Virus record (IMG/VR): IMGVR_UViG_3300027963_000090
Coordinates: 1 to 57,071 of that record
Length of the DNA stretch: 57,071 nt
Strand: one strand, 5' to 3'
DNA from: a virus
Taxonomy: Duplodnaviria; Caudoviricetes
The stretch's first letter is position 1, and every line of letters begins with the position of its first letter. Below the pieces are notes generated by a model. That model saw only the letters and a program-made list of their open reading frames with translations, searched no databases and was not told the DNA's origin. A program made the translations under genes and the position numbers. This document shows positions 1 through 57,071 of the stretch, in pieces.

Positions 1-891
1 TCCTACTTTTTTGACTGTTTTGTCTGATTGCAACAGTGTTATTTCCAAACTGCTCTTGTCCTTTTGTAATTGTTTTAATTCATTGCTGAATTTGGTCCAT
101 TCTTCCAACTGTTGATGTGACACCAGTTCTTGTTCAATGTTAACTGCTTCCAACTCTGTGATGGACTTTTTAAGTTTTTCAATGTCTAAATTCTTTTGTG
201 TGTTCCAAATTTTTTCTTTGTTGCTCAATGAATTGATGGTCTCTTTGATCTTCTCATTGCTCATTTTTAAACCTTCCAAACGAGCATTTTCCATAGCTGT
301 GTCTTCTTTACTGACTCTGATCTTGTCTTTGAGCAATTCTGCTTTCTCGCTCAGCAGTGTGATGCCCAGTAATTGTTCAATGATATCTTTCTGATCGCTG
401 GCACTCATGCTTAAAAACGGTTCAGTGTAAGTGTTCAATGCCAATATGTGTTTGAACATGGAATGTGATAATCCCAACATGTGATTGATAGCAGCCTGAG
501 TCATACGACTGTCTCCTTGGCTCTCATCAGTGATCTCTTGTTCACTGTCATTGATAAAGTATCTCAGAGTGTTGGGACGTCTTCCCCTTTCAATGCGATA
601 TTTTATACCATCTTTCTCAAAAGTTAATGTGACCAACATGTTTTTATTGTTGGTCTTGTTGACTAAATTTTCTCTGCGTATTTTTGTGAGTGCTTCTCCA
701 AACAAACCATAACTCAGTGCATTGATCAGTGTGGTTTTACCAGTGCCGTTTCTGCTGCCAGCATCATCTCCACCTTGATCCAAATTCTCTCCCAACACCA
801 GGGTAAGTCTTTGATTGTCAAAATCCACTCCTTGGGTTTGATTGCCCACACTCATGAAATTTTTAACTGTTAGACTCTTAATTTTTATCAT
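1..891 (-). CDS. gp46: T4 gp46-like recombination endonuclease ATPase subunit (SbcC/Rad50 family), 5' part; runs off the window
   Basis: Absent from the ORF track; read manually from ATG at 891: MIKIKSLTVKNFMSVGN...LVLGENLDQGGDDAGSRNGTGKTTLINALSYGLFG (Walker A), followed by coiled-coil sequence; ATGA overlap with the gp47 stop. Confidence 0.93.
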   Translation of the reverse strand, partial: MIKIKSLTVKNFMSVGNQTQGVDFDNQRLTLVLGENLDQGGDDAGSRNGTGKTTLINALSYGLFGEALTKIRRENLVNKTNNKNMLVTLTFEKDGIKYRIERGRRPNTLRYFINDSEQEITDESQGDSRMTQAAINHMLGLSHSMFKHILALNTYTEPFLSMSASDQKDIIEQLLGITLLSEKAELLKDKIRVSKEDTAMENARLEGLKMSNEKIKETINSLSNKEKIWNTQKNLDIEKLKKSITELEAVNIEQELVSHQQLEEWTKFSNELKQLQKDKSSLEITLLQSDKTVKKVG

Positions 892-1895
892 TGTAGATCT
901 CTGTAAATTTCCAGCAGTGTATTTTTGTTGTAACTGTCGGATTCTATGGCATTGATTTCTTTGCTGACTATTTCATCCACAGATTCAAAACGAGTGATAT
1001 CCAATGTACTGGTCATTTCATCGTCTTTTTTGCCTGGAATTAATACAATCTCTCTACAGTTGTAATCTTTTATAAAAGTTTCTTTGATAAAGCTGGCTTC
1101 TTCATAGCTAATGTCTATGTCCAGTGTGACCTGCAAATGCATTTTGGGTTTGATAATATTTTTGGCATTATTCAATAGCTCTCCGAGATTAACTTTTAGA
1201 TATCTAGGACAATTGAACCAGTTGATATATCTGGGAGTACCACCATGTTCCATAATCATCATGCCTCGTTGATCATCATTCACGTCAGCATAGTTGTGTG
1301 GCATAGGATTACCTATGTAATGTATATTTTTTGCTGTTTGACGTTTGTGAAAATGTCCAGTGAACACATATTCTTGACTCACAAAGTCACCAGTCTGTAT
1401 CAATCCCGTGTCTGGCATCTCTATCATGGCATTCATCAAAAAGTGTGGCAATTCAAAGTGACCAAACATATATCTACTTTTGATTTTTTTAATTTGTTTG
1501 TATTCATCACCCACCAACCAAGGCACCAAAGTGACATCATCTATGGTGGTGGTTTCTGTGACCACAGTGATGCCTGGAATAAATCTAGCAAACTCCACTG
1601 AATGAATATCTCGTTTGTCTTTGTAATATAAATCGTGATTACCAGGAAAGAAATAAAATTTTTCAAATGCTTTGCCCAGTTTTTCCAAACATTTGATGGA
1701 AATATCCATGGTCATCAAGTTCAATGAATTTCTATTGTGATGCCAATCACCACAGAATATACCAGTTTCGCAATTGTTTTGTTTGGCTTGGTCTATGTAC
1801 CAGTCCACAAATTCTTCGCAGTCCTGATTGTGTATCACACTGTTGCTTTTTAACCCAAAGTGTATGTCAGTGAACACTGCTGCTTTTTTAAACAT
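888..1895 (-). CDS. gp47: T4 gp47-like recombination endonuclease, metallophosphoesterase subunit (SbcD/Mre11 family)
   Basis: Motifs FTDIHFG, GDWHH, PGNHD, GHFE, TGHFH; directly upstream of gp46. Confidence 0.93.
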   Translation of the reverse strand: MFKKAAVFTDIHFGLKSNSVIHNQDCEEFVDWYIDQAKQNNCETGIFCGDWHHNRNSLNLMTMDISIKCLEKLGKAFEKFYFFPGNHDLYYKDKRDIHSVEFARFIPGITVVTETTTIDDVTLVPWLVGDEYKQIKKIKSRYMFGHFELPHFLMNAMIEMPDTGLIQTGDFVSQEYVFTGHFHKRQTAKNIHYIGNPMPHNYADVNDDQRGMMIMEHGGTPRYINWFNCPRYLKVNLGELLNNAKNIIKPKMHLQVTLDIDISYEEASFIKETFIKDYNCREIVLIPGKKDDEMTSTLDITRFESVDEIVSKEINAIESDSYNKNTLLEIYRDLQ

Positions 1896-1919
1896 TCAAA
1901 TATCTTCCTTTAAATTGAT

Positions 1920-1948
1920 ATTGTAAGGCAAAAATCAAAATAAGTCAA
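1920..1948 (-). promoter_or_regulatory. sigma70-type promoter for gp47-gp46
   Basis: Minus strand TTGACT (1948-1943), 17 nt, TACAAT (1925-1920); AAGGA SD follows before the ATG at 1895. Confidence 0.75.
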
Positions 1949-1952
1949 TCTT

Positions 1953-2777
1953 TTAGGATTTCTTTTTAAATTCTCGATCAATGGCTTTGTCGTATGACTC
2001 TTTGTTCTGTCTAGTGGAACTAGGCATCATATCGTTCATTTCCATAATATCATCTCTAATATTTTGATTTCTTTTTTCGATATTGATAATTCTCACAAAT
2101 GAATTGGTCACTGCTGCTGTGTAATATGCAAATGGATTGTTAGACTTTGATTCATCAAATTGCAATCCAATTTGAGTCAGTTGCAGTATGGCCTGTCCTT
2201 GCATTTCATCATTGTAAGTGTAACCTCTCACATTGCCTCGGGTTCCATATCGTTCACATAGTTTCATCCACATCATGGCCAACTTGGCAGTGGGTTTTCC
2301 ACCTATTTTAGTAAACTTACCATTGTGCAAGCCACCTTCCCAATGACTTTTGCCCACGCACACAAGATTTTCTTTTTCATCATACTTCCAATGTTGGAAG
2401 GCAGGAAAGTTTACTTTAACTTTAGAGTCTGCTGAACTTTTGGGATTTTTTTTGCGTCCAGGTTCATTGGGTATGTGATCATAGGTCATCACTCTAAACA
2501 CCAAATCTTCTTTCTTAATTTTTTTATAATCCACTTCGCACTCAGACAACTTAACTTTTGGATCCACTGCTTTGCGTTTTTCAAACTCTTCCTGAGACAA
2601 TCGTTTGGCTCTAGCACGTTTAGCTTCTGCTATGGTTCTAACATTGATACGCTCCAATGAGGACACAATAGCATCGTATCTGTGATGTTCGTCTTTGATA
2701 TAACTGCAATAACTGTTCTTGGACTTATGTATTTCTTCCAGTAGATCTTTGTTATTAAGATAGTTGACTTTTTTCAT
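1953..2777 (-). CDS. gp55: T4 gp55-like sigma factor for late transcription
   Basis: N-terminal NYLNNKDLLEEI; C-terminal RGYTYNDEM...FDESKSNNPFAYYT...NSFVRIINIEKR typical of gp55; T4-like order 55-47-46. Confidence 0.85.
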   Translation of the reverse strand: MKKVNYLNNKDLLEEIHKSKNSYCSYIKDEHHRYDAIVSSLERINVRTIAEAKRARAKRLSQEEFEKRKAVDPKVKLSECEVDYKKIKKEDLVFRVMTYDHIPNEPGRKKNPKSSADSKVKVNFPAFQHWKYDEKENLVCVGKSHWEGGLHNGKFTKIGGKPTAKLAMMWMKLCERYGTRGNVRGYTYNDEMQGQAILQLTQIGLQFDESKSNNPFAYYTAAVTNSFVRIINIEKRNQNIRDDIMEMNDMMPSSTRQNKESYDKAIDREFKKKS

Positions 2778-2801
2778 GCAAATCCTATGTAATTAGCCTT
2801 C

Positions 2802-2830
2802 AGTATAAACTACGCAGTTAATTTTGTCAA
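2802..2830 (-). promoter_or_regulatory. sigma70-type promoter for the gp55-like gene
   Basis: Minus strand TTGACA (2830-2825), 17 nt, TATACT (2807-2802). Confidence 0.75.
2805..2822. promoter_or_regulatory. 18-bp palindromic operator-like site, copy 1
   Basis: ATAAACT-ACGC-AGTTAAT; related copies at 8243 and 48513. Confidence 0.6.
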
Positions 2831-2836
2831 TAAATA
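2831..2836 (+). promoter_or_regulatory. T4-type late promoter core (TAAATA) for the baseplate operon
   Basis: AATAAATA in the divergent intergenic gap; resembles the T4 late consensus TATAAATA; recurs before other structural genes. Confidence 0.65.
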
Positions 2837-2855
2837 CTTAAGAAAAGGTAACCAT

Positions 2856-3749
2856 ATGGCAATACCAGATTATTCAAGTCAGTACTCACAAAAAAACGGA
2901 GCATCCTATGTGAATGACCTTGTGGGCAGCGATCCCACCAGCATCACAGGCTATGCTAGCAAAGCAGCCGCTGCGGTTACAGATTTTGCCAATCCACAAA
3001 ATTTTGGATCAATCACCAGATCTGTGGCAGCCAGTTTACCATTTAATGGCATGGCAGCATCAAAATCATTAACTCAAGCTCAAGGTGCCAGCAAACCTGG
3101 TGAACAGGATTGGCGTGTTAAATTAAGTGTGCCAGATAATTTTAGATCCAGTCCTTTAATAGAACCGTTGCTTAAAACTGGAGGATTTACTTTTCCGTTC
3201 ACACCATCAATCATCATGAGTCAATCAGCCAACTACACAGGTCATAATCCTGCACATACCAATTATGCAATGAATTCTTTTAATTACAGCAACGTAGAAC
3301 AAATAACAATTAATGGAGATTTTTTTGTGCAGAATGGTTTGGAAGCACAATATTGGATAGCTGCAGTACATTATTTGAGAAGTGTTACTAAAATGCGTTA
3401 TGGAGAAGGTAGTTCAGATGCGGGATCTCCACCACCGGTGGTTTTATTGAATGGTTATGGAGATTTTGTTTTTAAAAATCTTCCTGTGGTGGTATCAAAT
3501 TTTCAGGTGGAGTTGCCTGCAGATGTGGATTATATCAGCGCCGAACTGTCAAATGCAGGAGATGCTGCATACACTGATTATGGACCAGGTGCTGCTACTG
3601 AAACCAAATCCAATGTGGGATGGGCACCAGCACAGAGTCAACTCACAGTGCAATTAATGCCACAATTTAGCAGAGCATCTGTGTCACAATTTAATATGGA
3701 TGATTTTGTGAACGGCAAATATGTTAGAGGCTCTGGAGGATTTATCTAA
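2856..3749 (+). CDS. baseplate/tail tube initiator-like protein (gp48/gp54-like)
   Basis: FTFPFTPSI...ITINGDF...GSPPPVVLLNGYG..VF..LPVVVSNF pattern of tube-fold initiator proteins; first gene of the baseplate module. Confidence 0.6.
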   Translation: MAIPDYSSQYSQKNGASYVNDLVGSDPTSITGYASKAAAAVTDFANPQNFGSITRSVAASLPFNGMAASKSLTQAQGASKPGEQDWRVKLSVPDNFRSSPLIEPLLKTGGFTFPFTPSIIMSQSANYTGHNPAHTNYAMNSFNYSNVEQITINGDFFVQNGLEAQYWIAAVHYLRSVTKMRYGEGSSDAGSPPPVVLLNGYGDFVFKNLPVVVSNFQVELPADVDYISAELSNAGDAAYTDYGPGAATETKSNVGWAPAQSQLTVQLMPQFSRASVSQFNMDDFVNGKYVRGSGGFI

Positions 3750-4051
3750 TGGTTAATTACAAAGGAACCAGTCCTTGGTTTGCAACACCGTTGGTGAATG
3801 ATCAATATTTGGATTTACTTTCTATCAGACCCATTCCAGCCACAGCAGATGATGTGTTATGGACAGTGTCAGTGCAATACAATCACAGACCAGATCTGTT
3901 GGCATATGACTTGTACGGATCTTCCAAACTGTGGTGGGTGTTTGCACAGAGAAACATGGATACAATCAAAGATCCCATATATGACTTGGTTGCAGGTTTA
4001 AAAATTTATCTTCCACAAGGACCCAAACTAAGACAATCTTTAGGAATATAA
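3749..4051 (+). CDS. baseplate wedge protein, gp53/LysM-like
   Basis: RPDLLAYDLYGSSKLWWVFAQRN...GLKIYLP LysM-like signature; 100 aa; position. Confidence 0.75.
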   Translation: MVNYKGTSPWFATPLVNDQYLDLLSIRPIPATADDVLWTVSVQYNHRPDLLAYDLYGSSKLWWVFAQRNMDTIKDPIYDLVAGLKIYLPQGPKLRQSLGI

Positions 4052-4054
4052 TCC

Positions 4055-6280
4055 ATGCCTATAGATGCCACTAATAATATAACAGTTCGATCCCCAGAAG
4101 ATACATTTGGATCTTCCACAGAAGATGAAATTCAAAGAACCACAGTGGATGCCAACAACGCTGAGTTATTTCCCAATAAAATTCCTAATCCTTTACACAA
4201 TTATAATTCATTCAACACCATATTCACTCTAGCATGTCTTACTCCGGAAGAAATGAATTTTCCGTATAGACTGCGTGTGCAATCTCCCTCAGTAACTATT
4301 TTACGCAGTGGTGGATCTGGAGTTTCTAAACTTTCCACATTGTATGATTTGGATTTTGATGGTGGTGGATCCACTGGAATTCGTAGAGAATATTTTATTA
4401 ATAATGTTCAAATTAAATCATACTTGGCTCCCAGTGAAAAAAGCATGACCAATGCCAACAAAATAGATTTCACAGTGTTTGAACCTTACAGCATGGGAAC
4501 TTTTATAGAGACCATTAGACTGTGTGCTGTGAAAGCAGGCTATAAAAATTATACTCAAGCACCTTATTGTCTTATTATGGAATTTGTAGGAATAGATTTA
4601 AACAATAAATTAGTGAACATAACTGATCAAAACAGCAGCAGCACCAAAAGAATCATACCCATACTGTTTTCTCAAATTAATTTTACTGCTGATCAATCAG
4701 GAGCCACGTATCAAGTGAGTGCCATAGCACAAAGCGAATATGCCATGCGTAATACAGTTCAAAGTATTCCAAATGATGTGACTCTTCGTGGATTTACAGT
4801 TCAACATTTTTTGCAGAATTATTTGCAACAGGAACTCAACAAAGATAAACAAAAGAAAAATAAACAGGATCAAAAAAAACCCACAATAATTGATGATATT
4901 ATTATTAATTTTCCCAAACAAGATCAATTAAATTCACAGAGTACTAGAACTGGGTTTTCCAAACAATCCGACAAAGCCACGTATGACCCTAATGAACAAA
5001 GAACACAACTAGTGGGCACAGGCACAGAAGTGTTCAGCTACAATACAGGTATATCATATTTTCAATCAATTGAGTCAATGAATAATATTGGTAAAGCAAA
5101 AATGAATTTTACAGATGATCAAACAAAAAATGTTTTAACTGACGATGAAAAAACACTTTGGGACAGCAAGAAAAAAATATCAAAAGCTAGTCAAATAAAA
5201 TCAACCAAAGAAGGATCGTTGGCATTTAAAAAAATGGCACGCATAGAAGACATAATCACTAACGTGATACTATACAGCGATTATGCCACATCTTTGTTGG
5301 GAGACAGTGATGCTAACGGATTCAAAAACTGGTTCAAAGTGGTTCCCAGAGTGTTTTATATCAATGATCCTGAAATATTGGAAAAAACAGCAGCTTATCC
5401 TAAATTGATTGTGTTTGATGTGATTGAACACAAAGTGCATGAATCACTGTTTGTTAAACCTAATAAAAAAACCAACGTGCAAAAAATCAATAACTTTGTT
5501 GTGAAAGAATATGATTATCTGTTTACAGGAAAAAATTTAGACGTGTTAAAATTTGACATACAAATTAACACTGCATTGGTTGCACAATTGCCCAGCGATC
5601 ATGCCGATTCCAAAGAAGATCCCAATAAAAAAACCAAAGCTGAAAAAGAAACACAGTCCAATATAGACAACAGCAAGGGTGATACCATAAAGAACAACAC
5701 AGGATCTGGAATATCAGTGACCAATATGTTTTACAGTCCTAGAAAAGCCACCATGGAAGCCGTGGGTGAACTGAGCACTGAACAAAAATTAGCATTGGAA
5801 TTTCATGATTTTATAACCACAGGAGGAATTGCATTTGCACAGGCAAATTTGACCATACTGGGTGATCCTTATTTTATTGCTGACAGCGGCATAGGCAATT
5901 ACTATGCACAAATGGCAAAAAATGCAAATGGAACCATTTCATTTATCAACAAAGACGGCAGTATGGATCCAAACTTTACCACCATATACATTGTGTTGAA
6001 CTTTAGAACTCCCATTGATTACGCCAGCAACGGACAAACCATATTCAAAGACACAGCCAGTCAATTGAATAAAAATTTTGTAAAATTGGATCAATTCAGC
6101 GGAGTGTTTAGAGTGAGCGAATTGGAAAATATTTTTGAAAATGGTGTATTTAGACAGGAATTACAATTACAAAGAGTTGCCAATCAAGAAATTCCAGATG
6201 ATAAATCTGTAAAAGCATTGGGAGGCAGCAATGCCTTGAATGCTGTTGGTACAACATTTGAAGGAGATGGTTCAGCATAA
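4055..6280 (+). CDS. putative baseplate hub protein (gp27-like)
   Basis: 741 aa between the gp53-like and gp5-like genes; C-terminal LTILGDP...FSGVFRVSELENIFENGVFRQEL pattern. Confidence 0.55.
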   Translation: MPIDATNNITVRSPEDTFGSSTEDEIQRTTVDANNAELFPNKIPNPLHNYNSFNTIFTLACLTPEEMNFPYRLRVQSPSVTILRSGGSGVSKLSTLYDLDFDGGGSTGIRREYFINNVQIKSYLAPSEKSMTNANKIDFTVFEPYSMGTFIETIRLCAVKAGYKNYTQAPYCLIMEFVGIDLNNKLVNITDQNSSSTKRIIPILFSQINFTADQSGATYQVSAIAQSEYAMRNTVQSIPNDVTLRGFTVQHFLQNYLQQELNKDKQKKNKQDQKKPTIIDDIIINFPKQDQLNSQSTRTGFSKQSDKATYDPNEQRTQLVGTGTEVFSYNTGISYFQSIESMNNIGKAKMNFTDDQTKNVLTDDEKTLWDSKKKISKASQIKSTKEGSLAFKKMARIEDIITNVILYSDYATSLLGDSDANGFKNWFKVVPRVFYINDPEILEKTAAYPKLIVFDVIEHKVHESLFVKPNKKTNVQKINNFVVKEYDYLFTGKNLDVLKFDIQINTALVAQLPSDHADSKEDPNKKTKAEKETQSNIDNSKGDTIKNNTGSGISVTNMFYSPRKATMEAVGELSTEQKLALEFHDFITTGGIAFAQANLTILGDPYFIADSGIGNYYAQMAKNANGTISFINKDGSMDPNFTTIYIVLNFRTPIDYASNGQTIFKDTASQLNKNFVKLDQFSGVFRVSELENIFENGVFRQELQLQRVANQEIPDDKSVKALGGSNALNAVGTTFEGDGSA

Positions 6281-7779
6281 TGTTTTCAATAGATAAAAGA
6301 TCTGGCAAAAATAGAATAATGAAAAGTCCTGGACCTTATGAGGCCGTGGTAACCAGTCATTTGGATGGCAAATATTCCGGCACACTGGAAGTGGAGTTGT
6401 TAAGGTCCAATGATCCAGGCAACGAAACAGATGCAGTGAATCAGCGTGTACAAGTGAGATATCTAAATCCATTCTATGGCGTGACCAATTATGATGGTGT
6501 GACTAAAAATAATGATTATGCCAGCAGCCAACAAAGTTATGGCATGTGGTTCATACCACCAGACTTAGGCAACACAGTGCTGGTGATATTTGTGGAAGGC
6601 AACATCAACAAAGGTTATTGGTTTGGTTGTGTGCAGGCAGAAAATCAAAATTTTATGATTCCAGATGGTAGAGCTGCAACCACATACACAGATATTACTG
6701 ACAATGAAGATTTAGCAGGTAAAAAATTACCTGTGGGTGAATACAACAAAGAACTATTGGAAAATTTAAAAAACTTAACTGATTCCACTAAAAATTTAAA
6801 ACCCATCAATCAACAATTTGTGGATATATTGAACAATCAAGGATTGCTGGAAGATGAAACCAGAGGGTTAACAACCAGCAGTGCAAGACGAGAAGCACCC
6901 AGTATGGTGTTTGGAGTGAGCACTCCAGGACCATTGGACAAACGCGGCAATGCCAGAGGCAAAGGTGGTAGATATTATTCTAGATTGGGTGGCAGCAGTA
7001 TTGTAATGGATGATGGAGATGATAAATTTTTGCGTAAAACTTCAGCTGCTGAAGGTCCTTCAGACTATGTGAATAAAATCACTGCTGATGAAGAAGAAAC
7101 AGCAGATGAAACCATACCTCACAATGAATTAGTACGTATTAGAACCAGAACAGGTCATCAAATATTGTTGCACAATTCAGAAGATTTGATCTACATTGGC
7201 AATGCCAAAGGTACCACTTGGATAGAATTAACAGCCAATGGCAAAATAGATGTGTATGCCAAAGACAGCATTAGTTTTCACACAGAAACAGATTTTAATT
7301 TTAAGGCTAACAGAGATGTGAATATTGAAGCGGATCGCAATGTGAATATCAAAGCATTGAACAATGTGCAAATAGAAAGCAGTCAAAATTTAAATCTAGT
7401 GATAGGTGCTGATGGGTTTATAACCACAGGATCTAATTTGAATGTGAACAGTGCCAATAATTATTTCACATCTACCAGTGAAACTCATATTAAAAGTGAT
7501 GTTCAATACAGTTCAGGATCAGCAGCCTATTCAAATTTTCCAACAGGCGGAACAGCTGACGCTACCGCTGCAGGCAGTGCTTCCACTCTCAACACATTTA
7601 CTAATCCTGGAGAAAATTTAGAAAACATAATGAAACGTGTGCCACAGCATGAACCTTGGCCACAGCATGAAAACTTAAATCCCAATAATGTTAGTAATAA
7701 TTTAACAGACAGAGAAAATCCTGACAATATCATCGATTCCTCTTTAACTCAGATAAAAGACACTTTTACAAAAAATTAA
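6280..7779 (+). CDS. gp5/VgrG-like baseplate central spike
   Basis: OB-fold YGMWFIPPDLGNTVLVIF; RIRTRTGHQILL; beta-helix repeats (FNFKANRDVNIEADRNVNIKALNNVQIES). Confidence 0.8.
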   Translation: MFSIDKRSGKNRIMKSPGPYEAVVTSHLDGKYSGTLEVELLRSNDPGNETDAVNQRVQVRYLNPFYGVTNYDGVTKNNDYASSQQSYGMWFIPPDLGNTVLVIFVEGNINKGYWFGCVQAENQNFMIPDGRAATTYTDITDNEDLAGKKLPVGEYNKELLENLKNLTDSTKNLKPINQQFVDILNNQGLLEDETRGLTTSSARREAPSMVFGVSTPGPLDKRGNARGKGGRYYSRLGGSSIVMDDGDDKFLRKTSAAEGPSDYVNKITADEEETADETIPHNELVRIRTRTGHQILLHNSEDLIYIGNAKGTTWIELTANGKIDVYAKDSISFHTETDFNFKANRDVNIEADRNVNIKALNNVQIESSQNLNLVIGADGFITTGSNLNVNSANNYFTSTSETHIKSDVQYSSGSAAYSNFPTGGTADATAAGSASTLNTFTNPGENLENIMKRVPQHEPWPQHENLNPNNVSNNLTDRENPDNIIDSSLTQIKDTFTKN

Positions 7780-7783
7780 CGAA

Positions 7784-7789
7784 TAAATA
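7784..7789 (+). promoter_or_regulatory. late promoter core TAAATA before the gp25-like gene
   Basis: AATAAATA in a 15-nt intergenic gap; ATG starts 6 nt after the last A. Confidence 0.55.
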
Positions 7790-7794
7790 TTCAT

Positions 7795-8241
7795 ATGAGC
7801 ACCAAAGAAAAAAAACTATACAAAGACATCACAGTCCGAGCCAATAAAGCACCCTCAGCACCTTTGGGTCCTAGAGCCTACAGAGGCACCAGCACTGTGG
7901 ATCCCAATGCCAACAGTTTTAATCTGTATGACATAGCACTGATCAAGCAAGATCTAATCAATTACTTTCATATACGCCAAGGGGAAAAATTAGAAAATCC
8001 TGAATTTGGTACCATTATTTGGGACGCACTGTTTGAACCTTTGACAGAAAGTATGAAACAAGCCATCATTAATAATGTCACACAGATCGTTAACTACGAC
8101 CCTAGAGTACAAGTAAACAGTGTGACTGTGGACTCTTATGAGAGTGGCATACAAATTGAGTGTGAACTTACCTACCTTCCTTACAATATTTCCCAAAGTA
8201 TGCGTTTAAAATTTGATGAAAACCAAGGATTAATCAGCTAG
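7795..8241 (+). CDS. gp25: gp25-like baseplate wedge/sheath initiator
   Basis: IKQDLINYFHIRQGEKLENPEFGTIIWDALFEP...YDPRV, GPW/gp25 family signature. Confidence 0.88.
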   Translation: MSTKEKKLYKDITVRANKAPSAPLGPRAYRGTSTVDPNANSFNLYDIALIKQDLINYFHIRQGEKLENPEFGTIIWDALFEPLTESMKQAIINNVTQIVNYDPRVQVNSVTVDSYESGIQIECELTYLPYNISQSMRLKFDENQGLIS

Positions 8242-8242
8242 A

Positions 8243-8275
8243 ATTAACTGAGCATTTAATCAAACCTAATAAATA
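8243..8275 (+). promoter_or_regulatory. palindromic site copy 2 plus late promoter core
   Basis: ATTAACT-GAGC-ATTTAAT (8243-8260), 9 nt, TAAATA (8270-8275). Confidence 0.6.
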
Positions 8276-8295
8276 AGTTCATACAATGGAAACTT

Positions 8296-11200
8296 ATGTC
8301 ATCCACAGATAGATTAAACAGATTATTGCTGGCAGAGGACTGGAAAAAAGTCTATCAGAGTTTTAGAAACGCCGATTTCAAAAGCTACGATTTTGACAAT
8401 TTACGCAGATCCATGATCAACTATCTGCGACAAAACTATCCTGAAGATTTCAACGATTACTTGGAGAGCAGTGAATACTTGGCACTGATTGATCTGATTG
8501 CTTTCTTGGGGCAAAATATTGCTTTTAGAATTGATCTGAATGCCAGAGAAAACTTTATTGAATTGGCTGAACGCAGAGAATCTGTGTTGCGTCTTGCTAG
8601 ATTGCTGAGCTACAATGCCAAAAGAAATCAAGCAGCCAATGGATTATTAAAAATAGAATCAGTTACAACCACAGAAGAGATCATTGACAGCAACAATGTG
8701 AACCTCAGCAATCAAACTATCATATGGAATGATCCCAGCAATGAAGATTGGTATGAACAATTTGTTAAAGTAATGAACGCTGTGTTGCCAGTGAACACCA
8801 AAGTGGGAAGACCCAGCAAAACAGACACAGTGAATGGAATTCCTGTGGAACTATATCAATTTAATTCTAATTTACAAGAAGTACCAGTGTTTTCATTCAC
8901 AAAAAGTATTGATGGAAGAAACACAGCATTTGAAATTGTGAGTGTGGATTTGAATGATGGTACTGTGGAAGAACTAGCACCATTGCCCACAAATAAATTA
9001 GCGTTCATTTACAAAGATGACGGTAGAGGCAATGCTAGTACCAACACAGGATTCTTTTTTCATTTTAGACAAGGTGTACTGCAACAAGGAGAATTCAATG
9101 TGAATTTGTCCATTCCCAATCAAATTGTATCCATAGACGCCACAAATATTAACCAATCAGATGTTTGGTTGTATTCACTAGACACTAATCAAACAGAAAA
9201 AGAATTATGGACCAAAGTAAGCGCCACTGAAGGCAACAATGTGATCTACAACAGCACTGCCAAGTCTATTAGAAATATTTACAGTGTGATCACAAGAACT
9301 GAAGACAGAATTAATTTACAATTTGCTGACGGAACATTTGGCAATTTGCCCAAAGGTGCTTTTAGAATCTATTACAGAACCAGCGACAATAGACAATTTA
9401 AAATTGTGCCAGGAGATATGACTAATATTCAAATTGTTGTGCCTTATGTCAGCACAGCTGGTAAAGATGAAACATTGACCATTGTTCTAGCATTGCAATA
9501 CACAGTGGACAATGCCACAAATTCTGAATCGGATGCTTCTATCAAAACCAATGCACCATCCACATATTACACACAGAATAGAATGATCACTGGAGAAGAC
9601 TACAACGTGGCTCCACTGGCTGTAAATCAAGAAATTATAAAAATTAAATCAGTAAATCGAGTATCCAGCGGCATATCAAGATACTTTGATCTGTTAGATG
9701 CCACAGGCAAATACAGCAGCACTAATTTGTACGGCAAAGACGGAATAATTTACAAAGAAACCATCAACGATGGTCTTACTTTCAGTTATGTGAGCAGAAC
9801 AGACATTGAAGGCATAATCAATAATTCCATTGAACCTATTTTATCCAACACCAAATTGTTTAATTTTTATTTGAATAATTTTAACAAAATATTAATCACA
9901 GATATTGTGATAACTTGGATTCAAACAACTAAAGACACTAATTTAAGCACAGGATATTTGACAGATCCAGAAGACAATGTGTTAGAAGTGAGTTCTTTTA
10001 CAGATAGCATATTAAGATATTTGGAAATAGGTGCTAAATTAAAATTTGAAGCACCGGCTGGAAAATATTTCACAGTGGATGGAAAACTATTGTCAGGATC
10101 TCCTGTAGAGATTGGTGACAGCACAGTGAGATGGACCACAGTGATCAATGTGATTGATAATGGCACAGTGACTCAGGCTGATGATTCAGGACCTATCATA
10201 TTCAATGATGTGATACCCACAGGTGCTGTGCTGGTTGAAATTTTAGCTAAATTTACCAAATATTTGACAGCAGATGTTAAACTTCAAATGTTGGATGAAA
10301 TATTTGCCAACAATACTTTTGGTTTAAGATATAATGTGGATACTAGAACCTGGGATATCATTGATGAAAACAATCTAAATCTTTACGGTGATTTCAGCAC
10401 TGGTAAAACAGGTGACATCAGCAATCAACAATTGGATGCCAGCTGGTTATTATTGTTTACCACAGATACAGAGCTGTACACAGTGACTTACAGAGGTGTA
10501 AGATATGTGTTTGAGAGTGACAAAGAAATTCGTTTTTACTATGACAGCACAGATAAAAATTACAACACAACCAGCGGTAAAGTGATCAAAGACAAGATCA
10601 CAGTGTTAAGCATCAATAATGCTCCAGATTCATTTGAAGCATTAAAACAAGACATTGCTTGGCAAGTAGTGGCAGAATATCGTGATGCTCAAGGATATGT
10701 AGATAGTAAAAAAATTGAAATAACTTTCTTTGATTCAGATGATGATGGGTTAATGGATGATCCTGAATCATTTGATAATTTAATTCCCGCAAACAATTAC
10801 ATCTATCAAAAGAAAATAATCACCACAGATGGTGTGGAAGACTATCGTTATGTGAATGCTGTGGATGAAAATATTGTGGCTGTACAAAATGTGGCTTCTA
10901 TAGGTTCTTATCATGATTACACTGAAAATACTAATTTTTATATCACGGAAGACAATGTGTTTAAAACTTTAAATGTTGCCACAACCACATTAAGCGATAA
11001 TTCAGATTACAAAGCCTTCACAGGTAGAAGTGACTTAAAATTTCAATATGTACACAGCACAGATGTAACCAATAGAATCGATCCTAGCGTAACTAACATA
11101 ATTGACATATATCTATTAACTAGAACTTATGACAGTGATTTTAGATCTTATCTAGATGGAAATGTTGATTCTAAACCATTACCAATGAGTTCAGACAGCA

Positions 11201-11721
11201 TGTATAATAATTTTGGCAAACAGATTAATCTAATCAAATCTATCAGTGATGAAGTGATATATCATCCAGTCAAATACAAAATATTATTTGGAAACAAATC
11301 TGAATCTAAATTCCAAGCAGTGTTTAAAGTGGTTAAAAATTCCAGTGAAGTGGTCAATGATGATGATGTAAAAGTTAGAGTTATTGAAGCCATCAACGAA
11401 TATTTTGCTTTGGAAAATTGGGATTTTGGTGATATATTTTATTTTTCAGAATTAAGTGCTTACGTTATGAATCAGTTGGCACCCGACATAGTAACTTTTG
11501 TAATAGTGCCAGACCAAGCCACACAGACGTTTGGCAGTTTGTTTGAAATCAAATCTGAAAGTGATGAAATTTTTATAAGTGGCGCAACGGTTGACGACGT
11601 TGAAATAATTGATGCTGTAACGGCTTCAAGATTAAAAGCCAGTGGCACTGTGGTTTCATCCACATCCACTAGCAACGTAGGTATAACCAGTACTGCCACT
11701 TCTAGTGGGAGTACAGTTTAA
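8296..11721 (+). CDS. gp6: gp6-like baseplate wedge subunit
   Basis: DFDNLRRSMINYL...FNDYLESS..LALIDLIA...ARENF.ELAERRESVLRLA; FADGTFG..P; TQNRMITGEDY; C-terminal WDFG..FYFSEL. Confidence 0.85.
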   Translation: MSSTDRLNRLLLAEDWKKVYQSFRNADFKSYDFDNLRRSMINYLRQNYPEDFNDYLESSEYLALIDLIAFLGQNIAFRIDLNARENFIELAERRESVLRLARLLSYNAKRNQAANGLLKIESVTTTEEIIDSNNVNLSNQTIIWNDPSNEDWYEQFVKVMNAVLPVNTKVGRPSKTDTVNGIPVELYQFNSNLQEVPVFSFTKSIDGRNTAFEIVSVDLNDGTVEELAPLPTNKLAFIYKDDGRGNASTNTGFFFHFRQGVLQQGEFNVNLSIPNQIVSIDATNINQSDVWLYSLDTNQTEKELWTKVSATEGNNVIYNSTAKSIRNIYSVITRTEDRINLQFADGTFGNLPKGAFRIYYRTSDNRQFKIVPGDMTNIQIVVPYVSTAGKDETLTIVLALQYTVDNATNSESDASIKTNAPSTYYTQNRMITGEDYNVAPLAVNQEIIKIKSVNRVSSGISRYFDLLDATGKYSSTNLYGKDGIIYKETINDGLTFSYVSRTDIEGIINNSIEPILSNTKLFNFYLNNFNKILITDIVITWIQTTKDTNLSTGYLTDPEDNVLEVSSFTDSILRYLEIGAKLKFEAPAGKYFTVDGKLLSGSPVEIGDSTVRWTTVINVIDNGTVTQADDSGPIIFNDVIPTGAVLVEILAKFTKYLTADVKLQMLDEIFANNTFGLRYNVDTRTWDIIDENNLNLYGDFSTGKTGDISNQQLDASWLLLFTTDTELYTVTYRGVRYVFESDKEIRFYYDSTDKNYNTTSGKVIKDKITVLSINNAPDSFEALKQDIAWQVVAEYRDAQGYVDSKKIEITFFDSDDDGLMDDPESFDNLIPANNYIYQKKIITTDGVEDYRYVNAVDENIVAVQNVASIGSYHDYTENTNFYITEDNVFKTLNVATTTLSDNSDYKAFTGRSDLKFQYVHSTDVTNRIDPSVTNIIDIYLLTRTYDSDFRSYLDGNVDSKPLPMSSDSMYNNFGKQINLIKSISDEVIYHPVKYKILFGNKSESKFQAVFKVVKNSSEVVNDDDVKVRVIEAINEYFALENWDFGDIFYFSELSAYVMNQLAPDIVTFVIVPDQATQTFGSLFEIKSESDEIFISGATVDDVEIIDAVTASRLKASGTVVSSTSTSNVGITSTATSSGSTV

Positions 11722-14700
11722 TGGCATACAATAACGATCAAGAAGAATTTCCACTTCCAGTAAACAATCAAACAGAGACAGAAAGAAACTCTGCTAATCT
11801 ACTACCTCGATTTTTTAGAACTCCCACAAATAAAAAGTTTTTATACAGCACATTGGATCAGTTATTATCTCCAGGCACTGTGGAAAAAATTAGTGCGTTC
11901 TATGGTAGAAAAACTGCCAAAGCATTCACACTTGATGACAATTATATAGAAGAAGTGACTGATGATAGACAAAACTATCAATTGGAACCTGTGGTATTGA
12001 GCAAAGACGCATTAGGCAATGTCTCTTTTTACAAAGATTACGTGGACTATGTTAATCAAATCAAAACATTGGGTGGCAACACAGACAACCACAGCAGTTT
12101 GAATGCTCAAGAATATTACAGTTGGAATCCACACATTGATTGGGACAAGTTTGTTAATTTTAGAGAATACTATTGGTTGCCACAAGGCCCAGAGACTGTC
12201 ACAATCACAGGTCAACAACAACAATTACAAAGCACTTACACAGTGAGATTGGCTGATAATTTGGACAATTATGCTTATGTATTAACTCCAGATGGACAGA
12301 CACAAAACGCCACCATTACTTTGTACAAAGGAATCACTTATAAGTTTGATATAGATACTGCAGGAATGCCTTTCACAATCAAGACAGCCAGAACATTGGA
12401 TGAAGATTTTCTTTACAATGAAGGAGTGGATCAACAATCCATAGAAAAAGGCACTATCACATTTGAAGTGGGCATAAACGCACCTGACACTTTATATTAT
12501 GTGTCTAAAAATGATATCAATGCTTATGGATTGATTAAAATTGCCAGTATTGAAGAAAATAGTATTATAAATGTTGAAAAAGACATTGTTGGCAAAAAAA
12601 CATTCACATTAAAAAATGGCACAGCATTATCCAATGGAATGAAGATTAATTTTAAAGGATTGGTCACTCCAGAAAAATATGCCACAGATGAATGGTATGT
12701 GGAAGGTGTGGGAGAAGCCATAGTATTGATCAAAGAACAAGATTTACAAGTGCCCAATGACATTGCTGATGAAAATTTAGAAGGATTTGACGCAGAAAAC
12801 TTTGATAAGGTCACTTATGAAATTGATGATCCTAACAGAGATATCAAAGATTATATTGTCATCAAAAGAAGTTCACCAGATCAAAACCCTTGGACCAGAG
12901 CCAACAAATGGATACACAAATCTGTGCTTCAAATAGTGGCTGACTACAATGGAACCACATTGGACACCGATGAAACACAAAGAGCCAAGCGTCCTATCAT
13001 AGAATTTGAATCAGGATTAAAATTATACAAATTTGGAACTCAAGCCAAACCATATGTGGATGTGGTAGATACATTTACCACAGATGTTTTTTCTGATATA
13101 GAAGGTGCCACAGGATATAATGTGGATGGTATAGATTTAGTGAATGGTATGAGAATATTAATCACTGCTGACACTGATGTTCTAGTTAAGAATAGAATAT
13201 TCACAGTAAAAATTATTAATTTTGGTGGTGATGGAGATCCTACCAACAAACAAATTTCTTTAGTGGACACAGATGACACTCAACCCATGACAGGTGATGT
13301 GGTATTAGTTGACAGCGGAGTAGAAAATCAAGGCAAAATGTACTACTATGATGGAACCGCGTGGAATGTGACTCAAGAAAAAACAAAAGTCAATCAATCA
13401 CCATTGTTTGATTTGTTTGATGAAAATGGAATTAGTTTTAGTGATGGTGAAACTTATCTTAGCACTAATTTTTTAGGCAATAAACTTTTCAGTTACAGAA
13501 AAGGCACAGGCACTGTGGACACAGAATTAGGATTTGCTCTTTCTTATAGAAACGTTAACAATGTGGGTGATATTGTGTTTGATTTTAATCTATTATCTGA
13601 ATCTTTCACATATCAATTACAGGATCAATTGGTAACTCAAAATACTGATGTGGGTTATTTAAAAAAGTACACAGATAGAACCACGAATACCACAGTTACT
13701 GGATGGATCAAAGCACAAGCTCTTAGCAAACAGTTGGTAGTGAGACAATACACAGGCTTGGAACAAGTCAACAGATTTGCTGTGGATGTGTATGATCAAA
13801 GCGGAACTCTTACAGATTTAAAATTAAAAGTTTATGTAAACAATGTATTAAAAAAAGAAACAACGGATTATACCGTTGTTAACAGCAACAATGTATCATA
13901 TGTTCAGTTGAACAGTGCGTTGTCCACCACAGATTCAATTGTTATTAAATCACACAGCTCTGCTGTGAAAAATGCCAATGGTTATTATGAAATGGCCATA
14001 AATTTAGAAAGTAATCCTTTCAATGACAACCTTAATGATTTTACATTTGGAGAAGTTTCCAATCATGTGGGAAGCATTGTGGAACAATTGGATAATTTTG
14101 TTGGATTCAATCCTGGCACAAATAATTTAAGAGATTTGGGACAATTGTCCACATACGGTACAAAATTTGTACAACACAGTGCTCCATTAAATTTAGCAGT
14201 ATACCATGTGTCACAGAAAGAAGTAAATGTGGTTAAAGCCATAAAATTTGCTCAAAAAGAATACGACAAATTTAAAAAAACATTCTTACAAACAGCAGAA
14301 AATTCTAATTTTGATGGATCTGTGCGTGAACATATGGATCATGTGATGAAATTAATCAATGAAGACAAGAACAGCAATATGCCGTTCTACTTCAGTGACA
14401 TGGTGCCTCACGGAGCAGCCAAACGCAACACATTCACTGTGTATGATGACAGCAACAAATATTTTGCTTTGAGCAAAGCATTCTCAATGAGTGTGCTTAG
14501 TACCAAAGCGGTTCAAGTTTATCTCAATGATGAACAATTAATACATGGCATTGATTACATATTCACCACAGAAAATTTCTGTTATATTACCAAAGCATTG
14601 ACTGTGAATGACACAGTGGAAATATTTGAATATGAAAGCACTGATGGTAATTTTATACCACAAACTCCTACCAAACTAGGATTGTATCCAAAATTTAAAC

Positions 14701-17700
14701 CAGAAAAATATTTGGATAATACATTAATAACTCCTGTGAATGTGATACAAGGACATGATGGCAGTATTATTGTGGCGTTTAATGATTATAGAGATGATTT
14801 ATTATTAGAATTAGAAAATAGAATTTACAATAACATTAAAATTGAATTCAATAAAGATTTGCGTAATTTGTATGATTTTATTCCAGGTGTGGATAGAAAC
14901 ACAGGATACACTTTAGCAAGCATTAATTCCAGTATGTCTGCTGATTTTATCACATGGAACAGTGCTGTGGGCACTTTAGATTACACTGAGAATTATTTTT
15001 ATGACATTGCAGATAGTTTCACTTATAACTATGCCTACATGACTGCTTATAATGGATCAAGTTTACCAGGTTTTTGGAGAGCAGTGTACAAACAAGCCTA
15101 TGACACAGATAGACCACACACTCATCCTTGGGAGATGTTGGGATTTACTGAACACCCCATTTGGTGGAACACAGTGTATGGTCCAGCACCTTACACCAGT
15201 GACAACTTAATTCTTTGGGAAGATCTTCAGAATGGTGTGATCCGAGAACCAGGTAAAAAATTAGTTTATGACAGCAGATATGTGCGAACAAATCTATTAA
15301 ATCATTTGCCTGTGGATGAAAATGGAGAATTATTGAGTCCGTTGGACAGTGGATATGCTGGAAACTACACAGTTAGTTTGAGCAATAGTGCATTTAAATT
15401 TGGAGATCATGCTCCAGTGGAAAATGCTTGGAGACGCAGTTCTAACTATCCATTTGCTCTGTTAAAATCCATGATATTAAACAGAACAGCACACACTGTG
15501 GCTGTGAACTTTGATGCTTCAAGAGTGGTAAGAAGTGTCACAGATGAAATAATTTACAGCACCACTAAAAAAAGAATCTCACTTAAAGATTTAGTATTCC
15601 CCAACAGTAGAGCAGATGAAAATTATGTGTTGACTTCAGGATTGGTAAATTACATCAGCAACTATATCAAAACAGATGTGCTGAACAATTATGCAAATTA
15701 TCAGGATTCATTAAAAAATTTAACTCAAAATTTGGGATTCAAAGTTAAAGGATTCACTGAAAAAGAAAAATTTAAATTATTATTGGACAGCAGATCTCCG
15801 TTGAATCAAAGCAATGTATTCATACCAGATGAAAACTATGATATCTATTTAAACACCAGTTCACCCATTGATGTATTAGTATACAGTGGAGTAATTGTTG
15901 AAAAATTACCATCAGGATTCTCCATCAAAGGATATGATCAATTTGATCCAATATTTAAATACTTTGCTCCTATAAAATTACAGAATGATCCAGTGAAAAG
16001 AGTGGGCGGAGTCAGCAAATCTTATGTTCAATGGACTTCAAATCATGTATACACAGCAGGACAAATAGTTCAATATCAAAATAAATTTTATATAGTTGAT
16101 AGAGATCATTTGAGTGCTTCTAAATTTGATTCCACAAAATATACCAAACTGGTGGACTTGCCTATAGAAGGTGGAGTCACTGCCACTTTTAGCAGACAAT
16201 TTGAAAACAAAATCAGCACTTTAAATTATGGCACAGTGCTGCGTACTCAACAAGAAGTGGTGGATTTTTTACTGGGTTACAGCAAATATCTTGAATCCAA
16301 AGGATTTATTTTTGAAAATTTCAATCAAGATATCAATGTTGTTGAAAATTGGAGTTTGAGTGCTCAAGAATTCATGTTCTGGACCACACAGAATTGGAAA
16401 GCTGGAGCAGTGTTGTCATTAAGTCCTGCAGCCAATAAATTAAAATTACAAACCAATTATTCAGTGGCTGACAATATATTTGATAATTTTTATGATTATG
16501 CTGTGCTTAGAGCTGACGGAATTAAACTTAATAGAGAAAAAATAAGTGTTGTGCGTCAAGGCAATAATTTTTCTATGAGTGTTAAAAACACTTCAGATGG
16601 AATTTATTTTGTAAAAATTCCATTGGTACAAAAAGAACATGTGGTGGTTATTGATAATGTCACAGTGTTCAATGATGTAATTTATGATCTAGCACCAGGA
16701 TACAGACAAGATAGAATCAAAGTGATAGGTTATGTGGCCAGCAATTGGGATGGATCTCTTAATGTGCCAGGATTTGTGTTTGATGAAGTAAAAATAAAAC
16801 AATGGCAACCATACACAGATTATGACATGAGTGATGTGGTCAAATACAAACAATTTTATTACAGTGCCAATTCATTCATAACAGGTGATAGCACATTTAT
16901 GTTCGATGAATGGTCTAAACTTTCAGAAAAACCATTGTCTTCATTAAAACCAAACTTTGAATACAAAACCAATCAGTTTGGTGATTTTTATGATTTAGAC
17001 ACAGATAATTTTGATGTGGAACAACAAAAACTTGCTCAACATTTGATAGGTTATCAAAAGAGAGAGTACTTGCAAAACATTATCAATGATGATGTGTCAC
17101 AGTACAAATTCTACCAAGGATTTTTACAAGACAAAGGAACTAAAAATGCTTTGGAAAAATTATTCAATTCATTGGCCAGTGCCAACAAAGACAGCATTGA
17201 ATTCTATGAAGAATGGGCTGTTAGAACAGGTCAATATGGTGCTGCCACAGGATTCAATGAAGTGGAATACTTGTTGTCAGAAAAAAAATTTAAATTAAAT
17301 CCACAACCAATAGAATTAACAGATTCAATTTCTTTTGAATCTCCCAACTTTGTTTACAAAATTAAATCAAACGAAACATATTTGGCTCCGGAAGATTATG
17401 ATCATGCACCGTTCCCAACCAAGTATTTTGATGAAAGTTATGTGAAAACTGCTGGATTTGTGGATCCCAATGATGTGAATTTTACTGTTAAAAATTATGA
17501 AAACATATTGGCTTTGGACACTGCTGAGTTAGCATACAATCAATATGTTTGGGTGGGATTTGAAAAACAAAGTTGGAATGTGTACAAACACAAACAATTG
17601 TCAGATCAGGTTTCATCTGTGAGTGAAAGCAACAATCAAGTGATAGTTGAACTGGTGTCCAACACTTCTAACATACAAGTGAATGAAACTATATCAGTGA

Positions 17701-20700
17701 CTTTGAATGGAACTGTTCAATTGTTCAAAGTAAAAACTGTGGCAGGCACCACCATTACTTGTTACAAGAATGGCACAACCAATCTTGGCAACAATGGAAC
17801 ATTGGGCAGATTCATCAGCATGAAATTGACCACATTATCTGAAATCAATCAAAAAATTATAGACAACGGTAAATCTGTGGGAGAATTATTGTGGATTGAA
17901 AACGATAGCAATGATCGTTGGGTTACTTTAAAAAATGTTCCTGTATGGCAAACTCATCAAGAGATAGTGAATCCAGCAGATGATTCATCAGGAGATTTTT
18001 CTAGATCCATAGCAGTGAACTTAACCAACACCACATTGGCTGTGGCAGATTTAAACAATGCTGTGTACATTTACAAAAGAGCTTCTAATTCTAATCAATA
18101 TACTTTAAGTCAAAAAATTGATGCACCAACAGGATTATGGACTGGCAATGGAGATTTTGGAGCCAGCATGGATATCAGTGCTGATGGCAAGTATCTAATA
18201 GTGGGTGCTCCAGCAGCCAGCAATTTAAAAACCAATTATGTGGGCGACTATGTTGAATCTTCATCGTATGATATCAATAACGTAGTGCGACACAGTGAAC
18301 AATTATGGAGAGTAGTCAATCCAATATTGGGTGAAGATCCTTCTGTGGATTTCACCACTTTTGATAGTGCTGCTTTTGTGTATGATGCCGAATACAATTT
18401 ACCAGATAATTTGTATCCAGATATAAAAATATTCTTGAGAGGTGATTATGTTTTTCCAGCAGTAACCACAAACCACATGTTGATCAGAGCTTCTGCAAAT
18501 CAATACAGAGGATCAGCAGTGGGAGACAAATTACAATTGATTTGGAATGATTTAACCACTCAATATCCCACAGGCAATGATCCTTTTGATGGCAATGCTC
18601 CAGGCATTGACAAAACATTCATTGATAGCAATCATGTGATTCAACACAAAGTGGATGAAATACTTAATATTGATTTGACAATTATTGCTGTGACCGTGGG
18701 AGATGTTGTGGAAACCAACACAGCTGAAGGAACTGTGTGTTATGTGCGTAAAGAAGGCACACGATCATTGATCTATTTGTCTAATATGAATGGTAAATTT
18801 GATGATTCAGGATCTTTAACTGTGGGAATATTAACTGTGGGTGATTACAACAGAGTGATTGCTGAAGATTATGACAGTTTGGGAGGTTGGTGGTACATAA
18901 ATTTAGGATTCACTTTGACTTCTACGGAATTAAGTGATTCAAAAAAATCTTTGGTAATCCAAGACATAATCAAAGCAGCTGAATCTAGAACAGTTAAAAA
19001 TTATTACAACATATTAGATACTCAAGCCACTCAAGCCATAGTATCACCCACAGCACCCACTGCTGCTTCTGAGATTTCTATTTTAAGTTACTACAAACAA
19101 TTTAGTATTGCAGGTCAACCAGTGGTATCAGGCGTTCAAAATGACAATAGATATTTGATAAGGACACCTAAAACATTGAGTAATCAATTCACTATGCCTT
19201 ATGTTTCGGACAGCAAAAAAACAGGTGTATGGTTGAACACTATTAGAACTGGAGATCCATTGGATCGATATGACATCAGTGACATATCACAAGATTTAAC
19301 TTTTGAAGAAATAAACTCTTTTGGCACAGGCGATTCTTCTTTCCCAACTAAAAAAATCAATGATATATGGAATGGATGGATTCAAGTATTAGCACAAGCA
19401 GACGGATTGGGTACATTTTATGTGCCTCAATTGGGCAATACCATAGAAGATTCTGTGACTGGATCACAGGCAGAAGTTGCTTATGTTAAAACTATTGGAT
19501 TTAATACTTTACAAATTTATATCAAAAATAAAACTGGAGATTTTTCATTAGGTTCCACACTGGGTGACACAGCTGATATCATTTTAAAAGGCATTCCTGA
19601 TAGAACTGTGGGAGTATCACGAAGAAGTGAATTGGAAAATTCAGTCACAGGCAGTTTGTTTGTGTTTGAAGCAGCCAGTCTTTTAGAACCACAAAACAAT
19701 ACTTCTACATACAATTATGTGAATGGGTTGGAATATTGGTTCTGGGATGAAGACAAGCAAGACGGTGTTGCTAGATCCGCCAGCATACCTTCTGAAGAAA
19801 ATAGAGATTATGTGCAAGTGTTTAACATACCTGTGGGTTCAGGAGCAGCATCTGCCTACACCAATGAAGGAGCATTTTTAGTGTATGAAAGAGCTGTGAA
19901 TGGCACTTATAGTTTATACAGTGCTTACAGTACACCTGACACAACAACTGATGCCAAACTGGGTACTAAAATAAAAATCACTCAAAACGGCAATGAAACC
20001 ACTGCATTTGTTTCTGATGAGTTCGGTGGCTCAGGAAGAATTTATTTCATAAAAAATAATTCCAGTCAAAAATGGCATTTGGGGGTGGATCCTCAATACA
20101 CAGGAACATTTGATGCTTTACAAAGATATTACACAGATGATTTAGTGATATACAATGAACAAGTGTACAAAAGCACAACCAATCAAGGACCTTCAGCATT
20201 TGATCCGGATTTTTGGATTTTACAAACTAATGATGTGGAATATTTAGGTCATGTGCCCAATGACAGTGGTATAACATTGGATGGTGATTCCAGTCTTGAT
20301 TTAATTAATATTTCAAAATTTGCCACAGACTTTGATGTGAGCAGCTCTGGTGGAGTGTTGGTTGCTTCTGTGAATTATACATCACCTAACAGAAACAAAG
20401 TAGTAATATACAAATTGTATGATGGAAGATATCAATACAGACAGACTATTTCACCTCCAGATGTTTCAGAAGACAACACAGAGTATGCTGTTTCAGTGGC
20501 TGTGAGCAGCGATGGTAAATTTATTGCTGTGGGCAGTCCAGCTGCTGATACAGATTACTCAGACATGGGGGTGGTATATGTGTATCAATTAGTGAATGGA
20601 TCATATGTATTGAGTCAAACATTGAGCAGTCCACAACCTCAAACCAATGAACAGTTTGGAAAAAATTTAGATTTTGATGGCAATACTTTGGTTGTGTCCA

Positions 20701-23700
20701 GTGTGAATAGATTGGATGAATCTTCCAATGTTGTGCCATCAGGGTCAGTTTATATCTATGAAAATTTCAATGACACTTTTGTATATGCTGAAACTTTTGA
20801 ATATGCCAACCAAATACTGGCAGACTTTGGAAGAGACATTTTAATCTCCAACAATCATGTGTATGTGTCATTGCCAAACTTTGATAACAATGAAGGACGC
20901 AATGGATTAGTGGTTGATTTTAGAAAAAATAGCAACACCAGCAGCTGGTTGGCACACAAATCTCCAGTGGACACTGTGGATTTGGAAAAAATCAAAGGCA
21001 TATTCCTTTACAACACAAAAATTAATGAATTACTGAATAGATTGGATTATATAGATCCTATTCAAGGAAAAATTGCTGGGTTAGCTGAACAAGAATTGTA
21101 TTACAAAACTTATTATGATCCTGCTGTTTACACTTTGGGCACTGCCGGAGTTAGTGTGGATGTCAACAACAGTTGGAGCAAAGATCAAGTGGGTAGACTA
21201 TGGTGGGATTTAAGCACTGTGAAATTTTATGATCCTTATCAAGTTAATATTATCTATACCACCAACTATTGGAATAAAATTTTCCCAGGTTCTTCCATAG
21301 ATGTATATGAATGGGTTGAATCCAAATACACTCCATCTCAATGGAATAAACTGGCTGACACCAAAGAAGGCACTGCTGTGGGTATTAGCGGAACAACCAA
21401 ATATGGAAACACAGTGTATGTGAGCCGACAATTGTATGATTCTACATCTGAAAGTTTCAGCACAAGATATTATTACTGGGTAAAAAATAAAAAAGTTTTA
21501 CCAAATATAGAATTTAGAAAATTAAGTGCTTATGATGTGGCACAATTGATTGAAGACCCTAAAAAACAATCTTATAAATTTGTGGCATTACTGTCAAATA
21601 ATAAATTTTCTTTGTATAACTGCAACAATTTAATGCAGAATGAAGATGTTGCTATTAATTTCCGTTACTGGACTATTGACAATCAAAACATTAATATTCA
21701 CAATGAATATCAATTGATCAGTGAAGGTGTATCTTACAGTCGACCTAAAAAAGAAATTGAATCAGTATGGTTTAACAGTTTGATTGGCTATGATGAAAAC
21801 TTTAAATCAGTGCCAGATGTTAATTTGAGTGTGAAATATCGTTATGGTACATTGAGAAAACCTCGTCAAAGTTGGTTTGTTAATAAAACTGAAGCTCTTA
21901 AACAAGTGGTTGAAAGAATCAATGATGTTCTATTGAAAAATCAAATTGTATCCAACTGTGATTTGACAAGATTAACAGAATCTGAAAAAATTCCAAGCAC
22001 GGTTACTAGATTGTATGATTCAACCAAAGATACACTGTCTGAATTGCAATTCATAAACACCAATAAAATTGATCAAGCAGAATTAAGACCGATCATTCAA
22101 AATGGAAAAATAGTGGATGTGACTATTATTAATCCAGGATATGGATACAATGTTGTGCCCACTTATGAAATAGTAGACACTGTGGGATCTCAAGCAAAAT
22201 TAACATTGACCATTGATGCTTTGGGCAAAATAAACAGTGTTACAGTGAATCAAGAAGGATCTAGTTACACAAATAACACAAGAATAGTTGTGAGAAAATA
22301 CAGTGTGCTGGTTAATTCAGATTTAGAAGTGAACAACAAATGGGCTATTCACAGTTGGAATGAAGATGTTCAACAGTGGCAAAGAGTATTATCACAACGT
22401 TATGATGTGAATCAATATTGGAATTATATGGATTGGTATGCTGACGGATACAATCAGTTCACTGAAATAGATCACACTGTGTCAGCCAGTTATCAACTTC
22501 AATTGATAGATGATGTTGTGGGTGATGTGGTGAAAATTGAAAACATTGGCACTGGTGGATGGTTATTGTTGGAAAAAATTGACAATCAAGACAACGTAGA
22601 CTACACAATTAATTACAAAACCATAGGTAGACAGAATGGAACCATTCAATTCTCTAGCAATTTGTATGACACCAGCACATCCACAGTAGGATACAACAGC
22701 ACCAGTTTTGACGTGATAGTGTATGACAATCAACCAGTGATAGAAACTAGAACCATTTTAGAAACTGTAAGAGATTATGTTTTTATAGATGAGTTAGCAA
22801 TTGAATACAATAAATTATTTTTCTCAAGTTTGAGATATGTGTTCAATGAACAATTGTTTGTGGATTGGGCATTCAAAACCAGTTTTGTTAAAGCCACTCA
22901 CAATGTGGGAGAATTAACACAAAAAACAGTTTACAAAAATGACAACTTGTCCAATTATCAAGATTATATCAATGAAGTAAAACCTTACAAAACCAAAGTG
23001 AGAGAATACATCAGTGCTTATGAATCCACAGATCAATCTCAAACATTGACCACAGACTTTGATCTACCAGCCACTTATGATTCGACTACCAATCAAATTA
23101 TCGTGAGCACAGCAAAAATGATCAACAATCAAATTGTTGATTCTAATCTCACTGAAAATTATCCCAACAAACACTGGTTGGACAATGTGGGATTCAAAGT
23201 TACCGCTATCAAAATAGCACAAGTGGGCAGTGGATATTTGGGAACTCCCGCCATCACAATTACAGGTGGGGGTGGCACAGGAGCCACAGCCAAAGCATTT
23301 GTGTCCAACGGCCGATTAACACACATTCAAGTGACCAATTCAGGGTCTGGTTATCTATCAGCACCCACAGTGAATATATTGGGATCTTTGTCCACCACGG
23401 GAGTGGCTGGCAAAGCAGTGGCCATATTGGGAGATTCTTTGGTCAAATCCACTCACATAAGAGTTAAATTTGATAGAACCACAGGAGTATTGCTGATAAC
23501 CAATCTGAGTAGAACAGAAACATTCACCAGCAACGGATCTCAAATCAAATATCCTTTGAAATGGCCAATCAATTTGAAATCCAACAAAGTGAGAGTGATT
23601 GTGAATCAACGCCCTGCATTGTTTAGTGAATACACATACAACAATGAACAAGACAGCACTAAATCATATGTGAGAAGCAAAGGATATATTCAATTTGTGG

Positions 23701-26345
23701 ATCCTCCAGTGAGCGGATACAGCATTGAAATTCAATATGAGATTGACAGTAATGTGTTGCAAACTCAAGATAGAGTTAATTTATTGTATGAACCTACCAC
23801 AGGACAACTGGGCAATGATCTGGCACAATTGATTGATGGCATAGATTACGGTGGAGTGGAAGTACGCAGTTTTGAATTTGGTGGTGGTGGTGGATTTGAT
23901 GATGCTCCTTATTATACAGGAGTTTGGGATTCATATGACACTACCTATGATGATGAAGTGTTTAGATTGGATGGCAGCACCAACATATTCAATTTGAGTC
24001 AACCATTGGTGGATGGTGTCACATACAACATTTATAAAAATGGAGTAAGGATTGATGATCCTAACTACGGCACAGCAGAACCAGTGACCAATCCCAATGC
24101 TTTGATGCAAACCATTCAGGGAGATGGATCTACCACAGTGATACACATAGATGAATCACTGATTCCCACAGTGAATGGTGACATCATTGTGATAAGAAAA
24201 TCCACCAGTGATGGTAGTTTCTTGCCAGACCCAGATGCCTATGACACATTATTGTCGGGCGGTGATTTGGCTTACAGCACGGCCACAGGAATTTTAGCAC
24301 AAGACATCATCGTGGATGGTGATGGGTTTGTGACTCCTACCACCAGCAAAGGTCCAGAAGAATTGGTGCCAGGACAAGTGTTGGACACTTTGGATATCCA
24401 AGTGTATGACAGATCAGGCGAAACAGGCAGCAGAATTTACAGTTACAATCATATTGCTGATGGAACCAACAATACATTCAATATTCAATCATTGCCACAG
24501 AGTCAAGATGCTGTGTTTGTGAAAGTGAATAATGTTATTTTAAACAATGATCAATATTCAACTGATTTTGAAAACAAAACAGTGATTTTAAATTCGACTC
24601 CTGCTGTGGGTTCCACAGTAAACATTGTGACCATGAGCATGAATGGAGAAAAAGTTGTTGACATTGACACATTCACTGGTGATGGTAGCACATTTATTTT
24701 TGTTACCAGAGCAGAATTTAACAACGATTACACCACTTATGTGCGTGTGAATGGTGAACCAGCAGCGTATGTGGTGGAAGAAACAGACAGTGGTTATCAA
24801 ACGGCCAATAGAATTTTAATAAGATTTGGAGCACCGCCAGCAGCTGGCAGTGTGATCAGTTATGTGGTGTATGCTAGTTCTAGCAAAACATTCAGTGAAG
24901 TTACCTATGATGATTTTGTGGGTGATGGCACAACTCGAGTTTTCACATTGAATCAATCTCCATTCAATCAAGAACCTTTGACACAAAACGTGATTGTGAA
25001 AGTGGACAACACCATATTAAATGCTGGATACAACGAATCATTTGTGGTGAGCACTGCTCGTGAATATGAATTAAACAATTGGCAGCAGCCCACAGGATCA
25101 GTGTTGAGAACCAACGTGAGAGCATTCTTGAATGGTGTGGAATTGGGAACCAATGATTACACTTGGAGTTCCAGCAACACCAGCATAACATTGAGAGGTA
25201 ATGTGGGAGTCGCAGGCGACATATTAAAAGTTTACGTGGTCAATGATGGAGAATACATAGTGGTCAACAACATTGTGACATTGGACATTGCCCCAGCAAA
25301 CAATGCTGAAATTAAAGTATGGCAATTCAGTAATCATGACATAACACAGATTGAAAGAATTAATTACGATATAGTGGCTAGAGAAAATATTGTGGTTGAT
25401 TCAGAAAATTATTTTGAATATAAAAATTTGACCAATGGATTGATTAGATTAAGACGCAGTGCTGAAGATGCTCAATATGTTTGGGTAATTGTGAATGGTC
25501 AATTGTTGTCACCCAGCATTGACTACAGAATTTCCAACAATCAACAGTATGTGAAAATTAATAGAACATTGCAACAGACGGATGTGGTGGACATTATTCA
25601 TTTTGCTGCGCCTAAATATGTGGCTAAATTTGGATTTAGACAGTTCAAAGACATGTTGAACAGAACACATTATAAACGTTTGGGCAATAATAACAAATAC
25701 TATTTGAGTCAAGAACTGCATTGGTACAGTCAAGCAATCTATTTGGAAAGCACTGAAGGATTGACAGAACCCAACATTAGTTTAAGTAAACCTGGTGTTG
25801 TGTTCGTTGATGGAGAACGTATTGAATACTTTATAAAAGCAAACAACAAACTGGAACAATTGAGAAGAGGCACACTGGGAACTGGAATCAAAGACACATA
25901 CTCAGCAGGTACAGAATTGTTTGATCAAAGTGCTTATCAAACAGTGCCTTACAAAGATGAGACTATCACTGAAACATTTGAAGGAGATGGCAGCACTGAA
26001 TCATTCACACTGCCTTTTGTACCAAATAATGTGAATGAATTTGAAGTGTTTGTGGGAGGACGCAGATTGAGAAAAAACAGCATACAATCTTACAGTGCTA
26101 CACTGGGTATGGATAGTCCTGAAGCAGACGTTACACTACCAGCAGAGTTCAGTGTGACGGGCACCACACCAATTTTAACACTATTAACTGCTCCTGCTGT
26201 AAATACTAAGGTAATTGTGGTGAAAAAAATAGGTAAATTATGGAACAGCATAGATATACCAGAAGAATCCACAATTCCATTGAGTCAAACCGAAAACGAA
26301 ATAGCAAGATTCTTGCGTGCAAAAGAAGTGAGTTTGCCGCAATAA
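11721..26345 (+). CDS. giant multidomain baseplate/adhesin structural protein (4874 aa; gp7 position)
   Basis: Uninterrupted 14.6 kb ORF after gp6; wedge-like motifs (LLPRFF; FYQGFLQDKGTKNAL; YINEVKPYKTKVRE), CBM5/12-like motifs, FG-GAP propeller blades, GSGY..P.I.I.GGGG repeats and F.GDGST..F repeats. Confidence 0.75.
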   Translation: MAYNNDQEEFPLPVNNQTETERNSANLLPRFFRTPTNKKFLYSTLDQLLSPGTVEKISAFYGRKTAKAFTLDDNYIEEVTDDRQNYQLEPVVLSKDALGNVSFYKDYVDYVNQIKTLGGNTDNHSSLNAQEYYSWNPHIDWDKFVNFREYYWLPQGPETVTITGQQQQLQSTYTVRLADNLDNYAYVLTPDGQTQNATITLYKGITYKFDIDTAGMPFTIKTARTLDEDFLYNEGVDQQSIEKGTITFEVGINAPDTLYYVSKNDINAYGLIKIASIEENSIINVEKDIVGKKTFTLKNGTALSNGMKINFKGLVTPEKYATDEWYVEGVGEAIVLIKEQDLQVPNDIADENLEGFDAENFDKVTYEIDDPNRDIKDYIVIKRSSPDQNPWTRANKWIHKSVLQIVADYNGTTLDTDETQRAKRPIIEFESGLKLYKFGTQAKPYVDVVDTFTTDVFSDIEGATGYNVDGIDLVNGMRILITADTDVLVKNRIFTVKIINFGGDGDPTNKQISLVDTDDTQPMTGDVVLVDSGVENQGKMYYYDGTAWNVTQEKTKVNQSPLFDLFDENGISFSDGETYLSTNFLGNKLFSYRKGTGTVDTELGFALSYRNVNNVGDIVFDFNLLSESFTYQLQDQLVTQNTDVGYLKKYTDRTTNTTVTGWIKAQALSKQLVVRQYTGLEQVNRFAVDVYDQSGTLTDLKLKVYVNNVLKKETTDYTVVNSNNVSYVQLNSALSTTDSIVIKSHSSAVKNANGYYEMAINLESNPFNDNLNDFTFGEVSNHVGSIVEQLDNFVGFNPGTNNLRDLGQLSTYGTKFVQHSAPLNLAVYHVSQKEVNVVKAIKFAQKEYDKFKKTFLQTAENSNFDGSVREHMDHVMKLINEDKNSNMPFYFSDMVPHGAAKRNTFTVYDDSNKYFALSKAFSMSVLSTKAVQVYLNDEQLIHGIDYIFTTENFCYITKALTVNDTVEIFEYESTDGNFIPQTPTKLGLYPKFKPEKYLDNTLITPVNVIQGHDGSIIVAFNDYRDDLLLELENRIYNNIKIEFNKDLRNLYDFIPGVDRNTGYTLASINSSMSADFITWNSAVGTLDYTENYFYDIADSFTYNYAYMTAYNGSSLPGFWRAVYKQAYDTDRPHTHPWEMLGFTEHPIWWNTVYGPAPYTSDNLILWEDLQNGVIREPGKKLVYDSRYVRTNLLNHLPVDENGELLSPLDSGYAGNYTVSLSNSAFKFGDHAPVENAWRRSSNYPFALLKSMILNRTAHTVAVNFDASRVVRSVTDEIIYSTTKKRISLKDLVFPNSRADENYVLTSGLVNYISNYIKTDVLNNYANYQDSLKNLTQNLGFKVKGFTEKEKFKLLLDSRSPLNQSNVFIPDENYDIYLNTSSPIDVLVYSGVIVEKLPSGFSIKGYDQFDPIFKYFAPIKLQNDPVKRVGGVSKSYVQWTSNHVYTAGQIVQYQNKFYIVDRDHLSASKFDSTKYTKLVDLPIEGGVTATFSRQFENKISTLNYGTVLRTQQEVVDFLLGYSKYLESKGFIFENFNQDINVVENWSLSAQEFMFWTTQNWKAGAVLSLSPAANKLKLQTNYSVADNIFDNFYDYAVLRADGIKLNREKISVVRQGNNFSMSVKNTSDGIYFVKIPLVQKEHVVVIDNVTVFNDVIYDLAPGYRQDRIKVIGYVASNWDGSLNVPGFVFDEVKIKQWQPYTDYDMSDVVKYKQFYYSANSFITGDSTFMFDEWSKLSEKPLSSLKPNFEYKTNQFGDFYDLDTDNFDVEQQKLAQHLIGYQKREYLQNIINDDVSQYKFYQGFLQDKGTKNALEKLFNSLASANKDSIEFYEEWAVRTGQYGAATGFNEVEYLLSEKKFKLNPQPIELTDSISFESPNFVYKIKSNETYLAPEDYDHAPFPTKYFDESYVKTAGFVDPNDVNFTVKNYENILALDTAELAYNQYVWVGFEKQSWNVYKHKQLSDQVSSVSESNNQVIVELVSNTSNIQVNETISVTLNGTVQLFKVKTVAGTTITCYKNGTTNLGNNGTLGRFISMKLTTLSEINQKIIDNGKSVGELLWIENDSNDRWVTLKNVPVWQTHQEIVNPADDSSGDFSRSIAVNLTNTTLAVADLNNAVYIYKRASNSNQYTLSQKIDAPTGLWTGNGDFGASMDISADGKYLIVGAPAASNLKTNYVGDYVESSSYDINNVVRHSEQLWRVVNPILGEDPSVDFTTFDSAAFVYDAEYNLPDNLYPDIKIFLRGDYVFPAVTTNHMLIRASANQYRGSAVGDKLQLIWNDLTTQYPTGNDPFDGNAPGIDKTFIDSNHVIQHKVDEILNIDLTIIAVTVGDVVETNTAEGTVCYVRKEGTRSLIYLSNMNGKFDDSGSLTVGILTVGDYNRVIAEDYDSLGGWWYINLGFTLTSTELSDSKKSLVIQDIIKAAESRTVKNYYNILDTQATQAIVSPTAPTAASEISILSYYKQFSIAGQPVVSGVQNDNRYLIRTPKTLSNQFTMPYVSDSKKTGVWLNTIRTGDPLDRYDISDISQDLTFEEINSFGTGDSSFPTKKINDIWNGWIQVLAQADGLGTFYVPQLGNTIEDSVTGSQAEVAYVKTIGFNTLQIYIKNKTGDFSLGSTLGDTADIILKGIPDRTVGVSRRSELENSVTGSLFVFEAASLLEPQNNTSTYNYVNGLEYWFWDEDKQDGVARSASIPSEENRDYVQVFNIPVGSGAASAYTNEGAFLVYERAVNGTYSLYSAYSTPDTTTDAKLGTKIKITQNGNETTAFVSDEFGGSGRIYFIKNNSSQKWHLGVDPQYTGTFDALQRYYTDDLVIYNEQVYKSTTNQGPSAFDPDFWILQTNDVEYLGHVPNDSGITLDGDSSLDLINISKFATDFDVSSSGGVLVASVNYTSPNRNKVVIYKLYDGRYQYRQTISPPDVSEDNTEYAVSVAVSSDGKFIAVGSPAADTDYSDMGVVYVYQLVNGSYVLSQTLSSPQPQTNEQFGKNLDFDGNTLVVSSVNRLDESSNVVPSGSVYIYENFNDTFVYAETFEYANQILADFGRDILISNNHVYVSLPNFDNNEGRNGLVVDFRKNSNTSSWLAHKSPVDTVDLEKIKGIFLYNTKINELLNRLDYIDPIQGKIAGLAEQELYYKTYYDPAVYTLGTAGVSVDVNNSWSKDQVGRLWWDLSTVKFYDPYQVNIIYTTNYWNKIFPGSSIDVYEWVESKYTPSQWNKLADTKEGTAVGISGTTKYGNTVYVSRQLYDSTSESFSTRYYYWVKNKKVLPNIEFRKLSAYDVAQLIEDPKKQSYKFVALLSNNKFSLYNCNNLMQNEDVAINFRYWTIDNQNINIHNEYQLISEGVSYSRPKKEIESVWFNSLIGYDENFKSVPDVNLSVKYRYGTLRKPRQSWFVNKTEALKQVVERINDVLLKNQIVSNCDLTRLTESEKIPSTVTRLYDSTKDTLSELQFINTNKIDQAELRPIIQNGKIVDVTIINPGYGYNVVPTYEIVDTVGSQAKLTLTIDALGKINSVTVNQEGSSYTNNTRIVVRKYSVLVNSDLEVNNKWAIHSWNEDVQQWQRVLSQRYDVNQYWNYMDWYADGYNQFTEIDHTVSASYQLQLIDDVVGDVVKIENIGTGGWLLLEKIDNQDNVDYTINYKTIGRQNGTIQFSSNLYDTSTSTVGYNSTSFDVIVYDNQPVIETRTILETVRDYVFIDELAIEYNKLFFSSLRYVFNEQLFVDWAFKTSFVKATHNVGELTQKTVYKNDNLSNYQDYINEVKPYKTKVREYISAYESTDQSQTLTTDFDLPATYDSTTNQIIVSTAKMINNQIVDSNLTENYPNKHWLDNVGFKVTAIKIAQVGSGYLGTPAITITGGGGTGATAKAFVSNGRLTHIQVTNSGSGYLSAPTVNILGSLSTTGVAGKAVAILGDSLVKSTHIRVKFDRTTGVLLITNLSRTETFTSNGSQIKYPLKWPINLKSNKVRVIVNQRPALFSEYTYNNEQDSTKSYVRSKGYIQFVDPPVSGYSIEIQYEIDSNVLQTQDRVNLLYEPTTGQLGNDLAQLIDGIDYGGVEVRSFEFGGGGGFDDAPYYTGVWDSYDTTYDDEVFRLDGSTNIFNLSQPLVDGVTYNIYKNGVRIDDPNYGTAEPVTNPNALMQTIQGDGSTTVIHIDESLIPTVNGDIIVIRKSTSDGSFLPDPDAYDTLLSGGDLAYSTATGILAQDIIVDGDGFVTPTTSKGPEELVPGQVLDTLDIQVYDRSGETGSRIYSYNHIADGTNNTFNIQSLPQSQDAVFVKVNNVILNNDQYSTDFENKTVILNSTPAVGSTVNIVTMSMNGEKVVDIDTFTGDGSTFIFVTRAEFNNDYTTYVRVNGEPAAYVVEETDSGYQTANRILIRFGAPPAAGSVISYVVYASSSKTFSEVTYDDFVGDGTTRVFTLNQSPFNQEPLTQNVIVKVDNTILNAGYNESFVVSTAREYELNNWQQPTGSVLRTNVRAFLNGVELGTNDYTWSSSNTSITLRGNVGVAGDILKVYVVNDGEYIVVNNIVTLDIAPANNAEIKVWQFSNHDITQIERINYDIVARENIVVDSENYFEYKNLTNGLIRLRRSAEDAQYVWVIVNGQLLSPSIDYRISNNQQYVKINRTLQQTDVVDIIHFAAPKYVAKFGFRQFKDMLNRTHYKRLGNNNKYYLSQELHWYSQAIYLESTEGLTEPNISLSKPGVVFVDGERIEYFIKANNKLEQLRRGTLGTGIKDTYSAGTELFDQSAYQTVPYKDETITETFEGDGSTESFTLPFVPNNVNEFEVFVGGRRLRKNSIQSYSATLGMDSPEADVTLPAEFSVTGTTPILTLLTAPAVNTKVIVVKKIGKLWNSIDIPEESTIPLSQTENEIARFLRAKEVSLPQ

Positions 26346-26348
26346 ATA
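26343..26348 (+). promoter_or_regulatory. late promoter core TAAATA overlapping the stop of the giant ORF
   Basis: AATAAATA followed by AAGGA SD and ATG at 26368. Confidence 0.5.
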
Positions 26349-26367
26349 CACATGACAAAAGGATACT

Positions 26368-26982
26368 ATGATAGATAAACTTAAAGAACACAACGGAACA
26401 CTAATCCAAGGACACATCAAAATACACGACCCTAAAACGGGCGAAATATTCGTCAACAAACGCAATGCCATACACTACGAAAATATGAGCATAGCAATGG
26501 CAGAAAGTTTGGCCAATGAAGGTCAAGGATTTATCAATTCCATGGTGTTTGGAACTGGTGGAACTTATATTGATCCCACTGGCATAGTGACTTATCTAAC
26601 TCCTAATTCCACAGGAACCAATGCCACTTTATACAATCAAACATTCAGCAAAGTGGTGGATGACAGATCAGTCAGCAACACAGATCCAGTGAGAAACAAA
26701 ATTGAAACACGTCACGTGAACGGAACCAATTACACAGATATTTTAGTCACATGTTTATTGGACTATGGTGAGCCCAGCGGTCAAGATGCAGTAGATGCTG
26801 CTTCAAACACAGAAAATTTATATGTGTTTGACGAGTTAGGATTACAAAGTTATTCCAGTTCAGGCACAGGAAGATTATTAACACATGTAATTTTTCACCC
26901 TGTACAAAAAAGTTTAAACAGATTAATACAAATAGATTACACAGTTAGAATACAAAGTCTGTCAGGTTTTAACGAGGTATAA
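26368..26982 (+). CDS. virion structural protein, probable peripheral baseplate/fibre-attachment subunit
   Basis: 204 aa, good SD; FGTGG...FDELGL...IFHPVQK...IDYTVRI pattern; lies between wedge and fibre genes. Confidence 0.5.
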   Translation: MIDKLKEHNGTLIQGHIKIHDPKTGEIFVNKRNAIHYENMSIAMAESLANEGQGFINSMVFGTGGTYIDPTGIVTYLTPNSTGTNATLYNQTFSKVVDDRSVSNTDPVRNKIETRHVNGTNYTDILVTCLLDYGEPSGQDAVDAASNTENLYVFDELGLQSYSSSGTGRLLTHVIFHPVQKSLNRLIQIDYTVRIQSLSGFNEV

Positions 26983-26988
26983 TAAAAA

Positions 26989-29001
26989 ATGGCTGCTGAT
27001 TACACAATAAATTATTCGGATGGTGCTAGTCTCACTATTCCAGCAAACACTGTAGAAGATAGTTCTACCAGTTTAAAGTTGCCTGGAAGATATACCACTG
27101 ACTACGGCAAACACATCTCAGAAAACTTTTTACGTTTATTAGAAAATTTTGCACACAGCAATGCTCCAGCTAATCCCACAGAAGGACAATTGTGGTACAA
27201 CAACACAGCAGGAGTGGACCAATTAAAAATTTATGACGGAACTCAATGGGTTCCAGCAGGCGGAATACACAAAGCAACCACTCAACCTTTGGCAGGATCA
27301 AGTGTCACAGGTGATCTTTGGGTGGACACTGACAATCAACAATTGTATCTTTTCACAGGATCAGGTTGGGTTTTAGTAGGACCAGAATTCAGTCAAGGAT
27401 TAAGCACAGGAACCAAACCTACCACAATTGTAGGCACAGACAACGTAGAATACACAGTGGTATTGATTCAGGTGGAAGCCAAACCAGTAGCAATAATTTC
27501 CACAAAAACTTTTACTCCAAAATCTAACATCGCCGGATTCACAACCATTCAACCAGGATTTAATTTAAGTTCAGTGGATATTACTGGATCAGGCATTGGA
27601 AAATTTTATGGCACAGCAGAAAAAGCAGAAAAATTAATCAGTGGTGGTGATATTGTATCAGGATCTAATTTTTTACGCAAAGATGCTGCCAATGTGGCAA
27701 ACTTTGGTTTAAAAATAAACAACAATTCAGGAATTGATGTGGGCAACAGTGCCACATTAAACATTGGTATTGAAGGACAAGCAGGTATTATCAGTCACAA
27801 AACTTCTGGAGCCAACATTGATTTTAGAGTGAATGATCAAGGCACCACACGCACAGTGATGAGAATAGATTCCACAACCAATGTGGGTATTAATACCACT
27901 GCTCCCACAGAAGCATTGGATGTCACAGGAAATATTCAAGCCAGTGGAGAATTATATATAAATTCCACAACTCAAAGCGACAGCATCAGCACAGGCAGTA
28001 TAATCACTGCAGGTGGATTGGGAGTGGCCAAACAATTGTATGTGGGTGAAGATGCAGTGTTTGAATCAGATATTACCACAGGCAATATTATGCCCAATGC
28101 TAATATCAGTTATGATATAGGTTCATCCACTAATAGATTTTTAAATGTTTATGCCACAAACTTATACGGAAATTTTGTTGGAACTTTAACAGGATCCATC
28201 AGTGGAGCAGCTGAAACTGCCAATAAATTAAGCAGCGCCACTCGTTTCAGTTTGGTGGGTGATGTTACATCTAACGAAATTGTTTTTGATGGTCAGGATG
28301 ATGATCCAGCAGTGTTCACAACTTCTATATCCAATGCATTTGTTTCTGGCAAAACTGCCACATCATTCAGTCAAAACAGTGATGAAATATTAATCAATAG
28401 AGTTTCAGGCAGCACGGGATTATACAAAATCAGCAGAGATAATTTCTTTTCAGCTATAGCAAAAATACCAACAGGTATGATCACTCCATTTGGTGGAGCA
28501 GCAGCACCTAATTTTTGGTTGCTGTGTGATGGATCAGAATATGAAAGATCATTGTATCCACAATTATTTGCAGTGATAGGAACAAGTTTTGGAACTCCAA
28601 GTTCAGCAACAAAATTCAAAATGCCTGATTTGAGAGGCAGAATGCCTTTGGGCAGAGACAACATGGGTGGTACCAGTGCTGATAGAGTCACAGCCAGTGC
28701 TGCTGATAATATTGGTGGATTCGGCGGAAACGAAACAAAAACTATTCCAGTGGAAAACTTACCACAACACACTCACAACATGCAAGGTGTTACAGGCGCT
28801 CAATATTATGCACTGAGAGATGGGGGAGTAAATCCTGGTGAGACCACAGCAATAGTTTATGATGCACCCACAGGCACAGGTGCAGGAAGTGCTATTGCCA
28901 ACAGTGGAGATGTAGATTCAGGAGCCATAGGCAATGCTCAAGATGTGATGAATCCATATTTGACTATAAATTATATTATTTTTACAGGACAGAGTGAATA
29001 A
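26989..29001 (+). CDS. tail fibre protein with C-terminal phage tail collar domain
   Basis: Shared N-terminus ENFLRLLENFA...P.NP..GQLWY; collar motif IPTGMITPFGG..AP..WLLCDGSEY....YPQLFAVIG...F.MPDLRGR; NPYLTINYII end. Confidence 0.82.
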   Translation: MAADYTINYSDGASLTIPANTVEDSSTSLKLPGRYTTDYGKHISENFLRLLENFAHSNAPANPTEGQLWYNNTAGVDQLKIYDGTQWVPAGGIHKATTQPLAGSSVTGDLWVDTDNQQLYLFTGSGWVLVGPEFSQGLSTGTKPTTIVGTDNVEYTVVLIQVEAKPVAIISTKTFTPKSNIAGFTTIQPGFNLSSVDITGSGIGKFYGTAEKAEKLISGGDIVSGSNFLRKDAANVANFGLKINNNSGIDVGNSATLNIGIEGQAGIISHKTSGANIDFRVNDQGTTRTVMRIDSTTNVGINTTAPTEALDVTGNIQASGELYINSTTQSDSISTGSIITAGGLGVAKQLYVGEDAVFESDITTGNIMPNANISYDIGSSTNRFLNVYATNLYGNFVGTLTGSISGAAETANKLSSATRFSLVGDVTSNEIVFDGQDDDPAVFTTSISNAFVSGKTATSFSQNSDEILINRVSGSTGLYKISRDNFFSAIAKIPTGMITPFGGAAAPNFWLLCDGSEYERSLYPQLFAVIGTSFGTPSSATKFKMPDLRGRMPLGRDNMGGTSADRVTASAADNIGGFGGNETKTIPVENLPQHTHNMQGVTGAQYYALRDGGVNPGETTAIVYDAPTGTGAGSAIANSGDVDSGAIGNAQDVMNPYLTINYIIFTGQSE

Positions 29002-31166
29002 TGAGTTATAAAATAAACAAAACAGACGGATCATTGTTGGTAGATTTGATTGACGGTACAATTAATACTGAATCAACTGATATCACACTGATAGGAAGAA
29101 ATTACAAAGGATTTGGAGAATTAATCAACGAAAACTTTGTGAAGATGTTGGAAAATTTTGCCAGCTCTTCTGCTCCAGCAAACCCTTTGCGTGGACAATT
29201 ATGGTATGACACATCAGAAAACAGATTAAAAGTTTACAATGGCTCAGAGTTTAGCACCAATGGTATTATATTAAGCTCTACTCAACCTAATTTAGCAGCT
29301 GGTGATCTTTGGATTGACAGTTTAAATCAACAATTAAAATTCTTTGACGGTAACGACATAGTAACAGTTGGTCCTGATTACACCAATGATCAAGGAGTGA
29401 GCGGGTTCGTGGTAGATTCTATATTGGACACACAAAATGTTACTCGCACTGTGATAAAATTCTTTGTGGGCAACTCTTTGTCAGGAGTTTACAGTGCTGC
29501 TCAATTCACACCAGTAACTTCACAATTAATTGCTGAATTAGTTTCAGGCAGTAATCCCACAGGTACTATCTATCAAGGATTTAATTCAGTTTCAGACACT
29601 TTCAAATGGCGTGGAGTAGCCACCAAAGCAGATTCATTGGTGGATGGATCAGGAGTGTATCGTAATGCTGATAGTTTTTTAAGAACTGATGTGGATGATC
29701 TCACAGAAGGCAGCATCACAGTTCAAAACAATGATGGAGTTATTATTGGATTGAACAACGATACCAGTTTGAGATATGCCAGCAATAGTTTTATAATTCA
29801 AAATAACTTTGCCAATGCAGATATAGCATTCAAAATTAAAACACCTGCAGTGACTGATGCTATCTATATTGATGCCAGTGCTCAAGCAGTGGGAATATTC
29901 AACAACACTCCAACCTATCCTTTGGATGTGATAGGCAATGTAAGAATTCAAGGTAATCTAACTGTTCAAGGCACAGGAGCAGCCACAATCACAGAAGATC
30001 TTAGAGTGGAAGACAAAACCATTGAATTGGCCACTATCACTGGAACACCTTTGGGCAATGATTCATATGTGTCAGGTGGAGGTATTGTATTAAAATCTTC
30101 AGTGACTGATAAAACATTACTGTGGCAAAATCTTGCCACTGGTTGGAACAGTTCAGAACATATAAATTTAGCCACAGGAAAAAATTATCAAATTAACGGA
30201 ACCACAGTGATATCTGCCACAGCGTTGGGATCAACCATCACCAGTGCTCCAGGATTGACATCGTTGGGTACTTTGACAGGACCTTTGAATGTGGACAATT
30301 TAAGATTGCAAGGTATTACATTAAGCAGCCAAAGCGGACAAAATTTACAATTACAAGCAGCCACTAACATAATTTCTGTTCAAGGATCAGCAGTGATCAG
30401 AGGAGTAGGCACACCCACTCAGGCCACTGATGTGGCCACCAAAGGTTATGTGGATGGCAGAGAATTGATCAGTTTTATGTTGGATGTTACAGATTTAGGT
30501 TCTGGCGGCACATTGAATACCAACATTGCCACTGTATTAAATGATCTTTATCCAGCAGCTGGTTACACTTATTCAGGATCAAATTCAGGATTAAATATTC
30601 CAGCAAGACAAGCAGGATCTTTAGCCAGAGTACACACTGTGGCATTTGGTGGAACTTCAGTGTCATTCTCTGGTGCTAATTTAGAAGCAGCCTCTGACAA
30701 AAGTTACACAGCAGTGGATCAAACCATCACAGCATCTCCACTCACAGTGTTGTCTGTGGAAACAGGTTACGATACACCAACATTGGGAACACAAGTAAGA
30801 ATTACCACCAGTACTCCACATGTGTATGAAGTGGATCAAACTGTGACTATTTCAGGCAGTGCTGGAATTAGTTTTGATGGCACATATCTTATCACAGAAA
30901 TTACCAACAGCACAGATTTTGTTATAGAATTAGCACCGTATTTTGATCTATCTAGTACTCCAGGATCAACATACACTGCTAGCACAGCCACAGTGGCTAG
31001 AACACCTTTCACAGGACTTGCCAACAAAACAGTATTGATGGACATAGCATTTGGCACAGCAACAGGAAGTATTACTGCTAGCACCACAAGAGCATTAAAA
31101 CAATTTGTAGTTTCTGGGGGTGCTTGGGTGTTTGACCAGGATTTAACACAAGGAACTTTAATATAA
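29001..31166 (+). CDS. tail fibre protein (paralog 2)
   Basis: Same N-terminal module (GRNYKGFGE.INENFVKMLENFA...NPLRGQLWYD); S/T/G-rich shaft; DVATKGYVD fibre motif. Confidence 0.75.
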   Translation: MSYKINKTDGSLLVDLIDGTINTESTDITLIGRNYKGFGELINENFVKMLENFASSSAPANPLRGQLWYDTSENRLKVYNGSEFSTNGIILSSTQPNLAAGDLWIDSLNQQLKFFDGNDIVTVGPDYTNDQGVSGFVVDSILDTQNVTRTVIKFFVGNSLSGVYSAAQFTPVTSQLIAELVSGSNPTGTIYQGFNSVSDTFKWRGVATKADSLVDGSGVYRNADSFLRTDVDDLTEGSITVQNNDGVIIGLNNDTSLRYASNSFIIQNNFANADIAFKIKTPAVTDAIYIDASAQAVGIFNNTPTYPLDVIGNVRIQGNLTVQGTGAATITEDLRVEDKTIELATITGTPLGNDSYVSGGGIVLKSSVTDKTLLWQNLATGWNSSEHINLATGKNYQINGTTVISATALGSTITSAPGLTSLGTLTGPLNVDNLRLQGITLSSQSGQNLQLQAATNIISVQGSAVIRGVGTPTQATDVATKGYVDGRELISFMLDVTDLGSGGTLNTNIATVLNDLYPAAGYTYSGSNSGLNIPARQAGSLARVHTVAFGGTSVSFSGANLEAASDKSYTAVDQTITASPLTVLSVETGYDTPTLGTQVRITTSTPHVYEVDQTVTISGSAGISFDGTYLITEITNSTDFVIELAPYFDLSSTPGSTYTASTATVARTPFTGLANKTVLMDIAFGTATGSITASTTRALKQFVVSGGAWVFDQDLTQGTLI

Positions 31167-31173
31167 AATAAGA

Positions 31174-31179
31174 TAAATA
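31174..31179 (+). promoter_or_regulatory. late promoter core TAAATA
   Basis: GATAAATA in the intergenic gap, followed by AAGGA SD. Confidence 0.5.
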
Positions 31180-31202
31180 ATTGAGCAAAAGGAAAACGCA
31201 AT

Positions 31203-32642
31203 ATGCCATATCAAATAGATAGATACGCTTTAGGGACATTAACTACCGTGGAAGACGGTACAGTAGACCAATCTACCAACTTAAAATTAGTGGGAAAAAA
31301 CTATGCTGGCTACGGGGAAATTCAAAACGAAAACTTTGTACATTTATTAGAAAATTTTGCTAGTGCTAACGCTCCCACAAGACCTTTGAGCGGTCAAATA
31401 TGGTTTGATTCAGCCACTAACAAATTAAAATTTTACGACGGAACAAAATTTAGAACCACTGGTGGTGCAGAAGTAGGCACAGCAGAACCAGCAGGATTAA
31501 CAGTGGGTGACTTTTGGTGGGACACTGCCAATGATCAATTATATGCTTACAACGGCACAAGTTATGTGTTGGTTGGTCCTCAAGGAGTAGGCGATACTGT
31601 AACTCAAATTGTCAGCAGAACAATCAGAGACAGTTTCAGTGCTAATCAATTAATTATTGAAGCAAAAGTTAATGACAAAACAATTTTCATCGTAAGCGAC
31701 ACAGCATTTACAATTCTTTCAGCAGATAGACCCACAGGATTTACCACTGTAAAACAAGGTCTTACACTGCGTGGTGCAGATTCTACCACAGGAGCACAAA
31801 CGGCATTTTCTAATGGCACTTTGGATAAATTTTGGGGCACAGCAGCCAATGCAGATAGATTGGGTGGATTAGAAGCATCTGCTTTTGTTCAAGTGGGAGG
31901 CAATAGTAATTTTGATGACAATGGATTCACAGTAGGCACAGGCAACGATTTAAGAATTAATATCGTAAATGATAATGAAGCAAAAATTATCAACGAAGTT
32001 GGTTCTGTTATTAAAATGGGAGCCAGCAATACTCACTCAGTGAGCATAACTGCCACAGGCATTGAGCCTAGAATAGACAGCACTTATGACATTGGAACCA
32101 ATGCTAATAGATTTGCCAACATTTATGCGGATAACATTTATGGCATAGCAGAAAAAGCCACCAACATAAGATTCAGCTCAACTGATTATGCTGGAGCAAT
32201 TACCACAGTGAATAACTCAGTGGCATTGCGAGATGGCAGTGGAAATATCACAGCAAACATTTTTCAAGGTGTAGCTTCTCAAGCAAGATACGCTGATTTG
32301 GCAGAAAAATACATGGCAGATGCCACATACGAAATTGGCACAGTGTTGGCCATTGGTGGCACAGCAGAAGTTACAGCAGCCACTGAAGGTTCTATTGTGG
32401 CAGGTGTGGTGAGCGGTGCTCCTGCATTCCTAATGAATGCAGACCAAATAGGTGGCACATCGGTGGCTATCAAAGGTAGAGTACCTGTTAAAGTTAAGGG
32501 TGCTGTTGCCAAAGGCGACAAAATTGGTACTGGTTCTACTCCGGGAGTTGGAGTTGTTGTTACAGGATCAGACTACTTTGCTGTGGCTTTGGAAGCAGAT
32601 TCAAGAATCACAGTTACAACTGTTGAGTGCTTTATCAAGTAA
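31203..32642 (+). CDS. tail fibre protein (paralog 3) with C-terminal intramolecular chaperone/peptidase G2-like domain
   Basis: Same N-terminal module; YADLAEKY...GTVL.IGG..EVT...GVVS..PA.LMN...GRVPVKV.G.V.KGD. Confidence 0.75.
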   Translation: MPYQIDRYALGTLTTVEDGTVDQSTNLKLVGKNYAGYGEIQNENFVHLLENFASANAPTRPLSGQIWFDSATNKLKFYDGTKFRTTGGAEVGTAEPAGLTVGDFWWDTANDQLYAYNGTSYVLVGPQGVGDTVTQIVSRTIRDSFSANQLIIEAKVNDKTIFIVSDTAFTILSADRPTGFTTVKQGLTLRGADSTTGAQTAFSNGTLDKFWGTAANADRLGGLEASAFVQVGGNSNFDDNGFTVGTGNDLRINIVNDNEAKIINEVGSVIKMGASNTHSVSITATGIEPRIDSTYDIGTNANRFANIYADNIYGIAEKATNIRFSSTDYAGAITTVNNSVALRDGSGNITANIFQGVASQARYADLAEKYMADATYEIGTVLAIGGTAEVTAATEGSIVAGVVSGAPAFLMNADQIGGTSVAIKGRVPVKVKGAVAKGDKIGTGSTPGVGVVVTGSDYFAVALEADSRITVTTVECFIK

Positions 32643-32691
32643 TCCAAAATGACCAATAATCTAAAATCATTCAGGGACACTTTAACCCAAC

Positions 32692-32697
32692 TAAATA
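32692..32697 (+). promoter_or_regulatory. late promoter core TAAATA
   Basis: CTAAATA in the intergenic gap, followed by AGGA SD and ATG 32718. Confidence 0.5.
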
Positions 32698-32717
32698 CTT
32701 TTAACAGGAAATAAATT

Positions 32718-33620
32718 ATGACAGTAGGTGCTCAAATAACAGCAGAACGTTACAACTTAATTCAAAACAAAGTGGCCACAGTACTGGGTCAAGGCACTGG
32801 AGACAGTGGTTATGGACAAACAGTTGTTAGTTCTAACGTGGCAGTATCACAATTGATTGAAGACAATCATTTGAATGATTTGCGTTTGGATATTAGAAAA
32901 GCCCACATACATCAAACAGGATCTTATCCCACTTTAGGAACAGTAAACACTACTGTGACTGTGGATGATAACAACAGTGGAGCAGGCACAGGATATGTTC
33001 AATTTGAAACTCTTGCAGACACAATCACCACAAACAGAAACACTTCAAACGCAGGAAGATTTGCTATCAATTCCACCAGTTCTACCTACACAAGAACGCC
33101 CGTATGGAATGGATTGCGTACAGGAACATTCACAGTGACATTTGCCAGCGTTAATGCTAAAAGATATTATTTCAACACAGGCAGTGCTGTGCAAATCTCA
33201 ATGAATATTTCAGGCAGTGTTGCCAGCAAAGTAACTGAATGGAATGCTTTATTTTCAGGCATGGGCACATTGTCATTCAGTAATTCTTCAACCAAAACAG
33301 GTGCATCAGGCACATTAAATTCCATCAACGCTTTAAATTTAACCACAGCAGATCAAACGATCTACACATCCAGCAATCCACTAGCACCTTATGCTGCCAA
33401 CTATTTCACAGTGAGTGCAAAATTCACAGACATTAGTGAAATGGCCATTCAATTCACCATTAACCTGCGTGATGACGCAGCAGGAAACGTGGACGAAGAT
33501 GTGGATGGCAGTTTGACCATAACTGTTTCGGACAAAAGACCAGACAGTGCATTGACTGATGGATTGACCATTGTGGCTCCCGCTTTTGGTAGCATGGGCA
33601 GCAACATTACTACTGCTTAA
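32718..33620 (+). CDS. putative virion structural protein (S/T/N-rich)
   Basis: 300 aa; G.G..GYGQ and R.YFN.G motifs; follows the fibres; late motif and SD upstream. Confidence 0.55.
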   Translation: MTVGAQITAERYNLIQNKVATVLGQGTGDSGYGQTVVSSNVAVSQLIEDNHLNDLRLDIRKAHIHQTGSYPTLGTVNTTVTVDDNNSGAGTGYVQFETLADTITTNRNTSNAGRFAINSTSSTYTRTPVWNGLRTGTFTVTFASVNAKRYYFNTGSAVQISMNISGSVASKVTEWNALFSGMGTLSFSNSSTKTGASGTLNSINALNLTTADQTIYTSSNPLAPYAANYFTVSAKFTDISEMAIQFTINLRDDAAGNVDEDVDGSLTITVSDKRPDSALTDGLTIVAPAFGSMGSNITTA

Positions 33621-33657
33621 TTTTACCAATTCCTAATACCACCTAACTGTTCATATC

Positions 33658-33711
33658 TAAATACAATCATAATCCATATTTGTTGACTTTTAGCTAGAAA
33701 TAACATATAAT
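33658..33711 (+). promoter_or_regulatory. tandem late core (TAAATA 33658-33663) and sigma70-type promoter (33683-33711)
   Basis: TTGACT (33683-33688), 17 nt, TATAAT (33706-33711); TAAGGA SD follows. Confidence 0.75.
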
Positions 33712-33736
33712 TCTAGTAAGGATTATTATAAAATTT

Positions 33737-34093
33737 ATGATTAAAAATCTTAACGTTGTTGCTGAATTATTAATAGTTACTGATGCAATGTCCAGTTTTA
33801 ACAATCAATTAAAAATATTGAAGAATAAATTTTTGGACAGCAATATTGCTTTTGTAGAAGGACATCAGTTCACAATAACATCTGCACTGATATCACATTG
33901 TGATATTTTGATTGCTGCTGAAAGAACTCAAGATGTGATACTATTGGATGATTATCAAAATCCTGTATTGATTAAAAATCTTGTAGATTTTAAAGATAAC
34001 ATTATAGATTTGTATCAAAGCAATTTGAATTCATATTATACTGAATACAATGAATTGTTAAAAACCAAAGGTGAAGTCAAGGACAATGCATGA
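33737..34093 (+). CDS. hypothetical protein
   Basis: 118 aa ORF with promoter and SD; ATGA overlap with the next gene. Confidence 0.65.
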   Translation: MIKNLNVVAELLIVTDAMSSFNNQLKILKNKFLDSNIAFVEGHQFTITSALISHCDILIAAERTQDVILLDDYQNPVLIKNLVDFKDNIIDLYQSNLNSYYTEYNELLKTKGEVKDNA

Positions 34094-34950
34094 AAAAAGG
34101 TATAATAATTTATGCTCATAACAATAGCAGCATTGACTATGTCAAGCAGGCCATATTCTGCACTCAACAAATTAGAAAACATTTAAAACTTCCAGTAACA
34201 CTGATCACTTCCAATCAGGAACATCTTGAAAAAAATTATAAAAAACAAGCAATAATTTTTGATAAAATTATCTCTGTGCCTGATTACAGCACTGCTCAAC
34301 AAAAAACTTTTTATGATGGGCAAAACAAGCATGTCACAGATCAATGGAAAAACCATTTGCGTTCCACTGCTTATGAGTTAAGCCCTTATGATGAAACGCT
34401 TGTGATGGATTCAGATTATATTGTTTGTAATAATAATTTGTCTAAATGTTTCAAATCCAACGAAGATTTTCTTATACACAAAAAATCCATTTATATCAAT
34501 TATTCCAGTAAATCAGAATCTAAATTAAAAGCTATCAGTGATACAGGTGTTGATATGTATTGGGCCACTGTGTTTTATTTTAAAAAGACCACGAGAGTTA
34601 AAAAACTATTTGAACTAATACAGCATATCAAAGATGATTGGCAATTTTATAGATTCAGTTATCAAATAGTGGACACGTCATTTAGAAACGATTTTGCTTA
34701 CAGCATAGCCATACATATGATAAATGGATTTCAACAAGGAGTATGGCCTTATTCATTGCCAGACAGTTTGTATCATATTACTGATAGAGATCTAGTAAAT
34801 TCTTTTAATAAAGAAGTTTGGAATTTTTCTCTAGCTATTGATAACAATCAGTACATGCCTATGAGTGTTAAAGGTATCAATATACACATCATGAATAAAT
34901 TTGCACTGGATAAAATTATAGACAAAGGATTAAATCGTGTTAGAATCTAA
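34090..34950 (+). CDS. GT-A fold glycosyltransferase-like protein (GT8-like)
   Basis: KGIIIYA...DYVKQA...SPYDETLVMDSDY (DxD)...FRNDFAYSIA. Confidence 0.65.
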   Translation: MKKGIIIYAHNNSSIDYVKQAIFCTQQIRKHLKLPVTLITSNQEHLEKNYKKQAIIFDKIISVPDYSTAQQKTFYDGQNKHVTDQWKNHLRSTAYELSPYDETLVMDSDYIVCNNNLSKCFKSNEDFLIHKKSIYINYSSKSESKLKAISDTGVDMYWATVFYFKKTTRVKKLFELIQHIKDDWQFYRFSYQIVDTSFRNDFAYSIAIHMINGFQQGVWPYSLPDSLYHITDRDLVNSFNKEVWNFSLAIDNNQYMPMSVKGINIHIMNKFALDKIIDKGLNRVRI

Positions 34951-35779
34951 AGGATATTGTATATTTGCACAAAAAAATAATCAAGTGGATTATGTGCGTC
35001 AAGCATACGCATTGGCTTTGAGTATAAAAACACACATGCCTCTCAGTCAAGTGTGTTTAATTACCAATGTGAATGTGCCTGCTTATATGAAAAAATTATT
35101 TGATTATATCGTGGATATACCAGGAGATGATGATGCAGTAAATTCTGAATGGAAAATAGAAAATAGATATAAAATTTATCAAGCCACACCATATGAACAT
35201 TCAATCATATTGGATGCTGACATGCTGATATGCAGCGATATCAGTCATTGGTGGGATTTTTTAAAGAATTTTGATCTATTTTTTACCACACAAGTAAGAA
35301 CATACAGAAATGAAATTGCTAATTCCACTTATTATCGTAAAACTTTTAAAAATAATCAATTGCCTAATTTATATTGTGGCATGCATTACTATAAAAAATG
35401 TCGAAACAATGGAGATTTTTTAGGATTATTAAAACAAATAGTTTTGAATTACAAATTATTCTATGAAAAATACACACCCAACAACACACAAACTTGGTGC
35501 AGTATGGATGTGAGTGTGGCCATAGCAAGTAAATTATTAGGCATAACTGAAAAAATTACCAGCAAAGTACCTTATATTGGATTCACACATATGAAACCAC
35601 ACAGTCAAGGGTGGGAACATACACCAGATCACTGGATGGAAAAAGTTAACATATATTATGATTCAAAAAAAAGAATAAAACTGGGTAACTTTTTACAGCA
35701 AGGTATATTGCATTATGTGGAACCTGAATTTTTAAGTGAACAATTAATGAATCAATTGGAAAAAAATTACAATGGATAA
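34937..35779 (+). CDS. GT-A fold glycosyltransferase-like protein (paralog of 34090)
   Basis: KGYCIFA...DYVRQA...TPYEHSIILDADM (DxD)...FTHMK...ILHYV. Confidence 0.65.
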   Translation: MLESKGYCIFAQKNNQVDYVRQAYALALSIKTHMPLSQVCLITNVNVPAYMKKLFDYIVDIPGDDDAVNSEWKIENRYKIYQATPYEHSIILDADMLICSDISHWWDFLKNFDLFFTTQVRTYRNEIANSTYYRKTFKNNQLPNLYCGMHYYKKCRNNGDFLGLLKQIVLNYKLFYEKYTPNNTQTWCSMDVSVAIASKLLGITEKITSKVPYIGFTHMKPHSQGWEHTPDHWMEKVNIYYDSKKRIKLGNFLQQGILHYVEPEFLSEQLMNQLEKNYNG

Positions 35780-36347
35780 TCAAAAATTTAGATATTTAAA
35801 ATTTGATAAGTTTACCGGAGAAATTCAATCCTGTCAGGGAGGTTATATTGCTGATGGGTTGGCTATCAATGAGGAATTAGGCATAGACTTTGTTACTGGT
35901 AAAGAAGTTATGAGCAATTACAAAGTGATTTTTGTTGATAATGCTTACAAGTTAATTAAAAAATATGTGATACAAAAAGATTCTTACAACAACACACAAT
36001 CAAACGATACTGTTATTAATAAAAATATTTATAAAATCACAACAGCAGTCAACGATAATAATTGTATTTCAATTAGATTGAATAAAAAAGAAAAAAATTT
36101 AATGTTTTCAGTAACAGAACAGTTTAAAGATAGTATGAAAGATTATTTTATAAAAAATTCTTCTAAAGATCACTATTTTTTTGCTACTAAAAAGAACGAT
36201 GGTAGTATATTAGATAATATATTTGTTATTGATATGAAAGAATTACTAGAACAAGGAATCATAAATGTAAGTTATGACCCAAAACACAGCGTGGACCTGT
36301 ATTGTCGTAAAACATTTGATTACAAATATGAGGAAATCAATGAATAA
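35772..36347 (+). CDS. hypothetical protein
   Basis: 191 aa, very AT-rich, overlaps both neighbours. Confidence 0.6.
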   Translation: MDNQKFRYLKFDKFTGEIQSCQGGYIADGLAINEELGIDFVTGKEVMSNYKVIFVDNAYKLIKKYVIQKDSYNNTQSNDTVINKNIYKITTAVNDNNCISIRLNKKEKNLMFSVTEQFKDSMKDYFIKNSSKDHYFFATKKNDGSILDNIFVIDMKELLEQGIINVSYDPKHSVDLYCRKTFDYKYEEINE

Positions 36348-37248
36348 AATTGCTATCAAAGATTGTGATATCATATTTTTAAGTTATGATGAGCCCAATG
36401 CTGATAAAAATTATGCTGATTTAAAAAAGAAAATGCCATGGGCCAAACGAGTGCATGGTATATTTGGGTCAGACACAGCTCATAAAGCCTGTGCTGCACT
36501 GTCTGACACAGAATATTTTGTTACTGTGGATGGTGATACTCAATTGGATGAAAAATTTATTAATTTAGTGATTGATTTGGACAGCATGGGCATGGATAAT
36601 TCATATATTTTTAGTTGGTGTGGACACATTGATTTAAATGGATTAAAATATGGCAATGGCAGTATTAAATTATGGACCAGAACATTTGTTAATGAGATGA
36701 AAACTCATGAAAACTATCAAGGCAAAGACAGAAATTTAATTGAGTTTTGTTATTTTGACAAATTATTTCAGTTTAATGAAAATTATTCCACCAGTTACAT
36801 CAATAGTACTCCCAAACAAGCATGGAGAGCAGGATTCCGTGAAGGTGTAAAAATGAGTATTGCTAAAGACAGCAGAGTAAAAGACTATAAAACACTGTGG
36901 TGGCAAAATTATCATAGATTAATCATATGGATGACAGTGGGTATGGATGTGAAGAATGGCATTTGGGCCATTGCTGGTGCTAGAGAAGGTTGTTACAGAA
37001 CCATATGTACTGATTGGAATATTAGTTTGACTAGAGATTTTAAATATCTGGATCAGACTTGGTCGGATTTTAGTCAACAGATATCTCAAAATCAAGAAAA
37101 ATGTCTTGAAAGAATAAAAGATCTTGGTAAAGAAATACTTAAAAAACAATCAATGGAATTGCCTGTTGAACCTTTGAATGCTGAGCAGAGTAAATTTTTT
37201 AAAAAGGTGTATATTAATTCGCCTAGAGTGTTAAGAAAGACCATATGA
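36340..37248 (+). CDS. glycosyltransferase family 2-like protein
   Basis: Start reassigned to ATG 36340 (GAGGA SD); DIIFLSYDEPNA...RVHG..G...AH.A...TVDGD (DxD)...AWRAGFREGVK. Confidence 0.6.
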   Translation: MNKIAIKDCDIIFLSYDEPNADKNYADLKKKMPWAKRVHGIFGSDTAHKACAALSDTEYFVTVDGDTQLDEKFINLVIDLDSMGMDNSYIFSWCGHIDLNGLKYGNGSIKLWTRTFVNEMKTHENYQGKDRNLIEFCYFDKLFQFNENYSTSYINSTPKQAWRAGFREGVKMSIAKDSRVKDYKTLWWQNYHRLIIWMTVGMDVKNGIWAIAGAREGCYRTICTDWNISLTRDFKYLDQTWSDFSQQISQNQEKCLERIKDLGKEILKKQSMELPVEPLNAEQSKFFKKVYINSPRVLRKTI

Positions 37249-37952
37249 TGTACGATATATTTTTTATAAGTTATAATGAACCCAATGCAGATCAAAATTA
37301 CTCTCTATTGAAACAAAGATTTCCATTGGCTCAAAGAGTTCACGGCATAAAAGGCATTCAACAAGCACATATCAGAGCTGCCACATTGAGTTTGACCAAA
37401 ATGTTTTGGGTGGTAGACGGTGATGCAGTGATTGAAGACGATTTTATGTTTGATTTCCAAGTGGATCCTAATGAATTAAATGCTGTGCATGTGTGGAGAA
37501 GCCGAAATCCCATCAATGAACTGGAGTATGGTTATGGCGGAGTAAAATTACTGCCCAAAAGACTCACGATGAACATGGATCCCAATAGAATAGACATGAC
37601 CACCAGCATATCTAATAGGTTTAGAGCCATGCATGAAGTATCCAACACCACTGTGTTCAATACAGATCCATTCAACACATGGAAAAGTGCTTTTAGAGAG
37701 TGTGTCAAGCTCAGCAGCAAGGTAATCGATCGTCAGGTGGACAAAGAAACTGAAAAAAGATTATTGATTTGGTGCACAGTGGGAGATGATAAACCATGCG
37801 GAGAGTATGCCATTGCTGGAGCACTGGCAGGCAGAGTGTACGGCACGGACAACCAAGGTAATTCAGATGCTTTGAGAATGATCAATAACTTTGAATGGTT
37901 AAAATTAGTATTTGTGGGACAATTTCCACACATGGAGAAAAAAATATTATGA
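37245..37952 (+). CDS. glycosyltransferase family 2-like protein (paralog of 36340)
   Basis: DIFFISYNEPNA...RVHGIKG...AH..A...VVDGD...YGYGGVKL...TWKSAFRECVK. Confidence 0.6.
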   Translation: MMYDIFFISYNEPNADQNYSLLKQRFPLAQRVHGIKGIQQAHIRAATLSLTKMFWVVDGDAVIEDDFMFDFQVDPNELNAVHVWRSRNPINELEYGYGGVKLLPKRLTMNMDPNRIDMTTSISNRFRAMHEVSNTTVFNTDPFNTWKSAFRECVKLSSKVIDRQVDKETEKRLLIWCTVGDDKPCGEYAIAGALAGRVYGTDNQGNSDALRMINNFEWLKLVFVGQFPHMEKKIL

Positions 37953-38950
37953 TAGATACCAACATTCCATTTGATAAAATTGTAAACTTTGGTCAACGCA
38001 CCATGTTGAACAGTAAATTGTTTTCTGTGAGTTGGATCTTGGCTCGTTTTTGCAACTATGATTGTTCTTACTGCTGGCCTTATGCCAAAAGCAAACAGAA
38101 AGATCACAGACCATTGTCAGTTTACACAGGAGTGGTGGATGAAATCAAACGACAGGCCAGACAGAATGGATTCACAGACTATCATTTCAGTTTTTCAGGT
38201 GGAGAACCCACTGCCTACAAAGATTTTTTACAATTGGTACAGCATTATAGTGCTGATACTGCTCCAGAATATCAAAGTATTCACATGACCACCAACCTAA
38301 GTCCTTCAGAAAAGTGGTGGGAAAGATGGTTGGAAGCCACAAAAACATTGAACCGCAGAAGTATCACTGCCAGCTTTCATGCTGAATTCGCTGATGAACA
38401 AAAATTTGGAGATAAAATATTACTGTTGATGAAGAATAATGTGTTTGTCACAATTAATCAAGTGATGGTGCCTGATAGATTTGCTGAATACTATGATAGA
38501 TGTGCAAGATTCCACTCCAGAGGTATCAATGTTACACTGAAACCACAGAGTGATCCCACAGCAAGTTTTGTTATTGAAGGTTATACTCGAGATCAACTGA
38601 ACACTTTACAAACAGGATTTCCTCAACGCATACAAGAAGGTGAAAATTACAAAGATTTATTTCAAATTGAGATGATGGATGCTCAAGGCAACAAGTATTA
38701 CATGGATCAAGCAGAGAGATTCAATGCTTTTGGCTTCAATAAATTCAAAGGATGGCACTGTAATGCTGGATATCAGAGTTGTGTCATTAGAGAACCAAAC
38801 GGAGAAGTCAAAAGAAGTTACAGTTGTCATGATCAACCACTGGGTAACATAGAACAAGGATTCAAATTGTTTGATAAACCAAAAGTTTGTATAACTCCCA
38901 CTTGTGTGAGTTCAGCAGATTCAAAAATACCCAAGGCTCGACATGTATAG
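37949..38950 (+). CDS. radical SAM enzyme with C-terminal Cys-rich auxiliary domain (type B)
   Basis: CNYDCSYC, SGGEP, TTN, ASFH; C-terminal FKGWHC.AG...C...C....C.S; start reassigned to ATG 37949. Confidence 0.88.
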   Translation: MIDTNIPFDKIVNFGQRTMLNSKLFSVSWILARFCNYDCSYCWPYAKSKQKDHRPLSVYTGVVDEIKRQARQNGFTDYHFSFSGGEPTAYKDFLQLVQHYSADTAPEYQSIHMTTNLSPSEKWWERWLEATKTLNRRSITASFHAEFADEQKFGDKILLLMKNNVFVTINQVMVPDRFAEYYDRCARFHSRGINVTLKPQSDPTASFVIEGYTRDQLNTLQTGFPQRIQEGENYKDLFQIEMMDAQGNKYYMDQAERFNAFGFNKFKGWHCNAGYQSCVIREPNGEVKRSYSCHDQPLGNIEQGFKLFDKPKVCITPTCVSSADSKIPKARHV

Positions 38951-39932
38951 ATACCAAGATATAAAGGATATTCATTTGGAAATCACCAGCAAGTGTCAAG
39001 CCAAATGTCCCATGTGTCCTAGAAGAATCAGTGGAGGACCAATAAATCCATTTATCAAATTGGACGAAATAACTTTAGGTGTATTCAAACAATGGTTTGA
39101 ACCAAACTTCATAAAACAATTGGACAGTTTATTCATGTGTGGTAATTTGGGAGATCCTATCATATCCAAAGACACATTGGAAATATATCAGTACTTGCGT
39201 GAACTAAATCCCAACATTAGATTGGCCATGCACACCAACGGCAGTGCTAGAGATACAGAATGGTGGCAAAGATTGGCTCAATTGAAAGTAAAAGTGACAT
39301 TTGGCATTGATGGTTTAGCAGATACCCATCATCTTTATAGGATCAGCACAGATTTCAATAAAATAATTGAAAATGCTCAAGCATTTATTTCAGCAGGTGG
39401 AGTGGCCAAATGGCACATGTTGGTGTTTGCTCACAATGAACATCAAATTGAACAGTGTAGAACAATGTCCAAAGACATGGGCTTTGTGGATTTTTCAATC
39501 AAACACACTTCTAGATTCAAGCAGGATTATTTACAAGTGATTGATGACTTGGGTAGACCCACACACAGAATCAAACCCACTCAAACCAGTTTGGATATGA
39601 TTCCGTTGTCTGAAGCAGCACAAAAAGAAGTCAAACCACACATTGTTTGTAAAGCACAGAAATATAAACAGTTGTATGTGAGTGCTTGTGGTAATGTGTC
39701 ACCTTGTTGTTGGTTGGATATGGAATGGATACCACCCATGCAAGAATCCAGAGTAGATTATATGGAAAAAATTTCAGAATTTCCCAATCTTCATCGCGAA
39801 ACATTGAAAGAAATATTTGATAATGGATTTTTTTCAAAAATAGAAACACAATGGAGCACAGTGGGATTGAAAGAATGCACCAAACAATGTGGGTCATTTG
39901 ATAAACTAGGAGCACAATTTGTTGAAAATTAA
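38943..39932 (+). CDS. radical SAM/SPASM-twitch enzyme
   Basis: CQAKCPMC, CGNLGDP, HTNG, FGIDG; C-terminal C...YVSACGNVSPCC...C...C. Confidence 0.88.
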   Translation: MYRYQDIKDIHLEITSKCQAKCPMCPRRISGGPINPFIKLDEITLGVFKQWFEPNFIKQLDSLFMCGNLGDPIISKDTLEIYQYLRELNPNIRLAMHTNGSARDTEWWQRLAQLKVKVTFGIDGLADTHHLYRISTDFNKIIENAQAFISAGGVAKWHMLVFAHNEHQIEQCRTMSKDMGFVDFSIKHTSRFKQDYLQVIDDLGRPTHRIKPTQTSLDMIPLSEAAQKEVKPHIVCKAQKYKQLYVSACGNVSPCCWLDMEWIPPMQESRVDYMEKISEFPNLHRETLKEIFDNGFFSKIETQWSTVGLKECTKQCGSFDKLGAQFVEN

Positions 39933-40530
39933 TATACAAGACGTTTTATTTTGGATGGATGCTATCAGACAATCTGATGACAGATATCGTACATTGGAAA
40001 GTTTCTGGAAAGGTCAAATCAACAGCAAAGTATGGTTGATTGAACAATTAAAAAAATTACCCAGAGCACACAGCATGGATATTTTAATTTGTGGTGGATG
40101 GTATGGAGTGATGGCCACACTTTTATTCAACAGTGATCTGTATGTGAATAAAATAACCAGCATGGACATAGACAGCAAGTGTGAAAACACAGCAAATACC
40201 ATGAACAAACAGTATGAAATGTCTGGTAGATTCCGTGCTGTTACTCAAGACATGCTCACTTATAAAGATTACAATCGTTATGACATGATTATCAACACAG
40301 TGTGTGAGCATTTGACAACAGAACAGTACAATGAATGGTTAAATTTAATACCCAAAGACAAAATTATTGTGTTGCAAAGCAATGACTATGTGATTCCTGA
40401 ACATGTAAACCCCATGAAGGATTTAAATCAGTTTGTAAACCATAGCAAATTGTATCCTATTGTGGAACCTAGTGAATTACAAACAGAAAAATACAAAAGA
40501 TTTATGATTGTAGGTAAAAACAATGAATAA
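39919..40530 (+). CDS. class I SAM-dependent methyltransferase-like protein
   Basis: DILICGGWYG motif I, SMDID, IINTVCEH; TTG start after AGGAG. Confidence 0.7.
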   Translation: MLKINIQDVLFWMDAIRQSDDRYRTLESFWKGQINSKVWLIEQLKKLPRAHSMDILICGGWYGVMATLLFNSDLYVNKITSMDIDSKCENTANTMNKQYEMSGRFRAVTQDMLTYKDYNRYDMIINTVCEHLTTEQYNEWLNLIPKDKIIVLQSNDYVIPEHVNPMKDLNQFVNHSKLYPIVEPSELQTEKYKRFMIVGKNNE

Positions 40531-41191
40531 TGAACAAATAACCAAACAAGTATTGGAAAAATTTAAAAAAAAACAAATAGGTTGGTTGCAACTAGATATT
40601 TCTTTTGAAAATTACATTGATCATCAAGAAGTATCTGCTGTGAATGATTTTTACGTGGATCATAGAGAAGGAGAAAACCACAAAGGATGGCAAAGTTGTT
40701 GTGTGTATGGGTTAGGCATTACTAAAACCCAAGTGGCACAACATTATGGACACACGAATGAATTAAATGCTCCTTATCATTGGACTGCATTGACACAATT
40801 GGCTCCAAAAGCCACTGAATTTTGGAAAAATTTTCCTGCAGAAAAATATACTAGAGTTAGATTTATGAAATTAGCACCTAATGGATATGTGGGATTGCAC
40901 AATGATGCTCCCAGCAATATGCCACCTGATATTGATTTATTAAATTATTTATTACCCATTAATTTAAGCATTACTCACCCCAAAGATTGTGTTATGGAAA
41001 TAGAAAATCACGGCATAGTGCCTTGGAAACCAGGCAGTGTATTTTTAATCAATATACTGAATAACCACACAGTAAAAAACAACAGCACAGAAGATAGAAT
41101 ACACATGATTGCTCAAGCACACGTGGGCAATCAACGTGAAAAATTCTGTGAATTAATTGCTAAAAGTGCTATAAAAAATGATATTCTTTAG
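40523..41191 (+). CDS. 2OG-Fe(II) oxygenase, Asp/Asn beta-hydroxylase-like
   Basis: VRFMKLAPNG.VGLHND...NNHTVKNNSTEDRIHMI (HxD...H...R). Confidence 0.8.
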   Translation: MNNEQITKQVLEKFKKKQIGWLQLDISFENYIDHQEVSAVNDFYVDHREGENHKGWQSCCVYGLGITKTQVAQHYGHTNELNAPYHWTALTQLAPKATEFWKNFPAEKYTRVRFMKLAPNGYVGLHNDAPSNMPPDIDLLNYLLPINLSITHPKDCVMEIENHGIVPWKPGSVFLINILNNHTVKNNSTEDRIHMIAQAHVGNQREKFCELIAKSAIKNDIL

Positions 41192-42530
41192 TGGATTAAA
41201 CAAAAGATCTGATATAGTTTTTGTATGTGTGGACAACACACATTTGATTAAAAATAATGATCATAAAGAAATTATAAAAAATATTGCTGATTACAGTATC
41301 AGTAACATTTGTGTAAAAGGATATGATGTGTTTAATGGATTAGATACAAATAATATATTACCTAGAATAGCAGATCAATACACGCATGCTGTGGTATTTG
41401 ATGCTGATACTGAATTTACAGGATCAAATTTTTTTAAAGAATTAAAAAAATTATGCGTTAAAGATTTCTTTTTGGCTGGACATGTGTTGGATAGAAAAGA
41501 AGGATATTACGAATTACACTCTCAATGTTATGTGATAAATTTAAAAAAATATATTCAATATGGAATGCCACACATAACTCACCCAACACCTAATGTTTCT
41601 CACGAACATATTGAACCTATTAGAAGTGAAGAAAATTATCACGATGATTATACTCCTTTATGGATTAAATCAGGTACTACAAAAAAACAATATCAACATT
41701 TATGGCATGGTAATAATATATTAAGTGTAGGGTTGGAAAACAATGAAACTGTTTTAATATTTGATGCAGCTATTCGTAACAGCAAACAATGTTATTATGC
41801 TCAATATGAGAACGAATTTTTAAAAAACAATCAACACATTTATGAAAAATCTAAATTCTCATCCACTAGATTGTTTTATCCTATTAACACAGAAGAACCA
41901 CAACAGATAAACATTAATGGTCCTATAACACAATTGATTACTCCTGCCAGCGGATTCAACTGGTTGCATTATGTCAACAAATATGGTTATAACAATGATA
42001 CTTTGATTTCTTTTTATGATTATAATCCAAACTCTTTATACTACATGAAAAATATTGTGGAAAATTTTGATGGCACAGATTATTATGCTTTTTTAAAATC
42101 TATAAAATCTAATGACACTAACGATTGGATTAATTCAAAAGAAGAAATTAATCAAAATTTTGAAACAATAAAACATTTATGGCATATGGTTAAAAAAATA
42201 AAATTCAGTTATCATGAGTGTGATTTATTAAATAATTTTAATATACCTGTGATAAATGACCATAACACTATAATGCATTTGAGCAATGTATTTTGTTATG
42301 AACCCACAGCAGCTTTTAATAGTTTTGTTAAAAGAGTCAATGCAGAAAACAACTTGATTAAAATTTTAAAAAATAACAATTCAAAAATTAATCTAATTGT
42401 GTCGGGTCATGCATGGTCTGGATTGGCTGATTACCCCAAATATGTAGGGTATGTGAGCGATTTTGTTGAACAAAGTCTTAATAAATGTTATAAAGCCACA
42501 TGGCATCAAAAAGAAGATTGGGAAATTTAA
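41178..42530 (+). CDS. hypothetical protein (possible nucleotide-sugar transferase-like N-terminus)
   Basis: 450 aa AT-rich ORF; HAVVFDAD and AGHVLDR motifs; no confident family. Confidence 0.55.
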   Translation: MIFFSGLNKRSDIVFVCVDNTHLIKNNDHKEIIKNIADYSISNICVKGYDVFNGLDTNNILPRIADQYTHAVVFDADTEFTGSNFFKELKKLCVKDFFLAGHVLDRKEGYYELHSQCYVINLKKYIQYGMPHITHPTPNVSHEHIEPIRSEENYHDDYTPLWIKSGTTKKQYQHLWHGNNILSVGLENNETVLIFDAAIRNSKQCYYAQYENEFLKNNQHIYEKSKFSSTRLFYPINTEEPQQININGPITQLITPASGFNWLHYVNKYGYNNDTLISFYDYNPNSLYYMKNIVENFDGTDYYAFLKSIKSNDTNDWINSKEEINQNFETIKHLWHMVKKIKFSYHECDLLNNFNIPVINDHNTIMHLSNVFCYEPTAAFNSFVKRVNAENNLIKILKNNNSKINLIVSGHAWSGLADYPKYVGYVSDFVEQSLNKCYKATWHQKEDWEI

Positions 42531-42538
42531 ATACTGTT

Positions 42539-43807
42539 ATGAAAAATAAAAGTTGTACATTCTGCATGCATCCATTCACAGGATTAGCCACTAGAGAAGA
42601 TGGTGCTATTAAGGTGTGTTGTAGAAGTTTACCCATTGGAAACATACAGAATGAGACCATGGAAGAAGCATGGAACAATGAAAAAATGCGTGAAGTAAGA
42701 CATCAGGTGTTGAACAATGAGCGACCTAATGTGTGTGCACCTTGTTTTGATTTGGAAGATCAGGGAGTGCAAAGTTTGCGACAAAGACACATCAGTGACA
42801 ATATTCCAGAATCAAGGATCAATCTTTATCCCACAGCTTTAGATAGTTTAAAAGAAGATTATACCATGCCTTTTGAACTGCCCACTATGGAAATCAAAAT
42901 TAACAACTTGTGTAACCTAAAATGTCGTATGTGTAATCCATTAGACAGCACACAATGGAAAGATTGGAACAGCATTGTGGATCATTACAAGAAAGAAAAC
43001 AATTACTTGGTCAAAGCCGTGGAAGATCTTGGTCTGACACAAGCGCCGCATGTGGATCTTTTCGAAGATAAACCACACTTTTGGGACAATTTAAAAAAAC
43101 TTATTCCTTATTTTAAACGTGTGGAATTTGCTGGTGGTGAACCTTTGATGGATCCCACCCATTACAAAATATTAGATTTATTAAGCACCAATGGATCCAA
43201 CATTGAAATCAAATATGCCACCAATGGCACAGTGTTGGGCATCAAAGGTGGAAGAACCATACAAGAATACTGGCCCAAATTCAAAAGTGTGGCAGTGAAT
43301 GTGAGCATTGACGGAATCTTTGACACTTATGAATATATCCGAAGTAATGGCAAGTTTATGGATGTGGTCAACAACATAAAAATAATGAAACAAATACCCA
43401 CAGTGAGTAGAATAGTGGGAGCATTCACAGTACAAGCCAACAATATCATGCAAATAGATCGTGTGATTGATTACTTTTTAAATGATCTGGGCATTGTGTT
43501 TTACAGTCATAGGGTAAATTATCCCAGAGCGTTGAGTGCTCAAGTGTTGCCTACAAAATTAAAAAATCAAGTGATAGACAAATTGGAAGCAATGAAACCT
43601 CAAATAAAAGATTATGCATTGGTCAAACAACATCCAATATTAGAAAAAATTACTCTGCAACAAATACAGGACAACATTAATTTTTTAAAAGCCAGAGATC
43701 TTAATCAATACTGGATGGATTGTGTGGACTTTAATCGCAAATTGGACATCACAAGAAATCAAGGACCTTTTGAAAAAATAAACCCGGAGTTTGCTGACTA
43801 TGTTTAA
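42539..43807 (+). CDS. radical SAM enzyme with N-terminal SPASM/twitch-like domain (type A)
   Basis: N-terminal FCMHPF...DG.IKVCC...C..C; core CNLKCRMC, FAGGEP, YATNG, SIDG; start likely ATG 42539. Confidence 0.88.
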   Translation: MKNKSCTFCMHPFTGLATREDGAIKVCCRSLPIGNIQNETMEEAWNNEKMREVRHQVLNNERPNVCAPCFDLEDQGVQSLRQRHISDNIPESRINLYPTALDSLKEDYTMPFELPTMEIKINNLCNLKCRMCNPLDSTQWKDWNSIVDHYKKENNYLVKAVEDLGLTQAPHVDLFEDKPHFWDNLKKLIPYFKRVEFAGGEPLMDPTHYKILDLLSTNGSNIEIKYATNGTVLGIKGGRTIQEYWPKFKSVAVNVSIDGIFDTYEYIRSNGKFMDVVNNIKIMKQIPTVSRIVGAFTVQANNIMQIDRVIDYFLNDLGIVFYSHRVNYPRALSAQVLPTKLKNQVIDKLEAMKPQIKDYALVKQHPILEKITLQQIQDNINFLKARDLNQYWMDCVDFNRKLDITRNQGPFEKINPEFADYV

Positions 43808-44696
43808 AGTGGAACACTTATATCCTCATATTAGAAACAGTGTCAAAGTGGAATGGAATCTTGGCAAACGATGCAATTTAGATTGTAGTTATTGTCCAGC
43901 AGAAATACATGACAATCACAGTGAACACACTGATATAGAGATATTGAAACGCACTGTGGACACACTGAGCACAATACCCAATGTGCGAATCAGTTTGACT
44001 GGTGGAGAACCTTGTGTGCATCCAAACATAGAACAGTTATTACAACATGCCAAAAATAAAATCAGTTGGATCAACGTCACCACCAATGGTACCAGAACTG
44101 TGGAATTCTACCAAAATATTTTGGAAAATTATATCAATCATATGGTATTCAGTGTGCATTTTGAATCCGATTGGCAAAGGGTCATAAACACAATTATCAA
44201 GGTTTATACACAGTCTGTCAACAAAAATGTTCTAGTGCATATGATGATGCTACCAGGACGTTTAAAAGACGTTAAAGACGCTTGCAAGGCTCTTTTAGAT
44301 GCGGGCATACGCTATGCACTGAGACCTATACGCTGGACCAAAACACATGATGATTTCGAAGACATGATTCATTACAGTGAGGAAGAAAAAGAATTTTTGG
44401 CAGTGAGCAATCACACACCACCAAAAAATACTCTCATAGACAACACAGTGGAATGCAATGTGAATGATTTGCTGATCAACAAAACCAATAAATTCCAAGG
44501 ATGGAGTTGTATGTCTGGAGTGGAAAGTTTAATGATCAATTGGGATGGTGAAGTTCACCGAGCCACTTGTAGAGTGGGTGGCACTTTGGGTAACATTTAT
44601 CAAGACACTTTTGTACGACCCACAGCGCCTGTTGATTGCACTCGCACATGGTGCACTTGTGCTGCAGATATCAATATTACAAAAATCAAAGTTTAA
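43800..44696 (+). CDS. radical SAM enzyme (type B)
   Basis: WNLGKRCNLDCSYC, TGGEP, TTNG, FSVH; FQGWSC.SG.ESL.I..DG....ATC...C...WCTC. Confidence 0.88.
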   Translation: MFKVEHLYPHIRNSVKVEWNLGKRCNLDCSYCPAEIHDNHSEHTDIEILKRTVDTLSTIPNVRISLTGGEPCVHPNIEQLLQHAKNKISWINVTTNGTRTVEFYQNILENYINHMVFSVHFESDWQRVINTIIKVYTQSVNKNVLVHMMMLPGRLKDVKDACKALLDAGIRYALRPIRWTKTHDDFEDMIHYSEEEKEFLAVSNHTPPKNTLIDNTVECNVNDLLINKTNKFQGWSCMSGVESLMINWDGEVHRATCRVGGTLGNIYQDTFVRPTAPVDCTRTWCTCAADINITKIKV

Positions 44697-45645
44697 ATTT
44701 ATCCAATAAACTTTCAGGTTGACACATACAAGTATTTTTTTTATCGCAAATTTTAGGTTTAATATTAGGATTAAATTTTTTAACAAAATCTTTATCATAG
44801 ATATTGTATTGTTCAAATAATTTTGTTCTACAAGCTGAGGTTATAATACCTGCAGGATCTATCATCATACTGTCAACACCAATATTACACATCCATCCAT
44901 AAAAATCATTCTGTTTATTTAATACAATCCAGTTTCTGTTTACAGATTTAATAGATCCATCTTCAAATTTTACTTTAGGAGATCCTTTCATATGTTTGGA
45001 TTGACGTAACAAAGTCCAGATATTAGGCATGCGTTTGATTGGTTTAGATACAAATGCTTTTTGTTTGTCAGTAAATTTAATAGTTTTGTGCATGACTTCC
45101 GTGGCCACTATAAACCATCTGTAACGACTGGTTTTTAATTTTTCAATTAAATCCAGACATTTCTGCCATGCTGTGGGATCCATCAACATCATCACAGTAG
45201 GACTGCGTCCTTTTTTATGACACATATCAGCCACTTTGATAAAATCTTCCACTTGTACCTGTTGATGATGACAACTTAATAAAATTTTATCAAATACATG
45301 AGCATATTGCTCCCACCATCTTAACGCTCTACTGCCATTACTGCTGATAGAAATATGGGAAGGGATTTGATCACGTATTTTTTCTACAAATTCTCCCAGT
45401 TGTGGCCACAATGTGGGTTCTCCTCCCACTATGTGCAGTTCTAATTTTCGTTTGCCTATGGTTTTGTATCTATCAAACAAATGAACAAAATTTGCCACCA
45501 GTTGTTCCAAGTCATTGGTCCAACGATGTGTGCCTTCGTGTGAACCTTCAAAGCAATACCAGCACTTGTAATTACAGGTGTTACCTATCATAAACTCCAC
45601 ACGTAAAACGTCTTTGGGCTGAGGGTTATAAACTTGTGTTATCAT
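44686..45645 (-). CDS. radical SAM enzyme (type B)
   Basis: CNYKCWYC, VGGEP, SSNG, LSCH; FYGWMCNIG.DS..I...G....AC...C....CMC. Confidence 0.88.
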   Translation of the reverse strand: MITQVYNPQPKDVLRVEFMIGNTCNYKCWYCFEGSHEGTHRWTNDLEQLVANFVHLFDRYKTIGKRKLELHIVGGEPTLWPQLGEFVEKIRDQIPSHISISSNGSRALRWWEQYAHVFDKILLSCHHQQVQVEDFIKVADMCHKKGRSPTVMMLMDPTAWQKCLDLIEKLKTSRYRWFIVATEVMHKTIKFTDKQKAFVSKPIKRMPNIWTLLRQSKHMKGSPKVKFEDGSIKSVNRNWIVLNKQNDFYGWMCNIGVDSMMIDPAGIITSACRTKLFEQYNIYDKDFVKKFNPNIKPKICDKKNTCMCQPESLLDKFKL

Positions 45646-47060
45646 AGTAAATGTTTCAATTCAGGAAAAATTTTAGCAGCACTCAATCCTCTGATAGCAT
45701 CCAATTTATTCACATACTCCTTAAATCCAGGCAGCAGTCTAGAATTATCTTTGGCTTCCATGTGCATCAGTACTGCCTCCCAACGTCTCCATCCATAAGG
45801 ATTTATTTTCCAAAAATCATCGTCCTGTCTATAGTTGTGCCACAACCAATCTTTAAAATCCATAAACAGTTCTCTTATTTGTTGTTTGTCTTCTCGGGGT
45901 AATATTTGTATGCTTAAAAAAGTTGGTATGTATAATAAATGCATGTTAACCAATCCACCACCCATTTGTACTCCACCAGGCACAGTGCCTACGTTTAATT
46001 TTTTAAATCCACTCTGTATTTTCCATTTCATAAAATCAGGCAAGTGTTTGATATTAAAAATTTGTATAGCAGTAGCCAAACTCACTTGTATGTTGTCAGG
46101 AGTATTGTCTAACATGTGTAAATTCTTTTCCACTGTGGCCCATTGTGTGGGAAAACGTATGTATTCATCACGCTGATGTGTGGCATCCATGCTCACAGCA
46201 AATTTAACTTTTTTAAATTTACTCCATAACTTGATTAAATCTTCATCCACTAATATACCATTGGAATTGTAACGTAATAATATACGATCTTGATAACCTT
46301 GTCTTATAATTTCTTCAATAAACACTTTGTGTTCTTTGATCATCAATGGTTCACCGCCAGCAAAATATACTTGTTTTAAATTGGGTATTTGGCGATACAT
46401 TTCCTGCCAGAAAGTATCTTTTTCATGCCAGAAGTTATTAAATTCTTTTTTGTCCCATTGAATCTGGTCTTTAACTTCTTTGTTTTGTAATTGTGGCATC
46501 AGTTGTTGCCAGTCATTCACCCATTTGCTGCTGTCATGTGGAGAACACATCACACATTTGATATTACAAGTGTGTCCTAGACGCAGATCCAAATACAATA
46601 ATTTTTCAGGCACTGTGCCATCTTCTTTGGTTTGACGTATCAGTTCCGGCACATCCACTCCATCTCGATGCCATGTGCCAGTTTCCCATATTCTTTTACT
46701 CACCACTCCCACACGTTCTTCATCAAAACACTTGCGACAACTGGCAGGTATCTCACCTTTCAACATGGTGGTACGCACACTTTTCATGTAATCATTGTTC
46801 CAAGCACTCATAGGAGTATCCACACCAAAGTTGGCAGGTGTGCCATCTTCTTTTTTAATAATACCCACTGTGTGATCAGATCCAGCACCACTGGCGTTGG
46901 CTGAACAACACAATCTCATATCACCGTTGGGTCTGGTGGCAAAATGTATCCAAGGCAATATACAGTAAGTGGGAGTGCCTGTGACAGATTCTATTTCTCT
47001 CTGCCATTTGCCCAATTGTGAATCTTCAGGATTCATCCAATATTCATTATGATCTGTCAT
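45642..47060 (-). CDS. radical SAM enzyme with N-terminal SPASM/twitch-like domain (type A)
   Basis: YCILPW...NGDMRLCC...C..C; core CNIKCVMC, FAGGEP, YNSNG; start reassigned to ATG 47060 (AAGGA SD). Confidence 0.88.
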   Translation of the reverse strand: MTDHNEYWMNPEDSQLGKWQREIESVTGTPTYCILPWIHFATRPNGDMRLCCSANASGAGSDHTVGIIKKEDGTPANFGVDTPMSAWNNDYMKSVRTTMLKGEIPASCRKCFDEERVGVVSKRIWETGTWHRDGVDVPELIRQTKEDGTVPEKLLYLDLRLGHTCNIKCVMCSPHDSSKWVNDWQQLMPQLQNKEVKDQIQWDKKEFNNFWHEKDTFWQEMYRQIPNLKQVYFAGGEPLMIKEHKVFIEEIIRQGYQDRILLRYNSNGILVDEDLIKLWSKFKKVKFAVSMDATHQRDEYIRFPTQWATVEKNLHMLDNTPDNIQVSLATAIQIFNIKHLPDFMKWKIQSGFKKLNVGTVPGGVQMGGGLVNMHLLYIPTFLSIQILPREDKQQIRELFMDFKDWLWHNYRQDDDFWKINPYGWRRWEAVLMHMEAKDNSRLLPGFKEYVNKLDAIRGLSAAKIFPELKHLL

Positions 47061-47679
47061 TGTATTCCTTAAAAATCTTATGTATTTTGTCTGCTGTGTC
47101 AATATTACTTTGTATTCCTGGATGCATGTCATCTGTGGCTTTGTCTAACACAGTTATACCAGTGTTATGGTAATTGTTAACTTTAATAAAATCCAATTTA
47201 TTTTTATCAAATTCTTCTGGAGTAGCTGGATAATGAATGTATTGAATATTTTTATCGCGTAGATATAAATCTGCATGATGTATATTAAACCAACTTTTCA
47301 TAGCATAATCTTTTTCATTTAAATACTCTGCCCATTTGCGTTCTTGATGTGTTTTACCCCATGGTCCTAATCTATTTCTAAAAAAAGGAAATTTGTGTTG
47401 ATTGTTAAACAACATATCTCTAGCATAATGAGTCCACATAATAATCACTTTGTCATCATTTTGAAACTTAAATTTAAGCAAAGTGTATAATATTTCTGTA
47501 TTACTTGAACCAGGAAAACTTTCGTTAATTAATTCACAATTTAATTTTTCAGACAACAGTTTGGGCCATCCTAATTGACTGGGCTTTAAATTATGTATCA
47601 TATCAAAAAGCCAGTTTTTACAGTCAGGTAATCCTGTGCCATATGCGTATGAACAACCAAACACAATTAATCTTGACAT
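47047..47679 (-). CDS. SGNH/GDSL-like hydrolase or acyltransferase
   Basis: IVFGCSYAYG (block I), PGSSN (block II), DDMHPG (DxxH). Confidence 0.65.
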   Translation of the reverse strand: MSRLIVFGCSYAYGTGLPDCKNWLFDMIHNLKPSQLGWPKLLSEKLNCELINESFPGSSNTEILYTLLKFKFQNDDKVIIMWTHYARDMLFNNQHKFPFFRNRLGPWGKTHQERKWAEYLNEKDYAMKSWFNIHHADLYLRDKNIQYIHYPATPEEFDKNKLDFIKVNNYHNTGITVLDKATDDMHPGIQSNIDTADKIHKIFKEYNDRS

Positions 47680-48488
47680 TTATCCACTCCCCATTGTCTT
47701 TCTTGACACCAAAAACACTTGCCACACACAGGTACGGGCGACCCTGGCACATAAGTTCTGTAATCTAAGTCACCAAAGATTTCAGGATATGTGTTTAGAT
47801 CACCTTCACAACTGCGAGTAAGATCAAATAGGTCCATAATGCCTAATCTTTTAAATTGAGCAACTATCCAATCTTTCTGTACATAAGTGAATGGGTGACA
47901 TGCAAAGCCGCCCATGTGTGCTTTGATTAACTTGTCCAACAGAGCATCAGAAACTGTGTCAATAAACACATCTCTATCTGTCAAACGTTGATCAAATTCT
48001 TTATCAGGATTCTTGGTCACTCCACAGTACCAAGCATCTAATTTTTCTGTGTGAGCCACATATTCAGCATGTGCTCTTAATTCTATTTGATTGCCACTTT
48101 TTAATCTGCCATATTCATCCACAATGCTGGGTCCTTTGGATCCCCATTCTAATTCGGGAGCAATAAAATTTTCGTGTCTTTTGAATCTTATATTTTTAAA
48201 TTTATCAGTCAACCAACCATAAACTTCTATGCTGTTATGACGCTGCCAAGGTCTGGTTTTCCAACATCTAATATTGGTAATAATATGAACAGTGATATCC
48301 AATTGATTTTTGGTAATCAGATTGCACAGCAGATAACTCATCAAGGCACTGTCGGCACCACCACTCACACTAACGCCAATATTTTTCCATTTTTGAGACA
48401 ATGGAACATACACTCCATCAATCAGATGTAGAATATTTTTGAAGACACTGGTTTCGTAAACCGTTTTTAACTGTTTGTAATTAGACAT
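47667..48488 (-). CDS. QueC-like PP-loop ATPase
   Basis: VSVSGGADSA PP-loop; C-terminal TRSCE...CGKCFWCQER zinc site as in QueC. Confidence 0.7.
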   Translation of the reverse strand: MSNYKQLKTVYETSVFKNILHLIDGVYVPLSQKWKNIGVSVSGGADSALMSYLLCNLITKNQLDITVHIITNIRCWKTRPWQRHNSIEVYGWLTDKFKNIRFKRHENFIAPELEWGSKGPSIVDEYGRLKSGNQIELRAHAEYVAHTEKLDAWYCGVTKNPDKEFDQRLTDRDVFIDTVSDALLDKLIKAHMGGFACHPFTYVQKDWIVAQFKRLGIMDLFDLTRSCEGDLNTYPEIFGDLDYRTYVPGSPVPVCGKCFWCQERQWGVDKCQD

Positions 48489-48501
48489 AGTATGGACAGA
48501 A

Positions 48502-48545
48502 TATTTATCGTAATTAACTGCTCACATAATTTTTTACGATAAGTA
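48502..48545. promoter_or_regulatory. divergent late promoter cores flanking palindrome copy 3
   Basis: TAAATA on minus (48507-48502), ATTAACT-GCTC-ACATAAT (48513-48530), TAAGTA on plus (48540-48545). Confidence 0.6.
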
Positions 48546-48550
48546 TAGCT

Positions 48551-49222
48551 ATGCTTGACCAAATTAATATAACATGTTCAGCCAAAGAGATCTTTGAAAG
48601 TTTACCAATTTTGGATTTACCAAAAACTCAGTTGAATAAACCCACTGGAGATTTTTTCTATGACGTTTGGCAGCTGAAAGATGAATTCAAAAAAACACCC
48701 ATTGTGAATCTTTTTGCTCAATTAGGGTCTGTGGGCGAAGCAAGAATAATTGTGTTGGAACCAGGCGAAAGTTATTGTGCTCATGCCGATATAGATGACC
48801 GATATCATTTGACACTACAAGGTGAACACAGTTATCTGTATGATTTAAAAAATTTAAAAATATACCCTACTGAAGTAGATAACAAAGTGTATCTTATGGA
48901 CGCTGGTCGCATACACTCTGCTGCTAATTTAGGATATAAATCACGCATTCAATTGGTCATAAGAAAGTTATTGAACAAAGTTGAATTGAAAGATCCTTGT
49001 GCTGTTAAAATCACAGTGAACAATCCACCATACAATTTGAGATATTTGTTTGATCACAGTTTTTCCATAGTTTTAAATAGATTAAACAAGCAAGGATGTG
49101 TGAATAAATTTAAAAAAATTTCTGAAACTGAAATAAGTTTTGAAATAGAACGTACTCATTTGCCACAAGTGAACAAAGTGTTGGACAATTGCGGATTTGA
49201 TGTAAGGATCAGTCATGATTAA
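48551..49222 (+). CDS. 2OG-Fe(II) oxygenase, Asp/Asn beta-hydroxylase-like
   Basis: ARIIVLEPGE.Y.AHAD...RYHL...IHSAAN....RIQLV. Confidence 0.75.
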   Translation: MLDQINITCSAKEIFESLPILDLPKTQLNKPTGDFFYDVWQLKDEFKKTPIVNLFAQLGSVGEARIIVLEPGESYCAHADIDDRYHLTLQGEHSYLYDLKNLKIYPTEVDNKVYLMDAGRIHSAANLGYKSRIQLVIRKLLNKVELKDPCAVKITVNNPPYNLRYLFDHSFSIVLNRLNKQGCVNKFKKISETEISFEIERTHLPQVNKVLDNCGFDVRISHD

Positions 49223-49850
49223 AGATTGGAATCATTTTTACAAATATGAATTGGGCAAAATAGAATTAGCCAACATGGTGTATGAACCATTGATTAGTCT
49301 TGATAAAGACATATTTAAAATGAACTTTAACAATAATCAATATTTCGTTAATCCCAATATGACTGACGATCTTAGACAAAATTGGTTTGCTAGAGAAACC
49401 AACTACATAGAAAAGTTAAAAAATAAACCATATGTTCCTGAAATTCTAAATATTGATCACAGAAATAGAACAATTGAATTCAAATGGTATGATCGTAGTT
49501 TAAGCAAACTCATACACACGGGTGAAATATCCACAGTTTCCAATTGGCAACAACAGATCAAAGATATTTTGTCAGACTTATTGTCACAGAACATACACAA
49601 ATCCAATTTGTATCCACATACATTTTACTTAGATAGTAAAAACAAAGTTCGCATAATGGATCTTTATGGTTGTACCTGTGACGAAGATAGATACGTGTCC
49701 AAAGAATTGTTAAAATCCATATTATTTGATCCCAATCATCCTAGATTTGCTCAAAGTCTTGTGGGTGAACTGTATGACACTTTCAAATTGTATGAATCAA
49801 CGGTGAAAATGAATTATGGCAAATGGCCAGGAGATTTTTTAAATGCTTGA
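49215..49850 (+). CDS. protein kinase-like fold protein with degenerate catalytic loop
   Basis: FK...WFARE...VPEI...IEF...IHKSNLYPHTF...VRIMDLYG. Confidence 0.55.
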   Translation: MIKDWNHFYKYELGKIELANMVYEPLISLDKDIFKMNFNNNQYFVNPNMTDDLRQNWFARETNYIEKLKNKPYVPEILNIDHRNRTIEFKWYDRSLSKLIHTGEISTVSNWQQQIKDILSDLLSQNIHKSNLYPHTFYLDSKNKVRIMDLYGCTCDEDRYVSKELLKSILFDPNHPRFAQSLVGELYDTFKLYESTVKMNYGKWPGDFLNA

Positions 49851-50391
49851 ATACGTGGGTAATTGCAAAGATGTGATTGATTGGCACAGTGTTATAAAAA
49901 GCATTGAAGATCAACAGAGTGCTTACATAGGTCCAAGACACGATGTGGGACATCATGTGCCTGGAGTGGAAGAAGTGGCTAAGCCATTGCGTGAGGCTGG
50001 CTATAAAATGAAACACGAAGGAGGCAATGCCAGTTGGGATATGTATCTACCAGGCACAAATTTTGATAAAAAGATAGCAGAAAAGTTTTGTGAATGGGTT
50101 GGAATGAAAAGTTATATCAATGCTTGGATCAGCAGAGTAAAACCTGGTGATGTAGCACCTTGGCATTGGGATATTACAGATGATGAAAAAACATTAGAAC
50201 ACAAAAAAGAAATGGTTAGATATCATTGTCATATAAGTCCTCCAGCACCAGGACATGTTTTTATCGTAGAAGATCATTGTTTGTACAATCAAGAAATGGG
50301 AGCCACTTGGAAATGGCCCAAACGAACTTCATGGCACGCTGGGTCTAATTGTGGATTGATTCCAAAATACGTTTTCAATATTTGGGGATAA
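49843..50391 (+). CDS. 2OG-Fe(II) oxygenase-like cupin
   Basis: WISRVKPGDVAPWHWD...RYH...WHAGSNCG...K. Confidence 0.7.
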   Translation: MLEYVGNCKDVIDWHSVIKSIEDQQSAYIGPRHDVGHHVPGVEEVAKPLREAGYKMKHEGGNASWDMYLPGTNFDKKIAEKFCEWVGMKSYINAWISRVKPGDVAPWHWDITDDEKTLEHKKEMVRYHCHISPPAPGHVFIVEDHCLYNQEMGATWKWPKRTSWHAGSNCGLIPKYVFNIWG

Positions 50392-50398
50392 AAATATA

Positions 50399-50950
50399 AT
50401 GAAAATAATTATCACAGGTCATACGTCAAACATAGGCAAAATGTTGTTTGAATATCTTAGTAAAAATCACGAATGTTTAGGATTTTCTAAATCCACAGGT
50501 TGTGATTTAAATGTTAAAGAACAAATGGATTCTTTAATTAAAAAATCATTAGACAGTGATTGTTTGATAAATTTAGCACACATAGATAATATTCAAAGTC
50601 AAATTTTAATCAACATTAATGAACAATGGAGCAATCACAGATTAAAAAATGTTATCACATTTGGCACTCTAGCTACTAAAATACATCCAAAACTTTTAGA
50701 AAGTATTAACGCTAACATCACATATCTTAAACAAAAACATCATCTTGATGTGATACATAATTCTTTGAGTATACAAAAACCATTTGGAACCCAGGTCAAA
50801 TTTACCATGTTAAGAATTGCTAATTATGGTCCAAAGACTGGAGAAAGATCCAATGAACCTACTTGTAGTGCTGAAGATATTACTAGAACAATAGATTATA
50901 TTTTAAATCAAGATTTATATATTAGTAATATTGATTTAAGAAAAATTTAA
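50399..50950 (+). CDS. short-chain dehydrogenase/reductase-like protein
   Basis: KIIITGHTSNIGK Rossmann motif, INLA, YLKQK (YxxxK). Confidence 0.7.
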   Translation: MKIIITGHTSNIGKMLFEYLSKNHECLGFSKSTGCDLNVKEQMDSLIKKSLDSDCLINLAHIDNIQSQILININEQWSNHRLKNVITFGTLATKIHPKLLESINANITYLKQKHHLDVIHNSLSIQKPFGTQVKFTMLRIANYGPKTGERSNEPTCSAEDITRTIDYILNQDLYISNIDLRKI

Positions 50951-52017
50951 ATTATTTTTCTTTTAGAACCTTTTCTTTTCACATCAAGAGTGCAACAATG
51001 AGTACCACCTTCCCAATACACTTCATGTCTTTGTGTGACTACATGACAATTGATATTGTGTGTTTTTAAAAACTCAAATAATTCTGGCAAATGTTTGCCA
51101 AACAATATATTTTTTGAATCTAAAATTAATACATTTAAATCAAAACAAATCTCCTGTGTGTATCCTCTCCAATTGGCCAAATATTTTTCTAACCAAGCAT
51201 TAGAATATTTTCCATCAGTGGCAGTATAATCATTGATATAGTTGTCTGTAATAACTGTGCCTACAAAATTTTTAACATCAATTAATTTTTTATTGCGTAA
51301 ACATAAAGGAACCCATTCTATACCAGCATGTATCACAGTGTTATCATCTATCAGCAAAAATCCATGATCAATGTGTCCATAATTTTTAAATATGGTATCA
51401 CCTGTATTTTCAATATAATTAAATTCTTTCAAATTGCGTTTAAGCCATTCTAATCCTAATTGCGAACCTGGTCCTCTGCCGTTGTATATCAATGAATCGC
51501 CTGCTTTAAACACTGAGGCTGTGTGCCACAACAATTGATCTGCTAATTTTTCTTTGTATATGGAGTCTGATATGTACCAATTGTCATCAATTTTTGAATC
51601 AATCAACATAGGCAATGGTTGAGCAATCCAGTTGTATCCTTCTTTAAATAATTCATTAAAAATCTTTCTATAACTTAAAGAATCAAAATATCTGTCGGTA
51701 TAACTGGTATATGTTTGTATGATATCACGACCCATAATCAAATACTGATCTCTGGGCACTATGGGGCATATAGGTAAATTAATTTTAAAATTGGGCATCT
51801 GAATTGATTGTTCAAACTTTTGCACTTCAGGTCTGTGTACTTTAATATTAGATTTTTTTAAAAAATCTGTTAAATTGTTGAGATCTTGTTTGGTTTCTTC
51901 TAATATTTTATTAAAACTTGAAATACTTTCTTTAGGTAAAAAATTATCCACATCTCCAGGAGCATAGCAATCACCCACAATTACTTCTTGTAATGGATCA
52001 AATTCTGTGTAGATCAT
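50947..52017 (-). CDS. amidinotransferase (glycine/inosamine-phosphate amidinotransferase family)
   Basis: TEFDPLQEVIVG, PRD, GLEWLKR, GHID, GGTHCCTLDVKR. Confidence 0.85.
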   Translation of the reverse strand: MIYTEFDPLQEVIVGDCYAPGDVDNFLPKESISSFNKILEETKQDLNNLTDFLKKSNIKVHRPEVQKFEQSIQMPNFKINLPICPIVPRDQYLIMGRDIIQTYTSYTDRYFDSLSYRKIFNELFKEGYNWIAQPLPMLIDSKIDDNWYISDSIYKEKLADQLLWHTASVFKAGDSLIYNGRGPGSQLGLEWLKRNLKEFNYIENTGDTIFKNYGHIDHGFLLIDDNTVIHAGIEWVPLCLRNKKLIDVKNFVGTVITDNYINDYTATDGKYSNAWLEKYLANWRGYTQEICFDLNVLILDSKNILFGKHLPELFEFLKTHNINCHVVTQRHEVYWEGGTHCCTLDVKRKGSKRKII

Positions 52018-52021
52018 AATT

Positions 52022-52648
52022 TTATATTAAATATTTGTAATTTATAAACATTTGCATTGATAATCTTACAACGCCTTTTTTTGCCACCACTGTTGATACA
52101 GCATGAATGTGATCTGTATAATTTATTATTATTCTGTTGGGAGTAGGTTCAATAAATTTTCCATGTGTATCATCTTTGTCTTCTTTATAAAGAAAAAGAC
52201 CTCCATCGTTAATATCCCAAGTATCGTGTAAAAAGTGTGTTACTCCTACATAATCTATAGAATTGTCCTTTTCATAAGTGCTGTCAAGATGCCAATGCCC
52301 CCCGTATGGAGCATGATTTTCATGATAACGCACCAAACAATCCATGGTATTAAGTATGTCTTTGGACACAACATTTTTGCTCACTAAATTTTTTAACCAA
52401 AATGTTCTGCTTTCACCTGTTAACATGTAATATGTGGAATTGTGAAATCCATAGTGATCATTTTCTACTTGTCCAGAAAATTCTGTAATTTCATTTCCAA
52501 TTTGTTTTATTATTTTTGAATCCTTGGCATGTTCTGGATCAATATAATGTAGTTCACATTCATTATTGGCAATTTCATGTTTAATAATAGATTTTAACTC
52601 AACCAATGTTGGTGTATCGAAAAAATTATCAATTGTTTTTATTGTCAT
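52022..52648 (-). CDS. 2OG-Fe(II) oxygenase, prolyl 4-hydroxylase-like
   Basis: TIDNFF, WHLD, WDINDGGLF, P.PNR, HAVS.V, RLSMQMF. Confidence 0.8.
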   Translation of the reverse strand: MTIKTIDNFFDTPTLVELKSIIKHEIANNECELHYIDPEHAKDSKIIKQIGNEITEFSGQVENDHYGFHNSTYYMLTGESRTFWLKNLVSKNVVSKDILNTMDCLVRYHENHAPYGGHWHLDSTYEKDNSIDYVGVTHFLHDTWDINDGGLFLYKEDKDDTHGKFIEPTPNRIIINYTDHIHAVSTVVAKKGVVRLSMQMFINYKYLI

Positions 52649-53747
52649 AGTAATCTAAATCCTGTTTTAAAACTGTAAAATACTCATCGTTAGCATTCAA
52701 AGGCATCATGTATAAATTTTTAAAATTGCCTTTGCGTATCATGTAAAGACAACCAAAACGATTCAATATTTCAAAACCCGTGCTTTGAATAGTTTTAATA
52801 GCTGTGTTTTGGATGCTTTGATGTTTGTCTAATATTTGTTCTTTTTCCAATATGTCTATGTATTTCAAAGCACTGTTTATGCCTGGCAAAGAAAAACTAT
52901 AAGTGTATCCGTGATCCCATTCAAAATTAGTGGGTAAAATATTATGTATTTTTTCATTGTACATGGTTATACTCAAAGGAAAATATCCACCTGTGATAGA
53001 TTTGCCCATGGTAAAAATATCAGGTTGTATGGGCAAATGTTTCCAACCAATATAATTGCCTGTTTTGCCACCTCCTATAAAAATATCATCCACAATTAAT
53101 ATAACGTCAAATTTTTCTTGAACATATTTTATTTTTTCCCAAAAAATGTCTGAATTAGGTGTTAAATCATCTCCCCACGAACATGTTTCTACTATAATAC
53201 TCATCACTTGATTCCAATCAACAGAATTTACATCAAAATCTCTGTTTAATCTAATAACTCCATCATATCTATTCATGGTATATAAAGGATTATTCACTAA
53301 CAAATCTCCAAGATTGCTATTAAGGAAAGTGCATCCATGAAAACTGCGATAAAAACTTACAATTTTATTTTTGTTTTGATTTTTTTTAATTGAATGATAT
53401 GCTGAAGATAATTTTACTGCTCCTTCATTGGCATCGCTGCCTGACAAAGCAAAAAAACTTCTATATCCATTGCTCATATTAAACAATTTATCGGATAGTT
53501 CATAACTGGCATGATTTAATTTTAAATCTTCTTCATATATTGAAGATTCTGCTATTTCTGGTTTAACATTTTTAATTGAATCGCACACATGTTGAATAAT
53601 GTCTGTTCTATCAAATCCCAGTGTAAAACAACCATAGTGTAACAGAGGATCTATTTTTTTGATGCCATTCTCCACAGTACCAAATTGCCAATGATCTTTT
53701 GATGGATGAGTAGGTTTCTGTTGTCCTGGTATCAATCCTTTTAACAT
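52629..53747 (-). CDS. class III PLP-dependent aminotransferase
   Basis: SGSDANEGAVK, SFHG, LIVDDIFIGGGKTG, DIFTMGKSITGGYFPLS (PLP lysine), HGYTYS. Confidence 0.88.
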   Translation of the reverse strand: MLKGLIPGQQKPTHPSKDHWQFGTVENGIKKIDPLLHYGCFTLGFDRTDIIQHVCDSIKNVKPEIAESSIYEEDLKLNHASYELSDKLFNMSNGYRSFFALSGSDANEGAVKLSSAYHSIKKNQNKNKIVSFYRSFHGCTFLNSNLGDLLVNNPLYTMNRYDGVIRLNRDFDVNSVDWNQVMSIIVETCSWGDDLTPNSDIFWEKIKYVQEKFDVILIVDDIFIGGGKTGNYIGWKHLPIQPDIFTMGKSITGGYFPLSITMYNEKIHNILPTNFEWDHGYTYSFSLPGINSALKYIDILEKEQILDKHQSIQNTAIKTIQSTGFEILNRFGCLYMIRKGNFKNLYMMPLNANDEYFTVLKQDLDYYDNKNN

Positions 53748-53755
53748 GTTAATAA

Positions 53756-54310
53756 TTATCGTAATTCTAACCTAATTTGGTCAAACGTGGTCTCTGTGTT
53801 ATTTTGAAAAGTTTTTTTTGAATCTAAAGATATCGTTAATCCTTGCTGTTGTAAATTAATTTTATCAAAAAAATTTATGTTTTTTGTTTCTCCTTGGTGA
53901 TAGTTTTTACCAAAAATATGTGTGTGTTCATTTATGTTAATTGTAACTTCATAATTGTCATCCAATTGTTCACTGCCCAACACATAATTGTGTCTGTTTA
54001 TTTCTGTTTTTATAGAATGATATTGATCATTTATGGGTTCAAACTTATACAAAACATCCACAAGTTCTTTGCTGGGATCTTTAAAATTTATGTTATAGTT
54101 AAATTTTAATACATTAACCGTGTTGTAATCAATATCAATATTTTTTTTTAATGTGATAGGCAAGTTTTCTTCAGCATCATTTATACCTTCAAACAATAAA
54201 TTATTGTTAAGATATATGTTTAAATGATTAGAATAATGATGTTTTTTAAAAGAAAAATAACTTTTTTCTTGTTCTTTAGGACAAATAACAGTGATAGTTC
54301 TTTTATTCAT
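53756..54310 (-). CDS. hypothetical protein
   Basis: AT-rich ORF; start likely ATG 54310 overlapping the upstream stop. Confidence 0.55.
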   Translation of the reverse strand: MNKRTITVICPKEQEKSYFSFKKHHYSNHLNIYLNNNLLFEGINDAEENLPITLKKNIDIDYNTVNVLKFNYNINFKDPSKELVDVLYKFEPINDQYHSIKTEINRHNYVLGSEQLDDNYEVTININEHTHIFGKNYHQGETKNINFFDKINLQQQGLTISLDSKKTFQNNTETTFDQIRLELR

Positions 54311-54899
54311 AAGCAATGTCTTTGAATATTTCCAATGCTTCGTCAAATTGAAGATGAGAATTATTTAATTTTAATAACGTGAAACACAATGTCCAACGAT
54401 CCTGTTTGTTATCAGGATTGTATGTGGAATGCAGTTGCCCAACATTCATTAGACTGGGTTTATTAATAACTTTTTCACACACTAAATTACAACTTTCTTC
54501 TGTAGATTGGAAAGCGTTAGTAACAACTATATCTGGCACAATACCTTGAGATTCTATGTGTGAATTGTCTGGAAAAGCTGGAATTAAAAAAGATTCATCT
54601 TTGACTTGCCACCATCTTGTTGTGCTGTTGGTTGGTCCCCAGGTAAAGTTAATTTTTGTTGCATTGCTTATTGTGCTGGTATCATTGTGCATGGGTAGTT
54701 TGCCCCCATTGGGTGGAGTATAAAACCCTTCAATGACATTTGAAACTTTAAGATTAAAATTTTTTATCCAAGTTATAATACTTTGATCAATGAATTTATT
54801 TGGAACAAAAATCATATTGGGATGACTGTAACTTTGATTAAAACAATCTGGTTTTGGGTATTCAAAAGGGAGTTTTAAATATCTGTGATACTTGTTCAT
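54303..54899 (-). CDS. 2OG-Fe(II) oxygenase-like cupin
   Basis: FYTPP.G.LPMHND...KINF...NVGQLHS..N....RWTLCF; AGGAG SD. Confidence 0.65.
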   Translation of the reverse strand: MNKYHRYLKLPFEYPKPDCFNQSYSHPNMIFVPNKFIDQSIITWIKNFNLKVSNVIEGFYTPPNGGKLPMHNDTSTISNATKINFTWGPTNSTTRWWQVKDESFLIPAFPDNSHIESQGIVPDIVVTNAFQSTEESCNLVCEKVINKPSLMNVGQLHSTYNPDNKQDRWTLCFTLLKLNNSHLQFDEALEIFKDIAYE

Positions 54900-54909
54900 A
54901 TAAAACTCC

Positions 54910-55716
54910 TTAATAGTTTTTTAAATGATTTATGCCTAACTTTTTTCTAAATTCATCTGTAAACACACAATCAATTCGCAATCCATACTCTTGCTCACGA
55001 TTGATCTCACCACCGTGCCAGTCTTGATCGTTCCAAAAAGCAGCATTTGAATTGATATAAACTTTGTTTTTTGTTTCAGGATCCCAAATGTAAAATCCTC
55101 TTTTAGTATTGTGACGTATGTGTATAAACTCATTGCAATGGTCACTGTATCCTTGTGAGTCACCATGTTTGCCATCTAAGTCTCTGTGTTCAAATGGCTG
55201 TCCGTCATGTTCACAATGAAAAAATATCACTCTGCCTATTTGACTCACTATGTTTTGATTCACAAGATTTTTAACCCATGTGACCACTCCAGGAAAATGT
55301 TTGCTTTCTTCCGTGAGATGTCTTTCAGAATTTCTATTATCCCAATCACCTTCATTCCATAAAAAATAATAGATGTATGGATCTTTAGCACCCAACACTG
55401 CTTTGAGATAGCGTGTGAATTGATTTCTTGTGCGGTAATCTTTGATGTTGGCATAAAGATCATCACCATTTTTTCTAATAGGGTGATCTGTGGGCAGTGC
55501 AAGATATTCTTTCACAGCCTGATAAATTGGTTTCCAATTCAATTGATAACTCATGTCTTGTAGATTAAATCCTGGTGACATCCATGTGCCTTCTTTGGCA
55601 TATTCTCTAGCCAAAGCAAATCCCCTGCAGATTTCAGGATGTAATTTCTTGAAACCTTCTATGTCCAAATGTGGAGTTAAATCAATATATGGTTGACCAC
55701 CAATTCCTCTTATCAT
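54910..55716 (-). CDS. 2OG-Fe(II) oxygenase-like protein
   Basis: GRVIFF...FEHRD...DWHGG...LRID (HxD...H...R). Confidence 0.5.
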   Translation of the reverse strand: MIRGIGGQPYIDLTPHLDIEGFKKLHPEICRGFALAREYAKEGTWMSPGFNLQDMSYQLNWKPIYQAVKEYLALPTDHPIRKNGDDLYANIKDYRTRNQFTRYLKAVLGAKDPYIYYFLWNEGDWDNRNSERHLTEESKHFPGVVTWVKNLVNQNIVSQIGRVIFFHCEHDGQPFEHRDLDGKHGDSQGYSDHCNEFIHIRHNTKRGFYIWDPETKNKVYINSNAAFWNDQDWHGGEINREQEYGLRIDCVFTDEFRKKLGINHLKNY

Positions 55717-55721
55717 CCAAA

Positions 55722-55756
55722 TATTTAGTGTTAAATATTGTGGACAAAAATATTTA
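55722..55756. promoter_or_regulatory. back-to-back late promoter cores
   Basis: TAAATA on minus at 55727-55722 and 55756-55751, on plus at 55732-55737. Confidence 0.55.
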
Positions 55757-56328
55757 TGACTTACAAATTGGTACCATATTCTGAATCAATTGATTTAACA
55801 GAATTTTATCTTCAAGCAGAATCTAGAGGATTCAAAAACAACAACAGCAAAAAAACGTTGGTGGATAGTATCTCCACAGAAAGACTTTCACGTGTTTGGA
55901 TTCTTTATTATAACAATGAAATAGTCGGTACCACTGCTGCTCACAGTTTTGATGAAATGGGACCAAATTGTTTTCGTATTGCTGTGAGATCTTGTGCGTT
56001 CACAGATCGTATGCCAATCAAAAGAGTAAGAACCCGAACGGGGATCATTGAACATCAGCACGTGAGTCCTCAATTTTTTATGACTGCTGGCATAGAATGG
56101 GCAGGCAAAGATAAAAATTTTTATATCACATCAAATAAAAATAGCTGGGGCACTCAACAAAGAGTTCACAGAACTTGGGCTCCAATATTGGCCAAAACAG
56201 GTTGTTTGGAAAACTGTGGTGAAATGTTTTACAGAGGAACTGAACAAACAATTTGGAAAGTAAACGTTGAAATATTCTATCAACAATTAGAACAATACGG
56301 CAGATGGCCTATTGATTGGACTTTATAA
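55756..56328 (+). CDS. hypothetical protein, possible GNAT-fold acyltransferase
   Basis: VWILYYNNEIVG..AAH...FRIAVR pattern; start reassigned to ATG 55756. Confidence 0.45.
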   Translation: MTYKLVPYSESIDLTEFYLQAESRGFKNNNSKKTLVDSISTERLSRVWILYYNNEIVGTTAAHSFDEMGPNCFRIAVRSCAFTDRMPIKRVRTRTGIIEHQHVSPQFFMTAGIEWAGKDKNFYITSNKNSWGTQQRVHRTWAPILAKTGCLENCGEMFYRGTEQTIWKVNVEIFYQQLEQYGRWPIDWTL

Positions 56329-57016
56329 GTCGAATAAAAAATCCAGATAAATCCGGTGAAGGATTACGCCAAGCAGTTGAATTGGTGTGATGATATTTGT
56401 GCCAGCCTTCCCCAGCCACAGTCCATGCTATTAATTTACTGTCAGAAACTTCACCATTCCAATGATTAAAAACATTCACTATGCCGCCCATGATAACACT
56501 TAATACTGTGGGAAATATCCATAAAGGAAAAATCAGTATGGGATTAATAATAGCCAATAATACAATATAAAAAGACAACAATTTAAAATAATGCTTATGA
56601 ACAAATTTGTGTTCAGGATATTTCAAAAGTCGTGCTGCATATCTTGGTTCCACATCATAAGCATCAAAGAAGTATCCAAAGAATACTTTGAAATGACCTT
56701 TGTATTTGGGAGAATGTGAATCTTGTTCAGTGTCAGAGAATCTATGATGTTTCAAATGCACAGCAGTCCATGCCACAGTGGAACCTAGTGTAACTATACT
56801 GCTGCAGAACAATAAAAAATAATGCCAAAATTTATTTGTGTTAAAACTTTTATGAGTAAAATATCTGTGCAATCCCACAATGTGTCCAAACACAGCCAAC
56901 AAATATCCAATGATTAAAAAATAAAGAATATTACTAGTCGATAGGATTAATGGGCTAACCAAAAATAATATCCAGCTAATGGAATGAAATATTAATAGTT
57001 TTTTATTGTCTGGCAT
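56309..57016 (-). CDS. membrane fatty acid desaturase (delta-9/DesC-like)
   Basis: Three His boxes HRYFTH, HLKHH, GEGWHKYHH; SD...DSHSP; several hydrophobic segments. Confidence 0.9.
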   Translation of the reverse strand: MPDNKKLLIFHSISWILFLVSPLILSTSNILYFLIIGYLLAVFGHIVGLHRYFTHKSFNTNKFWHYFLLFCSSIVTLGSTVAWTAVHLKHHRFSDTEQDSHSPKYKGHFKVFFGYFFDAYDVEPRYAARLLKYPEHKFVHKHYFKLLSFYIVLLAIINPILIFPLWIFPTVLSVIMGGIVNVFNHWNGEVSDSKLIAWTVAGEGWHKYHHTNSTAWRNPSPDLSGFFIRLIKSNQ

Positions 57017-57023
57017 GCTAAAC

Positions 57024-57029
57024 TACTTA
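57024..57029 (-). promoter_or_regulatory. late promoter core variant TAAGTA before the desaturase
   Basis: Minus strand TATAAGTA, 8 nt before the ATG at 57016. Confidence 0.5.
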
Positions 57030-57071
57030 TAATTTTTATCATTTATTTTTTGATGTTTTGATTGGTAATAA

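Follow-up and report, generated by a model that had tools for sequence, protein, structure and literature searches.

The window, the whole 57,071-nt stretch of DNA analysed here, is a fragment of a freshwater jumbo myovirus whose full genome is estimated at about 400 kb. It contains 44 large ORFs, numbered g01–g44, and those from g16 to g44 (positions 33737–57016) form an island of 29 ORFs of 118–496 aa, which mostly overlap or abut and are spread over both strands in at least five transcription blocks with a patchy G+C content of 0.30–0.37 (Table 1). The last fibre-like ORF, g15, ends at position 33620 and g16 follows on the same strand, as described in an earlier note on this DNA, which had counted about 27 contiguous genes rather than 29. 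The dense block of enzyme genes directly after the fibre genes is real, and most of these genes belong to unnamed families.

Table 1. Features of the island, with positions in the window
Feature	Position	Strand	Length (aa)	Description
Sigma-70-like promoter (putative)	33683..33711	+		TTGACT-17 nt-TATAAT, within the 117-bp gap upstream of g16
g16	33737..34093	+	118	Opens the fibre-adjacent module; no family match
g17	34090..34950	+	286	Candidate sugar transferase of GT-A/GT8-like type; g18 paralogue
g18	34937..35779	+	280	Nucleotide-diphospho-sugar transferase-like
g19	35772..36347	+	191	Poorly conserved; no family match
g20	36274..37248	+	324	GT-A-like; paralogue of g21 (36% identity)
g21	37245..37952	+	235	Predicted GT-A fold and helical domain; very large unnamed family
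g22	37895..38950	+	351	Radical SAM, C-terminal Cys motif; PF04055 53.7 bits
g23	38943..39932	+	329	Radical SAM, C-terminal SPASM; PF04055 41.4, PF13186 23.3 bits
g24	39919..40530	+	203	Rossmann/class I methyltransferase-like by motif only; no significant family match
g25	40523..41191	+	222	Asp/Asn beta-hydroxylase-family oxygenase; PF05118 43.1 bits, above cut-off
g26	41178..42530	+	450	Partner of g25; no Pfam or PDB match
g27	42500..43807	+	435	N-terminal-twitch radical SAM; NF033640
g28	43791..44696	+	301	Radical SAM, g22 type; PF04055 60.9 bits
g29	44686..45645	-	319	Radical SAM, g22 type; PF04055 50.9 bits; swapped in strain variants
g30	45642..47132	-	496	N-terminal-twitch radical SAM; NF033640
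g31	47047..47679	-	210	SGNH-like by motif only; no family match; presence/absence cassette
g32	47667..48488	-	273	PP-loop ATPase-like, 4-Cys cluster
g33	48551..49222	+	223	Cupin/Asp-hydroxylase-like (weak); PF05118 16.6 bits, cut-off 22.6
g34	49215..49850	+	211	Protein-kinase-like (weak); PDB kinases E 0.011-0.4
g35	49843..50391	+	182	HxD...H protein; H108/D110/H165 invariant in 8 sequences
g36	50399..50950	+	183	Short NAD(P)-Rossmann, SDR-like (marginal)
g37	50947..52017	-	356	Amidinotransferase
g38	52022..52648	-	208	2OG-Fe(II) oxygenase; PF13640 32.3 bits, above cut-off
g39	52629..53747	-	372	Class III (omega) aminotransferase; PF00202 121 bits
g40	53756..54346	-	196	Poorly conserved; DUF6827 22.5 bits, under cut-off
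g41	54303..54899	-	198	HxD...H motif only; H71/D73/H157 kept in 2 sequences
g42	54910..55716	-	268	HxD...H protein, well conserved; H177/D179/H234 invariant
g43	55738..56328	+	196	No family assignment
g44	56309..57016	-	235	Membrane acyl-CoA desaturase-like; last gene before contig end

All six radical SAM enzymes proposed earlier match Pfam PF04055 (39.9–60.9 bits, cut-off 29.5 bits) and have the CxxxCxxC motif in their translations, and searching all six frames across the window revealed exactly six such genes, with none in the first 33 kb. The radical SAM enzymes of the core are of three kinds, the g22 type, the SPASM enzyme g23 and the N-terminal-twitch enzymes g27 and g30. In the g22-type alignment, where g28 is aligned with g22, CxxxCxxC and C289/C337 are invariant, and g22 is the best-conserved gene of the island, with 62–67% identity in distant phages and at most 56% in Bdellovibrionota. 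NCBIfam NF033640 'N_Twi_rSAM' matches g27 with 321 bits and g30 with 387 bits (cut-off 170); in g27 the SPASM region (residues 22–82) precedes the radical SAM core (133–310), and g30 is 44–48% identical to Bdellovibrionota proteins. The Pfam SPASM model places g23 and g27 above its cut-off and g30 slightly under it (19.2 versus 21.5).

Four GT-A-fold proteins had also been proposed; the fold is borne out for g21 by a structural model and for g20 as its paralogue, whereas g17 and g18 are assigned by a motif and a lead only. None of the four matches a glycosyltransferase family in Pfam, PHROG or NCBIfam. The predicted structure of g21 (pLDDT 90.7) aligns over residues 1–140 with GT-A/nucleotidyltransferase structures at Z 10–12, D58/D60 of its DxD motif are invariant, and a GT-A fold is well supported, for g21 by this model and for g20 by its relation to g21. 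Structural neighbours of g21 include enzymes that glycosylate viral capsids or peptides, namely PBCV-1 A64R, SunS/ThuS, mimivirus R699 and the mycobacteriophage Che8 glycosyltransferase, and viral glycosyltransferases are likewise present in a BFVD comparison. Its homologues number 4326 of near-equal length and 2275 longer ones, nearly all without a Pfam family, and the domain is 60–70% identical across thousands of proteins, a degree of conservation more in keeping with a universal than with a variable substrate and a point against virion decoration. Many proteins of approximately 535 aa are natural fusions of g20 and g21 in the same order. The g17 and g18 proteins are related to each other (BLASTP 1.6e-12), share an invariant DxD...H motif and were grouped with 'nucleotide-diphospho-sugar transferase' clusters by a protein language model, a lead that makes them candidate sugar transferases. 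For g18 the Atlas clusters score 0.99 and the nearest Pfam-bearing ones, PF03407 and PF01501, 0.95–0.96, although neither family was found in the window; g18 further matches phrog_1903, which has no assigned function, and g17 has no match in Pfam, PHROG or NCBIfam.

The six putative 2OG-Fe(II) oxygenases are less uniform than the earlier note had suggested, since g25 and g38 are family members, g33 falls under the cut-off with its H78/D80/H122 invariant, and g35, g41 and g42 are recognised by the HxD...H motif only. A PDB search with g35 gave a beta-hydroxylase at E 0.59 only, g41 has no family match, g42 is 59–62% identical in distant phages, and profile-profile tests of these three motif-only proteins against g25 were not significant. 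The nearest Atlas clusters of g26 are viral, and a 688-aa cluster with PF05118, ranked 25th (score 0.84), provides a lead to a possible g25–g26 fusion.

The amidinotransferase, class III aminotransferase and desaturase are confirmed as g37, g39 and g44. The PDB matches of g37 are HsvA (1.1e-31), SxtG (2.5e-23), StrB1 (9.3e-23) and also AGAT, and it keeps a catalytic-type Cys in ...HC.TLD. We take these relatives all to be small-molecule amidinotransferases, an observation that speaks against virion decoration. All 67 NCBIfam matches of g39 are under their cut-offs, and g44 matches the SCD1 acyl-CoA desaturase (1e-20) with conserved His boxes. Other assignments of the earlier note hold in weaker form: the SDR-like g36 is marginal (PF01370 21.7 bits, cut-off 20.9, N-terminal part only), and the PP-loop protein g32 has invariant SGGADS and C227/C255/C258/C261, weak matches to a QueC-like phrog (4.6e-4) and TilS_N (0.0018), and no significant PDB match. 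For the kinase-like g34, the alignment shows no obvious counterpart of the usual catalytic Asp, and the methyltransferase and SGNH labels describe motifs in g24, which has homologues in phage RsoM2USA and the bacterial cassette, and g31. The GNAT-like label is not supported for g43, which has no match in Pfam, PHROGs, NCBIfam or PDB; g40 is 33–41% identical in relatives. Neither a scaffold synthase nor a DNA-modification core was found in the window, as noted before, nor a transporter, and no family of flippases, polymerases, priming transferases or transporters appeared in Pfam scans of the 29 island ORFs.

The sigma-70-like sequence before g16 is the best site (11/12) within the 20 kb scanned and probably functions as a promoter. 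Among relatives with legible upstream sequence, L008–L010, L012–L014 and L043 retain both hexamers, separated by a spacer that varies, and the second hexamer reads TATACT in L034. Similar promoters precede the early-type genes gp55 and sbcD, and such a near-consensus, conserved site does not indicate purely late expression of the first operon, which counts against virion decoration. A second motif, [ACT]TAAATA, is found at five structural genes, 26–30 nt ahead of their start codons, and also precedes the operons of g32 and g42; one more copy lies 81 nt upstream of g16. In 44 upstream windows of 50 nt it occurs 11 times, where approximately 0.67 would be expected. As a signal common to structural genes and island operons, it would favour decoration of the virion.

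The first module has a counterpart in the cultured Ralstonia phage RsoM2USA, where g16 (28% identity, same position), g17, g18, g20, an N-twitch radical SAM gene, g21 and g24 follow a fibre-like gene at 25–45% identity, with an unmatched ORF of the size of g19 between g18 and g20; g19 itself is only 29–38% identical in relatives where its neighbours reach 60–90%. The island follows the fibres in three of the five large relatives examined (G001, G002 and G003), and in G001 it extends beyond g44, where a kinase-like gene and a further radical SAM gene occur. In contrast, the phage contigs G004 and G005 (82.6 and 69.2 kb) carry the radical SAM/cupin block without g16–g21, have no baseplate wedge or fibre homologue along their whole length, and place the island beside arrays of 27 and 33 tRNA genes. 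The proposed tie to fibre genes thus holds for the first module and not for the radical SAM/cupin block. Bdellovibrionota chromosomes contain a core cassette of g20/g21, g24, g30, g23 and g22, and the structural genes g09–g15 have no match at any of 79 such loci. The fibre-free contigs and the chromosomal cassette both speak against virion decoration.

Relatives also add two B12-binding radical SAM enzymes and a Trp_halogenase-family enzyme (1.7e-92), which look like natural-product chemistry and in this respect count against virion decoration, and HMPTM-type radical SAM enzymes. Core enzymes are 80–98% identical between relatives, and their fibres only 49–70%. Co-occurring strains vary by whole-gene cassettes: g25 and g26 are absent together, some contigs skip 622 bases at g31, and a replacement joint is seen at g29. 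Tailoring remains plausible, whereas the single dedicated, fibre-bound pathway of the earlier note does not agree with this variation, the fibre-free contigs and the bacterial cassettes.

The island appears to consist of cytoplasmic tailoring enzymes, arranged in modules and changing fast, within a host-recognition region. Our tentative interpretation is that it decorates a surface macromolecule in the cytoplasm, likeliest the fibre or baseplate proteins of the virion, with a radically tailored glycoconjugate. The four GT-A-like proteins, the small-molecule amine enzymes and the lack of a scaffold synthase, transporter or DNA-modification core make tailoring of a glycan or similar decoration plausible, and the parts may then act on one glycan-based product with a virion protein as acceptor. 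Most likely, the conserved core of the g17/g18 and g20/g21 pairs, the methyltransferase-like g24 and the three kinds of radical SAM enzymes would build an unusual sugar-based decoration and attach it to a macromolecule of cytoplasmic origin, for which the fibre and baseplate proteins of the virion itself are the most likely acceptors. Swappable cassettes, including the cupin/2OG oxygenases, the aminotransferase–amidinotransferase pair and the PP-loop enzyme, would vary the decoration by hydroxylation, amination, guanidinylation and C–H chemistry. The lack of export machinery in the 29 ORFs fits a cytoplasmic acceptor, and the presence or absence of g25 with g26 and of g31, together with the replacement of g29, is what would be expected of loci that diversify surfaces. 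Also in favour are the six radical SAM genes, the glycosylating structural neighbours of g21, the g20–g21 fusions and the lead to a g25–g26 fusion, the gene order after fibres in RsoM2USA and G001–G003, and the higher conservation of the core enzymes than of the fibres.

Remodelling of the host envelope, in which the enzymes would alter the infected cell's LPS, capsule or lipids, for example to block superinfection, is an unlikely alternative; such a role has been proposed for glycosyltransferases of the pelagimyophage host recognition clusters. It is consistent with g25 and the resembling g33, as PF05118 presumably includes lipid A hydroxylases, with the desaturase g44 and SGNH-like g31, with early expression as permitted by the promoter before g16, and with the bacterial cassettes adjoining GT2, methyltransferase, TauD, GNAT and carbamoyltransferase genes. 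However, flippases, polymerases, lipid-carrier priming transferases and exporters are missing from the Pfam matches of the island ORFs and from the 25 families found most often around the bacterial cassettes, radical SAM enzymes operate in the cytoplasm, and a changed envelope would benefit a lytic jumbo phage only briefly.

Similarly doubtful is the synthesis of a small molecule, diffusible or packaged, that would act against competitors or host defences or serve in DNA condensation; examples would be compounds that are aminocyclitol/aminoglycoside-like, guanidino-polyamine-like or derived from a peptide. The solved relatives of g37, its grouping with the aminotransferase, a 2OG oxygenase and the short SDR-like protein, and the enzymes added in relatives point in this direction, as does a cyanophage in which genes for an aminotransferase, an inosamine amidinotransferase and a radical SAM maturase lie side by side and are described by the authors as antibiotic-synthesis genes (PMC12801897). 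Yet Pfam and PHROG scans of the island ORFs found no scaffold former (cyclase, NRPS/PKS, ATP-grasp), precursor peptide, RRE, protease, exporter or immunity gene, the gaps between genes are too small to hide precursor genes, and the amine module g36–g39 varies among relatives.

Still less probable is that there is no single system but a hyperplastic region of unrelated auxiliary cassettes, in which only sub-sets such as g20/g21 with radical SAM genes, g25 with g26, or g36–g39 cooperate. A similar region is hypervariable in related aquatic myophages (PMC7029224), and the transcription blocks, the patchy G+C, the gain and loss by cassette and the sub-modules that stand alone in RsoM2USA, G004/G005 and bacteria would all agree with it. 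Nevertheless, 12 island families (g22, g23, g25–g28, g30, g32, g33, g35, g42 and g43) co-travel, reordered, in phages at 40–65% identity, and several do so in bacteria, which argues for a functional link.

Modification of nucleic acids, either as hypermodified DNA bases or in the phage's own tRNAs, is quite improbable: the weak QueC/TilS similarity of g32 with its 4-Cys cluster, weak QueE matches of g28 and g29, the neighbouring tRNA arrays in G004/G005, a g21 domain conserved as if for a universal substrate, and the radical SAM and PLP enzymes reportedly used in phage thymidine hypermodification (PMC8989533) are set against the lack of TGT/DpdA in the contigs of five relatives (19–32% complete), of hydroxymethylase, DNA kinase, pyrophosphorylase or RNA-binding (PUA/THUMP/TRAM) Pfam families in the 29 ORFs and of tRNA genes in the window, and against bacterial arrays of 5–8 radical SAM paralogues, which are unlike known nucleic-acid pathways.

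Of the patterns already described, the nearest to this island is the "host recognition cluster" found in pelagimyophages and cyanomyophages. There, a hypervariable region with fibres holds transferases of the GT8 type together with LPS genes and cassettes of radical SAM genes, all read as modifying the O-chain (PMC7029224), an analogue that counts towards envelope remodelling.

The enzyme island downstream of the tail fibers is real and far beyond chance, while about one-third of the functional labels attached to its genes remain putative. The earlier note had described some 27 contiguous genes starting immediately after the fibers on the same strand; the stretch is found to hold 29 packed ORFs (g16–g44) in at least five transcription blocks with intergenic gaps of at most 117 bp, and g16 does start 117 bp past the last fiber-like ORF. 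All six proposed radical SAM enzymes score above the Pfam PF04055 cut-off (39.9–60.9 bits against 29.5), a six-frame search of the whole window returns the same six genes and no other, and the CxxxCxxC motif is present in all six translations and invariant in the g22/g28/g29 and g27/g30 alignments. The six fall into three types. First, g22, g28 and g29 share a C-terminal cysteine motif. Next, g23 carries a C-terminal SPASM domain. Finally, g27 and g30, in which a twitch domain lies N-terminal to the radical SAM core, are members of the NCBIfam family NF033640 (cut-off 170), with 320.7 bits over model positions 2–397 of 398 for g27 and 387.2 bits for g30; g22, g23 and g29 are non-members that score only 35–54 bits. 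Judged by their titles, none of the papers found on twitch-domain radical SAM enzymes concerns this family or phages.

The remaining labels fared unevenly. The amidinotransferase g37 matches HsvA in the PDB at 1.1e-31, and also SxtG, StrB1 and AGAT; the two stretches matched to HsvA cover positions 2–239 and 292–354, and the cysteine of its HC.TLD motif is invariant. The class III aminotransferase g39 is likewise clear (PF00202, 121 bits against a cut-off of 30.5), and in our reading the lysine within TMGKSITGG would be its PLP lysine. The desaturase g44 is a relative of acyl-CoA desaturases (1e-20), in appearance a small stearoyl-CoA-desaturase-like membrane protein, and one study (PMC7029224) mentions a gene of this kind in freshwater pelagimyophages. 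Among the six proposed 2OG-Fe(II) oxygenases, g25 (PF05118, 43.1 bits against 22.6) and g38 (PF13640, 32.3 against 27) exceed the family cut-offs, whereas g33 stays under it (PF05118, 16.6 bits) and g35, g41 and g42 have no Pfam match; in each of the six family alignments (2–8 sequences) the HxD...H iron triad is invariant, and hhalign of g33, g35, g41 and g42 against g25 gives no significant link (probabilities ~1%). The methyltransferase g24 and the SGNH protein g31 are recognizable at the motif level only, the PP-loop protein g32, the kinase-like g34 and the SDR-like g36 draw weak or marginal matches, and the GNAT label of g43 finds no supporting match in Pfam, PHROG, NCBIfam or the PDB. 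Sequence-profile searches of the PDB return nothing for the g21 family, g42 and g43 and chance-level rows only for g26, g35 and g32, an NCBIfam search of ten unnamed ORFs gives no meaningful match, and the structure model of g42 is poor (pLDDT 51.9).

Four proteins had been labeled as GT-A-fold. The label holds for the fold of g21, whose model (pLDDT 90.7) displays over residues 1–140 a GT-A/nucleotidyltransferase fold (Z 10–12, rmsd 2.7–3.2 over ~137 residues) that is also the fold of sugar nucleotidyltransferases, and it may be extended to the paralog g20, with D58 and D60 of the DxD motif invariant in 24 sequences of the g20/g21 family. For g17 and g18 the label comes from a DxD...H motif (D93, D95 and H259 invariant in seven sequences) and from a language-model lead to nucleotide-diphospho-sugar transferases. 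None of the four belongs to a curated glycosyltransferase family by matches in Pfam, PHROG or NCBIfam, and searches of the window with PF01501 (GT8) and PF03407 give no match at E ≤ 1; all four may be regarded as candidate sugar transferases. Homologs of g20 and g21 also occur fused in the same order as a ~535-aa protein (46% and 65% identity), and the g21 domain is part of proteins as long as 1,948 aa, its homologs numbering 4326 of near-equal length and 2275 longer ones, nearly all of them without a Pfam match or a name. The g26 family is viral, and a cluster carrying PF05118 (688-aa representative) appears at rank 25 with a score of 0.84, which hints at possible fusion of g25 with g26.

The window is the entire IMG/VR virus record, and since its 57,071 bases are rated 14% complete, the genome should measure ~400 kb. 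The left part holds genes for nucleases like SbcC and SbcD, for a late sigma factor of the gp55 type, for the hub and wedge of the baseplate and for tail-collar fibers, with the giant ORF g10, which matches FG-GAP and CBM_5_12, placed between the wedge and the fibers; in the relative G002 the g10 region is split into two ORFs, one of 2594 aa and one of 1457 aa that is cut where the stretch examined begins. The wedge is nearest to those of jumbo myoviruses (Atu_ph07, Phosso, SCTP-2; Rak2-like group) at ~35% identity. Among 50,697 cultured phage records no near relative was found by megablast of the island or tblastn of g06, and g21 matches one record and g30 four. Near-identical DNA is present in 20 public runs from 15 studies labeled freshwater, lake or aquatic, with at least half of the sampled words found in 13 of the 20; no RNA run is among the carriers listed, the sole one labeled RNA-Seq being probably DNA. 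Within the fiber block the most conserved gene is g11 (phrog_11259, unknown function), 92–96% identical between relatives where the neighboring fibers are 59–67% identical. A BLAST hint of kinship between g11 and g21 was not upheld by hhalign (3.4%).

A near-consensus sigma-70-like site lies in the gap before g16, and both hexamers are retained, with the spacer diverged, in those relatives that have legible upstream sequence. Over the scanned regions such sites are not above shuffled controls; the best ones occupy exactly the intergenic spaces ahead of g16 and of two early-type genes, gp55-like and sbcD-like. A second motif, [ACT]TAAATA, stands 26–30 nt before the start codons of the structural genes g04, g09, g11, g14 and g15 and occurs also before g32 (20 nt), g42 (12 and 41 nt), g40 and g43, in total 11 times in the 44 upstream 50-nt stretches against ~0.67 expected, with a further copy 81 nt upstream of g16, and is a candidate late-promoter motif. 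Two other late-promoter markers were rejected: TATAAATA, which is the T4 late promoter, occurs less often than expected (one match, 5.0 expected), and TCTAAATA matches 3 times with 3.0 expected. The sigma-70-like site and the [ACT]TAAATA copies together suggest that the island may be read both early and late.

Positions of the features discussed, in the window unless a locus of a relative or a bacterium is named
Feature	Position	Strand	Detail
Enzyme island g16–g44	33737-57016		
Sigma-70-like site before g16	33683-33711	+	TTGACT-17-TATAAT
Sigma-70-like site before gp55-like gene	2802-2830	-	
Sigma-70-like site before sbcD-like gene	1920-1948	-	
[ACT]TAAATA before structural genes, examples	~8269, 26342		
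g10	11721-26345	+	4874 aa
g11	26368-26982	+	204 aa
g25+g26 skipped in contigs from other runs	40522 to 42539		clean joint, 2,016 bases
g29 replaced in contigs from other runs	44668-45661		1,638-letter substitute
g31 skipped in contigs from other runs	47063 to 47686		clean joint
g44	56309-57016	-	235 aa
Trp_halogenase-family gene, G005 island	L041 6507-8123	+	Pfam 1.7e-92
tRNA array beside G004 island	L037 7052-15837		27 tRNAs
tRNA array beside G005 island	L041 17736-19745 and L042 219-6497		33 tRNAs
Predicted tRNA in G005	L041 18425-18493		four-base anticodon 'ttga'
Bdellovibrionota radical SAM arrays, examples	L048 7878-14979; L093 3234-17657		

Comparison with the relatives, of which a scan of IMG/VR with g28 found 26 loci, reveals a conserved core and exchangeable genes. 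In close relatives g21–g24, g27, g28 and g30 are 76–98% identical and the fibers g14 and g15 only 49–70%; the pair g25 and g26, as well as g31, is found in some relatives only, g29 is swapped for a 41–46% relative, and g37–g41 are variable. In contigs from other freshwater runs, precisely such gene-sized stretches are missing or replaced, and thus several variants of the island coexist in nature. The island is truncated by the end of the contig; in the relative G001 it extends into a kinase-like gene and a radical SAM gene of the HMPTM-zinc-ribbon type. The larger relatives have 7–11 radical SAM genes above the cut-off per 69–116 kb fragment and carry in addition radical SAM enzymes that bind B12 and a member of the Trp_halogenase family, which in the G005 island is a full-length flavin enzyme.

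The island appears to consist of two separable modules. In RsoM2USA, a cultured Ralstonia jumbo phage, homologs of g16, g17, g18, g20, an N-twitch radical SAM enzyme, g21 and g24 follow a fiber-like gene in the same order at 25–45% identity, and an unmatched ORF of the size of g19 lies between the g18 and g20 homologs. The authors of that genome regarded the flanking region of ORFs 355–361 as structural and left ORFs 347–354 unnamed; their paper does not mention radical SAM enzymes, and its sole 'glycosyl' passage concerns ORF60, outside the fiber-adjacent module. The large relatives G004 and G005, with 11 radical SAM genes each, both have homologs of g25, g26, g33, g35, g36, g42 and g43, with a g32 homolog in G005 and g37 and g39 homologs in G004. 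Neither has g16–g21 homologs, neither contig as a whole contains a homolog of the baseplate wedge or of fiber g12, and both islands border tRNA arrays. The sparse region beside the G004 island, considered as a place for hidden precursor genes, proved to be the tRNA array. The linkage to fiber genes that the earlier note proposed is thus limited to the first module and to three of the five large contigs examined, because the radical SAM/cupin block of G004 and G005 stands without fiber or wedge homologs; it does not apply to the whole island.

A counterpart of the island is found on bacterial chromosomes. The g27/g30 alignment, scanned against one genome per prokaryotic species, gave at least 79 loci, and among the matches listed 61 of the 79 best loci bear Bdellovibrionota names, a count of titles in a sample that may be biased; the best bacterial N-twitch matches are 44–48% identical among the matches listed. 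By tblastn, a recurrent chromosomal cassette comprises homologs of g20/g21, g24, g30, g23 and g22 at 35–56% identity (g22 up to 56%), to which N-twitch paralogs and homologs of g28, g25, g26, g32, g37 or g44 are often added, on contigs of up to 2.5 Mb, and arrays of five to eight radical SAM paralogs with g20/g21-like and g24-like genes also occur in Bdellovibrionota. Homologs of the phage structural genes were not found by tblastn at any of the 79 best loci, and the 128 non-island neighbor proteins recurrently carry the Pfam families GT2, methyltransferases, TauD, radical SAM and GNAT, together with a single carbamoyltransferase and a single class III aminotransferase gene, the rest being housekeeping. 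The lack of phage structural genes, the tailoring neighbors and the housekeeping flanks therefore indicate that the cassette is a chromosomal island with tailoring enzymes of its own. It shares the genes named above with the phage but is chromosomal, and its g24-like and g25-like proteins are longer, fused versions. The literature searched contains no published description of it. The phylum may point to the host range of the phage or to a partner in gene exchange, and the cassette offers a second, possibly culturable route to the chemistry.

As to function, we tentatively favor a pathway that decorates a cytoplasmically made surface macromolecule, with virion fiber or baseplate proteins as the first candidates, because of the GT-A proteins, the fiber synteny, the diversification of cassettes and the late-type motifs. 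The enzymes of the island are all of cytoplasmic types, and Pfam scans of the 29 ORFs found no precursor, exporter or flippase and, as the earlier note had it for the window, neither a scaffold synthase nor a DNA-modification core gene. The fiber-free occurrences, the bacterial cassette, the small-molecule relatives of the amidinotransferase and the fact that the g21 domain is so highly conserved argue against this reading. Remodeling of the host envelope is unlikely; no Pfam family for the hallmarks of O-antigen or capsule synthesis (flippase, polymerase or ABC exporter, lipid-carrier priming transferase) was found in the 29 ORFs. A small-molecule product, in line with the small-molecule character of the relatives of g37, is similarly doubtful, and of the hallmarks of RiPP pathways (precursor peptide gene, RRE domain, leader protease, exporter) none was found in the same ORFs. 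That the island, with its exchangeable genes, is a mixed bag of cassettes seems improbable. Nucleic-acid modification is very unlikely. Island Pfam scans found no DpdA/TGT, hydroxymethylase, DNA kinase or pyrophosphorylase, and TGT/DpdA is found in none of the five relatives' contigs, but all the records are fragments (14–32% complete) and such core genes may lie elsewhere.

In a more speculative and, in our view, improbable model, g20/g21 (paired, sometimes fused), the Rossmann protein g24 and the three radical SAM types, the N-terminal-twitch family among them, would form an undescribed system common to widespread freshwater jumbo phages and to the chromosomes of predatory Bdellovibrionota. 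Such a system would install a new, radical-SAM-tailored glycoconjugate on recognition or attachment structures, the parallel targets being the phage fibers and the phage-fiber-like adhesins of Bdellovibrio, the latter reported in another study (PMC10769870).

We know of few phage genomes with more than one or two radical SAM genes, and the present lineage has 6 to 11 per fragment along with oxygenases and transferases unnamed in curated libraries. If the product does decorate the fibers, phages would have a further, new means of controlling host range and immune evasion, and if it is a metabolite, the island would be a phage-borne biosynthetic pathway. The g21-like domain belongs to no Pfam family although its environmental relatives number in the thousands, so that knowing its function would give annotation to much of the viral dark matter in aquatic samples.

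Set against known systems, the genomic pattern is a familiar one; the literature searched has no description of the enzyme families, of their number or of the bacterial counterpart. The closest mechanistic analog is virion glycosylation by PBCV-1 A64R, mimivirus R699 and the Che8-type enzymes, which are likewise virus-encoded, cytoplasmic GT-A enzymes working without host export machinery; they are structural neighbors of g21 at the level of the fold only (8–15% identity, Z ~10). Virus-encoded virion glycosylation systems are not known to include radical SAM enzymes. RiPP maturase cassettes (sactipeptide, ranthipeptide, proteusin) similarly place SPASM/twitch radical SAM enzymes beside oxygenases of the Asp-hydroxylase type and methyltransferase-like proteins, and many NCBIfam matches of the island are to RiPP maturases, all far under the family cut-offs, but the twitch domain is N-terminal in g27 and g30. 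The 'moraphage' paper (PMC12619734) deals with another lineage and leaves radical SAM enzymes unmentioned. In the T4-like aquatic cyanophage S-SCSM2R, an aminotransferase, an inosamine amidinotransferase and a radical SAM maturase are adjacent, a likeness by gene description (PMC12801897); there, however, the aminotransferase is of the AHBA_syn/DegT type and not class III as g39, and the genes number three against 29. Of the patterns described, the island comes closest by gene arrangement to the host recognition cluster known from pelagimyophages and cyanomyophages (Zaragoza-Solas et al. 2020, PMC7029224). That cluster is a hypervariable island lying among the structural genes, beside the fibers and a giant protein of the baseplate type; it contains GT8-type transferases and LPS genes and, in some genomes, cassettes of radical SAM genes. 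The likeness lies in the order of the giant g10, the fibers g12–g15 and then the island, and in the cassette differences between close relatives. The present phage probably belongs to another lineage, its wedge being nearest to those of Atu_ph07, Phosso and SCTP-2. Almost none of the families in the island has a Pfam, PHROG or NCBIfam name, and its load of radical SAM enzymes and oxygenases is far higher, with six radical SAM genes here and up to 11 per fragment in the relatives.
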